Assembly (NCBI GenBank): GCA_958009085.1
Contig: OY253679.1
Coordinates: 310,001 to 374,000, forward strand
Length of the DNA: 64,000 nucleotides
Reading direction: 5' to 3'
Source: Protoeuglena noctilucae
Lineage: Eukaryota
This document shows, piece by piece, positions 1 to 64,000 of this stretch (positions are counted from its first letter, which is position 1; the number at the start of each line of letters is the position of its first letter). The translations under genes and the position numbers were made by a program. The notes beneath the pieces are model-generated. The model was not told the DNA's origin, did not search any database, and saw nothing but the letters and a program-made list of their open reading frames with translations.

Positions 1-175
1 GGATTCCACCAGCGATTAAGATTCGAATCCTTGTCGCCGCTTCACTATCTCAGTGAATGAGCCGCACCTCCGCACCCTTCCCTGCCGCATGCATCCGTGT
101 CGAGCATTCCCTAGCATCCCTCGTCACGCCCACCGCACCATCCCACCCTCTCCTCCTACCCCACCTGCTCCCCAG

Positions 176-3100
176 GAATCCCCCACTCGCATCGACGGTC
201 TCCCCGACGACGTGGTCCAGGTCGCAGCGGCCAAGTTTCACAGCGCCGCCCTCACACACGACGGCCGTGTGTTCACCTGGGGTGTCGGGCGCAGTGGGCG
301 CCTGGGTCACCCAGAGGCAGACGTACACAGCGGCTATCGCGCAGTGATCCTCCCGCGGGAGGTCGCGGCGCTCCGGCGCGTGCGGGTGGCCCAGGTGGCG
401 GTGGGCAAGAACCACTCTGTGTGCTGCACGCACGACGGTGAGCTCTACGCATGGGGATCCAACGCCGAGGGGCAGCTGGGCCTCCCGGGCGAGGTGCAGG
501 CCGCCGAGCCGCGCCGCGTGCCGCTCGCCGCCCCGCGCGACCCCGCAGCCTCCGCCCGCGCCCGCGCACGCGTGGTCGCCGTTGCTGCCGCCTCGGCCCA
601 CACCGCCGCTGTCACCTCTTCCGGTGCGCTGCTCACCTGCGGGGCTAACGACGCCCGGCAGCTCGGGTACCTGACCCCGGACGCCCCCGGCTCCCCGTCC
701 CTGCGTGCCGTGGAGGCTCTGCGTGACAGGCGCGTGATTGGCACAGCCGCCGCACGCCTCCACACCCTGGCGCTCACCGCGGACGGCGAGGTGCTGTCCT
801 TCGGCCACGGCAGCCCCGCGCCGCACCGCGTGCCGCTCCCGCGCCTCCACCCCACCGCCGCCCGCCCACCCCGGGCCGTGCTGGTCACTGCCGGCCGCGC
901 CCACTCCTCTGCGCTGCTGGCCGGGGGCCTCGTCGCCATGTGGCGGTCTTGGGAACCCTCCGCGCCCGCCCAGCTCGTCGGGGGTCCTTTGGCGGGCCGC
1001 ACCGTCACCCACATTGCGGCAGGGAGGACACGCACGGCGGCTGTCACGTCTGACGGTCGCGTATTTGTTTGGGAGGGGCCCTGCGAGACTGCCGGCCTAG
1101 CAGCGGAGGTAGACGATGCGGTGACACCTGGGGCGAAGGCAGGGGCGGGGGCGGGAGCAGGGTTGACCACCCCACCTGCACGGGCTGGGGCGGGAGCGGG
1201 GGGTGACGCGTCAGCGCAGAACAGTGGGGCTCGTGGGGCGCGGGGCGGGCGCGGCGGCACCAGCGGTCGTGGCGCGGGGGTGGGCGTGGAGGGTGTGGCG
1301 GTGGAGGGGGTGGATGGGGGTGCCCGGGTGGTGCGGGTGGCGGTGGGGGAGAAACACTCGCTGCTCATCCAGAGCTGGGCGGCCCCCGTGGCCTCGGGCC
1401 CCGGCGCGGCGCTTTTGGAGAGGTCCTCGGCGGGGTTCGAACTCCCGCGGGATGCGAGAGAGGCGAGCGGGGCGGAGGGCGAGGGGCGGGGGCGCCGACG
1501 GGATAGCGATGGGTCGTGGGCGAGCCTGGAGGCTGGGGTGTTTGAGGGGTTTAACGCCGTGGAGAGTGAAAAGGCGGAGGGAGAGGGCGAGGGGGGGTGG
1601 TACCCGGGGCACAGCTGGGATGGGCCACTGAGTGGGGTGGGGCGTGGGGGGCACGGCGGGGGTGCGCCGGTGTGGTGGCGGCGGTGGGGTGCGAGGGGCG
1701 CGGGGTGGGGGGACGTGCCAGCAGTGGGTGAGTGATCCAAGTAGCGTGGGGTGGAGAGTTGTTGGCTATCCTAGCTGCGCGTGCACATGCGCACCCCACC
1801 ATACCACCCCACCTCTACGCAATAAAACATGGACGCGCCTCCACCCTACCCCATGCCCCCCCCCCCCCCCCCCCCCCCCAGGTCCCCCACCGCTGCGTCT
1901 CTTGGCTGAGCTCGCGTCCGCACGCGCCCTGTCTCATTCGGACCCCCGAGCGGCCCTGTCCACGCTTCACTACGCCGATGCCGCCAACGCCGCTAGGCTC
2001 AAAGCACATTGCCAGGCGGTGGTGCTCCTGAATATGGACGCGGTAGTCGAGGAGGCGGCCAGTGAGGTGCGGCGGTGCTGGCCCTGGGTTTTGGTGGAGC
2101 TGGAATCGATTGCGGCGGGGTTTGATCGCGCGACCTCTGCGAATGGCGCGGCGGGGGCTGAGGAGGAGGGAATGGGGGTGGCGGACGTGGCGGGGTGGGG
2201 GAGGGTGGAGTTGGGGGTCGCGGTGGGGCGAGGGGTGCGGGGTGTGGGGGGTGCGGGGAGTGCGGGGGGTACCGGGCGTGGGGTTGGGGTGAAAGGGCGG
2301 GGGTGGAGTGCAGAGGAGGGGTCCTCGCCGCCAGGGGGAGGGAGTCCGGGGCCGGTGGCGCGCGGGGGGTGGAGAGGGGCGGAGGGAGAGGGGCGGGGTG
2401 CGGGTGGGGAGCGGGAGTGGGCGGGGGATGTGCCTGAGGGGGCGGAGAGGCATGTGCGGGCACTGCGGCGCAAGATGGAGCAGATTGAAGACCTGGAGGT
2501 GAGGGGAGGGGTTGTTGGAGAATGTTGGGGTGAGGGTGGGGTGCGAAGTGTGGCTGGAAAGGTGAGCAGTTGGTGAGGAGTGGTTAATTGCACCCAGCCA
2601 TTAGCAACCATTACTTGTAGAATTGTGGTGTCGCAGACGACCTCTATCGACGTTCGCGCAGGCGATGGCGCGTCAGGGCCGTGAGCTGGACCGACAGCAA
2701 GTGGCCAAAGTGGCACAGAAAGGAGCGGTGGCAGACGCCCTCTCATCGATCATGGCTGGGGCCGACCCGGAAGAGGCGATGGAGGCGAGTGGATGGCGAC
2801 ATTAGCAATGCTTTTTTGTCATTGTTTTATGTTTCGCATAGAAGAGAATGGAAATCTCGATGCTTGACTCGCCAGGTCTCACCCATGCGACCCCCCCACC
2901 ACCACCGTCGCTCGTGCCCCGCAGGCCCTTTCGCGCGCCATGGACGCCGCGCGCCTTGGTCCGCAAGAGGTCGCGGGTTCGAGTCCCTCCGCCGCGCCTC
3001 TGCGCCGGGGCATGCTCAGCACGGCCCTAGGCGGGGACAAGGCCCCGACAGGCGTGGGTGCCACCAAGCGCGTCCCTGCCGATTTCAAATCCACAGAAGC

Positions 3101-5320
3101 GCCGTGGAGTAATGATCGGGGCGTATGGGCCGCGAACGGGGCATCCGGGAACGACGGGCAGCAGGCGGGGGTGGCTTGGGGGACATCCAGGGGTGCCTGG
3201 GGGGCTGGCACGAGCGGGGCTGAGGGTGTGGGTGCAGGTAGCTCACCCAGCGGCCAGGGTTTTACTTGGCGAGACCCGGCGTCTACTCTACCGAACGCTG
3301 GGGCATCTCCCTCCCCCTCTGCGCCCTCTCGCGCCCCAATGACACCCCACGCAGCGCACCCCGCGTTCGGCAGCCACGCCATCGCCACCCCGCCCGCGCA
3401 CTCCCACCCCTTCGTCGCCTCGTCCGCTCGCCTGGCGGCGGCGCACCGGTCATTGGGTGCGGACGCCGTCTATGCTCACTCCGTGAGCCCCAGATCCCGC
3501 ATGGCGCCAGTGGGGGCGTTTGGCGCGTGGCGTGACGTCAGCGGCAACAGCCCCGGAGAGCCCAGCACGCCCCTGGGGACCAGCCTGAGGGAGATTATGG
3601 AAGCGGAGGGGTCCGCGGCGGGGCTGGGGCGGCGGGGATCGAGTGCAAATACTGGGGGAGGTGGTTTGAGTAAGAGTGCCAAGGGCGGGGGGCGTGAGGG
3701 CGGACCCGGGTCAAGGGGCAAGAAGGGAGCGACGGCGGGGGTGGCGCTGGGAGAGTTTTTCGCAAAGTTAGGTGGAAACTCGCGGGGAGAGGGGGGCAAG
3801 GATGCCAGTTGGGCGGGGTGGGGGAAGGGGGCGGGTGCGGGTGCGGTCGCGGGAGCGTCACCGGCAGCGGGGGTGGAGGGGCTGCAGGCGATTATGCAGT
3901 CGGAGGTGAGTGGAGATGTGCGGGTGGGAATGGGGTGTCAGGGATGGGTGGGATGGGTGGCATGCAATCACGCAATCGCTTGCCCCGCTCCTGGCTTCCC
4001 ATACATCTCCATCACTTGCCACGCTTTACGCGATCGCTTGCCTTGTCTCTTGTATTCTCTACATCTCCATCGCTTGTCCCGTTTCTTGCACTCGCGCAGG
4101 AGAGGAAGAGGCGTGAGAGGGAGGAGGCGCGAGGAGTGGCGTGGGGTCCCAGGGGCGCCTCAGCATCGGCGATGGGGGGCGGATCGACACCCAACCGGTG
4201 GTACCTGAAAGCAGAGGCCATGCCCGTGTCCCTGGGTGAGTGGTGGGACTGCAGTAGAGGGTGCATGTTTTGCTTCTTTAGTCGGCTTAGTGAGTGGCGG
4301 ATCGAGCAGATTTAGTGCTATGACTGTTAGTACTAAGCTCCCTCCCACCTCTCGCTCGCAGCTGACATCCAGGCCGCACAAGCCAACGAGCAGCAGCAGG
4401 CGCGGAAAGAGCAACTACCACAGCCGTCATTGCCTATTACACCTCCGCACGCCCCAATCAGTGGGGAGGAGCGGAAAGGCGGTGCGGGTGCAGCAACGGG
4501 GAAGGGGAGGGGCGGGGGCAGGAGGGAACGGGGGGCCAGGGACGGGGCTAAGAGAGAGGACAGGGGTGCGGTGGATGGGGAGGGTAGGGGTGAGGTGAGG
4601 AGAGAGGAGAGGGGTGGGGAGGAGGGGGAGGGAAGGGGTCATGGAAAGGGTGGGAGGCGTCGTGAGGGCGCGGATGGCGAGGGTGGGGATGGTGGTGGGA
4701 GAAGGCGCGGGGGTGGGCGGGATCGGGGGGTGGGGTCGAACGTGGTGGGTGTCGGTCATGGGTCGGCGGGTGGGGTTGCGAGCGGGGATGTTGAGGGTGT
4801 TGTAGAGGTCCGTGTCTCGGCAGTGGCTTCGGCGGGCGATGTGGGGTTGTCTTCGTCTGTTGGCGTGGGGAAGGATGGGGATGGGGAGGTGGGCGGTGGC
4901 ACGAGGGGGGGTGCGGGGAGCGGGAGGGCGCGGGGGCGGCGGAGGGGGGGAGAAAACGGGGAGAGGCGTCGAAGAGAGTCGAACCCGGGAGCTGAGGGGG
5001 CTGAGGGCGAGGGGGGTGGGGCGAGGAGGGGGCGGGGGCGGGGGCGGGGGCGAGGGAGGGGGCGGGAGGGTGTGGATGGCAACGAGGGTGCGGGGAGGGG
5101 CGGGGATGAGGGAGCGGAGAGGAATGGTGGGGAAGGACAGTCGGGAGTGGGGAGAGGTGGGGGTCGGCGTGGGGGGCGAGGGGCCCGAGGGCGGGATGGG
5201 GCCGCGACTGCAAGAGCGCCTTATCCAGTGAAGCTTGAAAGGCCTGACAGCGCACGAGTGGTGGACGTCGGGCCGAATGGGGGGGCGGAGGCGGGGGGCG
5301 GGGGCGGGCGTGCGGAGTGA
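176..5320 (+). CDS. IBTK-like RCC1-repeat protein (ankyrin/RCC1/BTB family); 5' part lies upstream of the window; exons approx. 176-1727, 1882-2498, 2662-2784, 2925-3906, 4100-4235, 4362-5320
   Basis: RCC1 repeats (VAAAKFHSAAL..GRVFTWGVGRSGRLGH; VAVGKNHS..GELYAWGSNAEGQLG), BACK-like segment (ADAANAARLKAHCQAVVLLNMD), RALRRKMEQIEDLE..LDRQQVAK coiled coil, and SLREIMEAE / SLADIQ motifs typical of IBTK-family C-termini. Exons join in frame. Confidence 0.8.
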
Positions 5321-5821
5321 GGGTCGTATGCTCGAGGGGTGCGTTGAGAGGTGGTGAGAGAGTGGCAACAGTCATACTGGCAACGGTGATGCCAATCTGC
5401 CTCGCTCTTTTCTCGCTGTATGCACTACTTGAATGGTTTCCTCAGATGTAGTATCAGCTCTGGTTAGCACGGACCCAAATGCACGGCGTGACCTCTCTTC
5501 CTCTTTGTGCACTTTTGGGACCGTCGCTGCGAGAGGCGACACCCTGTAAGTCCGTGGCTTTGCTCACGGACTAATGCCGCTTGCGATGGGGCACATACCC
5601 TGTGCTGCAAAGCCGGTGTATCCCGTACTTCTCTTTTCTCTATCCGCACCGCTTCTTACTTTTCTACTGCCCATTCCTGCCGTTTGAATGAAACCGCATA
5701 TAAGCAGATTCGCTCACGTATTCCCATTCACAGGGTGCCAACACCCCTGCTTTGAGTGAAAACACATCCAGCTGCCCCGTCACACTGCTCCCTTCGCATT
5801 CAAATCCTCAAACCCCTTCAA

Positions 5822-8800
5822 TCACCCCTGCTTCTGCACGACCCCGTCTAGCTGCCCCTTCCTGGCCCTCACTTTCATCACGTTCTTGGTCATGACCTCG
5901 TCTAGCCGACGTGCCTCGTCCTGGGCCGCGCGGGACGAGTGCATCGCCAGGCCAGACAGGCGGAAGAGGTGCACCTTGCCGCTGGGGGGAGAGGAGGGGA
6001 AAGGGAAGGGTATTTAGAGCAAAGCGTTTCATGGCGAACACAATGGGACTTCGCCGGTGCAGGGCGAGGCGGGGTGAGGAAGAGTTTCGGGTGTGATTAT
6101 TACGTGACCACGATGCTCGCAGCACGCGCATGCACCCATCCAACCCCACCCAACCCCACTCGACCCACCTGGCCGCCCCGCACGCCAGCACGGTGCTCGC
6201 TTCCGAAAAGGCCACGCACGTCATGGCGATGCCTGGGAACGGCTGCACCTTCTGCTCTGGGCCCAGGACGCTGTACTCCAAGTCCCAGAGTTCCACGGCG
6301 CCGTCCTGGGAAAGAGAGAGAAGCGCAGGGGTCACGTCACGCGGCAGCATTGCTAGTCATGGGTCGGTCGGGCCATATCCACCGCCCTCACACGCACCAC
6401 ACAACCACATCAACCATTGTCAGCCGCCCCTCACACGCACTGCTTATTCCAAACAAAGCCACTCATCCATGCCACCCGCCGCTTCCCTGCATGCCCGCAC
6501 GCCACACCCAGGCCCTCACCTGTGACACGCTGGCGAGCACGGTGGCGTTGTAGGGGCACCACGCCACGTCGTTGACGGCGTGGCCGACCGAATCCGCGGA
6601 CGAATGCAGGGTCAAAAGCGGCTCCTGTTTGCCCTCCCTCCACAGCTTGAGCGTCCAGTCGGCCGACGCCGACACGAAGAGGCCCGGCTGGAAAGGCGAG
6701 TACTGCACCTTGTACACCGGGCCCATGTGGCCCCAGTACGACTCGAGGTATTGGTCCGAGTAACTCGTGGAGCACTTGTGGATGGTGCCCTCCTCGGTCG
6801 AGGTGACGTAGATGGACTCGTCACGGGCGTTGAAGTCGAAACACATCCCGCTCGCGTTGCGGCTGATGAACGCCTCCGGCTCCTTCCCGGTCGACTGCTG
6901 CCTGCAGAAATGACGCGAGGATGCGGAATGTCAGGGAAACACAGAGCCCATGGGGCGGGATGCACGGGAGGAGTGGCACGAGTTAGGACCGTTCCTGCGC
7001 TTGTGGTGTCGCCGGGGGACTCACTTGCTGGGGTCGACCTGCTTTTTGAGCGTCATGAGCAGCGTGCGCTCGAGCCCCTTTGCCGTGCTCCAGCGGATGA
7101 CCCGGGAGTCGGTCGATATGGAAACCAGCGACTCCCCGCGGTCCCCAAAGTCCACCCACTTGACCTTCCAGACCGGGTCTGCGGCGAGGAGGGAAGGAAA
7201 TGTCGAATGCAAACGTCGCGGGACTGCAGCGTGGCGCGCCGAGGGCGGTCGGGCTCAGCGCAGGTCGCTGCCCGCAGCTGGCTGGAAGTCATATCCAGGC
7301 GGGCCGGGCATCCGGGAAGCGCGAGAATCGAATGATAGGTCGACTAACGGTGCTGAATCCGTCGCCGCGTGAGCGCCGGCGGCGCTCTGCAGCCCGCAAG
7401 CCCGAGGCACGCACCCGTGTGCTGCCCCGTGTCGTGGTCCGCCTGCATCACGGGCGTGGCGTCCTTGTCTCGGACGTCGTATATGCTGATGCTGCCGTCG
7501 TAGAGGCCCACGGCCAGGATGCTCGGGTAGCGGCCGGACCAGTCGATCGACGTCACGCCCGAATGCGTCCGCACCCAGAACTGCGGGCAGAGGAGCCGGG
7601 GCGCAGCTATAGTGATCCATATAATGCTATTTGCGATGCTAATGGCTATGAATTCGCATATCTCATCCCCGTGCATTCACCCCGCGTCCAGCTGCACACA
7701 GCCGGAGTATTGCGATGCCTGCCAGCTGCAATAAGCAGCTAGCCCTCCCAGCGTCCTCACCAGCGGCCACTCGGGGCTCTTGAGCGACCAGAAGGCCACG
7801 AACCCCTGGGACGCGCTCTCGTCCTGGTCGTGCGGCCGTGCCGTGTACTTCCCGGCCTTGAAGGTGAACTCAAACGTGCCATAGCCCACTGCCAGCAGGT
7901 CGGGACGGGCCTTGTTCCACGAAACGCAGGAGACGTTCTGCGGAAGAAGCGGCTGACGACGTTAACAAACCGCGACTCCTCGCTCACGTCATGCAGGCGA
8001 AGACGCGCGATGCGGTGGCGGAAGCGCGACAGGGTTCGGTCACTTGATGTGCCATGCACATCCGCGTTCGGCTCAGCTGACACCTAACAGCCCCACTCGC
8101 CTTCCCCTCGAACAGCGAGCACGAGTAGTCCCACAGATGGTCCATAGACACGGGGCTGTGGCGGGTACCGGGTGCGTCGGACATGTCCGTGACCGTGCGT
8201 GCCAGGGAGCCCTGGGAAAGGTTGGAGGCGCGGCTCATGCGGCGCGACCGGCTTCCCTCGTCGATGGCGGATGACCCGGGCGCGGCGGGCGCCAGGGGCT
8301 GCACGTCGCCGTACACCGTGCCCGTGGTCAGGGCGAGGTTGCGGCCGGCCCCACGCAGCGCCGACTGCCGGACGCCGCGGAAGAGCAGCAGGCGGTCGGC
8401 GTAGGGGCCCTGCGCCACGGCCGACTCCACCAGCTGCAGAGCCTCAGCGATGCGGGGGAGGGTCGCAAGGCTTCGCTCGGGGGTCTCGATCTGCGACGGC
8501 GCAGGTAGGGTATTGAAGTCAGAGCGAGACATGAAGTGTGTCATGAGCAGTTTGCGATGAAGTATTGTGATCGATACTCGCATCATGGTGTGCGTGAGTA
8601 CGCTCTTGCATGGCGTCCCAGCTGCTGCGTCCGCTTCGCATGTGCATGTGCCAGCGCGGCCCTCGCCTCAAGCTTGAAGAGCTTGGCGAGCTGCGACCCC
8701 TTCTTCTGCAGGCCGGCGGCCTTGGACCCGAGCAGGCTCATGGTGGATCCGAACACGGACCCGAGCCCTGCCGTGCTCCCCGCCATGCTGCCCATCTGAC

Positions 8801-10204
8801 TGACGCCGTTGGGGGCCGACCCAATCATGCCCGCCGCCGCAGGCTGCTCGTCGTCGGGCAGCTCGCGCGTGTGGGACTGCGAGAAGACAGGGAGGGACGC
8901 GTTCAGGGGTCATGCGGCAACAGAATTGAGAAATGGCGCTCAGGGGCAGGACTGCGGGTGCAGCTTGGTGCAGGCGTGCTCCCCACTCTCGCCACAGTCA
9001 CGACATTGAATGGTGTCATGACAGCAAGTACTGCCACTCCCAGCACGCTCCTCCACCCCGACAACACCACCGTTCATCACACCGACTGCACCGTCAATCC
9101 CCCACCACACCCTCGCTCCCACCCACTCACCACGAGCTTGAGGTGGGGCGAGTCCTCGTTCCCGCTGCTGTCGTCCTCCCTGGCCTGTCCCCACATCTCA
9201 TCAGCAATCTCATAAGAGAAAGCCTGGGACCCGGCGTCCGCAAAGGACATGCGTTGGGGCTGGCAGTGCTGGGACCGTCGCAGCGCGTTGAGCGTCTGCG
9301 CCTCCGCGTGCACGAAGCGGTCGCTGCCGCGTTTCGCCTCAAGAAGGGCCTCGTAGGATTCGTTCCTCCGCCGCACGGCGTCCGCCTCGGGGCCCTCCGT
9401 GTGAACCACCCGCGCCGGCATGTCTAGCAGCACGTGCGTGCCCGTCTCCGTCAGCGTGACCGGCACCAAAGCGTCCAGCTCGCTCTCCGTCAGCAAGTCG
9501 TCCAGGCGCTCCGTGCCCTCCACTGCGGAAGGAAAGTGCGAGCGATGCAGGGTTGCGTTTGAGCACCCACAGCCGCGCGCAGGCACCACCGCAGGCCTCG
9601 GCGCTTGGCCCGCACCTGTGCTGGGTCGGCGACTGTGTATTTCCTCCACTTCCGGAGTGTGCGGGGCGCTCAGTTCCGCGTCGTCCAGTCCCATCATGAT
9701 GCTCTGCGGGCCTCGTGCCCCGCGCGCCGCGATGCTGCCCCGGCTCTCCCCGGACATGCTGGAGCGGCGTGAGCTCGGTGACTCCGCCCCCGATGGGGCC
9801 TCCTCCGCGGGCATCTCGGTCCCGTCCGGGACCTGGAGCAGGTCCAGAGGCGTGATGTCCGCGCCCGTCTCCTCATCGACGATCTTCCGGGACTCGCCGG
9901 CCTTCTCCTTGCGAGTACCCACGTTACTCATCCGAGATATGCGCGAGTTGCGCGAGTAGCGCGTCACCGGGCCCCCGGACACTCGCCTGAAGCAGAGCGT
10001 GTGGCAGAGCGGCGTCAGCGCGGCGCGAGAGGCTTACCAGCTAGACCAGCTAGACGGGACGGTAGTGTGGGATCGACAGGAACTCGCGCGGCAGCCCCGG
10101 GGCACGCGGCGCTTCGCTCACCCCTCGGACATCCGCCCCTCTCGGCTCGGACCACTGGCGAGCGTCCCCTTGCGGGAACTCCCGCTCTTAATTGTCGCAC
10201 TCAT
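5822..10204 (-). CDS. DNAI4: Axonemal dynein intermediate chain WDR78/DNAI4 (IC138-type), WD40 protein, multi-exon
   Basis: NVSCVSWNKARPDLLAVGYG, GFVAFWSLKSPEWP, GVTSIDWS..SILAVGLYDGSISIYDVR, DPVWKVKWVD, MCFDFN..TEEGTIHKCSTSYSDQYLESYWGHMGPVYKVQYSPF. ATG at 10204 (MSATIKSG), TGA at 5822-5824. Confidence 0.9.
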
Positions 10205-10929
10205 GTCTGCCTATCTGCCGGTCGCCACGCGTCGGCGGAGATGGCAAGGACGCGCCCGGTGTGGGCCGGGCCTGCGGGAGCGGGAGCCCACATGCATGCC
10301 CCGGGTGGACCGCAGCGGGCCATCGTCCCACGCAAGACGAAGGCCCGTTGCTTTGTGTAAACGACATTGTCGACAGGGACAGCGATGGTGAGGACAGACG
10401 GGCAACCAGCGAGCGCATTTTGATTCGCGTTTGCCTTATGAAGCCCTGCCCGCGCGCATTGAGTGCCTCACCTGCGGGGATGCGTCGCGGGTATGCGTTG
10501 CAAAGCAAGGTGCCGATCCCAGCCCCAGCGGACCTCGGCGTCGCCGCCCCAGCACTTGGCTCGCGAAACGTACAAAAGCACCAGGCTGGCGCCGCAGGAC
10601 CGAAGCGTGACGTGCCGCGGCCGCGCGAGGGTTCGGAGGGCAATGTAACGGAGACAAGGGGAGGACAAGGGCCGCCCAGACAGCTGAATCTCGCTTCAGG
10701 CGCGCCGCATGCACTGGCTGATGCCCAGCTCGTTGCCGGCAGGAGCCAATCGCGCTCCGGAAGCCAGCACGCGCATGAAACGCGGGTTCATGATGATTTC
10801 CAGGGCCGCGGTTGCAATTTCAGCAACTCCCTGACCTCTTTCTGGCGCCAGCAAGCTGGTGGTTTTTAATCTCAGCGTCCTCGCGATCGCCTCTGTTAAC
10901 AATTGTTTGCAATTCCACTAGCATTCTTC

Positions 10930-13900
10930 TCAAGACATGATCATGACGTTCCCCCGCGCCGTCTCGAACTGCTCCGCGCGCGCCATGCTGCCGGACCCCG
11001 CGTGGGCCCCGTGCTGCACCATCTTGGCCTCCAGCAGCCGACGGAGACCGCGGATCACGTCCTCCTGAAAGCACAAACACCCGTGGGAAGGCTGAGACGG
11101 ATGCAGCGATTGATCGCACAGCTCAGGCCAGTGGCTGGCACCTTGTATGCGCAGCGGTGCTCAGCTCTACCATCATGGTACCATCATCAGCACGTCAACT
11201 CCCCATATCACTGTCTCCCCTCCCTCTCCTCACCTGCCCCGCCATCGACTCCCCCTGCGCGTCCACGTTCCTGGCCCGCACCTCCAGCTGCGCCTTCTCG
11301 TCCCGGGCACGCTCCAGGCGCTCCGTGAACATGTCCCTCAGCGCCTGCGTTATGGATGGAAGACACTACGTTATCAAGGTAACAAGTAACACTGACAGTA
11401 CCACACGAACATTTGGTGAACATGTCCTTGCATGCCTGGTCGTGAGAGCACTGACACTAACCCTAAGAGAGCTACCCCACCCCACCCCACCCCATCCCTC
11501 ACCTGCACCTCCACCACCCCATCCCCACCCCAGCCCACCCCACCCCACACTCCCACCCCACTCGCCTGCAGCTCCACGGACGACGTCGACGTCCGCGCGT
11601 CCACCAGCCGCACCATCGCGTCCACCCCGGGCTCCAGCGCCCCCGCCGCGTGGTACTGCTGCTCGAACTTGGCCGCCTCCGCCAGCATCCCTGCCACCTC
11701 GGACTCTAGCCCCACGAAGCCGCCCGAGGCCTCGGCCAGGGCGCGGCGGACGTCGCTCTGGGACTGGTCCAGGCGGGCCTGCGGGGGTGGATGTGGAGCG
11801 GGGATGAGAATTGGTGTATGTGGAGTGGGTGGGAGAGGTGTACAGCCATCTTCCCTGCACCCCACACACCTCCCTCCCTCACCTGCAGGTCCAGCAGCGC
11901 CTGCTTGGCCTCCTTCCGCGCCTGGATCCTCGGCACCAGCTCCGCCTCCCTTTCCTTCACCCGCGACGTGATGGCCGCGACCGTCTTCGATATCTCTTCC
12001 AGCATCGCGCCCTTGCCCTCGTCCACCGCCGCCTTCTGCTCGGAAATCTTCTCGAGCCCCGCCTGCGTGTCGGTGTAGCCCTCGACGCCGTGCTCGGCCT
12101 CGGTCCGGCGCACCTCGGCGCGCATCTCTTCCGTCAACGCGCGCAGGGACTCCACCGTGCGCTGGAGGGGGTGGGGTGGGGTGGGAGAGGGCGTGAGTGG
12201 TGGTGGTGGTGTTGGTGGTGGGTGCGTCTATGAATTCATGACGCTAAGAGTGAGCACTGCGAGTTGGGTTGATGCCAGGGTATGCACCCAAGCAAGCGAG
12301 CACATGTCACACAATGACACGGATCACATTTACACATTATCACTCACCTTGAGCACCATGTCTTCAGCCTCGACGTTCTCCACCAGGCGCTTGGCACCCC
12401 GGTACTGCCCCAGCAGCTCCCGCACTTGCACCGCCTTCTGCTCCAGGGCGGCGGGGGACACCTCGGCGCGGGACGGGCTCGACCGAGACTCGTCCTCCGC
12501 GCCGAAGCGACTCTCCACCTCACGCCTGCGGGCGACGCGCGGGACGGGGAGGTCGATAAGGTAGGCCTGAGTTGGGAAGGGCATGGGCTGGGGAAAGGGC
12601 TTGTGTTATGCACCCTAGCCCATCTCATCAGTCCCGCTGCTGCCCCATGCTCCCTGGAAACATCACAGCTGAGTGCCCTCCGTCAACACTCCTCTCATCT
12701 CCCACAACCACACACCGCCTCTCACCTCAGCGCCCTCCGCCGGTTTTCGATCCTCTCCAGCTTCTGCCTCTTCTCCTCGAGCTTCTTGGCCCCCACCCGG
12801 GCCATCTGCGCGTGCGCCCGCAGCGCCGCGAAGGCCGGCTGGGCGTCGATCTCCCCCTGCCGCTTCGAGATGCGCTGCTTCAGGTCCGCCACCGCCGCGT
12901 CCAGGTCGCGCCGCGTCGACACCAGCTGCTCCAGGTCGCCCTCGTCCTTTACGGGGAGTGACAGCGCCTGCGGGCGTGTCGTGTCGTGGGGGTGCAAAAG
13001 CTGTTTGCTATCATTGCGATGAGTTAAGCTAATGCAGTGATGCTACTGACACCCGCGAGTCGGGTGGGAGCCGGGTCGCCTGCTCACAAGCACATGTCGT
13101 ATCTCTGCTCTCCCATCCTCAGCCCCGATAGCTCCTCGCCTGCCCCACCACCCCCACCCTCTCGCAAACGCCCCTCATCCACCCCTCACCTGCCTGAGCG
13201 CGTCCAGCCTCTTCGCCCGCTCGTTCATCGTCTCCAATGCGCGGCCCTGCACTTGCGACCTCAGCTCCTCCACACGCGCGCGCTGCGAGTCCAAAAGGCC
13301 CTGCGCCGACCCCGCCTCCGTCGCCGCCTGCGACAGAGAGCAGAAATGGAACACCAGTTTGAGTGTCTTGTTACTGTGTAAGCCCGTCAAACCTACATGG
13401 CGCCACTTGTCCCTGAACCCCCAGTCAGTGGCAGTCCCACTGCTGGCACTTCACTTCTTTTTCTTGCATAAACTAACTCTAAGCATAGTAACTAACCTCA
13501 TCCACAATCCAACGCGCCCCGCCTCGGCTCACCTTGAGGGCCAGCAGCTGCGCCCGGGCCCCCTCCACCCTGGACCTCAGAGCCTCGGTCTTCTCTCTCT
13601 CGGCCGACACCTGGCCCCGCAGCTTGACCGCCGCTTCCCGGGCCTCCCGCACCGACTGCGCCGCTCGGAGCATCGCCCCGACGTCCTCCCGGGGCACCTG
13701 GCCCTCCACACGCATGCGCACCTGCAGGCGCCATGGCGTGCGCGTGTGACGGGAGGGGTGCAGCTGTCGCGAGGACGCTGGCGCCAAGGCAGGCGCGTCA
13801 GAGCGACAACGCAAGGTCATGAATTTGACGCAGCGAATGCGCAAGCCAAGACATGCTGGCCATCAGCCAGCGACGAGCAAGAGCACTTGCAGCTGTCGAG

Positions 13901-14859
13901 ATCGCCCCTGCTCCTGGCCGCCCAGCTTGCTTCTCCTAACCACACGTCACGCTCCCGCCCCCGCCGGTTCCACTCGCCTTGAGGATGCGCTCCTGCAGCC
14001 TGGTTTTGTCAAGCTGCATCCGCTGCATTTCCTCCGCGAGCGCCTCGGGGTCCCGCCGCCCGGCCTCAACCTCCTTCAGCCGACGATCCAGCGAAATGAA
14101 CGCACCCTGCGCTGCGCGCGTGTCGTTCGTGAGGTGCTGCACCTGAGGATCCAAACGCAGCTCGTCGGGGAAGGGGATGTCGACCAAGAACCAGCCGACG
14201 TGCGCGCGCGCGGGGAGGAGATCCGCGTTCTGCGTAAGCCATCCAAGGATTTCGAGGAGTACCGGGGCGCGGCAGGACACCATGCCGGCCAGGACGGCCT
14301 CCGACGTGTGCGCCTGCGGACCCGGCTGGTACTTGACCATGCGGAGGAAGAACTCCACGCGCTCCGCAGCGGCCTCGGCACCATCCTGCAAAGAAATCAA
14401 CAAGCGCGGTGTCAGTGCGGGGAATCGGCAGAGCTGGAGGCCCGCGGGGAGCCAACATGGCCGAGGCGGGGGCATGCCACGCGTGCCTTAGCGACGACGA
14501 CCCGCGGGAGCTTGGGCTGAACGGCGATACAAGCGTCCATGAGTAGCTGCAAGAGCTCCGGTCCGGACATCTGGCCCAGCGTGCCCACGGAGAGCGTCTT
14601 CATGTTGAAGGGCGGGCCCTGCGCGCGAGAGCCAGGAGCGGGTGTGAGCGGCCGGGTTCGCCGCATTGCGTATGAAAGAATGCCGTCCCGGAGATGCGCA
14701 GGGCATGCGCAGCGGGCAGGGCGCAGGGGGACGTCCGACAGGTTCGGTGCTCAGGGCGCCATCCCGCGGCCCGCGGGTCCCTGGACGCGCCGGTCGGAGG
14801 CTTCTGCAGAGCGAAGGACTGACCTGGAGATTGCGCTGAATGAAAGAGATGTCCGACAT
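10930..14859 (-). CDS. IFT81: Intraflagellar transport protein 81, multi-exon
   Basis: N-terminal CH-like region MSDISFIQRNLQ|GPPFNM..ELLQLL, ERVEFFLRMVKY..LEILGWL..RAHVGWFLVDIPFP, a long coiled coil, GVEGYTDTQAGLEKISEQKAAVDEGKGAMLEEISKTV. TGA at 10930-10932. Confidence 0.92.
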
Positions 14860-15279
14860 CGCGAATCACTGCCTCCCTTTCAAACCGCCCTCTTCGGGCA
14901 CCCCTTTCGAAGCCTCAGGGGCTCGCGACAGGACACCTGACGTGTCCCCGCGACGCATATCTAGGCAGGTCGCTCGCGGCGTGACGCGGAGGAAAGATTC
15001 ACAAGGCCACGCCAGGCAACACCGTGTGCCCGACACACGTGTCACAGCCAGTCACAGGGCGCTCCCCAGCTTCTTCAGTGCGTTGGCTATGCCCAACTAC
15101 GACGCCGTGGATCGCAAGCTTCTCAATTCGCTACTCGCACGCGCTGTCCGGCTGCGCCTTTCTCGCCCAGATGCTCGGCAGCGCCGTCGTCACACTGCGA
15201 GCGTACTCGAGGCATGATCGTTTGTTCCATGACAGTCGGTCTCTGCACTGCGATATCAGCCCGAGCAGTGGCGCGACCG

Positions 15280-18200
15280 TCACCTGCGCTGCCCCTGCCC
15301 CGCTGGCCCCTCGTCCTCTCTTCCTGAACGATTGTGCCGCACCGCCACGCGTGCTTTGGCCCGGTACGCGACAAACGCCACCAGGCACGCCCCCGCGCCC
15401 CACGCCAGCACCTGACGGTAGCCATCCAGGCTTACGGGCAGCTCCCGTGCCCCGCTCGACACCCCCAGGCTGGCGCGGTCACCCCCGCCCCGTCGAAGGT
15501 ACGTACGCAGCGGCAGCACCCCGCCCACGTCCCGCGGCTCGCCCCCGCCACCTGCCCCGACCGGCAGGTGGCTCCCCGCCCCCACCCCGCACACCCTGCA
15601 TGACTTGGGGCATTGCAGGAACATGTAAGCTGCGTTCGTCAGGCATTGGTCGGACGCAGCCCACCCCTCGCACTGCTCCTGCGGGGAGGTGGAGAGCGCT
15701 ACGTGGTGTTTCAGAGGAGCACGACAAAGCAGCACAGAACCCACAATGCAATACTACTCTCCCCGAGATGAAAGGTCTGTGTTCACCCAGCCGTGCAGTC
15801 TACGCATGCACATGAAATAAACGTACATGCACGTGATACCTAGCACCCTCGCCTGGTAGTCCTCGCATGGAATGGCTCCCTGAGGTACTTTGCCCAGATC
15901 CCCCAACGCCTCCAATTCCCGTCGAAAGGCCCTCTCCCTGTCGTCTGCCGCCAAGCACAGGGCATCCAGCTGAGCTGACGGGGGGCAGTGGAGTCGGTGC
16001 CATTCGCACAGCGCTGTGTCTGCCGTGATGAGGGGCTCCTGCGGCCGAGGTCGCACGAGGCGTGGCGCAGTGGTTTGATTGGGCTGGCGATATCAAGTCG
16101 ATATCAAGTAACAGGAGTGTCCTGGCTCCCCTGCCATGCCAGCGTCACGACGCAGCCTGGCATAACTCCAACTCCACGCCCCGTCACCAGGGTCACATTC
16201 ACATTCAAATCACACACGCTCAGCACAGCGCACCGTCGCCTCACCAGCGTCATCAGCTCCGTCAGCCGCTGCCTCCCAAGCGACCTTAGCGTGCTGGGAT
16301 GCGGGGGCGTCGGGAACAGACCCGACACGGGCGCTGCGTGGATGGAGAGCAACAAACAAATGATATCTACACGTATGGCAGAAGCAAGAAGATGACATGG
16401 CTACAGGTATGATGGCGGTAAAGGTAAGCGTCATGCCTTTTTACAAACAGATACGTCAGTTATCTAAGTATCACTGCAACCCAAAGCCCCGCTTACCGCT
16501 GTCCATCCCGAACGGCTGCGTCCAGGGCTGGTCGGGCCACGGCGGGCACACGATGGGATCAAACCGTTTGAACCACTCCTTGTTCCACCAGATCCCAGAC
16601 CCGGCAGGGCCCGCCTCCCAGGTGTAATAGTAGTGCAGCACGTGGGGCGCGACGTTGACGGACGAAACGCCAGGGATGGCCTGCTCGGTCACGGCGGCCC
16701 GGTGGCGCAGGCCGTGCTTAGCTGCCGCGAACGACCAGCCGTACATCTCGCTGATCCAGGACCGGCCACCCCCGCGCGTTGTGGTGTACCTGTCGCCCGT
16801 CGTCCGCCATGCGTCCGGGTCCAGGCGCACTTTCTCCGAATATCGCATGTAGTCATCCACGATCGTCGCCAAGTCCTCACGGTAGATCATGAAGAAGGCG
16901 CCGACCTGCAGGTTGTTGTTAGGGTGGGCCGTGATGAGATGGCGATAGCGAAAAGCTTTGTATGCGTGCTGTGATGTGGCCTGGGTGGGCCGTCATGAGA
17001 TAGCGATAGCAAAGGGTATTGTATATGTGCTGCGATTGTACGTGCTGTGCTGTGGCCAGGGTAGGGGTCCAAGCCTCACCTGGTCGCCGCGGCGTCCGTC
17101 GACCCCGCCCACCCGGTCCTGCATCCGGGGCAGCTGCAGGGGCGAGTGAATGCTGTGTTACAATCACACGTTGGGCCAGTTACAGTCTCTGTCCTCCTAG
17201 CATGTACGTGCGTGCATACGCCATGCCATGCGGATTGGGAACCGCAACTGCAACGGTGGTCATGCCGCAGGCCTCCCTCGTTCGTCAAGGCACCCATCCA
17301 TTCAGTCAACTGCTTATGCGCATCCAGCGCATCTCTGGCTCTGTCGTCACCTCTGGCACGATCGCGTCCGCCAGTTCATTTGCCGAGCCCTTCATGTACC
17401 TGCGTATGACAGCAATCGAAGGCACAGTGGTGGTCACAGAACGCAACAGTCACAGCAATTGAGGGCGCAGTGGTTGTCACGGAATGCAGCATGCAATGGT
17501 CGTCTGGGTACAGGGTGGGAGAGTGGAGCACTCCAGCGCGAGATGGAGAGACCGACACACGGCAGCGGCAGCAGTGTTACAGTCTCTGCCATCCTCACCC
17601 GTAGAACGCCCCAACGGGCCTCCCCGGAGTCACGCCGAGTTTCACGGGGTCCAAGGGCGCCCGTATGACCATGTCAGGATCGAAAATAAGCACCACATCC
17701 GCATCGGGCTTGGCCTCATCCAGCCATCGCCGGAGCGCGTAGGGGCGGTTGTAGGGGGGGTACGAGTCCCTGGGTTAGCGCAAATGCAAGGGGGGCTTTG
17801 TGGGTCAGAGCACGTGCACAAGGGGTTGACTGGGTCCAAGCAAGTGCAAGGACGTGCAAGGGGGCTCGCGTGTCGCAGCACGTGCAAACAAGGATATAAA
17901 TCACAAAGCAATTGCATAGTCCGGCACCGCGTGGTGAGCATCCTCATGGGGAAAGCGCAAGGCCCGCCGCCAGATGCACAAGGGGTGGCATCGAGACGAG
18001 GTGTGCACGCACCCAATTGCGGTGTTATCGGTGGCGTCATCCGTCACGAACGTATCGACGATGTCGAACACCACGCTGCGGGTCTGCCGCACGCGCGCGA
18101 GGTCCTCGGGCTTGCAGGAGAGAAGGCGCGTGAGCTTGCCCGGCTGACCCGAGGCACGGAACGAGTGGGCCAGCACGATGCTCTGCCAGTCGAAGTAAGA

Positions 18201-18444
18201 ACTGCATTGCGTCGAGAAGATCGTATGCACCGTCGGAGACGGGGAAGCTCCGGACAGGGGCCTGCGGAGAGAGCGCGAGGGGCCCGGTTGACGCGAGGAA
18301 GAGCTGTGTGTGCCAGGGCGACGGCCGCGGCATCCCTCACGATACAGCGGTGTTTGCGAGCGCTCTTGTGAGCAGAGGGGGCGCGAACGCCAGCAGCAAC
18401 GCCGCGATGACGCCCGCGAGAGGCCCGCTGCGGGGCCCAAACAT
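15280..18444 (-). CDS. Peptidyl-serine alpha-galactosyltransferase (SGT1/GT96, HPAT-related fold) with signal peptide, C-terminal ShKT domain and TM helix
   Basis: Signal peptide MFGPRSGPLAGVIAALLLAFAPPLL; TVHTIFSTQCSSYFDWQSIVLAHSFRASGQPGKLTRLLSC; SWISEMYGWSFAAA; CEGWAASDQCLTNAAYMFLQCPKSCRVC (ShKT); VLAWGAGACLVAFVAY hydrophobic segment. Confidence 0.8.
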
Positions 18445-19399
18445 TTACGAAGGAGCTGAGACGCCGCGGCAGTGTCCTGGCGCCGTCCGGATCGTGCGGT
18501 CGTGTCAATACGACACGGGGCAACTTTGTCAACCAAAAGCTGCGCAGGAGCCCTGCTGGCAACAAACATGACGGCTCGCGCATCATGCCCATGGGTGCAG
18601 TGGCGTGCGCGGGCTGCACAAGCGACCGCAGATGTCCTACACGGCAAGATTGATGCACACTTCTGCATCCACACAAGTAATCGCGCGAACCCAAGGAGGC
18701 TGCGGCTCACCAGCACCTGCGCCAGGGGCCGGCGCTGTCAGAGTTGAGAATTGAGAGCGGATACCGCGCCTGCTGCCGACACATCGGCAACGAGTCGGTG
18801 GATAATCGCATGATGGGAGGGGTTGAGTGCGTGTTGGACCTCTGAACAGCGAGACGCGTCGTCACGCAGGGCAGGTCGGGTTTGAAGTGCGCGCGCGTCC
18901 GCGAGCGTCGCGACGCCTCCGCGGCGTGGGCGGGGCCGACTCAGCTGACCTGAGCGGCGTTTGCCGTGCGCCGCCGGCGTTGCGCAGGCTATCGCTGCGG
19001 GAATGGCCGCGCCAATGGGCCACGAGCTCTTCATGAGAGAGGGCTCCGCGCCCACCGATTGGGTGAGCCTCACGCCGCGTCCCGTCACCCGCGTGTCGGT
19101 GTCGAGTCGGGAAACGAGTCAGTGGTACTATCATGGCTTGGGGACGCGCTCGTTTGGCGGCACACCAAGGCTGGTCGCGACGTCGCTTGACGCAGGGCAG
19201 CGAATCGGAGGACGCGGGACGCGGGGACACCCGACGCGCGGCGAACCTCGCGCATGAGGTGAATTTAACGCAGCGGCGTCTCCATAGTTGCGTCAAACCT
19301 CCTCCCCGAGCGCGACGCGCCGGTGTTTTGACGATGTCCGCTGTTCGCACCTCCCCCCGCGCGCTCCTCGCGCCCGCCGGACGCCGCTTGGCGGCCGAT

Positions 19400-22300
19400 A
19401 TGTACGAATATCTTGAATCTCTGCAGCGGGAGGCCCGGGACCGCAAGTCCGACGCCCGTCTGGTGGCGCGGATGACGGTGGACGACCTGCGAGACCGCGT
19501 GCTGCATCTGATGCAGGCGGAGCGGTCGATGAAGCGGGAGCTGCGGGAGAAGGAGGTGCTGCTGATGAGGGCAGCCGCGCAGAAGCAGAGGGCCGAGGCG
19601 AGTCGCGGGGAAGAGGAAAAGCCAGCATGTTGTGTCGCGACGCAAGCGGTGGCTGTTGCAAAGAGCCGTGGGCAGTGACCCTTCCGCCGCCGTCCTCCGT
19701 CTGTCTCCATCGCCATCCTCGGTTCTGTAAGTGCGGGTGTCAGTGAGGGTGTTCCTCTGACGAACTTCCCCCCACCCACCCCGCCCCCGCAGCTGGCCAG
19801 CAAACGTGCCGTGCTGTCGCAGCTGCCCCTCGAGGAGAAGCGCAACTTCCGCGGCCGGGTGGTGGACCTGGAGGCCCGGCTGGCGGACGCCGCGCAGCAG
19901 CTGGCGGCCGCGGAGGCCCGGGTGCGGCGCCAGAAAGACCTCACTGCAGAGGCGGCCAAGCGGGCGTCGGAGAAGGAGGCGCGGGCGCGGGCGGCCGAAG
20001 CGAGGGCGGCGGCCGCGCGCAAGGACCTGCAGGCGCTGCGGAGCAACCCGGGGAAGCGACCGCAGTACGAGGCGAGCGCTGGCGGGGCGGGGCTGGCTGG
20101 GTAGGCGCCTTCGGGCGAGTCGTGGCATCGCAACCACAGCAGTGGTCAGCGAGAGTCTCTCTTCGCCTCCAGCGCTTCCTGTTCAGCGCTTAGGTGGAGC
20201 TATGGCGTTGCGGGGGGTGCGGGGGGTGTTGGCGACACCCAGCCACCGCCCCTACACATGCCACGTTAAGCGTCACTTGACCCACCGTCACCTCTGCTGC
20301 CCTCTCAGGACCTGGCCCGTCGCTATAACGACGAGCAGGCGGAGTCCCGCGAGCTGAGGGAGCAGGTGCAGTATTTGCTGAGGCGGTGGGAGGACCAGGG
20401 GTTGGCCCCGCCGCCGTTGCCGCCCAGGATGCAGGAGCTGGTGCGGGAGAGGAACCAGCTCAGGTGAGGAGACGTGGCGGGGATGGGTTGCAATGGGTTG
20501 CCGATAGATGAGGTGATGAGGGAAGCCGCCGGCACCTCACTCACTCACCCCCGCAGCCGCTACAAGAACTCTCGCCACTCACCCTCCCTCACCGCACCCT
20601 CGCACCCCCTTACGCTCTCCCCCTCCCCTTCTCCTTCACCCCAGGGTCGACAAGCAGCGCCTAGACGCCGAGCTGCGGCAGCTGCGGCTCCGCCTGGGCA
20701 TCGCGACCGACGACGACCTCGCCGATAACGGCGTGCACCTCAGCAACGTGGGCCGGGGCGACGAGGCGTGGGATTTGGAGGAAGTGTTCCTGGCGCGGAA
20801 GCACTACCTGCTCGACCGGGCGACGGGGATGCTGATGAGCGCCGAGGGGCGGTGGCCAGTGCCGGTCGGGCGCATGAAGGACGGCGTGCTGTCGCTTACC
20901 TGGGAGCAGGTGCACCACAAGTTCTTCGAGAAGCTGGACGCGTACATGGGCCAGTCGGGTGCGTCGCTGCGGGAGGTGTTTCAGGCGGTGGATGCCGATC
21001 GGTCCGGCAGCGTGGGAATCGAGGAGATGCGGCGGCTGGTGGCGCACCTGATGCCCGACGCGGGCAGGATGGTCCCCGAGGCGCTCATGTTGATGCTCGA
21101 CCGGGACGGGAACGGCCAGATCGAGTACCAGGAGCTGGTGGACGGGCTGCGGGAGATTCTGGCGACGCGCCAGTCCGTGGTTTCGGGCACGGGGGCGGCG
21201 GAGGAGGCGCTGGCGAAGGTCGCGGAGTTCGTGAAGGGGAACCGGGAGAGGGCCCGGCAGGTGACGGGGTGGGGAGTGATGTGAGGGGTTGGGGGGTGTA
21301 GACCAGGTAGGTGAAGGGGTGGTGTGAGTGGGGGTGGGGAGATGTGTGAGGTGCTGGGTGAGGGTGAGGACTACCAGGCGGGTGAGGGTAGCAAGTGGGA
21401 TTGAGAGTGTTCAGTGGGGTTGTTATTGATGAGGGCAGCAGGGCTGGTGGGGGCGTATTGACAAGGGGTGTTGGTGAGAGCGAAATCTGTTAATACGTAT
21501 TTTATATGTATTCACACGTATTAACGAACAATTTGATTCGTCGACATCGTCGTTCCCCTTCGCAGATCTTCGACGAGCTGGGCGGCGCGGACGACGGGGA
21601 GGTCTCTCTTTCCGAGGCCATCCGAGCATTGGTGCCCCTGCTGCGGCAGATGGGGCGCGAGCTGACGTGGGTCGAGCGCACCACGCTGATTAATTTACTA
21701 CTATTATGGGACGCCGATGGGTCAGGGACCATCTCTTTTGCCGAGTTCAGCCGCGCAGTCGGGGCGGCACACGTGCGGTACCGGGCGCCCGCACAGGTGA
21801 GGCCTGATGCGTGCGGTTGACGTTGACGTACGGAGTTGGGTTGAGTGGGTGTCTTGTGTTACATGTTCTAAGTTATTTCATTGTAGATGTGTACATTGTT
21901 GCAATTGTTTTACTTTCTTTTAGTAGACACTGTGGTAATTATTAGCAAGACAATTATAATAATCCCCATTGCTTTTCTCCCCTCTCCCAGGTGGAGCAGC
22001 TGCGCGCGGAGCGTCAGAAGGCCGAGGACGCGCGGAGGGCCACGGAGCTGCGGATGCAGCAGCTGGAGAAGCAGTACCGGTGAGGGACACGCTTGATAGA
22101 TATGATAATATATGATAATAACATTAAATTAATAACATATAAATAAATGAAATATCCATAATAATAATATTTGATAATGAATAAATAATCATATATAATA
22201 ATACTGATAATATAATACATTATATAATATATTATACAAGTTACAATCACTAATACCACCCCACCCCATCCCGCCCTTGGCAGGGAGAAGGAGCAGCGCT

Positions 22301-25300
22301 GGCTGATGTCCGACGCCCCCCGCCCGTCCGCCCCCGCTGCCCCCGGCCTTGCCCCCGTGGATTTGGACCCCGCAGCCGCTTCTTCGGTGGACGTGCGGGG
22401 ATTGCAGGCCAAGGTCCGGCACCTGCAGGACCGATATGCCGAGGTGCAGAGGGCGGAGCAAGAGACGCGGGCCAAGGTGCTGCAGGTGAGAGGGTGGGGG
22501 GGGTGGGGGTGGGACAACTGTCGCGGTGCCGCAGGGCGAGTGATGTCAGGGGCAGTTGGTGTGTGGAATAGAGATGAAAGCGGGGGTGGCTATTTGACGA
22601 TGAGCATGGCATTTTTTTGGTACTCGTATCAAACTTGTATGAGTATCACGATGTTTGTACTTTGTTGACAAGATCGTTATCATTTTATTACCTCAATTGC
22701 CGTGCAATAGAGCAATATTATACTATATGCACGTAGACACCGCCCCGCCCATGCACCACCCATGCAACATCCATGCACCGTCCAGGCATCGCCCATTCAT
22801 CGCACAATGCCTCTCACCCCATCCCCCCCCCCCCGTTCAGGTGACGGTGGAGCGCGACGAGCTGCAGCGGCTGTACGCGGACGCCAAGGCCCGTCTTTCA
22901 AAGCTCGAGGGCGAGGCTCTGGAGATGCGCAGCGAGGTCGAGGCATTGAGGGACTACCGGCAGCGGTGCGCGAGGGCAGAGCACGAAGTGCGGGAGCTGG
23001 AGGAGAGGCTCAGGTGAGATGGGGTGGATATATAATGTATGTGATCATAAATGTGATATCAACGATGTATGGGTGACTGATGCGGATGTTGATATGGATA
23101 CATATTGGTATATATATGAGCATCAATGTATGGTGGTCGATGGACATAGAGCTGGAGGAGAGGCTCAGGTGAGGGGACGGGGGTGGATATGAATGTATCG
23201 ATAGCCTCGCTGAGTGTCCATCTCGTGTCCTTACCTAACAATTATCCCTCACGTCCCTCACATCACTCCCTCACCTCCCTCACTCCCAGGGACGTGCGTG
23301 GCAAGGCCATCGCTGCCCCAAGAGAGGCGAGGGCAGAGGTGGAGGGGGCGCAGGCGGCATTACGTGACACAGAGGACGTGAACCGTCGGCTGAGGAGGGA
23401 GGTGGAGGTGCTGAGGGGGGAGGTGGCAGAGCTGAGACTCGGGAGGGGTGGCGGTGGCGGTGGTGTGGGTGGTGCGGGGATGGGTGGCGGTGCGGGTGCG
23501 GGTGCGGGTATGGGTGGTGGTGGCATTGCGGGTGCGGGTGTGGGTGGGCCCCTGGCAGCGGCGATGGCGGCGGCGGCGGGCGGGGCGGCGGTGGCGGCAC
23601 AGAGGGCGGGCCTGGCGCCGCATGAGCTGCAGGCCTTGAGGAACGAGGCGCAGCTGCTGCGGATGAAGCTGCGGCAGAGGGAGGTGAGGGGTGGGTGTGG
23701 GTGTGGGGGACGGGGATGGGTAGATGTAGAGAGGTGAGGGGTGGCGTGAGTGTGGGGGGTGGTGGTGTCAGCAGTGGTTGTGTGAACTTATGAGCTCCAT
23801 GGGCCTATTGAGGGTCTCAACTTACAACGTCCTTTGCTGTTCAAACCAAACCAATTGCAATCCACCCACTCTACCCCCCATCCCTCCCCCTTAGGTGGAG
23901 TTGGAGGCCGCGCACGACAAACTGGCGGTTTACTTGCAGTTCGAGCGACGGGGTGCGCGGGGACTGGAGCAGATGGGGGTGGAGTCTGCGGCGAGGGTGG
24001 GGGTGGACGACATGGAGAAGACCAAAGAGCAGCTGGTGTACGAGCTGAGGGTCATGCGGTGAGTGGCGTGAGTGATGGCAACTGATAGCAATGGGTGTAT
24101 GAGCTAAGAGTGATGCGGTGAGTGGGGGTGGTAGCAGCGATGCGGTGAGGGGCATGAGTGGCTCAGGCCATGTATGTGGGAAAGAGCAAGGATCACACCC
24201 AAAGCGCCACCACCTTGCACGCTCCTATTCAAACCGCCCCTGCCGACCCCTCGGCCCCAGCGACGAGCTGAGCCGGGTGGAGATGGAGGTGGGCAAGCTC
24301 CACGAGATGCTGGGGCACAAGGACGCGCAGATGGCGCAACTGCAGAGGCACGCCGACCAGCTGCAGGCAATGCACCGGGTGACGGTCGAGGTGAGCGTGA
24401 CTGGGTTGTATGATTTGAATGATAGATGCTGTAGTGATTGACTACACAACCTGCAGGCCATGCACCGGGTGATGGTGGAGGTGAGGTGGTGGCTGGTGAT
24501 ACCACAGATTCGCTCACTGCCACCCTTATCACCACCCCCACCCCCCCCCCACATCCACCCCAGGAGACCCGTGCCGAGCGCGAGGCCCTGTCTCGCCGCA
24601 TCGACTCCCGCGACGAGCACATCCGTCGATTGGCCGAGAAGGAGGGCCGCTATGGCGTCCCCGGCCGGGCCAGGCGCGTTTCTGGCGCCAGCGACACGGC
24701 CGGACTGGCGGACAACGAGAACGTGCTGGAGATGGAGGCGAGTGGTATACGGGACGTGACGTGATGGATTGCAACGGTCGAGACGATGTGCTAAGGAGAT
24801 GCAGCAAGTCGTTGCTGGCGTGGCTGTAACTGTAAGTGTTACTGACGCTCACTCTTGTCATCCACCACTCCCACTCCCTCTTATCCAACACTCTCATTCC
24901 CTTCCCACCCCACCCAGATCGCCGAGGCCTCCCTCGACCCCTCCGTCCCCGCCCCCCCCTCGGGCACCTTCGTGGCCGTGGACTTTTACCGCCACGCCAC
25001 TGTGGTGTCCTCCGTGGGACTCGGATCGAATCCCAGGTACGGATCCACGCTCCAATTCATCGTGGAACCTTCGCTGGACTTTTTGCGGCACCTGGATGGC
25101 GCGGCTGCGAGGGTCGACCTTTGCCAGCCCGACGGGTTCGGGTTCGCCACCCTGGGAAGGGGCCTGCTGCCGCTGCGCAAGTACCTGGAAACGGCCTTGC
25201 GGGGGCAGGCGACCACGCCCGTCACGCTGTACGTGGATGTGGTGGGGGCGGACCGGAAAGCGGTGGCAAGGGTGCGGGTGCGGGTGCGGATGGCGCGGCC

Positions 25301-27930
25301 TTTGCCGAGGCCAATTGTGGACGATTACGTGGTCATGCGGCAGAGGGAGGCGCGGGACGCGGCGAGGAGCGGGGGGGCGGTGGCCGAGGCCGTGGCTCTG
25401 GTGAGGGGGCGGTGGGTGGTGGTGGTGGGGGTGGGGGGTCGTGAAGGGGTGGTCTGGGGTGCCTGGGATGGGGCGGTGACTGATAAGGGATGGAAGGGGG
25501 GGGGGGGGGGGGGGGTTGAAAAGATTTGGTGACGGTGGGTCATGGGAGATGCACTGCAGACTGATGCCGTTTCCTCCCCTTCCCTTCCATATCGCATATC
25601 ACATCCCTCACTCCCCCTCTCCCCACCCACCCCAAGTCCCAGCGCGACCCCTTCCACCTCTCATACCTCACATCCCCTCCCCTCTCACAACACATCTCAC
25701 ATCCCCCTCTCTCTTACCCCACTCCCTTACCCCCACCCCCGGGCCCAACGCTACCCTTCCCTCCCCTTTTAAAACTCACATCTCACCCCCTGCCCCTGTC
25801 TCCCCCACCCACCCCCAGGCCCAGCGCGACCCACCCTTTCCCTCTCATATTCAAATTTCCTGACCCCCTGTCTCCCACCCAGGCCCAGCGCGACCCCTCC
25901 CACGCCCCCTCACTGTACCTTCTCTACATGTCGCATCACATCTCATATTCCCCACTCCCCCTTCCCTCTCATATTCAAATTTCCCGACCCCCCTGTCCCC
26001 TTACCCCCACCCCCAGGCCCAGCGGGACCCCTCCCACGCCGCCGCCATCCAGTTCGGCGTCACCTATGTCTCCGACCTGAAGCCCCAGGGCGGTCTGCCC
26101 TACCAGTGCTCCCCTCACGTTTCCTACACCTTCCCGGGTCTGCCTTCTGGGGACATGTTTAGTGATGTGGGGAGGGGGGTCAACACGAGGCTGGATGACG
26201 TGCAGGCGAGGGGTGGGGTGGGGATGTGGGAGTGAGTGAGTGTGGGAGGGATGCATGTGAGTTGAGAGGCGTGCATGCGAGGGGATGGGGAGGGGGCTGG
26301 GAGTGAATGGGTGTGGGAGTGAGTGCGTGTGAATTGAGGGAGGTGCAGGCGAGAGGGGGAGGGGTTGGTGTGCGGTGGCTGCTTGGTGCATTATTTGATC
26401 CAGGGACATATAGAATACGTCAATTTTGTGTGTCAATAACAACCCCTCTCCACCACCCCATCCCTGTGCCTCAGGAGGTGGTGTTGGTTCGGACAGCGGG
26501 GGTTGATCAAATGCTGGCATCCACGCCTCTCATGGTGGACGTGTTTGACGACAGCCAGGCGAGTGATGAGTGACGGCTGCATGGGGAAGTGGACACATGC
26601 AATGGGCACGCGCAATATGACATAGTAATAAAAATAAAAAGTACTATATATCACGTCATATCCCTCTCCCTCGTCACCACCCCAGGAGGGCCCCGCGGGC
26701 GTCCTGGGCCGGGCCCAGGTGTCTCTGGCGGACCTGACGCAGGGCATACCCGTGGACGGCAGATTCCCGGTCATGCACCCGCGCACCCGGCAGGTGTGCG
26801 GCACGGTGCACGTGTTCGCGAGATGGACGGACCCCCTTGCACCGGCAGCACAGGCGACGGGAGCGACTGCGGTGGGGGCGGGTGCAACAGGGGGGGTGGC
26901 GGCGGGGTTGGCAGTGGGCGGGTCGCCTCTGATGGGTGCCGTGACGAGCATGGGCGACGCGGCGGCCGTCAGGTGAGCGAGCGGTGGGGTGGGGGTGGGA
27001 GTAGGGGTGGGTGGAGTGCGGGGTACATGGGGTTGTCACGTCATCCATATCATGTTATCAATCCTAGTTATACCATCGCAGCACCATAAATTAATGTACT
27101 ATCATCCAATATCGTGCAGGATGGTGACCCAGGACCCCTGGGTGCTCCAGACCTCGGGGCGGCCCCGGTACCCCGACGACGGCCGGCCACGCGACCCGGT
27201 CTTCTTGCTCGGCCCTCACCCGGCCGACTGGCCCAACGACGACGCCACTCTAGTCATATGCGTCGACAGGGTGGAGCTGGGGGCGGAGCTGGCGCGGAGC
27301 GACCGGGCGCGGGCGGTGGCGGTGACGGTGGGGTTTTTGGAGGAAGGGATGGGAAGGGATCAGGCTGCGAGATTCCACGTGTCGCCTGCGAGGGAGAGGG
27401 AGGGCGCGATGGTGGCAATCGGGCACGCGGTGGGGTACGCGCTGGCGGGGGGCGGGGCGGGGGTGCGGGCGCTGCGAGGGGCGCTGCGGGAGCGGATGCG
27501 GGAGGGTGGCGGGCGCATGGATGTGACGTTCCGGCTGCTGGGGGTGCGGGGGGCGGGGGAGGGGGACGAGGAGCTGGCGTGGTGCAAGGGTGAGCGGGGG
27601 CAGGGGTGGGGGCAGGTGGGTGGGGTAAGTGGGGAGGGTGCGGATGAGGTTGGCGGTATTGAAATAGCCAGATGTGTTGTGGTCACTGCATCCTGTAGCG
27701 CTGCACCCATGGTTGCACCCAAGGGCCCACTTCAGCACTCTTACATGCACACAACATGCATACCCCTCTTCCCTTGCAACGCAGCGAGTCTCCAGGACCT
27801 GCTGGACGGGAAGACGGACGTCTCACGTCGCGTGGCGATGGCGGGGGCGTCGGGGTACTCGGTGGCTACCCTGGGATTGACCATGCGTGGGTGGAAAGCC
27901 CTCGATGCCCTCGCGAAGAGCCGCGATTGA
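19400..27930 (+). CDS. RPGRIP1L/Fantom-like ciliary transition-zone protein: coiled coils, EF-hand insert, C2 domains (about 17 exons)
   Basis: N-terminal VDDLRDRVLHLMQAERSMKREL, long coiled coils, LADNENVLEME|IAEA..TFVAVDFYRHATVVS..GSNPRYGSTLQFIV (C2-C2_1 type), second C2 (LMVDVFDD..LGRAQVSLADL..VDGRFPV..GTVHVFARW), C-terminal C2-like domain. Exons read through in frame. Confidence 0.75.
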
Positions 27931-28285
27931 GTTTCTTAAACGACGGAAAGCGCCCGATTGCGCGGGCGGGGCGGCGTAGGAAGCAGTGCGGCGACGCTGA
28001 TATCTGTGAAAGATTGAAAGCGGAAGTGACCGGTCAAGCTGACTCACCCTGGCAGAGAACTGGCGTGCGTCAGAGCTTGCTCGCTTAGGTTCGTGCCTTT
28101 CAAACCGTCGCAAAAGCATTTCCGTGCGTACTTCTGCGTCGACTGCGCGCAAATCGGTGCAATCGGTGCAGCCGGCATAGTGAAACAGCAAACGCAAAGC
28201 CAGGCGTCTTTTCGACCTGACTGCGGGCTTTTAGCCGACCCTAGCCACAAGCCCTAGCTACTGAGTCGTAAAGCTATCGGCTGAA

Positions 28286-29499
28286 ATGACGGGCCCGCAC
28301 CGGCGGGCCCCGCGGCCGCTGCTCTGGGCGGTGGCGTGCGTGGTCGCAACGCTGCTCCTCGCGGCGCGCGGCGCGCTGGCCGCCTCCTACGCCCCCGGCT
28401 CCGTCGTCCCGACTTCGTGGCGCGGTCAATTCCAGCGCGTGCGCACCGTCGCGCAGCCGCTGCTGCACAGGCGAGCATGCGCGCTGAGCGCCGCGGATGC
28501 TGGCCCCTCCCGCGACGCCTTCGCGAGCGTGGAGCCTCCACGGGAGCGCGATCGCAACTTCTGCGCATGTTCAACATCAACAGTGGCCGGCGTTCGCACA
28601 TATCTCGTCCGCGGCGCGAGCTCGGCCCCTGTTGCGCCGCAGGCACTGTCCAGTGTTCGGCGTGGACAAGATGGTCGCCATTCCCCTGCCGAAACCGAAC
28701 GAGGTCGAACTTGGTATCGAGGATGACTACAAGCTGCAGCTGCTGGTGCGACTCGCGGCGCGCACGCGCGTGCCTTTGCTTGGCTCGCTGGTGCGCCATT
28801 GCTCTCTGATTCTTTCGACTTCCGCCCTCGCCAGGTCGACCACGAGGTCTTCCCGACTTCATGGATCCGCGTACTTGGCAAGCGCAATGCCGGGGAGGGC
28901 ATCCCGCTGGTCATCGTGACTATCGACTATGTCGGGCAGGAGGTGACACGGGTGCGCGCCACGCTCACCGAGCTCCCCGACAGGCATCACAAGGAGCATC
29001 GGGAGATTATCGAGGAATACCTGATGAGACCGGCGGCCGCGGCGTGCAACCAGAGCACAGAGGCCGTTGCATTTGGTTGGCGAAAACCAACTCGCTTTCC
29101 CACCGGGAGCGTTTCATCTTGCAATCTCAGGACCCGAAGAAGTGGCCGAAGCACGCGATCGTGTCGTACCAGTGGCGCAACGTGGCGCGGGTGGACCTGG
29201 AGGCGGGGGTGGGCGTGGCGGTGCTTCTGGGCCTCGTCGCGGCCGGGGCGGCGGGGTGGAGGTCGTTTGCGGGGTACTTGGATGATTTCCAAGAGCTTTT
29301 GGACGTCGCTGCGGGGGGCGGGCAGGCGCGGGTGCAGGGGGCGGCGGGTCCGTCGGGGCAGATGGATGCGGGGTCGTTTGCACAGGGCTTGGGCGGCGGG
29401 GTGAGCGTGATGGGGGCGGTGCAGGCGGTGGGGGCGGCGTTGAGCCCCGTGGCGGGGACGTTTGCGCCGATGCAGGCGCAGGGGATGAAGGGCGATTGA
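28286..29499 (+). CDS. Conserved uncharacterised green-lineage membrane protein (signal peptide plus C-terminal TM)
   Basis: Signal peptide, then SYAPGSVVP..RGQFQRVRT..RHCPVFGVDKMVAIPLPKP..YKLQLL|VDHEVFPTSWI..DPKKWPKHAIVSYQW..VDLEAGVGVAVLLGLV. Resembles a plant 'expressed protein' family from memory only. Confidence 0.7.
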
Positions 29500-29996
29500 T
29501 GGATGGATGGGGGCGATTGGCAGGGGGGTTGCGGGTCCCCAAGTGGGTAGCAAACAGTGGCCTGGGTGGGGCTTCATAGCTCCGAAGCGCTGACTTATTG
29601 AATATTGAAAGTAGCATTGCGTGTTTGAACAACAGCTAGACTCGAATGGTCACGCATCATCTACAGGCGCGGCTTGCCGCACAACCCCGCCATAACATGG
29701 CACACTTGCCTCAGCACAATGGAAACGGATCGTCAGCACCAGTCGCGGAGCATCGGAACGGCATGCGCAAATGATGTCACTACTCCATGCGCCCCATGTC
29801 ACGACCGTCGTCGGTGCATGGGAGCCATCGCTGGACTAAGCAGGGTCAGGCAGTCCCTGAGCAGCCCCTCTCTGTGCTCAGAACTCGAAACCCTCATACT
29901 TACCAACAGTAACTCCTTCTTAATACCCTCTCTCCTTGCTTAGAACTCAAGACCCTCAACAATTACGTACGATCACTCCTCGAGCCTTCTCCGCGC

Positions 29997-32900
29997 TCAG
30001 AACTTGAGCCCCTCGATCCCCGCGTCGCTGATGGAGTTGAAGGGCATGGTAACACCCCCGTCGTGGGCGCTCGCGAGGGACTCCCCGAGGAACGCCGCCA
30101 GCATGTGGAACACCAGGGTCCAGTAGGGCCCCAGGAACACCATGCAGGTGGCCGACGCGGCACCTAGGCCGGCGAGCATCGCGTCAGATGCCTGGGGCGA
30201 GGTGCCGTTGCTCAGGAAGACCAGCGCCAGCACCGCCAGGACAGCCACGTACAGCGCGGTGGCGTTGGCGGGGGCGAGGAACACGAGCGCGAGGCGGGAG
30301 GCGATCAGCACAGCCGCGAAGGCGCAGGAGTGGAAGAAGTGGACGTGCTCGAATTTGGTGGCGAAGGCACCGAGGATGGCGGTCCAGGCCAGGAGGGCGG
30401 GGATGGCGAAGGCGGGGTAGGGGGCGAGGAAGTAGGCGGCGGCGGCGCCGAGGACCGCCATGGCGAAGGTCACGTTCAGGGCGTCGCGGGTGTAGGGGGT
30501 CACCTGGGGTGGGGGTGGCAGTGAGGGTGAGAATGAGGGTGGCAGTCGGGGTGGCAGTGAGGGTGCTGGTGAGAGTAGCAGTGGCTCGCTTGCTCGCCTG
30601 GGAGAGGAGGTGGCGGATGGTGGTGGCCTGGATGGACCGGTTGTCGCTGTCGAGGGCGGCGCGGGCGTGCATGACCACGCCCGAGTCCCGCATCCTTGCC
30701 AGCATGTCCTGGTGGACGCGGAGGCCCTGGGATCCCAGAAGGATCATCTGCGGGGGGGATCGAAGGGGCGACGCGTGGGAGGAGGGACGCAACGCAACAC
30801 GCGAGCGGGTCAGCGATGTCGGGGTGGGTGCGGAGACGAGTCTCTTGGCACATCCATGGTACACCAAAAACACCGCCATCGTGGTAGTGATTATCTCGGC
30901 GCACATGCAAGCACACGAACCCTGTCGTGGCAACACCAACGACCACCCCCCAGGATAGCATCGAACCCATCCCGCCAACCCTCCTCGCCTGCAGCGCCTT
31001 GGCGCACATCTCGGCGATCACAAAGTCCTTGTTGCGGAGATTCCACGCGAGCGCCGCCACGGCCCCGGCGCGCACCGCGAGCACCTGCCCCTCGGGGGAG
31101 GTGCACGCCAGCTGCACGAACTGCGCCGCCACCCGCCGCGCCGCCGCTGAGTCGGTCCCCTCGGACCCCATGACGTCATCCGTGGTCAGGTCGTCGGGGA
31201 TGCCCTCCGCGTCCGTCTTCTTGGGGTGCGCGCCGGAAGCGGGCGCGGGAGCGGGGGCGGGGGCGTCGGCAGACGTGGATGCGTTGGCGGTGGTGGAGGT
31301 GTCACGGGCCGCGCGGCGCTGGGCCGCCTCGGCCGCGCGCTCCTCGTCGCCGTGCTCGATCGTGTCGTCGCTGCGGGGGCACAAGAGGCGGGCCGTGGGC
31401 AGGTGGCACAGTAAGAGGGCAGCTAAACGACCGTGTCGGCCACTTGGGGGTGGGCCCCTGGTTTGCATATGATGCGCACAGTAAGTAAGACCCTCCGCTG
31501 CAGCTCTCGGGCCCCTCGCATAGTATCTGTGTCACACTTGCTCCCCCTTTTAAGGTAACCTCCTCACCTGCTGGCGCTGCTGGGGCGTTCGCGGTGCCTC
31601 CTCCGCAGCCCGCCCTCGGCCCGCCTGCGCTCCCGCTGCGCCTCGTCCGCCTCGATCTCCCGCACCGCAGCCGCCACCTCGTCCTCCCCCGCCGCGCCCG
31701 GCGCCGGCGCGACCTCAGGCGTCGCTTCGGCGGCCGCCTGGGCCCCCGGCACGCGCCCCTCGGCCTTCTTGCGCGGGGCCAGGAACTCGGCCACGCCGGG
31801 GAGGCCCCGGAGGTCCGAGCAGAGCTCCATGCCGGCGCCGAGGACGCGCACGACGGGCCGCACGAGGCCCTGGGCGAGCACGCGGCGGTGGCCGGCCGGG
31901 GAGTGGCCCATGAGCGTCGACAGCCCCTCCACCGCGGCCAGCACCACCTCCCGGGGCCCGGTGCGCACGGCACGCGCGAGGATCTCGACGACGTCCGATT
32001 TGAGCACCTTCTCGTGCGACTTGGGCCCCTGGAACACGGCCCCCATGGCACGCACGGCCGCTGCGGCCGACGCCGGGTCGGACCGCATCTGGTCCGACAG
32101 GATGCGCTGCAGGTGCGCGAGGACGCCGGAATCGTAGAGCGCGTCGGACCCCGCGCCGAGGAAGCCCAGGCAGTCGACGAGCTCCAGCGTGTCGCGGCGC
32201 AGCGCCTCCAGGTCGCAATTGACCAGCGTCGCTGCGGGCGCGGAATCGAAACATGCATCATCAAATATGGAATCACAGCATATCGACTGCCCAGCGACCG
32301 CGAGAGAGCGTTGCTGCCCGGGGGACTCTAAGCGAGTCGAGAGCGCAGGTGCGCAGGAGCGAGCAACCAAGCATTGTAGAGGCGGCCGGCGCGTCGCCGC
32401 CCCGCCCCGCCACTGGTACCACGCACCGGTGATGGCGCGCAGGATGGCTCCGTTCTCCGCGAACTTCTCGATGGTCGCGGGGTCCATCATGCACATGTGG
32501 CGCGCGCAGGCGAGGGCGAGGGCGAGGAGCTCGGCGTCTTTCTTCGCGAAGGTGCGGCTGCGGAGGAAGCGCACGGGCTCCCGCACCTGCCAGTCCTCCT
32601 GCAAGCGAGGAGAGGGGAGCGGGCGTGTCACGAGGGTGCCAGTCCTTATGAGGGTGTGCAGCGGGGCACATATGTGCAAGGGTGGACGTGCAATTATCCA
32701 CCATAAGCGTCGTCCGTAACAACTGAGCAGTGTACACCCCATCCCAAGCGCAGCAGCCGTGCCAGGCGACTCGCCTCTGGCTCCGGGACGACCGAGTTGA
32801 TGACGTTGGACACGCCCGCGACGGCCCCAGCCTCAATGAGGCGGCCCTTGATGCCCCGGTGGCTCAGGAAGAGGGCGATGGTGCGCAGGGCCACGGCCTT

Positions 32901-33961
32901 GATGCGGATGTCCACGTCCAGCAGTGAGACGGCCAGGGCCCTAATCACCGACGTACCCCTGCAGAGGCGGTCAGCGAGAGAAGCGTTGCAGATGGGCGTG
33001 GCACACAAACAACAGGGTGGGTAAGTCACAGTCCGGGTCGAAAACAACAGAAAGCACAGCGAGTCGTTGCGTTCGAGTGCCGAGCAAAGGGTTCCCAGCT
33101 GCTCACTCGATGTGGAGGGCCGGGTTCTTCGCCTTGCGGAGGATGTTGGCCACGGCGCGGATCGCGCGGTACTTGGTGTCGCTCCGCTGGCTGCAGATGA
33201 GGTCACCGAGGGGTCCCACGGCGCCGGCCTCTGCAGCGCGGAGCGGAGAAGAGGCAAGGTGACGGAAGCACCCCGCGCGCGAGGGACGGCTCCCGCCCGC
33301 GCCGCGCGCCCAGACATCGGTCCGTTTTCGCCGAATTTACGCACCTAACAGCCTGGTGGCGACGTCCGGGAAGAGCTCCGCGACGTTGCACACCATCATG
33401 ACGTAGTTCTCCTTGTCAGCCTCCTTCATCTTCGGGAGCTTGGCAAGGTATCCCCGCATCTCCTCGACCGTCGTTCCGATGTTCACCATCTCACAGGGCT
33501 TCTCCGGGTGGTCCTGCGGGGCGGGGCGCGCGCGGGCGCGTTGGCCAAGGCGCAACATGCGTGGGCCCGCCGCGCGGGGGTCGGGGCGCCATCCCGCGTC
33601 GCGGGAGCCGCGTCGGCGTGTCTCTCACCCCCTCAGCCTGGCTGTCGTCCTGCGGGGCGGCCTCGCCCGCGCCGCTGGCGGCGCCAAAGCCCATCGGGCA
33701 CGCCCCGCCCGACCCCGCGCCGGCGACCGGGCTCGCGGCATTGTCATGGGAGCAGCTGCACGAGGCCTCCTGCTTGGCCCCGAAACCGAAGGGGCATCCG
33801 CCGGAGGACGCGACCGGGACGTCCTCGACCTCCTCCTCCAACTGCCCGGGCTCGTCCTCCACGCCCAGGTACTGGTCGTCGAACGCCATGTCCTTGGGCG
33901 GGAGCTGAGGTCCCCCTTCCCCGCTCTCAGGGGCCGTGAACCCGAACGGACACTTCCCCAT
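29997..33961 (-). CDS. Armadillo-repeat protein with N-terminal CP-motif region and C-terminal multipass membrane domain
   Basis: ATG at 33961 (MGKCPFGF); ARM-like helices (VIRALAVSLLDVDIRIKAVALRTIALF..LIEAGAVAGV; VLAQGLVRPVVRVL; AVRAGAVAALAWNL); last exon 29997-30503 has 5-6 hydrophobic segments. Confidence 0.7.
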
Positions 33962-34175
33962 CTTCGGTCAAAGCTGCGGGGCGAGGAGCACTGGGCGTCG
34001 CCTGTGCGCTGGTGCGCGACGCGAGCGACCGGCCTTCCACGCGCCGAGAGGGAGAAAGATGCGACGAATCTATGGCAGAAGCGGGAGGCCATCGCGATGA
34101 CGCGGTCGTCGCGGGCTACCTCTAACGCTGCCCGCGGGTCGGTCAACGATCCCCGCAAGGCTGCCATGCGGCGTT

Positions 34176-34188
34176 ATTTTATATATAG
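34176..34188 (-). promoter_or_regulatory. Possible TATA box upstream of the ARM-repeat gene
   Basis: CTATATATAAAAT on the minus strand about 215 nt upstream of the ATG at 33961, in otherwise GC-rich DNA. Confidence 0.35.
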
Positions 34189-34933
34189 GTATCGCGCCAA
34201 GCCTCCCACGCCCCGCTCTCACCTGGTTGTTGCCTTTGTAAGGTGGACTGCCAAGCAAGGGGGGTGATATCGTCGCAATCTATCAGCGTGAGGCGCCTGA
34301 TGCGGATGTCAACTCCTGATTGGCCATGAAGGAAGGATAAGGAGAGGCCGCTTAATTGGGTCCTTGCAAAGCCCCAGCCCTACCCGCAAGTAAACAGGCC
34401 AGCGCAAAGAGGGCCAGGAGTCGGCTGAAACGTGGGGAGCATCACGGAGCTGCCAGGTGCAGGTGGAGGGGGACTGGAAGACGATATGTCACACGACTTG
34501 GGCCGAGCAGCAGGGCACTGCGAGGGACGTGCTGTGATGTTCGAGGAGGCACCGAAGGACAAGACCATCCACCTCATGAGGAAGGGTCTTGGGAGGGCAT
34601 GAGGACGGGGATGGTGGTCCCAGAGATTCCTTTGAAATCTCTGGCCTAGCTGACTGCGCTGCAGGACCTGTCGTGCACGACCGACGTATCGCCCAGCGCC
34701 AGTTGGGGAACACCTTGTCTGACATACCGCTCAGGCTAGACCGCGACCCAAGAGATGACAAGGAAGGGCCGCAGAACGTGGCAAACCCACATCGTCAGGC
34801 CCAGCGGGCTTGCGACTAGCGGGGCTATGGACGGGCGGGCACAGCTGCCCTTTGCCACGTCCAGTAAACACATGGATGAACCGTCCGTCGGTCTTCCGCG
34901 CCCGAAGTCTGGCAACACACGATCGCCTCAGCC

Positions 34934-36400
34934 TCAGTTCAGGGCCGCGCCCTTGTCGTCCGCCACCTCCGCCTCGTAAAGCTTCGCAGCCGCCTCCCCG
35001 TACGTCTCCCCGGGGGCAGGCCCCGGCGGGACGTCCTGCACGCACGTTGGCGCCCGTCGCATGACTCTCTGTGGCAGCATTGTCCTGGCATACACACCTT
35101 GCTTGTCGCTCCAACTGCGTAGCTGCTCGTCGCGTCGCCCCCCCCGCTCGCCTTGGTGAGGATGAACACGGACCCCCGCGGGCCCCGGGAGATGCGCAGG
35201 TTGTCGTCCAGGTACGTGGTGATAAGCCACGTCTGGGCCTGGTCGCCCTGGATGGGCAGGGACGCCTCCTTCGGCAGCTGCTTGAAAAGCTCCTGTGCGA
35301 GCGACAGCCCCTGCTGCGCCACGCCCTTCAGCGGCTCCAGGACGGGCTGAATCGGCTGCAGGTCCACGCGCTGGCCCATGATGGAGAGCTCCCCGGGGAT
35401 GTCCACGTTGTCGAGCAGCTGCAGGGTCGCGATTGAGCCCTGGTTAAACTTGACCTGGAGGCGCTTGGGCGACCGGACCTCGAGGTTGGCCGACGTCGAC
35501 ACGGACGTCTTGGACAGAGGCACCGAGATGTCGACCTGCGGGGCGCGACGGCGGCGGGGGGGTCGCGGAAAGTATCTGCCAAAGCGTCTGCACAGGCTTG
35601 CAAACTGGCCAAACTTGCCTTGTTCTGGACCTTCATGCTCCGCGTGTCGATGGTCTGCGAGATGTCGCCGATCTCCACGCCCGGGAGCCGCGACAGCGCG
35701 AGCACCGCGATGAGCTCGCTCCCCGACGTGTAGGCCAGCTTCCACGTCCCGCTCAGCTTATCGGCGTCCTCCGTGGGCGAGGTCGTCGGGTTGCATGCCT
35801 CCAGCTGTGTGATCAGCTCGTCAATCTCCGCGCGCACCTGCGGGGCCGGAAGGTGGGTCGTCGCGGCGGGGCGGGGCCGTGCGCATGGGAACAGCCAGCT
35901 GACGACGGCGCCGGGGGCGCGCTCCTGCGATGCGGGCGCGCGTGCGAGCCCCTGCGTCCAAGTCACGCAGCTCGGCCGCGGGACCGGCCAGGGCGCGCGC
36001 CGCCTCGACGCGGGAGGGGCCCCACAGTTCAAGAGGCGCCTGCTGCAGGTCGTTGCGGAACGCAGCCCCGGCGAAGGACTGGACCCCGCAGCACGCGCCC
36101 CCGCGACTTGCGCGTGGGACCGTCCTCGCAGCAGTCGCGCGGCGATCGCGGGCGCGAGGAGGGCCTGGCAAGGACCAACGGGAGCCCCACCTCGCTGCGG
36201 GCCGTGAGGCCGCGATCTGTGCCGTACAACGAGTCGAGCAGGGCCGCCTTGACATCCTCCGCGCTCATTTGGTACCCGCTGGCGAACTCGGCCGTCGCCC
36301 GCACCCGCCAGGCCTGGCGACGGGCACCCGCCGCGCGGGTGGGTGCACGGGCCGTCGCCACCGACGACGACGGCCCGGCCTTGGCCAGGGAGCGTAGCAT
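34934..36400 (-). CDS. Plastid lipid-associated protein / fibrillin (PAP_fibrillin), 4 exons
   Basis: Transit peptide, KAALLDSLYGTDRGLTARSE|VRAEIDELITQLEACNPT..LSGTWKLAYT, EVRSPKRLQVKF, WLITTYLDDNLRISRG. Confidence 0.93.
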
Positions 36401-36951
36401 GGGTGTCCGGGACGACCGACGCCAGCCGCACGGCGAGGTGGAACCGAGAACTCGCTATGGAAGGGGATATAGCTCGTGCAATATGGTCCGCATGCGGATT
36501 CGCGCCCGATTTCGACGGAACGGATGCTCGGATGCTGGGATGTGCGCCCACCGGTCGTTTCGGGGGCTAGCCCAGGGTAAACCCGACCCGCCGAGACTCT
36601 TGCCGCTGCCACGCGACGCCCGGCTTATGACTGGTGCAAAAATCTACGTCGTGCGCGCCCCTGTACTCGGCTCCACAACCTCGCAAGCGTAAGAGGCCGC
36701 GCCCACGCGCCGAGCCGCGCATCCTTTTGTTTTGCGTCGAAGGACAGTTACGAGGGCTCGTCGGCTCCGAGGCGGACCGAGGTCGAGAGAACAGGGCCCT
36801 GACGGGTGAGAGCGCCGAGCCGCGGAGCTGGAGTCCCGAGGGCGCCAGCGTAGGGTGGAGGCGTGTCACGGCCGCGCGGGAATGCTCGCGGGCTGACGAC
36901 GGCGGCCCAGGGCGTCCCCGAGGCAGGGGTAGGGAACGCGCCTGTGCCTGA

Positions 36952-38499
<1,548 letters not shown>

Positions 38500-38748
38500 G
38501 GCCTCCTTGGGTCGCTTGCGCCTCCTTGCTGCGACGTGCACTGAATCCACACTCACTTCCCTGCTCGCGGGGCCTTGCTTGAAAACGCACCTTTGTTGAA
38601 TGTTTCGCTCGGTTGGCCGCGCGCTCAGCTGCAACGGATGCAGGGACATGAGACCTGCAGCACGCAGGATGCGTCTTTGCGAGCCACATCGAAAGCGTGG
38701 CCCGTCATTTGGTCTCCCTTCGTCCTCGTCTCTAAACGCGTGTCCGCG

Positions 38749-40634
38749 ATGCATACGGCGACTCCGTCCCACCACCGGCCGGGCCGGGCAGGAGGGGGAT
38801 TATCGGCGGCCCACTTATGGTACATGGTGCGGATCGGGGCCGCCATCGCTGAGCGTTCAGTTGTTGAATCCATCAACATACGCGTTAGGAGGCGCGAACG
38901 TGTGCGCTGCGATGCCTTCTCGCGGCCCCACCTGCACCCATCGCCCCCACCGCCCGCAGGCCATCCTCGCGCTGCTCGTGCCGTTTTTCGTCATCTCCCG
39001 GTACGGGCAACGGAGCGAGGAAGCCCAGGAGCTGTGCAATTGCGAGTGCGACGCGCCGTCGCGGCCCAGGGACGACGGATGCCTGCGCGTATTGCAAAGC
39101 ATGACGAGCGCCCGCTCCGACCACGGAAGCCCGGCCTACGTGGCGCCGGAGGTCCCTCACGCCATCGCCACGCTCCGCGCCACGCGCCAGGTGAGTGCCG
39201 GGACGCATCGCACATGGCAGCAAAGCAAAGCACGACACACTTCCTACGGTCGCGCGAGGCTTCTCTCGCAGGAACTGGAGTACACCGCGAGCATCATCGA
39301 CGTCAAGCCATCCACCATCTCGCCCGACATGTGGGGGGCCTTCGCCAAAGGCGAGCGGTGCCCAGCTGCGCATGCGTGTAGCTCCTATCGACAACGATCA
39401 TCTATCCCATAGCTCTGACTCGACATATCGCAGTGGACCTCCCGGCCCTGACGTTCCTGGGCACGTACATCGGCGACATCTTTGACCTCGACACGTTTGA
39501 CGACCACGTCGACCCCAGCCTCTACTACTACTCCTTCGCCGTGCACCGGTGGGTAGTGTGAAGCGAGGGTGTCAATCCACACTTTTTGACAATTCCAGCA
39601 GTGCCGCGCCTATTTCAGCCACCGACCCACTATCCACACCCCCGCCAGCGCCGCACCTCTCACCCCCACTCTCCACCCACACCCCCCCGCAGTGCCGCGC
39701 GCAGCTTCCCCCCCGCCGTCGACGACGTCGATTCCTGGGAAGCCGCGTATGGGTTCGATTCCTACGACCTCCTCGTCCCCCGCCTCCCGTTGGACCCGAG
39801 GGGCGCCGACTTCATCGATGGCAACTTCAACGCCACGCCCTTCGTCAACGAGGCGCCCCCGGGGACTCCCTACAACGTCATGTCAGGCACGTTACCCGCA
39901 AGCAATTATCAATCTCATCCCCTGCAAGGTTGACACCCCGCAGTGTCGTCGCATGCCTGCATGTCACACCTCGCCCATGTCACGTCATCCTCACATCACC
40001 CATAGACCTGAGGCTGACCACATGCCTCACTTGCACCCCCCGCAGTCTCATCCTATGCCTACGATCTCCACGGGCCCCCCACCGAGGTCGACGGTGACCG
40101 TGCGATTGTGGTGGAGTTCTACACCTGCCGGCCCGTGGCCGCGGGGGAGGAGCTCTTCATCAGCTACGGCCAGGGAGTGAGTGCGCGTGATTGCAAGCGA
40201 CTACTAGCCGTGGTCACATCTATTGATAAATGTGCTGTCCATCAGCTGTTCATGGCGAGGGAGTGAGTGCGCGTGCTTGCCTTTGACGCCAGCAATGGTC
40301 ACACACACATGCTGTGCCCCATAACAGCTCAATGCCTCATGCCCCATGCTCATCATCGCCCTCTCATGCAGTATTCCCGTGACTATCCGGTCAACTCGGA
40401 CCTGGGGGAGTGCGCCCTCGACAAGGAGCTGGTGAGCACTGCTATTGCACCGCTTTCTAACCCAACGCCGGACTGGCTTACTTACGCCCACCCACCCACC
40501 CACCCACACACACAATGCGGGGTGGCAATGGGTGTGAGTGAGGGCAGGGGAACCCCTGCCCTTGCTCCCCGCCCTCGCAGTACATCTCTGCCAAGGGCGG
40601 CCCGGCTTGCAGGGTTCTGGCGAGCGCGAGCTGA
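38749..40634 (+). CDS. SET-domain protein with N-terminal signal anchor, 8 exons
   Basis: Spliced: MHTAT..HLWYM|AILALLVPFFVISRY..VKPSTISPDMWGAFAK|VDLPALTFLGTYIG..TPFVNEAP..VEFYTCRPVAAGEELFISYGQG|YSRDY. GxFA, FVNE and GEELFISY are SET motifs. Confidence 0.75.
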
Positions 40635-40824
40635 CAGCTGCCTGTCAGAATCAGTGGAGCTCTAAAATGCGATCGGGAATTGTTGTTGGGAATGTCAGGA
40701 GGAGCTAGTTGGCACAGATGAGACAGCAGAATGGTGCTTTCAATGATCATGGGTGGCCAAACACAGTCACCATTGACATGTATTGCATGACAACGCGTGT
40801 AGCCCACCACCCTCTCACCCCCCC

Positions 40825-43800
40825 TCACACCCGCGTCGGCAGCACCACCCGGCTCTCCAGCCCCTCTCCCCCCACAAACTCCACATGCACCGCCTCCCTC
40901 CGCCCCCGCCCCCGCCTCCCCGCATCTCTTGCCACCAACTCCCATGCCGACCCCATCTCCCTCTCGCTCCGGTCGCCCCACGGCCCCAGCGACGCGAAAG
41001 CGGACCCCAGGGACCCCGCCGCGCCCACCAGCGCCCGCAACCCCACCCCCGCCGCCGCCCGCCCCTGCCGCCCCTTTCGCCCCCCATCCAGCCCCGCCCC
41101 CGCCCCCTCCCTCGCCTCCGCCACCTCCTCGTGCAGCTCCCCCGCGAAATTGGCCCGCTCGCTCGCGAACAGCGCCAGTCTCAATCGGTGCCCGGCTGAA
41201 AAGGCGTATGACACCGGCATGAGGCTGAAGGACAGGCAGACGACCTCCCCGGGGATCGAAGGCTCGACGTCCGATTTCGAAAAGGTGTGGAAGACGGTGC
41301 CGGGGACCCACCCGCCCGCCCGGGGGTCGTTCTTAGGTGGGGCGGGGTGGGAGCGGCGGTGGGCGGCTCGCAAGGCACCCTCGCCCACATAGGTGGGGGC
41401 GTGGCTGCGGGGGGTTTCGATTTAAATATGTGAGAATGGGTGGATAAGGAATCGATAAGCTGTGCGCGCTTCTCCCTCAGTTGCCATCCACCTCATTTGC
41501 AAACGCCCCATCCACATCGTATTTACTCAGCCACCACATCTCACCCCACCCCACTCCCTCCCCCCCCCCATCACCCCTCACCCCGGCGCCTCGTCCAAAA
41601 GCACCGCAAACACCGCCACGTCTCTCTTGTCGCATTTGAGGTGGACATCCACTTGCACAGACCCCATAACGCGGAGGGTGGATGCGAGGGGTGGGGTGCA
41701 GAAGGACGCAAAGCCGGGGGAGGTGAAGACTGTGCCGTAGTGCATCTGTGGTTGGGGGTGATAAGGGGGGGTGGTGGTAGTGAGGGTGGTGGTGCTGATG
41801 AGGGTGGAGGTGGTAGTGAGGGGGAGGTGAAGACGCGGCCGTAGTGCATCTGGGGTTGGGGAGAGTGGTGGTGGTAGTGAGGGTGGTGGTGGGTGTTGTT
41901 TGATGGAGTGACTAGGGGTGACGAATCGCAGTGACAACTCAATGATCTAACAGACCTTCAGCAGTACTCTCACCTTGACCAATGCGGGTGTTCTTACACA
42001 ATTACAGATTTCCATTGCTTACCTTGACAAACGAGAGTGCCGTGCGATAAAGCCAGTGCCAAGTACTTAATATAAATATACACATGCCATTGCTCAAAGT
42101 CTGACCTTGACGAATGGGAGTGCCACCAGTCCGATGCGGTTGCGCACCGGCAGCTGAGGGACGCGGCTGGTGTCGTGGGAGACAGAGAAGGGGGCAGTCG
42201 GGGGTGTGGGTGACAATGAGTGGCACGACTTGGAATGTAAAGACTGTGGGGGAGGGGAGGGTGTAGTGACATGGGGCGTGGCAGCGACGAGAGGTGTGCT
42301 GATAAGGGCACACTGCCTTGTCTGCTGCCTGCGACCCCCACTGCACCCACTCCCACGCCCCTCCCCTCTCGCCCCTCACCTCCCCCTTCCCCATCCACAC
42401 CACCTCCTTCCCCCGCCCCTGCAGCCCTCCCTCCGCATCCACCTCCCCCCACCCGCACGCCCCCGCTGGCCCCATCTCGTACACCATCACGCGCCGCCCC
42501 GGACGGCTCAGGTCCAGCGGGTACCCAATCGAATCCGCCGAGCTGCCCTTTTTCAACGGCTCGCCGCCGCGGCGCCGGGACCAGGCCTGGGGGGCAGAGG
42601 CGGGGGCGAGCGTTGAGCGAGGCAGTCGGTTGATAGCGGCGGTTGCAACAGTCATTTCGCCAACACCACACCACATAACAGCTGCAGCAGCTTTCGAGCC
42701 GTCAGGCGTTGTCAACCAAACCCCGTCAACGCCCCTCATCTCCCACCTGCACCCCTCAGCAACCCCACCCATCACCCACCCTCACCACCCTCTCACCTCC
42801 CACCCCCACCCCACCCTCCTCTTAGGCACCGGCGGCGCCCCCTCCGTCCCCGACTCAGGCCTCGCCTCCATCCACCGCACCAGACACAGTGCGGCATCCA
42901 GGGGCAGTGCCCTCGTGCTGTCGGGAACGTGCTTTGCCAGGCACCGCCTCACGAACCGCATCAGGGGGGGGATCTGGGGGAAGGTGTTCCATGCGGGGTG
43001 CAGGCCGTGCGACTGGGGAGGGGGGGAACAGAAGAGCACGTTTGCTATTGAATAATGATGGAGATGTGGATGGTTCAGTACTACTAGACGCGGGCGCTTG
43101 CTGCGACTTGCAACCTATTAACAATCAATCCATTTTCACTCACATCCATATTCAACCACCCTCTCTCAACCACTCGCCTGGTGTTGCGCCATTAACCCCC
43201 CGTGCCCCCACGGCCCCACGACCAGCTCGCTCAGGTCCCCTTTGCCCACACGGCGATAGATGGCCTCGGACGCACCCACCGTGATGTCCATCCAACCCGT
43301 CTCCACATACACGTCCAAGTCCTGAGAGTGATGTATAGTAAATGATTATAGTGCTTGACTGATACGAAAGAGAACTGCACATTTATATGGCCAGCCTGTC
43401 CGCGAACAGGCACAGTCACCCATCACCATTACCATCATTCATCACTGCAATCATCATAACCATAGTATCTCACCATCTCCCCCAGCCTGTCTGCAAACAG
43501 GCACGCGCTGCCCGTCCAGAAGGGGCGGTTGTCTGAGGATGGGGCGGGGTCGTCCGCGCACCTCACATGGTCCAAATCGTCGCGGAAGGTCCAATTGTGA
43601 CGAGAGGCAGTGGCCTCCACCACCTGATGGGGAAGGAGAGGGGGAGGTGGCATTTGCGATTGAGTACGGAGAACAAGCAGGTCAATAGATGTCCATGGAT
43701 GTTGTCAATCATGACTTACCCCACGGCAACGGTTGTCCGTGAAAGAAAGGGGTTCAGTCATGATCCTCTATCCTCCCCTTCACCTCAACTCACCCTTTTC

Positions 43801-45996
43801 AACGCCACCCGTTTGAATCCCCACATGCTCATCTGCTTCCTATCTATAAGTCTCCAACGTGCTGATCTTCCCTATCTACAAAACTCACCCTCTTCGACCC
43901 CACCCGTTTGAACTCCCTCTTGGTCCCCCGATCCATGGAGCGGTAGGGGCGGAAGGCGCGGTCGTCCGTCACGGTGTCTCTGCTCCCGTCGACCGATGGG
44001 GGGTCGCCTGAGACCAGGCCGGACGCGACCAGGGGGGAGGGGACCTGAGTGAGATGAAGAGGTGGGGTGGCGTTAACTTTGCGTAGAGAGGGTGGGGTGG
44101 GGGTGGGGTGGGGGTGGGGGGGTGTAGGTGAGGGGTGGAGGTGACCAGGGGGGAGGGGACCTGAGTGAGATGAAGAGGTGGGGTGGCGTTAACTTTGTGT
44201 AGAGAGGGTGGGGTGGGGTGAGGGTGGGGGTGGGGGGGTGTAGGTGAGGGGTGGAGGTGACCAGGGGGGAGGGGACCTGAGGAGGAGAGATGGGGAAAGG
44301 TGGAATGAGTATATAGTATGGAATAGTATGGATTAGGGGTAGGCTGAAGGGTAATTACAATAGGCATGTGCTTGACGCACTCTCTCTCTCTCTCTCTCTA
44401 CCCACCACTCTCTCACACATCACCCCCTCTCACCTCGATCATGACGGGCGTGTGCTTGAGGCACTCTCTCTCTCTACCCAACCCCATTACCACCCTCATC
44501 TTATCCTCATCCACCCCAACACCCTCACTTAAAACCTACCTCGATCATGACGGGCGTGTGCTTGACGCACAGCGCCGTGCACCCGAGCCTGCGCGAGTCC
44601 ATGACGGTGGTGAACTGGGACCAGCGGGAGGGGAAGGAGCGGGGGGGGACGCCGCCGGGGAAGGACACGTCCGAGTACAGGTCCCAGAAGGGGTAACTGC
44701 GATCAATTAGATGGAAGTATGTGTAGTCCAGTTAGTGAAACCTGGGAACCTCACCACAGCGCCACCTCCACCACCACCCCACCACCTCCCCCCTCACTCA
44801 CCACAGCGCCACCCCCACCACCCCCTCACCACCTCCCCTCACTCACCGCAGCGCCACCCCCACCACCCCCGGGTGCCCGAATGCCGCGGTGTGCAGGGCA
44901 GCCGTGGCGTCGTAGCTCATCCCGAACAGCACCGCACGCCCATCACTCCATGGCTGCGCGAGGGCCCACATCAGGACCTGGGGAGGGAGAGATGGCGAGG
45001 CAGGTGGAGTGGGGTCAGGGCAGTGTGAGAGTCAACATAAGGACATGAGAGAGCACGACACCCATCCCCACCCAAACCCACTCGTCCCCACCACCCACAC
45101 CCCCACCAACCACACACCCGCACCCACACCCACCCGCACACCATACTGACTCATCCCCATCACCCACACCCACACCACCCCCACCCACTCACACCTCCAG
45201 GCTGTCGCACCGCTCGCTGGGGTGCCACGGGTGCCGCCAAACGCCCCCGGACGCCCCCGTGCCGCGGACGTCCATGCTGACGACGGCCATGCCGGCTGCG
45301 ATGGCCAGCTGCTTTGCCTCCAAATTGACCACATCGATGGGCTTGTCACCGACGAACGGGATCCAACGCAGGTACTTGCGGGCCGTCATCGAGCGCCAGT
45401 AGCGCGTCTGCAGGTGGAGGAATGGAATATAATCGCGATGCGCGGGTGTGCGGGGCGCGCGGAGCGAAGCGCGCGCGCAGCGGGTCAACGTGCCTGGTGG
45501 AAGAGGACCGGGAGGCCGCGGGACCGGTCGACGCGCTCGCTGGACGGCAGGAAAACGTCGACGGCGATGTTCACGCCATCACGCATGCGCACGTGGAACG
45601 TCTGCGCGAGGGAGGAGGCGCGGGGATGGCCGCATTATTGCACAGCTGGCACCAACACCGGGGCAGCGCGAGCGCGGTCCCGGAAGGACCCGCGAGGAGG
45701 TGAAGCGCAACTATGAATCCAATGCGATCCATCGCAACGCCGGCAAAGCAGACGGGCACGACTGCACGGCGCCACGAAAGGTCCACCCTCCCCGGCAGTC
45801 CCCGGCGAGGCGCGGGGCCACACATTCGCATCGTGACGCGGCGGACGGGTGCGAGAGCATCGAACCTGCCGTGTAGATTCCAAAGATTGCCCAAGCTCGC
45901 CTGGAACTCGCTCTCATTCCATATCTTAATGCGCTCTGCTAAGCTGGGCGTCCCCGCCACTTCGGACGGGTCCCAATGCCCGTCGAGGCCCTTCAT
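40825..45996 (-). CDS. CocE/NonD family serine hydrolase (peptidase S15 fold, PepX_C domain), multi-exon
   Basis: VRMRDGVNIAVDVFLP..LPVLFHQ|TRYWR, VVSMDVRGTGASGG, WALAQPWSDGRAVLFGMSYD (nucleophile), GWMD (acid), LVVGPWGH (His), FTSP..LRVMGSVQVDVHL, PVSYAFSAGHRLRLAL. Confidence 0.88.
44027..44282. repeat. 116-nt-period tandem repeat spanning a 3' splice site of the CocE gene
   Basis: gaccaggggggaggggacctgag starts at 44027, 44143 and 44259. Confidence 0.9.
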
Positions 45997-46366
45997 CGCT
46001 GCTCAAGGTGCGTACATTCACCAGGTGCCGAGCTAGCGCGCCACACCCCGCCCACGCTGCCTGGCGTGCGCGGACAGGGCTGATCACGCGTCCCCGGTTC
46101 TTCCGGTTCTCGGCATACAATGTCTCGAGTTCAGCATGTATCAGCGCATGCGGGCTCGCCGTCGGTTTCAGGAGCCGCTTTCGTGAAACACACACACCGG
46201 CGCGTTTCGTCGATTGCCAGACACATCGTGGCCCCGATGCGTTTGCAGCAGCCAGATTTGGCGCTATACGCTCACATTGACCGCGGCGACACGGCCGCAC
46301 AGGCGCAGTCAGTCCTCCTCGGGCGCGCACGGATCGATCGGACTCGCGCTGCAGAGCCCGCCCGCC

Positions 46367-48219
46367 ATGGCGATGGCCACGGCCTCTCGGCCACTCTCGG
46401 CATCCTTGTGTCCTGATCGAAGATGTCGTAGCCTCCACGCCGCGTTGCGGGGGCCAAGTCGTCCCGAATCGCGCCCGCGCTGCCGCATTGCCGATCCGTT
46501 GACACGCAGCCCCGCATCGCCGGCCGCGGCCCCGCGCCCCGAGGTCTCGACTGCGCAATCCGATTCGGCGGCGAATGAAGACAACTTCGAGGCGTTCGTG
46601 CAGGACGTGCAGCGCAGCATCATCGCGGAGGCGGAGGCGCTCGAGGGGAAGTTTGGGAAGGCGAGGGCTGCGCGCTCAGCGCATCTGCAGCCATGCAACT
46701 TCATGAATTGGTGCAGTTTGACATGGAATTGCCATCGACCGTGCTCTGCGCAGGGAGCGACGTTCCGGCACGACAGATGGGACCGTGACACGCGTGACGC
46801 AGGATTCGGCATCACTTCGGTTTTGGAAGACGGGGCGGTGCTCGAGAAGGGCGCCTGTAACGTGACGGTCGTCAGGGGGGTCCTCTCTGCCCAGGTAATC
46901 ATGTAAGGGCGTATTGGCTGTGGTCGCCAACTGTGCCATCACCAGCCAAGGCCCGTACCGCAGTGCCACTCCATCGCCGCACACCACACACACAATCACA
47001 CAACACCCCATCACTCTTCGTTGCCCCCGCAGCGTGCCCAGGCCATGAGCTCCCGCGGCCGCAGCAGCATCGACCCTGCCGGTGGTCAGCCGTACAGCGC
47101 GGCTGCCATGAGCCTCGTCTTCCACGCCAGGAGTCCGCTGGTCCCCACGCTGAGGGCCGACGTGCGTGTGTTTGAGGTGGCGGGGAACAGGTGAGGGTGG
47201 GGGCGGGGGTGGCAGTGAGGGTGGCAGTAGGGGTGGTGTTGAGGATGGTAGTGGGGGTGGCAGTGGGGGTGAGGGTGAGGGTGGCAGTGGGGGTAGCAGT
47301 GAGAGTGAGGGTGACGGTGCCATGCCTCGTTGCCTCTGCCCCCGCACAGGTGGTTCGGTGGCGGCTGCGACCTGACCCCCTCGTACGTGTATGAGGACGA
47401 CTGTCGCGAGTTCCACCGGTTCTGGAAGGAGCTCTGCGATCGGCACCACCCGGACCTGTACCCAGAGTACAAGGAGTGGTGCGACCGGTAAGTGGGAGGG
47501 GGAGTGGAAGGGAGAACAATGAGAGGGTAGTGCGATTGGTGAGCGGTGATTGCGGTAAATCGCTTGACATCTGTGACTCCGTGCAACCACTCCCAGTTAC
47601 TTCTTCATCCCCCACCAACACCCCACAATCCCCCCCATCCTCAGTTACTTCTTCATCCCCGCCCGCGGCGAGCACCGCGGCGTGGGGGGCATCTTTTTCG
47701 ACGACCTGGACGCCACCGACCCGCGCGGGTTCGATCCTCAGCAGTTCACGAAAGAGGTCGCGCGCGGCGTCGTGGCGTCCTGGGCCCCCATCGTGGAGCG
47801 GCGGCAGCGGGAGGGGTACACCGACGATCAGCGGCAGTGGCAGCTGCTGCGGAGGGGGCGTTACCTGGAGTTCAATCTACTGTACGACCGAGGGGTCAAG
47901 GTGACGCCCACCTTGACATGGAGAGGGGTAGCTGGGGTATTATGGTATGCAAGGGGCGCAGCATGTGCACATCTTCACACATCCGCCACCAAGCTATCCA
48001 CCATCATCTGACAAACACGCTTGCAGGAGAATAATGAGAATACTAATGTCATCATGCACTCGTTATTTATCGCAGTTCGGCCTGGACGGTGGCCGCGTGG
48101 AGTCGATCATGGTGTCAGCCCCGCCGCTCATCGCCTGGAGATACCGAGCGGAGCCGGAGCCGGGGACGCCCGAGCACGACTGCCTGGAGGTGCTGCGGAA
48201 ACCGAGACAGTGGGTCTGA
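46367..48219 (+). CDS. CPOX: Oxygen-dependent coproporphyrinogen III oxidase, plastid-targeted, 6 exons
   Basis: [102 protein letters not shown]. Confidence 0.96.
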
Positions 48220-48491
48220 GGGAGATGTGTGTGATGGGGACCGCCCTATGAGAGGGTGCATGGGCAAGCAGGCGATCAGGTGTAATGCCTGATTTAGGCA
48301 AACTTGTCATCATTCATAGTTGTTTTCATGCTGCACGCACTGCAGCGTGGGATGGTGACTGGTTCGTGTCCCTTCATGGCACTTCAAAAAGCAACATGGA
48401 ACATCTGTTGGCTGCTGAGGAAAGCACGGCCAGCGAGATTGGAAAGCACGAAAAGCACACGCATGCAATCAGCGCAGTCAAACAATGGCCG

Positions 48492-50988
48492 TCAGTGCCT
48501 CATGGCACGCTCCGTGGCGGGCTGGGCAACATGCATGGAGTCCCCACGGCCAACACGGCCAACAGGCCCCCATCGGGACTCGTCCACCGCCGGCGTGGCA
48601 GCAGGTGAGGTCTCAAAAGCGGCCGCCAGCTCTGCAATGGCCGACGCAGCAGCAGACACCGACTCAGTCGCAGGTGCCGCCTTTGCAGCAGCCTCTGGCT
48701 CAGCAGCAGGCCCTGAGGCCAAAGCAGCCGCCAGCTCCGAAATGGCCGACTTGGCCGCAGACACCGACTCAGCCGCAGGTGCCGGCTTGGCAGCAGGTGC
48801 CGGCTTGGCAACAGCGGCTGCCTTAGCGACAGTCGGCGACGTGGCAGCAGGGTTCGGCTGAGCAACTGCAGCAGGCTTGGCAACTGCAGCAGGCTTGGCA
48901 GCAGCTGCCGGCTTGGCAGCCGCTGCTGGCTCAGCCACAGGCGCTGGCTCAGCAGCAGGGGCCGGGTCAGCGAAAGCCGCTGTTGCAGCACCAGGCTTGG
49001 AGTCCCCAGCCGGAGCCCGCTCAGCAACAGCCGCCTGCTTGGCAGCAGACACCGCCTCAGCAACAGGCGACTCCGCAAGTGCGGCGGGCTTGGCCGCAGG
49101 CACAGGCTCCGCAACTGCAGCAGGCTTGGCAGCAGCCTCCGGCTTGGTTGCAGGAGCAGGCTCAGCAGCAGGGGCTGATGCGACAGCAGGTGCGACAGCA
49201 GGTGCGACGGCAGGCTCCGACGTGGCCGCAGGTGCGGGCTCAGCCACAGCCGCCTGCTCAGCGACCGCCACAGGCTCCTCGACAGGGGCCGGCTCAACGA
49301 CAGCCGTTGGCTGGGCCGCAGCTGCTGGCTCAGCAACAGGGGCCAGCTTGACCATCGTCAAAGTCTCCTCCCCAGATGCGGCTGCCTTGAGTTTGCTGAG
49401 CAGTGTCGCTGCTGCTGGGTCCTCCAGATACGCCTCCCATCGGTCCACGACATCCGAAGAGCCATACCACACCTCGCTATCCCCTGCACAAGCAAGAGAT
49501 CAGCGATCATGGCACACGTGCCGTCTGCTTAGCTCAGCTCAAGCATGCCGCAGCGACACAAGACCAGCCAAGCAGCAAGCGCCGCATGTCACTTATGCTG
49601 CAGCGTACAAACGCAGTGAGTAGTACTATGCATTCGTACACCCATAGCACCCAGTTAGTGCTATCGAGGCGCCACGACTCACTGGTGGTCGGTCCGTGGT
49701 ACACCCCGTCCAGCGCCAGGCTCTCTGCCCCCGGCAGTGCCAGTGCCGCATCCACGGGTATGACCCCGTCCCCCCACGCGTCGCCCTGCCCCGTCGTCAG
49801 CTCATAGGACTGAAAAGCCAGGTCCGGCACGAGCCCCACCAACTGCGGGCGGGGACATGAAACGAGTGGTATGCCAGGAGATAAGTAAACTGCGGGTCTG
49901 GGACCCAAGGGAGGTGGGTCAGTCCCTGGGCACAAGCAGTGCATGTATATGGCAGATAACACAACACATCCCTGCTTCGATCCTCGCCTTGGTCCCCTGT
50001 GCGGCCTTCCCCGCGACGTTGACGTACCGCACCCCCGGCGCGGCCAGCCCGGGGTAGTGCTGGGCCACGAACGCGAGGTTTCTGGCAGCTACGCCCTCCT
50101 CGCTGACGTGGGGGGTGCCCAGGCACACCAGGGTGTGCACGGCGGGCCCGGCACCGTAGGTCTTGCCCCAGTAGGGCTCGCCCTTGCCCAGCCAAATGCG
50201 TGAGATCCAACCGGAGGCGCTGTGGGCAACCACGGCAGCGCGGAGGCCGCTGTAGGCCGGGCGGGGGCCCGCGGTCAGGTCGGTGAGGGATGAGAGGCCG
50301 TGGGAGGCGCCCTGGGAGGAGGGGATTGGGGGAGGAGTGTGGTGAGGGGTGACCAGAAGTAACGCAAAGCGAGGGGAAGTGCATGTCTGGTGAGTAGCAC
50401 CCAATCTCACCTTGGAGGCGTTCGCCATCTCCACAGTCCAGTCGAACACGGAGTAGCCACTCGGGAAAGCGATCTCGTCCGGTGGTGGCTGCGGCGTCAC
50501 TCCCAGGGACACCTGGCCGAGGTACTGGGCATAGGCGCGTAGAAGGGCATCGAGTGCGAAGTCGAGGCGGTCCAGCGTGGGCCGCTGGGATCGGCCACCG
50601 ACGGTCGGCAGCCACTGGAACCACCGGATGGGAGCCCCGGTGGCGAAGTAGCCGCGCGCGCGGAGGTCCTGAGGGAATACGCATGTCGCGTGCCACGTTA
50701 CGCGAGAGGATGTCTTGCCGAACTTGCCGAACAGAGCTATGAACATTACATTATGAGGTAAGTATCATCCAACTATATCCCGCTCACCTTGACCAGAGCG
50801 TCGTATTGGTGGCAATCGGTCAGGAAACCCGGGGCCACGAGCACGGCGCCACGGTCGTACACTCGGAGCCCGCGCGCGACGACGACACGCCTCTGTGCGC
50901 GATATGCACGCAACGGAAGCGCAGGCGGGGTCCGTGGGCCGGGGAGTGAGCCCCGCGCGGCTGCGGAAGCAGATCGACACGCAGCCAT
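48492..50988 (-). CDS. PGAP1-like alpha/beta hydrolase with probable transit peptide and long Ala/Pro-rich C-terminal tail
   Basis: AVLVAPGFL, WFQWLPTVGGRS, VVAHSASGWISRIWLG, TLVCLGTPH, WGDGVIPVDAA, DGVYHGP, WYGSSDVVDRW; the last exon encodes AEPA/AKPA repeats. Confidence 0.8.
48590..49345 (-). repeat. Coding minisatellite (A[AV]A[EK]PA-like units) in the hydrolase tail
   Basis: Repeated gcagcaggcttggca / ggctcagc units; near-duplicate blocks at about 48614-48680 and 48720-48785 (AATESVSAA.SAI.ELAAA). Confidence 0.8.
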
Positions 50989-51352
50989 GCCGGGCAGGCG
51001 CGGCGGAGGCGCGAGCGTTCGCAATCTGCCAGCGGATGGTCACGAACGACACCAAGCTTGGTGACGCGCATAGAATGTGCACGAAGCTTCGCTCGTCTGG
51101 CCCTCTCCAGCGGGTCAAGACACAACATCTCTGACATCAAAGCCTGCCCTCCCACTTTGCCTTCTTCCGTCTGTCCCGGCTCTTATTGGCTGTCCTTCGT
51201 TGCGCTGCTCTTCCCATACGCGCTGTGTCACGCGAAGTCGCGGCCTTGCTGCACCCGAGCAGCGCCCCGTTCCATCGAGCCGTGACCCTGCGTTGCTTGG
51301 CCTCTGCCCTTGAGTGTTAGCTGAGTAGTCCCTGAATCGCGGCTGGGTAACC

Positions 51353-52716
51353 ATGCAGGCCGTGCGGGCGCCCCTGTCCACGGGGGCGCTCATCGCGGGC
51401 AGTCCCACCACCTCCCGCGCATCTCCCAAGCCGCTCGCGCGCATGATTCTTGCGGATATCCCCACTTCCTCGCCTTGTAAAGCGGCGCTCGTCCCTTCGC
51501 CCCTCGCGCGAGGGCCCCGAGGAGCCCGGGTCGTGCTTGCCCGCTCCGCTGAAGCCGCCGCGGAAGGCCCTCCGGACGGGTGACTCGCAGTTGCCGGGAG
51601 CCACATTCGGGCTTTGTCTGCCCATCGGCAGCAGGGTGTCGCGGCTAGCGGCGGTGGTTCGCCGCGTCGGCTCCTCGCAGCAGCGCCTCCGATCCCTCCC
51701 GCCCCCGCAGCTCCGCCGCCGGGCTGAAGCGGGCCGTGGGCATCGCGCTCGTCGGAGGCATTGCGGCCGCACTCGCTGGCATGTACGCCTACGCGGGCTC
51801 CATCGCCGGCGTCCGGCAGCTCCTCTCCCAGTCGGGCTTCTCCGCAGCCTTTGCGCTCATCTTCGTCTCTGAGATCGGCGACAAGACCTTCTTCATCGCC
51901 GCACTCCTGGCTATGGAGTTTGGTCGCTGGCTTTCCTTCCTCGGTGAGCGGGCGAGCGATTGGGGCGCCGGGGCCGCGCCAGGCTGCGCCGAACGTCGCA
52001 TGCAACGTGCTGAGCATTCGCCGCGCAGGGACCATGTCGTCGCTGACTCTGATGACGGTCATTTCCGTGGGCATTGGAGTGCTGTTCCGCAACGTTCCGG
52101 AGGCGCTGAAGACCTCCGCGCCGGTCGGGGAATGGCTCTCTGTGGCGATGCTCCTTTGGTTCGGCATCCGCACGCTCCAGGCGGGGCTTGCGAGCAAAGT
52201 CGAGGACGGCGAGGAAGTAAGAGAATGATACTCGCAGTTCGCGATCTCTCCTGGCCGCTGCGGGGCGCGATGACCGTCGCTGCGGGCCCTTGCAGGACGG
52301 GGGCGAGCTGGGGGAGGCGCAGGAGACGGTGGAGCAGCGGAGGGCGAAGCTCGTGAGCGGGAACAAGTCGACATGGACGATATTCGCGGAGGTGGCATCG
52401 CTCATCTTCGTCGCTGAGGTTCGCGGCGCGAAAGGGGCCCGCAAAGCCCGCTCTCCCCGCCACTAGCATAATGTCCTCGTATCTGCCTCCGCCGCAGTGG
52501 GGAGACCGCTCCATGCTCGCCACTGTGGCGCTGGGGGCGGCGCAGAGCCCCGTGGGAGTGACGCTGGGCGCCGTCGGGGGCCACGCGTTGGCGACGGTGC
52601 TGGCGGTGCTGGGGGGATCGCTCATCTCGCGCTATATCTCCGAGCGCATGATCTCCATCATCGGGGGCGCCCTCTTCCTCGTGTTCGCCGCTGCCACCGC
52701 CGTGGGCCTCTTCTGA
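51353..52716 (+). CDS. GDT1/UPF0016 Mn2+/Ca2+ transporter, chloroplast PAM71-HL/CMT1 type
   Basis: Transit peptide; IFVSEIGDKTFFIAALLAM and AE|WGDRSMLATVALGAAQSP (the two ExGD motifs). Confidence 0.92.
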
Positions 52717-52939
52717 CGCCACGGCGGGCGCAGGACGCAGGCAATCGACGTGTCAGATGATTTAAGCCGCGATTGAAATCCGGCTTGGCACGACGCAAAT
52801 TGCGCACTATGAGGTTCCAGACACCCGTCACGGAAGACCGTTTGCGCATAACTCTGCACTACGGCCCGCTAGGGACCCGCACTGCGCACACTCTTGGAGC
52901 GACGAGCCCGGACAGGCAAGCTCCCCCGGCCTACCGGTC

Positions 52940-55900
52940 ATGGGCGGAGTCAAGAACTTAGAGGCCAAGAAGAAGGCGGCGAAAGTTTTTGCGAGCGCAG
53001 GCGGCGGGGGGACGAAGGCGAGGCTGCGGCCAGGCATAGCAGCCGGGTTGGCGAAGAGCGCGCGCGGAATCGGCGGCGCGGGATCGGATAGGGTGCAAAC
53101 GACGTAAACGGTGCTACTTGATCCATCGCAGGGCCCCGCGATCCTCGATAAGCGCAACCAAGAGCTCCCTTGCCCGCACTGCAACCGCGTCTTCAAGCAG
53201 AAGCAGCGGCTCGACCAGCACGTGCAGAGCCAGCACGCGGACGAAGCCGCACCGAGCAATGCATCCGCGAAGCCCGCCGAGGCCGGGCCGTCCGGATCGG
53301 GCGCGAGCGCGGCCCCCAAGCCCCAGCTCTTCGATGTGGGCTCACGAGGGGGCTTCTTCACGCAAAAGACGCCGCGGATGATGCTGCACGAGGTGATGTG
53401 CGCGAGCGTGGAGGCGATGCCACGACATGCAGCGCAGCGGGCCTGTAGAGGACCTCCTGCGCGTCGATGCAGCCAGGGCAACCTCGTGAGGACTTCAGAC
53501 CAAAGACAACATCCATACCCTGTCCTCTGGGACTGCGCAGTAATGCCGTGTTTACCAATTCTATAGTTCCTGTTTTCACCTCTACCTCGCCGCTCCCCCA
53601 ATGCAGTGGTGCCAGGGCCAGAAGCGCCCGACTCCGCGCTTCAAGCCCAAACAGGAGCCCGACGGGACGTGGAGCTGCAAGGTGGTGCTGCCAGACATCA
53701 AGGACAAGGATCGTGATGTGGTGGTCTTCTATGCCGGACAGGGCAAACCGGGGGCGCCCGATGAGGGCGAGGCGTTGCAGCGGGCGGCGGTGGCGGGGCT
53801 GTTTGCGACGCAGGGGGACCGGTCGCTGGAAAGGGTGCTGCCCAAGGAGTACGTGGACCAGTGGCTTGCCTTGGGGGAGGAGAAGAAGGTGGGGGTAGTG
53901 GGGGTAGGGGTGGCTAGGTGGGATGAGTTCGGGGGGTGTAGTGAGGGAGGGTGATGGGTGGTGGCGTGGCTGGGTCATGTAGTGGGCAGTGCTTCGTTCA
54001 CGTCTATCGTATGCCATCTCCTGTCCCTCGCTCGCCCTTCTGGGGCCAACCCTTGTCCCCTTGCATCGCTGCTTACTCAGGAGAGGGATGCGAGAGAGGA
54101 GGGGGGGAGAGAGTGCGAGGCACGCAGGGCCGAGGCCGAGAGGCGGCGGTTGGAGAGGGAGAGGCAGGCACAACGAGTGTACCTGAGCGCGGATGCGGCA
54201 GCGACAATCGAGGACAGCTTGAGAGGGGCGGGCATGGTGGAGGGCGGGGTGGCGGCGGGGGTGGCAGTGGGGGCGGGGGCGATGGTGGAGGGGCTGGGGC
54301 CGCTGGTGAAACGACTGCGGTGAGTGGGGAGTCGGGGCGGTGGTGATGCGGTTGCAGTGAGTGGGGAGTGGGACTGTGGTGGTCAAGTGCTGGCGTAAGT
54401 GATGAGGGCTGGTTGTCTCACACCTGCCATGGTCTAATCATCTTAAACTTTTCACCTGCATCGTCGCAGTCAGTTGGGATTCGAGGAGCGAGACGCGGCC
54501 AACGCCGCCGCCGCATCGGCAGCCACCGACCGAGCGACCGATTGAGCGGAGGGGAGCGCAAGTGGGGACATTGCCACCACATCCCTTGCACCGCACCCCT
54601 CCGACGCGGCTGCGTTTGAGGCGGCGCTGCAGCGGGCGGTGGAGTGGGCGTGCGTGCACGTGCCAGAGGAGCGTTTGCCAGAACAGTTCGCGCCGGTGTC
54701 GGGAGGCAAATCACGGGTGCGGGGCGATGATGTGGGGCTGTAGGGTTGCATGGCTGCGGTGAATGGTCCGTGACTGTCAGTGTCAGTCACGACTGTCGTC
54801 CTGTCTCCTACCCCATGCGCGATCAATGGTCACAGTCGCACCCCGATAGGCATCGCTCTCGCCATCTCCTCACCCCCTCCCCTCCCCAACCGCCGCAGTG
54901 CTGCACTGGTCTGGGGGTGCTGTCAGAAACGCAGGCGTGGGTGCCAGAAAAGCGGCAGCCGGGGACGGGCCCGGCACTGCCCTGGCGGCGGCTCTCTGGC
55001 AGTGCAGATATGAGGTGGGGGAAATTCGCAAGGCAGTGGGTGCCCTGCGGAGTCACGGGGTGGTCATACCCGGGGACGGTGTTGAGCGTGGCAACAAGGG
55101 TAGCGGCGAGGGTGGCAGTGGGGGTGATGGCGCTGCTGCAGATTCCGGCTGTGTGCTCGTGGCCTGGGCTGCTGGCGTGGCTGCGTGCGCGGGCGAGGGT
55201 GACGGTGACGGTGCAGCGAACAACGCGGTGGCTGAGGCGGTGGGGCGTGTGAGGGCGTACCAGGACGGTCTTAGTAAGGGCGATGGCAGTTGCAGTGCTG
55301 AGGGTGGCGACTGGCCTGGGGAGGCGTGGGCAGACGACACGGCAGCACTCGTGGCCATTTTCGGAGACGAGGCGGTTGTCTCCTCGAATGGACTATCAGT
55401 GCGGGTGACGTTGGACGTCATTGGGGACGCTGCGGCGTCGACGGGGGGTGGTGTACTGGCACCGACTCTGACGCTGGCGCTGCCAGAGGGCGCGTGTTAC
55501 CCAGACCACCCCCCGGCGGTGCTGCTGAGCGGCGTGGGCGTCGGCGCGGCCCGGGTGGTGCTGCGCCGCGTGCTGGCGCGCGCGCGCGCGGGAAAGGGTG
55601 CGCCGATGGGGTTTGACCTTGTGACCGAGGCGAAGGAGGCGCTGGCGGTGGCGAGGGAGGGCGGGGATGGGGCGGGTGTGGGAGAGCGCGAGGGGGCGGG
55701 CGAGGGGTTGGAATGGGGAGATGGGGCTGTGTCAGTGGCTGGCTCTGTGGCAGGGACGAGCACAGTTGGGGCGAGCGTGATGGATGGCGACACAGTGGTA
55801 TTGGACAGTATGGAAGACATGGCTGCGGACTTGTCTGAGGAAGACGAGGGAGATGGGGTGGATGAGAGGGGGAGGGCGGGCCGTGGGCGAGGGAGGGGGG

Positions 55901-58900
55901 CGGGGAGGCGTGAGGTGAGCGGTGTGGGTAGTGAGGGTAGTGAGGGTGGCGAGGGTGGTGGATGGGTGATGCGGGTGTTGTACCATGCAATCACCTTGCT
56001 ATTGACTGTTGCCCATTAACACACGTCACGTTCGCAACCCTGCCACCCTCGCCCGCCCCCTGCAGCCACCCCGCGCCACGCCCCGCCCCCCGCTGCCGTC
56101 CCGGGTGTTCCCCCCGCGCCCCGCCGCTGACGTCGAGGCTCAGAGTCGCGCCTTGGAGACCCACGCGCAAGAGTTGGCGAGTTCCGCAAAGCACGCATCC
56201 ATGCGCGCCACCCGGGCCGCCCTGCCCGCCTCCCGCCACCGAAACGACGTTCTGGCGGCGCTGGGTGCCAGTCGCGTGTGTGTCGTGACGGGGGGCACCG
56301 GGTGCGGCAAGTCGACGCAGGTGAGGGGGGTGATGGGTGTGGGGGGGCTGTGGGGTGTGAGGTGGGTGATGGTGTGCAAAGGGTGAGGGTGAGGTGATAA
56401 GGGCTGTGAGGTGGGGGCTGTGAAGTGCGGGGTGTGTTCTCAAGTGCTGTGTAGGGTGTGACCAGGGGCAGAAGAGTTTCTTACACCTCACTCTGACACA
56501 AGATCCCTGCACTCTTCCCACCCCCCCAGGTTCCCCAGATGATCCTGGAGCAGGCCATCTCCGCCCACACGGGCGGCGCATGCGGCATCGTCTGCACCCA
56601 GCCGCGCCGCATCTCCGCCGTCGGACTGGCGGGTAGGGTAGCCGACGAGCGGGGCGAGCGTGCGGGTGCGACAGTCGGCTACGCTGTTCGTCTCGAGTCT
56701 TGCCGCTCGCCCTCCACCCGCCTCCTCTTCTGCACCGCGGGGGTGCTCCTGCGGCAGATGCTGGACGAGGGAGCGCTGGATGGCACCACGCACGTGGTAG
56801 TGGATGAGGTGCACGAGCGATCGATCGATTCTGACCTTCTGCTCTTGCTCCTTAGCGACGTCCTCACCAAGCACCGGTCCCTGCGCATCGTCCTCATGTC
56901 AGCCACGGCGGACGCGGGGGCGTTCGCTGCCTACTTCGCCCCCACGCTCGCTGCGTTGCGCGAGCCGGCGCCCTCGGCAGTGGAAGTGCCCGGGTTTACC
57001 CACCCCGTGCGGGAGCTGTTTTTGGAAGATGTGGTGGAGCTGACGGGGTTCGTGGTGGGGAAGGGGTCGAGGTGGGCGAGGAAGGGGGAGGGCAAGGGTG
57101 GGGTGGCGGAGTTGGATGCGGGGAGTGCGAGGGAGGGGTCTTTGGCTGGGATGGGGGGTGGTGGGGGGGGGGGGGCAGCAAGGGTGGTGGTGGTGCTGGC
57201 GATGGGGTGGGTGGCAGTGCTAAGGGTGGTGCTGAGAGCGGTGGTGGTGGTGATGGTGGCGTGGCTAGTAAAAGTGGTTACTCCGAGTCGACTTGTCGGT
57301 CGATGGCGAACATCGACGAGGCCCGCATTAACTACGATTTGATTGAGGCGGCGGTGGCGACGTGTTTGGAGCGGATGGGGAGCGAGGGGGAGGATGCGCT
57401 GCTGAGGGGGTGGGAGGGGTATGAGGTGAGAGGGAGAGAGAGGGATGGGGGGTGTGTGGATGGGTGAGAGAGAGGGATGGTGTGTAACTGGGTGACAAGG
57501 GCACACTTCCACGGCACACAGACAGACATACACACCACCGCCCCTCCCTCCCCACCACACCCACCCACCACTGCCACCCCCACCTCACCGCCCGCAGCCC
57601 CCCAAGGCCACCCCACCCCCCGGCTCCCTCCTCGTCTTCCTTCCCGGGGCCGAGGAGATCTCCCGGACCGCCCGGGCCCTCTCATCCTCAGCTGCCGTGA
57701 AGAAAGCAGCGGGGGTCGATGAGGGAGGGCGGCCCAAGCTGTGGATACTGCCTTTGCACGGCTCACTGCCAGCCTCGGAGCAAGCCAAGGTGTTCCGGCG
57801 CCCACCTCCCGGCTGGCGCAAGGTGGTGCTGTCGACGAATGTGGCGGAAACCAGTGTCACGATTGATGACGTGGCGGTGGTCATTGACACCGGTCGTGCG
57901 AAGGAGATGAGGCACGATGCCGTGGCGGACCTGGCGAGACTCGAACTGCAGTGGGTATCTAAAGCAGGCGCGAGGCAGAGGCGGGGACGGGCGGGGCGCG
58001 TGCGGCCGGGGGTGTGCTTGCGTCTCTTCAGTCGGACCTTCACGTGGCCGGGGATGGACGACCACCCCGCGCCGGAGATGGTGCGGGCGCCGCTGCAGCC
58101 GCTGTGGTGAGGGGCTGGTGGGTGGTGGGGGGGTTAGAGGGAGTGGGGCAGTTGTGGTGAGGTGCGGGGGGTAATGGGGTTGTGTGGTGTGGGTGGGGCA
58201 GGTGATGTGCGGAGTTGAGTGGGGAGCGGTGGGCAGATTGTGCATGAAGGTCGAGCTTACACACTTGACCTGCATTCTCTCAGCCGATGTCCTCTTGTGC
58301 TATCCATCCCACACCCCTCTCACCCTCTCTCACCCCCTCTCACATCCACTCACCCCCACTCACCACCCCACTCACCCCCACTCACCCTGTATCACATCCA
58401 CTCAACCAAACTGACCCCCACTCACCCAACCCCACTCACCCCTCACCCCTTCCCCCACCCCCCCCTCCAGTCTCCGCGTCAAGGCCTCCGTCCCCCACAC
58501 CTCCGTCGCCGCCACCCTCGCCCGCTCCCTGACACCCCCGGACCCTTCAGCTCTCTCCCACGCCCTCGCATCCCTGACCACGCTCGGTGCGATAGAGCCA
58601 TGTCAGACGCCTAATACTGAACGCCTCACCCCCCTGGGCCACCACCTGGTGAAACTGCCAGTCGACCCTCACGTGGGCAAATTCCTCATATATGCCGCGC
58701 TGCTGGGGGGGCTGCCGGACGCCGCCACCGTCGCCGCCGCTCTGGGCTACGGCCGGCCCGTGTTTCTGGCGCCGCCTGATGCCAGAGAGGCTGCGTCGAG
58801 GGCCAAGGCGGCGCTGGCGGGCGCCAGTCGTAGCGACCACTTTGCGACGGCCGAGGGATTCCGGAAATGGGAGGCGGCGAGGAGAGAGGGGGGGCGCGGG

Positions 58901-60001
58901 GCGGCGGCAAGAGTGGCGCAGGTGAGCGGGGTGGTGGGTGTGGGTGTGGGTGTGGGTGTGTGGGTGGTGGCAAGCGGGGTGTGCTTGTGGCAGACAGCTT
59001 CTCGATTGGCCCTTTCCATTCGCAATAGCAGGAGTGTTTCTTGTCGGACCAGGCGATGGAGCACGTGAGCAAAGCACGATCGGACCTGATTCGTGCTGTG
59101 AGGTCACTGGGACTGGACGCCAGCGAGGGGGCGGGGGCGGAGGAGGGGGCGTCCCAGAGGGCGCGGGTGCTGGCGGCGGCGCTGGTGAGTGGTGGGAGCG
59201 AGTGAATGTGGGAGTGGGAGTGGGTGGGGGTGGGGGGTGAGAGATAGCGATGCGGGAATGGTATTGGTGAGATTGTCACCACTTGACACAAGACACCGAC
59301 CTGTGTTTTGTAAGGAACCCGCTCCACCCTGCCGTCTCATGCAGTGTGCGGGTTTCTACCCCAAGGTGGCCCGCGTGCAGCCCCCGCCCCCCAAGTACGT
59401 CAGGCTGCGGGAGGGGGTGGTGGTGGAGCAGGAAGACCCGGTGAGTGTGGCAGGGGATGAGTGTGGCAGTCGATGAGTGGGAGTGGCGGTGGGGGTGCTG
59501 GGGCATTGCTGGCACAGGACGAGTGCCCACACCACTCAGTACCACTCACACATCCCCTCTCACCAACCCTGTCCCCACCCCCTCCTTTCCCTCCAGGACG
59601 CCGCAAGGAAGATGAAGCTCTTCACGGCGTCCGGCCACCGCCGCGTGTTCGTGCACCCCTCGAGCGTCAACTTCACCGCCCCGCGGTTCGAGAGCCCTTA
59701 TTTGGTGTACACGGAGCTCGTCGAGACGTCCAAGGCCTTCCTGCGGGACACCTCGATGGCCCCCGTGTTCGCCGTGCTGCTGTTTGGGGGGGCGGTGGTG
59801 GCCGACGCGGTCAAGGGCACGCTGCGTGTCGACGGGTGGGCCGAGTTCCGTGCGCCCGGCAAGGTGGCGGTGCTGGTGCGCGAGCTGCGGGCGGAGGTGG
59901 CCCGGGTGCTCCTGGCGAAGATCCGAGACCCGGGGGTGCACGTGGGGGGCCACCCCGCGCTCGCCACCGTCATGCGACTCGTCTGCCGCGACGGGCAGTG
60001 A
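52940..60001 (+). CDS. DExH-box RNA helicase, DHX57/DHX29-like (C2H2 finger, dsRBD-like, UBA-like, RWD, helicase core, HA2, OB fold)
   Basis: CPHCNRVFKQKQRLDQHVQSQH; GGTGCGKSTQ, CTQPRRISA, DEVHER, LMSAT, VFLPG, STNVAETSVTIDD, QRRGRAGRV, VFVHPSSVN. Apparent frameshift in the G-run at 57163-57175. Confidence 0.92.
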
Positions 60002-60509
60002 GTCAGAGCCTGAGTGGGGGGGTCGAGGTCATACCTATGAGAAGGGAATGTCTTGTGTTTATCGGCAATGACTAGGTGCTTGACTGAGGGGCTGTGGCAG
60101 GGGCAGTGGCCTGAGCGGTGGGGCACTGGTCGCAGACGCGGCCGTTGCTGATGAGTTTTTGAACGAAGCGGGACCCCATGAGATGCGGCCCATGCCACTG
60201 CGTCACGAACGGAAGGCACCGCACAGGTCCAAATCACCTTCCCTGACCAGCGACCGTCCTTGGCCCCCGTTGAGGCACCGGCACCCTCACCTGCCCTGCC
60301 AACACAACCCCAGCCGATCTAACATCAGTAGACGACGGCCGTTGTTTGGGATCTGATACCCGACTGGTGGAGCTGGCGAGCTATGTTGCTGGTCGCCATC
60401 CGCCAGCCATGCCTGCTCCTGCAAGCTCTAGCTGGCCGTCGGGGGCGGGCCCAGCCTGCCCCAAAGTCGGACCGGCACCGCCAGAAACATGCGCGACATC
60501 GAAAATTAG

Positions 60510-61306
60510 GGGTTGGCGGGGCCATCGAGTGGGTCCTCGAGCCTCATCGGCGCCCCACTGAAGTGCCCGTCCCCATTCCGCTTAAGCAGTACTCGGTCGG
60601 ACATGCGGTGGGGGTGGCCTTCGACCGGGCCACCATCACCTCGCGGCTCGCCCGCAAGGTGGAGCAGTGGTCCCGGGCCGGGGCGCTCGGGGAGGCCCAG
60701 GACGGGCCGGACGGGGTCACGGCGGCGGGCATGCATGCCGCTCTCAAGACCATCAACGCTCTCCCCCTGTCTCCGCAGATGCACGAGGCGCTGTGGCTGA
60801 CGCTGGCCGACGCGCGTGCCACCGCATCGCACTGCTACTGGCTCGACCTCACCACGTGCCCCCTCCTCCGCAGGGACGGCGAGCAGTGCTCCCACGACGA
60901 CACGGTCGCCCACGCCTTCTGGGCCTGTGACAGGGCCCAGGAGGTGTGGGAGACGGACAAGGCGGCCGCGCGGGTTCCGGCCCTCTCGGCGCGGGCGGTG
61001 TTCCACCTGGTCCCCCCTCCCTCCAGCCGTTTCACGCATTACTCGTGGGCGGTCATCGTGGGCGCGGCTTTCAAGCTCATCTGGAGGCGCCGCCAAGAGC
61101 TTCGGGAGAACTGGCGCTCCCCGTCGGCGCCCGCAGGCCTCTATGTCCAGCTTGGCACCATCGTGGCAGCCGAGGTCCAAGACACTCTGGCTGTCACTGG
61201 GGCAGGGCGCCTTGCTGCTCTGCTGGGGGAGCGGGGGGACCGGCTCGTCCCCGCCCACGCAGATGGCGGCAGGTTCGAGTGGGGAGGCTTCCCGGCTGCC
61301 GCGTGA
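60510..61306 (+). mobile_element. 5'-truncated non-LTR retrotransposon (L1/Tx1-type), ORF2 C-terminal zf-RVT region; 5' boundary approximate
   Basis: Intronless: YSV..W..LSPQMHEALWLTL..CPLL..QCSHDDTVAHAFWACDRAQEVW..WAVIVGAAFKLIWRRR, matching the zf-RVT CCHC finger. No RT or endonuclease present. Confidence 0.85.
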
Positions 61307-62171
61307 TCTGCCGTGAGGGTCCGCATGGCAGGTCCGCGTGGGAGGGTGTCCCAGGGGCGGTGGCAGCCGCCGCGCAGGTAAGTCCCAGGTGAGGCCGCAA
61401 CAGGTGAGGGCTCGCCAGCGTATCCCATGGCGCCCTGTGCATGCATCGCTCTGTCATGGCGCAGCTATGCAGCTTCTGCTGGCAGGGGGCGTGATAGGCT
61501 GCCACGGCAAAGTGCGCCCCACCGGGTCTGCTAGATGGCACTCCTGTGATGGTGTGGGTAGCCTGCTCCCGCATGCGCGGGACGTGGTGAGCACTTCACA
61601 TTGCGGTATCTCCTGGACGTGCAGGAGTTCAAGGTCGCCGGCCCTCCAGGGTTCTAAAGCCCGGGTTCGGCCCCGCGGGACAGCCGGCTGCCCGTCGGCG
61701 CTCGTCTCGGGGTGCCCGCAAGGAAACCTCGGGCGGGCGCCGGCGGGCGGGGGCCTAGCAGAGTCGGGGGCGGTGGCCGAGGGTTTCACGTCATGTTCGG
61801 AATGTTGGTACGGCTTTGGCGCCCCCTTGTGGGACAGAGCGGGGGACCCAGGTCCCCGAGATCCGGTCCCCCCAGTCCCTTGGGGCTGCCGCTGCCTTCA
61901 CCGCACGCGTTCAGGTGGCCTAACGACGCTGCCGCCCTCGGGACGCTTTGCAAAGCCCCCACGCACTCTGGGAGTGTGGTTCCCAAGGGGCCAGTGGGGG
62001 GGTTCGCCCCCCTGTGCCCGGCGCTCTTGGCTGGTTATGATGACCCCGAAGCCGTGCTCAGTGTTCACGAGGGGTGTGCGCACCCTCGTGCCGCGGTTGA
62101 CCCACGCTCTGACCCTGCCGGTGTCAGACGTGTTCGGGCTGAACCATGACGCCTTGAGTCTTGGGGGGGGG
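61307..62171 (+). ncRNA. Putative highly structured RNA (probably the LINE 3' UTR, or a captured ncRNA)
   Basis: At least 8 hairpins, including a 22-bp stem with G-U pairs capped by a GCAA tetraloop (61691-61747) and a G6-UUCG-C6 hairpin (61997-62012); ends in a G9 run. Confidence 0.5.
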
Positions 62172-62453
62172 ATCAACGCTCTCCCCCTGTCTCCGCAGAT
62201 GCACGAGGCGCTGTGGCTGACGCTGGCCGACGCGCGTGCCACCGCATCGCACTGCTACTGGCTCGACCTCACCACGTGCCCCCTCCTCCGCAGGGACGGC
62301 GAGCAGTGCTCCCACGACGACACGGTCGCCCACGCCTTCTGGGCCTGTGACAGGGCCCAGGAGGTGTGGGAGACGGACAAGGCGGCCGCGCGGGTTCCGG
62401 CCCTCTCGGCGCGGGCGGTGTTCCACCTGGTCCCCCCTCCCTCCAGCCGTTTC
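62172..62453 (+). repeat. 282-nt direct copy of LINE segment 60752-61033
   Basis: Identical by eye from atcaacgctctcccc to ctccagccgtttc. Confidence 0.95.
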
Positions 62454-62552
62454 GCGTCGACGGGTAGCGCCAGTCCTCCCGAAGCTCTTGGCGGCGCCTC
62501 CAGATGAGCTTGAAAGCCGCGCCCACGATGACCGCCCACGAGTACTGCGAGA
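62454..62552 (-). repeat. Inverted, slightly diverged LINE fragment (reverse complement of about 61032-61130)
   Basis: 62454-62544 matches the reverse complement of 61040-61130 with 3 substitutions; encodes SQYSWAVIVGAAFKLIWRRRQELREDW versus THYSW..ELRENW. Confidence 0.9.
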
Positions 62553-62837
62553 TAATATTTATCAAGAGTTACTGACATATAGCACTTGTTGCACAAAGTT
62601 CACGCTCAGCTGCCCGGTTATAAGTTTTTTTTAAAGCACACCGAATTTGACATGAAATTCACTTTAACTTACTGGGTTTACAGAGGGTTTACAGAAAGGA
62701 ATTGTCAGGCGAGGGCACCATGTTACCCAGCTTATCATCATTTGCAACATATCCAGCAAAGAGCTGAAGATGAGAGGCGCCGCAGATAGGATGGGCTTGG
62801 ACAGCACAACACAAGCCACTGTAGCCTGGACTTCAGG

Positions 62838-63726
62838 CTAGTTGGCGTCGGTGAGCTTGTACAAGTACTTGCGCAGGTCCCGTGTGTTTTTGGAGCCCAG
62901 GGGGAACGTGAAGCCCTTGCGGTCGAGGCTGTTGGGCCTGAGGAATGGCGTGCCGTCGTCCTTGGTCTCCATGTGCACGACCTTGGAGGGAGGGGGGGGG
63001 AGGGCGGGGATGGCGCCCTGAGGCTGGGCCTTGTTCGCGGCAGCCAGCCGCTGGACCTTGGCCATCTGGAGGGGGCTGAGGCGCGAAGAGGGGGAGAAGG
63101 CGTGCCCCTCGGGCGCGCCGTACGGGTGGATGGCGAGGCCCAGCACATGGTAGCCGTGCTCTTCCCACACCGCCTCGGCCACGCGCCTCGGGGTGACGGT
63201 GCCCCCGCAGCCACGCAGGCGCTGGGTAATGCACGCCTTGGCCTTCTGTAGCGATTGGAGAGGAGACAGGGCCGTTTGGCAAACTACATTGTGGGAGAGC
63301 GTGCTGGTACACATGATGCCCTGACGTTGCACTGCATCTCCATCCCACCCACTCACCCCTGCGTGCTCGCCATCGTCCTCCCTGCCGTCGAGGGTTGGCT
63401 TGAGTTGAGGGCATGCCAGGGCACGCGCGTGCACCTTGCCCTCGACGAGGTTGGCGATGCGAGCGCCGACACGCCCGCGCCAGAGCCCCAGGATCACTTG
63501 CAGCCCGCCCTGCCGCTTGAGAACAGTCTGGAGGGTAACGCCAGTTCCCAACGGTTCCCCGTCCTCAGACAGGAAGTACTTGTCGGCGAATGGCGTCAAG
63601 CCAATTTCGGTGAAGGCCGTCAGGGCTGACGCGACGCAGATGCTGAACTGCACGCTCTCGTATCCCTCGATGCTGTTGATGTCGTGAAGGTAGCTGATGA
63701 CGGCATCGGCCATCTCGTCAGCGAGG
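62838..63726 (-). CDS. Unknown protein, 5'-truncated by the gap; probable intron 63246-63356
   Basis: Open frame with coding-like composition, GGG|GTGAGT donor and CTACAG acceptor, TAG stop, and two TGTAA motifs about 150 nt downstream (near 62678 and 62689; TGTAA is the chlorophyte polyA signal). Confidence 0.55.
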
Positions 63727-63926
63727 NNNNNNNNNNNNNNNNNNNNNNNNNNNNNNNNNNNNNNNNNNNNNNNNNNNNNNNNNNNNNNNNNNNNNNNNNN
63801 NNNNNNNNNNNNNNNNNNNNNNNNNNNNNNNNNNNNNNNNNNNNNNNNNNNNNNNNNNNNNNNNNNNNNNNNNNNNNNNNNNNNNNNNNNNNNNNNNNNN
63901 NNNNNNNNNNNNNNNNNNNNNNNNNN
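63727..63926. other. Assembly gap (200 N)
   Basis: Run of N. Confidence 1.
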
Positions 63927-64000
63927 GACCGCCCACGAGTACTGCGAGATAATATTTATCAAGAGTTACTGACATATAGCACTTGTTGCACAAAGTTCAC
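63927..64000 (+). repeat. Exact repeat of 62530-62603
   Basis: gaccgcccacgagtactgcgagataatatttatcaagagttactgacatatagcacttgttgcacaaagttcac occurs at both positions. Confidence 0.95.

Follow-up and report, generated by a model that had tools for sequence, protein, structure and literature searches.

Many introns with GC donors in a 64-kb stretch of the GC-rich green alga Protoeuglena noctilucae

In the 64-kb stretch of Protoeuglena noctilucae DNA analysed here (the window), many introns begin with GC and end with AG, as upheld jointly by RNA joints, homology and an ab initio gene parse. Such introns account for about 25-35% of those in the window, roughly one in four to one in three. The GC donors are real and, as the earlier note had claimed, far above the usual level of about 1%. 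That note had listed 22 sites, equivalent to about 19% of the introns; the high fraction stands, but the figure itself is too low, since the list omits GC introns that have support, at least the two at 30597 and 53018. All 22 coordinates, 11 per strand, fall on the first intron base of an AG/GC(G/A)(A/C)G motif, a minus-strand coordinate being the intron's highest base (Table 1). We consider it likely, at roughly two chances in three, that these are ordinary U2-type spliceosomal introns in which the +2 position has drifted under GC bias, the change being tolerated where the donor is otherwise strong.

The host is a marine green alga with a GC-rich, intron-dense genome. G+C content per 4 kb ranges from 61 to 70% across the window (about 65% overall), and about 100 introns are predicted within the 64 kb, single genes having five to eight. 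In a one-gene tree of a helicase, built with FastTree only, the nearest named relative is a pedinophyte, beside which the window sits without grouping into the Ostreococcus clade. Comparison of the helicase exon with the ESM Atlas yielded nothing on taxonomy. An Rfam search of the window found no RNA family or snRNA.

The RNA consisted of contigs, not reads. They belong to three runs of marine metatranscriptomes in a single study, were placed on 26150-46149, a stretch containing 12 of the 22 claimed sites, and show no differences from the window. There are 37 joints in this stretch, 15 of which are listed. A tally of donor dinucleotides in spliced RNA, the check put forward with the original claim, gave five GC..AG and ten GT..AG among these 15 of 37, after each joint had been slid within its stated ambiguity. 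GC..AG is the only canonical placement for all five GC joints, and a GT..AG placement is possible for none of them. Four coincide with claimed sites (30988, 32774, 35151 and 35618), while the fifth, 30597, is new; the body of its intron is a C-rich tandem repeat. The acceptor is AG in all 15 listed joints of the 37, and C-rich tracts with (G)CAG acceptors accompany all 15 RNA-shown introns. The spliced frames are open over 814, 322 and 214 residues, the second belonging to the PAP-fibrillin gene once intron 35036..35151 is spliced. GC-AG introns are thus excised exactly from the transcripts, with AG kept as acceptor and a strict consensus, AG/GCGAG, around the GC donor. GC..AG joints were found in the RNA contigs of X1, X3 and X4, and run X2 is unspliced at the same places. 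If the true rate were 2%, at least five GC joints in 15 would arise with P = 8e-6; the share among the listed joints, five of 15 from a total of 37, has an exact 95% interval of 12-62%, which applies to the window only.

The remaining eight claimed sites in 26150-46149 are neither shown nor contradicted among the 15 joints listed of 37. RNA depth is about zero at 38.8-40.8 kb and low at 26.1-28.1 kb. Two RNA contigs end at 28467, the expected spot of a leftmost-placed 28470/28643 joint, which fits an intron starting at 28471 but is no proof of it; the only joint listed near this position (15 of 37 listed) leads elsewhere than 28643.

Table 1. Coordinates of GC-AG introns in the window, with the evidence for each; a slash marks the splice site in the sequence
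Claimed site	Intron	Strand	Sequence at splice site	Gene	Status and evidence
2785	2785..2924	+	GAG/GCGAGT		predicted; parse only
8100	7938..8100	-	AAG/GCGAGT		predicted; parse only
8666	8491..8666	-	GAG/GCGAGG		predicted; parse only
11565	11345..11565	-	CAG/GCGAGT		possible; alternative is in-frame GT donor 11502
13977	13722..13977	-	AAG/GCGAGT	IFT81-like	predicted; parse only
14486	14386..14486	-	AAG/GCACGC	IFT81-like	predicted; parse
unlisted	15679..15852	-	CAG/GCGAGG		predicted; parse only
19598	19598..19792	+	GAG/GCGAGT		predicted; parse only
20072	20072..20308	+	GAG/GCGAGC		predicted; parse only
24738	24738..24917	+	GAG/GCGAGT	RPGRIP1-like	predicted; parse only
26206	26206..26477	+	CAG/GCGAGG		predicted; parse only; acceptor 26474 or 26477
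26559	26559..26688	+	CAG/GCGAGT		predicted; parse only; acceptor 26685 or 26688
28471	28471..28642	+	CAG/GCGAGC		predicted; parse
unlisted	30504..30597	-	CAG/GCGAGC		RNA joints X1, X3, X4
30988	30748..30988	-	CAG/GCGAGG...CGCAG/A		RNA joints X1, X3, X4; exact CT..GC on + strand
32774	32599..32774	-	GAG/GCGAGT		RNA joints X1, X3, X4; sole canonical placement GC..AG
35151	35036..35151	-	AAG/GCGAGC	PAP-fibrillin	RNA joints X1, X3, X4
35618	35536..35618	-	AAG/GCAAGT	PAP-fibrillin	RNA joints
39351	39351..39692	+	AAG/GCGAGC		possible; parse with weak donors barred
39887	39887..40045	+	CAG/GCACGT		predicted; parse only
43177	43013..43177	-	CAG/GCGAGT	S15 peptidase	predicted; parse
45493	45408..45493	-	CAG/GCACGT	S15 peptidase	HMM; parse
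45900	45602..45900	-	CAG/GCGAGC	S15 peptidase	predicted; parse only
46661	46661..46753	+	AAG/GCGAGG	coproporphyrinogen oxidase, intron 1	HemF HMM
unlisted	49843..49987	-	AAG/GCGAGG		predicted; parse only
unlisted	53018..53131	+	AAG/GCGAGG	DHX57-like helicase, intron 1	homologues

Homology favours GC over GT options at three sites: 45493, 46661 and 53018. In the S15 peptidase gene, the GC donor at 45493 scores 48.7 bits against an HMM of five bacterial homologues, and the best GT 37.1 bits. Removal of the 93-nt intron at 46661, which is in frame and open, yields 52.1-52.9 bits with the HemF HMM, a profile of bacterial homologues, as compared with 47.2 bits for the best GT and 40.9 bits for the unspliced frame; an equal-length GG..AG placement, shifted by 4 nt and lacking consensus, ties with the GC..AG score. 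The alignment to PDB entry 2aex begins directly after this intron, and the end of exon 1 of the coproporphyrinogen oxidase gene found only chance flavodoxin matches in the PDB. The helicase intron at 53018 is the top-scoring junction with four of the eight homologues tested (P0125, P0147, P0129 and P0131), leading the next candidate by 2-15 points (14-15 for three homologues, 2 for P0131), and the unspliced frame holds a stop. Of the well-fixed junctions in the helicase gene, five are GT and one is GC; therefore, the GC share differs among genes. With the S15 HMM every candidate at 43177 scores 10-13 bits, GC and alternatives alike, and internal repeats in the RCC1 homologues spoil the junction comparison at 2785. 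Searches with the C2 exon and with the RCC1 frame found, besides relatives of at most 53% identity, nothing but unspliced ORF-style calls on the contig of the window; the IFT81 exon had no match among longer proteins. A Pfam match to IFT81_CH starts at residue 3 of the exon following intron 14386..14486, and single-exon Pfam searches at E<=10 gave no match for the short exons at sites 14486, 24738 and 43177.

Our gene parse ignores donor base +2, and its training was confined to sequence with support from RNA and Pfam. It recovers 14 of the 15 RNA introns (7 of 15 for a version self-trained over four rounds). Of the 22 claimed sites it picks 19, all but 11565, 39351 and 46661; 39351 is chosen solely when donors with a flank score below 2.5 are barred, and has zero RNA cover. 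Allowing GC donors raises the log-odds of the parse from 1462.7 to 1878.1, as compared with 1616.6 for GG and 1530.8 for GA. When any of the four donor types may be used, the parse has 56 GT, 33 GC, 8 GG and 3 GA donors, and at a flank score of at least 4.5 there are 20 GC, 23 GT and no decoys. The motif AGGCGAG occurs 34 times in the window and its decoy counterparts AGGGGAG and AGGAGAG 18 and 16 times; 19 of the 34 AGGCGAG, and none of the 34 decoys, serve as donors in the parse. Within predicted genes, AGGCGAG lies 27 times in sense and 4 times in antisense orientation, against 11:14 for the pooled decoys (Fisher p = 0.001).

Could most of the listed GC donors nevertheless be over-calls, with nearby GT donors actually being used? 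The parse does use 11 impossible decoy donors, and one of its own GC calls, at 53414, was rejected because homology prefers GT at 53393. At 11565 it took the in-frame GT donor at 11502, 63 nt downstream; the nucleotides between the two donors form a GGGGTGG-type repeat like that of other intron starts. However, strong-flank decoys are never used, all four claimed sites that can be checked against listed RNA joints are correct, and GC is favoured at both claimed sites that homology can resolve (45493 and 46661). Contradicted in this way at six of the 22 claimed sites, general over-calling is extremely improbable.

What kind of introns are these? Their donors read AG/GCGAG[TCG], GCAAGT or GCACGT, which is the U2-type consensus (AG/GYRAGT-like). 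The donor consensus of U12 introns is RTATCCTT, and the GC donors bear no likeness to it. The pattern AG/G.[GA][AC]G is kept by all eight independently supported GC donors and by 7 of 18 GT donors (p = 0.007), a comparison that leans to strict GC donors, because the homology-tested GC sites were picked for their donor-like look; among the listed RNA-shown junctions alone, the counts are five of five GC and four of ten GT. Median flank scores in the parse are 5.1 for GC and 3.5 for GT. The earlier note had proposed relaxed recognition of the 5' splice site, which is too broad a term for these real GC donors: as all eight supported ones keep strict flanks, the GC donor is compensated rather than loose. 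In mammals, GC-AG introns likewise have compensating, stronger donor flanks. The introns described here thus resemble the GC-AG introns of animals and plants (about 1%) in being U2-type and in offsetting the GC by a closer fit of the remaining donor positions to the consensus, but their frequency differs 20- to 30-fold.

As C/(C+T) amounts to 0.63 in the intron interiors of the window, drift should favour C at +2. GC-biased substitution pressure in the genome would convert T to C at this position, and the C would persist where -2A, -1G and +3 to +5 fit the consensus enough for U1/U6 pairing. GC donors could in this manner build up without a special intron source and without an altered U1 5' end. 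The observed share of about 30% is far under the 63% expected for an unconstrained +2 position. G+C content by itself is insufficient to set the GC share, as Micromonas RCC299 has only 2.7% GC-AG introns at 64% G+C, as compared with 22.2% at 65.9% G+C in Micromonas pusilla (Iwata and Gotoh, 2011, PMC3033335). The same study, for which the origin of GC-AG introns in such numbers is 'an enigma', suggested U1 snRNP proteins or base modification of RNA, because two Micromonas of similar G+C differ tenfold. Correspondingly, the splicing machinery of the present lineage could have been altered in U1 or U6 (a base or a modification), in U1C, in Prp8 or in some further factor, making C at +2 almost as acceptable as T, and the GC share is indeed very high for an intron-dense genome. 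However, a fully adapted machinery would need no stricter flanks at GC than at GT donors, and the share stays below the compositional expectation. Furthermore, the U1 5' end is canonical in Aureococcus, and, in the part of that work available to us, no U1 difference between the two Micromonas explains their GC-AG shares (PMC3033335). We therefore regard altered machinery as unlikely.

Another proposal of the earlier note, a lineage-specific intron source, found little to sustain it, whether as introner-like insertion or as another recent gain process delivering GC donors. When 68 predicted introns (24 GC and 44 GT) were compared all against all with blastn, there was no shared sequence family and no GC-intron family; the 38 matching pairs are all short and low in complexity (17-86 nt), mostly GT-GT. 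Lengths are alike, with medians of 173 nt for GC and 194.5 nt for GT introns. The RNA-verified intron 35536-35618 does point towards recent gain, being absent at the same codon from two related metagenome contigs (L090 and L091), both of which read straight through, while L091 retains the neighbouring GT-AG intron. However, this is a comparison with n=1 that loss in the relative explains equally well, and the JGI records of the relatives could represent transcripts retaining one intron. Such a source is very unlikely. It is also quite doubtful that GC-AG introns have a lower mean age than GT-AG introns and reflect a recent and continuing burst of intron gain that requires no recognisable mobile element. 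Intron 35536-35618, lacking in a close relative that shares the neighbouring GT-AG intron, would be an example for that idea.

Abundance of GC-AG introns as a trait is already published for other GC-rich algae and is not new as a kind. P. noctilucae resembles M. pusilla in being a marine green alga of about the same G+C, with AG acceptors and a GC-AG share similar in order of magnitude. Genes of M. pusilla carry about one intron each, and many of these introns are introner elements. In contrast, the window is far denser in introns (about 100 predicted in 64 kb), is without repeated families among the 68 introns compared and, in the helicase tree, groups with the pedinophyte and outside the Ostreococcus clade. 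Across 61 species, GC-AG introns amount to 1.3%, and their abundance has been tied to high G+C (PMC3033335), an explanation likewise given in PMC4028052 and bioRxiv 10.1101/2024.10.30.620910. In the haptophyte Emiliania huxleyi, RT-PCR, EST and RNA-seq data validated GC at 56-65% of donors (about 60%; Feldmesser et al., 2014, PMC4028052). The window has in common with it 65% G+C, intron-rich genes, repeat-filled introns, an acceptor that is almost always AG and a GT preference that misleads gene models. However, the GC majority of E. huxleyi is near compositional expectation, whereas here GT leads with about 65-75%. The pelagophytes Aureococcus anophagefferens (39.6%, PMC3033335, or 14-17%, bioRxiv 10.1101/2024.10.30.620910) and Pelagomonas calceolata (about 14%, same preprint) similarly have high G+C and an unusually large GC-AG share, there ascribed to base composition, but they are intron-poor stramenopiles with 0.19-0.92 introns per gene (bioRxiv 10.1101/2024.10.30.620910). 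Our search of the haptophyte and green-alga literature brought up no report of abundant GC-AG introns for pedinophytes or any other core chlorophyte, and the portions available of PMC6310983 and PMC11347168 added nothing specific.

For the genome of P. noctilucae, a predictor that prefers GT would miscall about every third or fourth intron and would therefore break most multi-exon models, as in E. huxleyi (PMC4028052). The mis-annotation foreseen by the earlier note is borne out in that haptophyte, where the JGI models have 82% GT donors while transcript-based sets have 61-65% GC (PMC4028052). Annotating GC-rich algae like P. noctilucae thus needs RNA evidence with GC donors enabled. The many pairs of GT and GC donors inside single genes provide material for testing how flanks compensate for C at +2. 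With P. noctilucae, an intron-dense green alga joins the short list of GC-AG-rich lineages, so far a haptophyte, pelagophytes and Micromonas pusilla, and this addition strengthens the case that GC-AG abundance arises repeatedly with high G+C.

Each of the 22 coordinates for which the earlier note had claimed a GC donor falls on the base that opens the intron in AG|GC(G/A)(A/C)G, and the two strands carry 11 of them each. The observation is correct, and its coordinates are accurate. What do transcripts add to this picture? Between 31 and 38% of the words of 24000-33999 are present in four marine metatranscriptome runs that belong to a single study (X1-X4), and contigs from these runs, aligned to 26150-46149, gave 37 joints, the best-supported 15 of which carry the analysis. 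After each joint had been slid within its stated ambiguity, 10 of these 15 were typed as GT..AG and 5 as GC..AG, no GT..AG placement being found for the latter within that ambiguity. The GC..AG joints are present in X1, X3 and X4, in contigs identical to the window, and four of them use claimed donors. The spliced products are open over 814, 322 and 214 aa. One RNA contig was 262 letters short of the exons first assumed, corresponding to two further GT-AG introns (114 + 148 nt) predicted by our gene parser; adding these gives 5 GC vs 12 GT. At a true rate of 2%, at least 5 GC joints of 15 would be expected with P = 8e-6, and the exact 95% interval of the observed share is 12-62%. Run X2, although labelled RNA, contains none of the 15 joints and its contigs cross introns unspliced; it therefore carries DNA or unspliced RNA (pre-mRNA) of the same organism.

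Donors, introns and other features of the window and of related contigs
Feature	Position	Observation
GC..AG RNA joint	30504-30597	absent from the earlier note's list
GC..AG RNA joints, claimed donors	30988, 32774, 35151, 35618	last is intron 35536-35618
Candidate GC donor	28471	RNA contigs end at 28467, compatible with it
Candidate GC donor	11565	in-frame GT donor 63 nt downstream; GGGGTGG repeat between the two, resembling other intron starts
Candidate GC donor	39351	chosen by the parse only with weak donors barred
S15 peptidase GC donor	45493	
CPOX GC-AG intron	46661-46753	93 nt, in frame, without stops
CPOX exon 5 acceptor	47590-47665	acceptor and first bases (CAG|TTACTTCTTCATCCCC) twice, ~50 nt apart
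Helicase intron 1, GC	53018-53131	
Helicase GT donors	53393, 56321, 58107, 58922, 59185	clearly fixed
Helicase GC donor of the parse	53414	overturned by homologues, favouring GT at 53393
Introns of short tandem repeats (examples)	30504-30597, 47192-47349, 11503-11565	
X2 contigs, unspliced (examples)	30997-31801, 35821-36446, 38252-38614	
Read-through of 35536-35618	L090:1470-1530, L091:1470-1530	
Neighbouring GT-AG intron, kept	L091 (~697-1266)	at the same codon as in the window, GAG|GTGAGA
Scaffold gap	63727-63926	exactly 200 N in a row
Bacterial-style ORF calls	24846-25529, 20-1732	P0001, P0003

Outside the transcribed joints, every in-frame G?..AG pair near a junction was scored against fetched homologues. 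With 13 helicase homologues, five junctions were clearly fixed, all of them GT, and a GC donor best explains the first intron, where it scored highest with 4 of the 8 homologues tested. In coproporphyrinogen oxidase (CPOX), removal of the putative GC-AG intron gave 52.1 bits against a profile of 71 bacterial HemF proteins, as opposed to 40.9 with the intron left in and 47.2 with the best GT donor; a GG..AG placement of the same length, without consensus, gave 52.9. The alignment with human CPOX (2aex) begins directly after the putative acceptor. If retained, this intron would add 31 residues and not break the protein. The doubling of the exon 5 acceptor in the same gene may mean either that there is an alternative acceptor or that a short stretch is duplicated within the intron. 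In the S15 peptidase, scored with a profile built from 5 bacterial homologues, the GC donor at 45493 reached 48.7 bits vs 37.1 for the best GT, and a control junction of the GT type gave the expected result. For the candidate GC donor 43177 in the same gene, all junctions compared scored alike, at 10-13 bits.

Our parser combines a 3-periodic Markov coding score with donor and acceptor weight matrices. Its training set consisted of genes backed by RNA, frames backed by Pfam and the 15 RNA introns; base +2 of the donor was left unscored, and GG and GA donors were admitted as decoys. Total log-odds were 1462.7 for GT only, 1878.1 for GT + GC, 1616.6 for GT + GG and 1530.8 for GT + GA. With all four types it predicted 100 introns (GT 56, GC 33, GG 8, GA 3), recovering 14 of the 15 RNA introns, themselves part of the training set, and choosing 19 of the 22 claimed sites. 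Donors matching at a score of at least 4.5 outside +2 comprised 20 GC, 23 GT and no decoys. AGGCGAG served as a donor in 19/34 cases vs 0/34 for decoy heptamers (Fisher p = 1e-7), with sense:antisense ratios of 27:4 vs 11:14 (Fisher p = 0.001). As the parser follows the same logic as the earlier note, it serves to control for chance and does not amount to independent proof. In the samples not picked for a GC look, GC donors make up 5/15 (or 5/17) of RNA joints and 1/6 of helicase junctions, and in the parse 33/89, or ~25/81 once the GG decoy level is subtracted. We estimate the GC-AG share at about 25-35% of introns, higher than the ~19% put forward before.

How could such donors have arisen? 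Drift would favour C at +2, C/(C+T) being 0.63 in intron interiors, yet T leads at this base, so that selection for T is weakened, not absent. GC donors are the stricter of the two kinds: the flanks AG|G.[GA][AC]G occur at 8/8 supported GC vs 7/18 GT donors (p = 0.007, a comparison biased by 3 homology-picked sites), and in the parse the median flank score is 5.1 for GC vs 3.5 for GT; introns of both kinds are alike in length and G+C. When the predicted introns of the window were compared, no shared sequence family was found, and an introner origin is therefore not supported; the earlier interpretation holds in part. Many introns are made up of short tandem repeats, with G abundant on the sense strand towards the 5' end (GGGGTGG, GGTGGCAGTGAGGGTGAG) and C towards the 3' end; no 7-mers are commoner in the window than GGGGTGG and its complement CCACCCC (143 each). 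In two related JGI metagenome contigs, L090 and L091 (71-72% G+C, ~90% protein identity in fibrillin exons), the position of one RNA-verified GC-AG intron of the fibrillin gene is read through, and L091 keeps the neighbouring GT-AG intron. This is one case, in which either close relatives differ in the presence of an intron or a transcript was spliced in part; it would be accounted for equally by intron loss on the relative's side or by a transcript in which one intron was retained.

The Pfam search of 112 long open frames revealed eukaryotic genes in series on both strands: RCC1, WD40, IFT81, HPAT-type glycosyltransferase, EF-hand, RPGRIP1-type C2, PAP-fibrillin, Rab, S15 peptidase, CPOX, GDT1 and DHX57-like helicase, a set which points to a flagellate with a plastid. 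The entries for this contig of 397,918 bases in a large protein collection are all ORF calls of the bacterial style, made without splicing. The nearest named proteins of the helicase come only from green plants and algae (Pedinophyceae sp. YPF-701, Ostreococcus mediterraneus, Spirogloea, Prasinoderma, Chlorokybus), a haptophyte helicase being farther away, and a FastTree phylogeny of 24 helicases makes it sister to the pedinophyte protein (local support 99; 58% identity over 686 columns). As this placement is based on one gene, we go no further than to call the organism, by its helicase, a green alga and probably one of the core chlorophytes.

The window, with its 200-N gap, has 61-70% G+C over 64 kb. 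In a literature search leaving aside subscription journals and genome-paper supplements, no report of abundant GC-AG introns was found on green algae that resemble pedinophytes, nor on other intron-dense ones. Over all 61 species of one survey GC-AG introns amount to 1.3%, with values there of 39.6% for Aureococcus (G+C 69.5%), 22.2% for Micromonas pusilla (65.9%), 7.7% for Chlorella sp. (second highest G+C of the 61) and 2.7% for Micromonas RCC299 (64.1%); the same source describes the Aureococcus U1 5' end as canonical and argues that the differing shares in the two Micromonas are not explained by their U1 sequences (Iwata & Gotoh 2011, PMC3033335). Elsewhere, 14-17% is given for Aureococcus and ~14% for Pelagomonas, both of high G+C (bioRxiv 10.1101/2024.10.30.620910). 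In E. huxleyi (G+C 65%) the reported share is 56-65%, with donors validated by RT-PCR and JGI models skewed towards GT (Feldmesser et al. 2014, PMC4028052). The abundance of GC donors seen here is a further instance of a trait already described in GC-rich algae.

Follow-up and report, generated by a model that had tools for sequence, protein, structure and literature searches.

Local direct repeats spanning exon-intron junctions in introns of the marine alga Protoeuglena noctilucae

The closest described counterpart of introns carrying copies of their own splice junction is intron 7 of the human F7 gene, which contains a minisatellite of 37-bp units, the first of them lying across the donor of exon 7 (Borensztajn et al. 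2006, PMC1557585). The identical pseudo-donors downstream were found by experiment to be silent, the upstream-most site giving the normal product (PMC1557585). Internal direct repeats in new introns of Daphnia pulex have been explained by staggered double-strand breaks that occur repeatedly (Li et al. 2014, PMC4202315), and direct repeats close to intron borders have been interpreted as footprints left by insertions (Rogers and Bendich 2025, PMC11782384).

The sample was a 64-kb window of the GC-rich marine alga P. noctilucae (contig OY253679.1), and all counts refer to this one window. A sequence-only reading of the window had claimed that introns repeatedly contain copies, termed echoes, of their own exon-intron junction with the splice site included. 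Intron borders were taken from a gene finder built for this analysis; among the RNA joints listed, 9 agreed exactly with its introns and 4 differed. Echo-bearing junctions of the RPGRIP1L-like, CocE and CPOX genes were tested separately against homologs (an intronless ortholog, CocE homologs or a Pfam profile). Tandem arrays were detected independently with TRF, the chance background for self-matches was obtained from 1500 cross-intron pairs and the neutral expectation for junction events came from a simulation of duplication with decay.

Twelve of the 14 echoes listed in that reading proved to be clear local direct repeats of 17 to 139 nt with 82 to 100% identity, while two, 11561/11498 in IFT81 and 54316/54353, were weak. 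Two unlisted echoes were added, 42125/42042 (donor, intron 41746-42105) and 43912/43817 (donor, intron 43624-43888). The features are as follows.

11498-11577, minus strand: listed IFT81 echo, 14/17 letters, not above the cross-intron background.
22994-23040, plus strand: donor echo in intron 23014-23289 of an RPGRIP1L-like gene; exon end with GTGAG copied at 23149-23198, 25/25 letters, about 47 nt with gaps.
24035-24066, plus strand: donor echo in intron 24059-24260, same gene; copied at 24094-24125 (28/32 identical) and 24140-24160 (19/21 identical).
24361-24395, plus strand: donor echo, same gene; copied at 24451-24485, 32/35 identical.
26006-26040, plus strand: acceptor echoes in the 616-nt intron 25401-26016, same gene; copied at 25878-25906, 25808-25832, 25724-25761 and 25621-25650.
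26197-26353, plus strand: tandem array, same gene; 71 nt x 2.2 (TRF), gapped match of 83 nt at 81%.
40158-40330, plus strand: donor echo in intron 40177-40371 of a SET-domain gene; junction 40168-40194 copied at 40254-40280, 25/27 identical.
41716-41758, minus strand: acceptor echo in intron 41746-42105 of a CocE gene; copied at 41820-41861, 72 nt at 82%.
42106-42125, minus strand: donor echo in the same intron, previously unlisted; copied at 42023-42042, 16/20 identical.
43482-43504, minus strand: exon-only echo, CocE gene; copied at 43391-43413, 20-21/23 identical.
43882-43912, minus strand: donor echo in intron 43624-43888, CocE gene, previously unlisted; copied at 43787-43817, 28/31 identical.
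44027-44281, minus strand: tandem array in intron 44045-44539, CocE gene; 116 nt x 2.2, TRF 97% matches, 139-nt match at 97%.
44538-44570, minus strand: donor echoes in the same intron; exon end with GT copied at 44432-44464 (31/32 identical) and partly at 44363-44380.
44750-44870, minus strand: tandem array across the donor of intron 44697-44846, CocE gene; 45-47 nt x 2.6, TRF 91-92% matches.
47642-47660, plus strand: acceptor echo in CPOX intron 47488-47644; CAG and 16 exon letters copied at 47594-47612, 19/19 identical.
54316-54369, plus strand: weak donor-proximal repeat in intron 54320-54469 (DExH gene); 16/17 identical, score 14, 4 exon letters only.

Ungapped self-matches with a score of at least 14 numbered 74 in intron regions, compared with 2.4 expected from the cross-intron pairs; hence, chance was excluded as the source of the echoes. 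Echoes were carried by 12 of the 117 introns in the 64 kb, about 1 in 10, and were clustered mostly in two unrelated genes. Contigs assembled from independent marine metagenome DNA (X5) were identical to the window, with no other letters and no gaps, over 25800-27463 (covering the junction at 26016/26017 and the 26197-26353 array), 39649-40472 (the SET-gene echo) and 41525-44083 (including the 41716/41820 echo). These stretches take in 7 echo sites, 44363-44870 and 47594 lying outside the X5 pieces listed, and assembly error is therefore unlikely there. The repeats exist, are present in the DNA and sit within introns. That they are artefacts of assembly or haplotype merging is extremely improbable: X5 short-read contigs break at some arrays (44083, 25810 and 30528) and the joint 41803/41780 differs from the window, but the identity across those 7 sites comes from another study, and the copies differ by substitutions in the manner of real diverged repeats.

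Two classes of echo were distinguished, true tandem arrays with units of 45 to 116 nt and short repeats split by an unrelated spacer; other repeats were wholly internal to introns, away from the junctions. Head-to-tail units spanning the boundary, as in F7, were present at 44750-44870, 26197-26353, 44027-44281 (all by TRF) and 40158-40330, the last being a diverged tandem duplication of an approximately 86-nt unit x 2. The 116-nt unit of 44027-44281 consists of 98 nt of the intron 3′ end and 18 nt of exon, and the 26197-26353 array begins 9 nt upstream of the GC donor at 26206 and repeats CAG/GCGAGG. This tandem anatomy was not found at 22994/23149, 44538/44432, 43882/43787 or 47642/47594, where an unrelated spacer separates the copies (108 nt and A+T-richer in the first case). 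The spacers between the very similar copies (25/25 and 31/32) are unduplicated, and these two echoes are therefore not simple tandem duplications. The exon part of the copies ranged from 4 to 31 nt, with copy boundaries at no fixed distance from the junction, and the exon piece 43482-43504 stops 9 nt short of the donor of intron 43322-43473.

Use of the outer sites gives proteins collinear with the intronless ortholog, five CocE homologs or the CPOX profile (11 junctions), and on this comparison it is the outer site that yields the conserved protein. For the RPGRIP1L-like gene, the ortholog has no indel at the 23014 junction and is collinear at the real junction of intron 24059-24260, at 26016/26017 and at the 26197-26353 array. 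The CocE homologs are collinear at the 41716/41820 echo, at the donor of intron 41746-42105 and at that of intron 43624-43888; where the 44027-44281 array supplies three identical CTCAG/GTCCCC acceptors, they are collinear with the last one, and they are collinear with the first donor of intron 44045-44539 and the first of the three GTGAG donors in the 44750-44870 array. The Pfam Coprogen_oxidas profile continues from 164 to 166 across the real CPOX junction. The echo sites are presumably silent, as judged from homology, and their predicted use would cause a frameshift or stop at 19/21 sites (12/13 donors and 7/8 acceptors); the donor in 23149-23198, for example, would give both. In the CPOX gene, use of acceptor 47594 would add 16 residues in frame. 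Within the 24451-24485 copy, a CAG acceptor and a GTGAG donor bound 24457-24480, a candidate mini-exon of 24 nt that would keep the frame; its 8 putative residues are missing from the intronless ortholog.

Echo sites bear a functional consensus, as do the F7 pseudo-sites, with position-weight scores that fall inside or exceed the range seen for real sites. In 7 of 14 comparisons the echo donor scored at least as high as the real one, and two echo donors were much stronger. In intron 44045-44539 the echo donor GTGAGA scored 6.57 and the real donor GTAGGT 1.43; in intron 41746-42105 the values were 3.85 for the echo and 0.65 for the real site, the real exon end being followed by GTCAGA and its copy by GTAAGC, with a third site, TCAAG/GTGAGA, deeper in the intron. 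Both copies of 24035-24066 carry GTGAG. The suggestion that selection keeps the echoes as decoy, alternative or recursive sites, e.g., for unproductive transcripts that tune expression, draws on this full consensus strength, on the candidate mini-exon and on the in-frame CPOX acceptor. We nevertheless regard it as quite improbable, because nearly all of the sites break the frame or meet a stop and because the echoes, in 12 of 117 introns, fall mostly in two unrelated genes. As the copies are young (82 to 100% identical), their retained strength would be expected without selection, and the two oldest acceptor copies of intron 25401-26016 no longer have an intact AG. Recursive sites, with a pyrimidine tract and AG before the GT, were not found at the echo donors, where the sequence just upstream is copied exon, in most cases rich in purines.

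The sequence-only reading had further held that the duplications are concentrated on splice junctions and suggest either a splicing- or transcription-coupled process of intron growth or selection for the extra splice sites. Among strong repeat events, 12/17 touched a junction, compared with 4.6 expected under uniform placement (P = 1.3e-4), and the excess persisted when junction events were given doubled detection odds (P = 0.011). In the decay simulation, junction events made up 35 to 43% of the detected events, and the advantage that it gave them was only 1.0- to 1.6-fold. With short-period arrays included, the count was 14/28 compared with 6.7 expected (P = 0.12 at twofold detection odds). 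Concentration on junctions thus holds weakly; a modest excess beyond what duplication and survivorship explain is suggestive, not established. As for coupled growth, the duplications are real and do lengthen introns, but no test pointed to splicing itself.

Self-similarity also extended beyond the junctions. Profiles of 20-mer probes gave echoes for 3 to 11% of interior probes and 6 to 8% of exon-end probes, the rate being down to 1% for probes 40 nt inside the exon, and interior-only repeats occurred in introns 11345, 16906, 44978, 47191, 58107 and others. Local repeat clusters numbered 29 in 21.2 kb of introns and 1 in 9.5 kb of intergenic DNA of similar composition, a 13-fold difference (P = 2e-4) that is not predicted by a purely generic mutation process unless the intergenic DNA is itself constrained. 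Exon repeats all lay wholly within coding sequence, the two periods read being 12 and 18 nt, multiples of three, and no echoes were found across an exon in a neighbouring intron.

One explanation for these distributions is break-and-repair tied to introns or intron ends, which would make duplications preferentially there and actively grow the introns; introns might, for example, suffer damage associated with transcription in their G-rich 5′ and C-rich 3′ parts, and its repair might involve fill-in or templated synthesis. It would account for the junction excess among strong events, the 13-fold density and the several cases of two copies flanking an unrelated spacer, as staggered breaks with filler would give; it has a parallel in the model proposed for Daphnia, whose new introns carry internal direct repeats (PMC4202315), and agrees with the strong polarity of the introns (44% G in the first 50 nt and 41% C in the last 50 nt). 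If true, an intron-restricted, junction-biased process would produce both longer introns and full-strength decoy splice sites, and it would be a mutational mechanism linked to the introns themselves that drives their size and the redundancy of their splice sites. We nonetheless consider it rather unlikely, in view of the drop in the excess once short-period arrays are counted and the varying distance of copy boundaries from the junction. Furthermore, specific pairing of intron ends was absent in the 64 kb examined (−39.0 compared with −37.7 kcal/mol for cross pairs), and the echoes are concentrated in two genes of low RNA contig depth and not in well-covered ones, contig depth being a poor measure of expression.

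Transposon-derived introners are known from Micromonas, Aureococcus and dinoflagellates and form sequence families. An introner family was rejected here: an all-versus-all blastn comparison of 118 predicted introns yielded low-complexity G- or C-rich matches and one shared 12-mer satellite. Under the Rogers model, of which potato RdRp is a reported case, an intron is gained through tandem duplication of an AGGT-containing exon segment, and the model predicts that the 3′ end of the intron equals the upstream exon end and its 5′ end the downstream exon start. Like that model, the present loci have extra splice signals and extra intron sequence from tandem duplication; unlike it, the echoes lie on their own junction's side and include pre-existing intron letters. 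Such cross-side matches were rejected, none being found apart from one 14-nt match at 33511/33647. Target-site duplication around introns was likewise rejected, suffix-prefix repeats of at least 6 letters being observed in 5 of 117 introns compared with 3.7 expected from shuffled pairing.

The echoes might alternatively be footprints of recent intron birth and early growth in an intron-gaining lineage, as in Daphnia neointrons. The RPGRIP1L-like gene, with 18 to 19 introns here, is intronless in the one relative that was found, where the ortholog is a single 1402-codon frame with 46% identity from end to end; internal repeats are frequent in the window (the 74 self-matches), and in Daphnia such repeats occur in 55/90 new and 100/617 old introns (PMC4202315). 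The intron difference fits gain here or loss in the relative alike, though; direct repeats shared by the two ends of an intron were not in excess, and the introns have no family in common. Moreover, every echo takes in some intron sequence, beyond the donor or ahead of the acceptor; hence, the splice site is older than its copy. An origin in intron birth is accordingly improbable.

The reading that we favour, and hold to be probable though well short of assured, is that the echoes are products of local duplication at the DNA level combined with survivorship, as in the F7 minisatellite, but at unusual frequency. Such duplication, frequent in this genome, would arise by routes such as slippage during replication, unequal exchange or the filling-in of staggered breaks, whether filler is added or not. 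A duplication across a donor would leave the original donor in place, upstream, and one across an acceptor would leave the original acceptor downstream; with these outermost sites still used by the spliceosome, the mRNA would be unchanged and the copy would be added intron. The same duplication lying wholly in an exon would be purged by selection unless in frame. Junction copies would then pile up as passive, probably slightly harmful decoys while the intron lengthens, presumably mainly in genes under weak selection on splicing accuracy. This reading is supported by the generality of self-similarity in introns, by several echoes being plain tandem arrays that begin in the exon (45-47 nt x 2.6, 71 nt x 2.2 and 116 nt x 2.2), by the junction share that simulation alone yields and by the harm that echo sites would do if used. 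Against it stand the 12/17 junction events, the density in introns relative to intergenic DNA, the unduplicated spacers and the undegraded echo sites.

Set beside the known systems, the arrays at 44750-44870, 26197-26353 and 40158-40330 resemble F7 in starting in the exon, with the authentic donor followed by pseudo-donors. F7 as described is a single locus, whereas 12/117 introns are affected here; there are also acceptor-side arrays (44027-44281 and 25621-26040), many echoes are non-tandem with an unrelated spacer, and silence of the pseudo-sites is experimental in F7 but argued from homology here. The introns resemble those of Daphnia in having more internal direct repeats than chance would give, some with filler and some without, and in being made longer and more varied by them in a passive way; a copy of the neighbouring exon end may be included. 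In Daphnia, the exon-intron repeats measure 4 to 12 bp and are found at the far end of the intron, whereas those described here are 17 to 139 nt, on the junction's own side and inclusive of the splice site; recent intron gain, demonstrated for Daphnia (PMC4202315), is putative here. Terminal repeats are not in excess in this window. Insertion footprints and introners share with these loci the repetition of exon sequence in or beside the intron, but footprint repeats stand on either side of the intron, in the manner of a target-site duplication, and terminal repeats here are at chance level.

The sequence-only reading that introns contain echoes, that is, copies of their own exon-intron junctions, was borne out when the sites were read and scored. 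Of the 14 echoes it had listed, 12 were clear direct repeats of 17-139 nt with 82-100% identity, one copy lying over the junction and the second 37-380 nt inside the same intron. The other two were weak: the pair at 11561/11498 had 14 of 17 letters alike, not above background, and the exon part of the pair at 54316/54353 comprised only 4 letters. Two additional donor echoes were detected at 42125/42042 and 43912/43817. Across the window, echoes affected 12 of 117 introns and 14 junction sides. Within-intron-region matches with a score of at least 14 numbered 74 compared with 2.4 expected from 1500 cross-intron comparisons, excluding chance as the source of the echoes. Contigs of an independent marine metagenome run (X5) were identical to the window over 25800-27463, 39649-40472 and 41525-44083 and carried 7 echo sites letter for letter, indicating that assembly error is unlikely; the echoes at 44363-44870 and 47594 lay outside the metagenome pieces listed. 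That the echoes are an artefact is, overall, extremely improbable. In one contig of the independent run, 41803 led back to 41780 through an insert of 31 other letters, which suggests that the 18-nt array at 41766-41822 has a copy-number or sequence variant in the natural population.

The echoes were of two kinds, namely plain tandem arrays starting in the exon and short near-identical copies with a non-duplicated spacer.

Arrays and spacer-type copies at echo junctions (window coordinates)
44750-44870: tandem array, 45-47 nt, 2.6 copies, begins in exon, three donors
26197-26353: tandem array, 71 nt, 2.2 copies, begins in exon
44027-44281: tandem array, 116 nt, 2.2 copies, begins in exon, three identical acceptors
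40158-40330: diverged array, 86 nt, 2 copies, begins in exon
22994/23149: spacer-type copy, 25/25 identical, 108 nt spacer
44538/44432: spacer-type copy, 31/32 identical

The spacer-type echoes look like the products of a staggered break with filler fill-in, or of a short duplication followed by local expansion. Intron 25401-26016 held four acceptor copies in succession, with the AG gone in the two oldest. The remaining echo sites had full splice-site strength, and in two introns of the CocE (S15 peptidase) gene the echo donor was far stronger than the real donor (3.85 versus 0.65 and 6.57 versus 1.43).

The introns were those of a small hidden-Markov gene finder, with the window itself as the training set, which predicted 18 genes and 118 introns (median length, 165 nt) in DNA of 58-73% G+C that is dense with intron-rich eukaryotic genes; an assembly gap of 200 N is present at 63727-63926. 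At least 15 splice joints were listed from metatranscriptome contigs, none of those listed lying over an echo intron; among 15, 9 matched predicted introns exactly, 4 differed and 2 fell in model-intergenic DNA, the last two probably being introns of untranslated regions. Joints missed by the gene finder were at 28467-28640, 36804-37095, 38270-38414, 35034-35151 and 35834-36188; that at 38270-38414 indicates that the model had fused two separate genes, the SET gene and a Rab-like one (37122 onward). The CocE, CPOX and SET assignments were confirmed by Pfam. Transit-peptide-like N-termini were present among the predicted proteins, which included one plastid fibrillin-type protein (Atlas search); these features point to a photosynthetic flagellate. 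The window DNA was abundant in marine metagenomes from another study.

Neither an initial metagenome scan queried with a CocE exon nor a search of proteins with the CocE exon at 42797-43012 gave a match; a second metagenome scan detected only one distant relative (contigs L001-L003, 73-74% G+C). This relative has an intronless RPGRIP1L-like ortholog (L001 187-4392), a single open frame with which the predicted window protein (1463 residues) aligned over its full length at 46% identity. The window gene (19400-27927) has 18-19 predicted introns versus one uninterrupted frame of 1402 codons, a difference that, from the gene models, would mean massive gain in the window gene or loss in the relative.

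Alignment with this ortholog required zero indels at 23013/23290, 24058/24261, 25400/26017 and 26205/26475. The predicted CocE peptidase was collinear with five homologs at 11 of 11 introns, including both ends of introns 44045-44539 and 41746-42105 as well as introns 44697-44846, 43624-43888 and 43322-43473, and the CPOX profile crossed 47487/47645 from position 164 to 166. At every junction checked, the conserved protein is predicted to come from the outermost site, whether the donor lying furthest upstream or the acceptor lying furthest downstream. If the echo were used instead, a frameshift or stop would follow for 12 of 13 echoes at donors and 7 of 8 at acceptors; 11345 (+63) and 47488 (-48) are the exceptions. 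Selection for the echoes as decoy or alternative splice sites, a reading to be set beside both their strength and these consequences of their use, is quite improbable. One echo of 24 nt (24457-24480) had its own acceptor and donor, in frame, and its eight residues were missing from the intronless ortholog; it is a possible newborn in-frame mini-exon derived from a junction echo and duplicating eight residues.

The further claim that duplications are concentrated on junctions held in part. Junctions were touched by 12 of 17 strong repeat events compared with 4.6 expected under uniform placement, each in its own intron (P = 1.3e-4), and P was 0.011 or 0.07 if junctions were allowed twofold or threefold higher odds of detection. 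Once weaker and short-period events were included, 14 of 28 touched a junction compared with 6.7 expected (P = 0.002; 0.12 at twofold odds); significance hinges on whether short-period G-rich and C-rich arrays are counted as the same process. Probes of 20 nt from the 117 introns gave echo rates of 6-8% at exon ends, 3-11% in intron interiors, 2-4% on the acceptor side and 1% when placed 40 nt into the exon. Simulated neutral duplication and decay, analyzed with the same detector as the real data, gave junctions a detection advantage of 1.0-1.6 fold, junction events comprising 35-43% of those detected. Relative to this neutral share, junction events remained in excess by roughly 1.2 to 2 fold (50-71% versus 35-43%); the duplications were concentrated on junctions somewhat, not decisively.

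Local repeats accounted for 10.5% of the bases in introns, compared with 4.2% in exons and 0.6% between genes, and 29 repeat clusters were found in 21.2 kb of intron versus a single one in 9.5 kb of intergenic sequence (P = 2e-4), the intergenic class being the gene finder's own and taking in untranslated regions and two RNA-supported introns. Intron and intergenic DNA were alike in composition. This contrast is unpredicted by the neutral model and keeps alive a break-repair process biased to introns or junctions, an explanation that we consider unlikely. The clustering of echoes by gene is likewise unpredicted by that model: the RPGRIP1L-like and CocE genes together have 29 introns, 10 of which carried junction echoes, versus 2 of 88 elsewhere (P = 1e-5). 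Both genes were low in RNA contig depth, a poor expression measure that cannot rank genes, and with that reservation the clustering would fit weak selection against decoys.

Intron composition was polar in the 87 introns of at least 120 nt, with 44% G and 16% C in bases 6-55 and 41% C and 16% G in the last 50; internal G[TC]GAG motifs numbered 97 in these introns, and 71 lay within the first 100 nt. GC-AG introns were very common, as 25 of 117 predicted introns had a GC donor, mostly GCGAG (for example, 19598, 20072, 24738, 26206, 26559, 30597, 30988, 32774 and 35618), and several were backed by RNA joints (30748-30988, 32599-32774 and 35536-35618) or by the intronless ortholog. In human introns, one report puts GC-AG at about 1% (PMC3167603).

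Several mechanisms were rejected. The introns did not form an introner family, sharing only low-complexity matches and one 12-nt satellite (unit GTGAGGGTGGCA, 6-10 copies) in introns of different genes at 30509-30583 and 47191-47319. This satellite lies in opposite orientation to transcription in its two introns, its start coincides with the donor in the CPOX intron, and metagenome contigs stop or vary at the array near 30528. Direct repeats at opposite intron ends, as expected of terminal target-site duplications, occurred only at chance level, which is evidence against introners and fresh insertion footprints; that the echoes are footprints of recent intron gain is improbable. The signature of the Rogers tandem-duplication model was missing from the window introns. 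Specific pairing of the 5' and 3' intron ends as a cause of breaks at junctions was discarded: the duplex energy was -39.0 kcal/mol when an intron's own ends were paired, compared with -37.7 for cross pairs and -36.6 when paired with exon sequence. Random copying of any nearby sequence was rejected because the many exon-only and cross-exon echoes of that model were not seen: 1 of 11 donor-side echoes was exon only and none was in a neighbouring intron.

We lean towards frequent local duplication at the DNA level, the junction-spanning products of which would survive since the outer splice sites still give normal mRNA. The echoes would then be passive decoys, probably slightly harmful, that add intron length. 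Intron gain, selected sites and artefact are each less likely than local duplication or break-repair. At 48589-49350, in one exon of the minus-strand gene 48503-50988, the coding sequence contains a long tandem repeat whose period is 18 nt (roughly 10 units or more, with 32 self-matches, in frame), implying that the duplication process is also active in exons if the reading frame is kept. Under neutral duplication and survivorship only, the echoes would be an ordinary by-product, though an unusually visible one. They offer a concrete route for the growth of short introns, and a copied exon end could turn into a new mini-exon, as at 24457-24480. Separating mutation bias from selection in the evolution of intron size would be aided by the contrast of intron with intergenic DNA and by that from gene to gene. 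If the frequency of 12 in 117 applies genome-wide, this alga offers a natural set of introns in which two to five identical splice sites of full strength follow one another.

The sequence-only reading had not recognised echoes as a described genome-wide feature, and the literature searched gave no such description, nor any account of same-side junction copies at about one-tenth of introns, on both donor and acceptor sides; subscription journals and papers outside the search may contain one. Short direct repeats near intron borders are treated as insertion footprints by Rogers and Bendich 2025 (PMC11782384). The closest description of a process is that of new Daphnia introns, whose internal direct repeats were ascribed to repeated staggered breaks with passive intron lengthening (PMC4202315). 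The closest documented case is the minisatellite of human F7 intron 7, in which the first unit spans the donor; its identical pseudo-donors, although functional, stay silent since splicing takes the site furthest upstream (PMC1557585). Serial identical splice sites reproduce the F7 minigene design for spliceosome choice among equals, here on both donor and acceptor sides.
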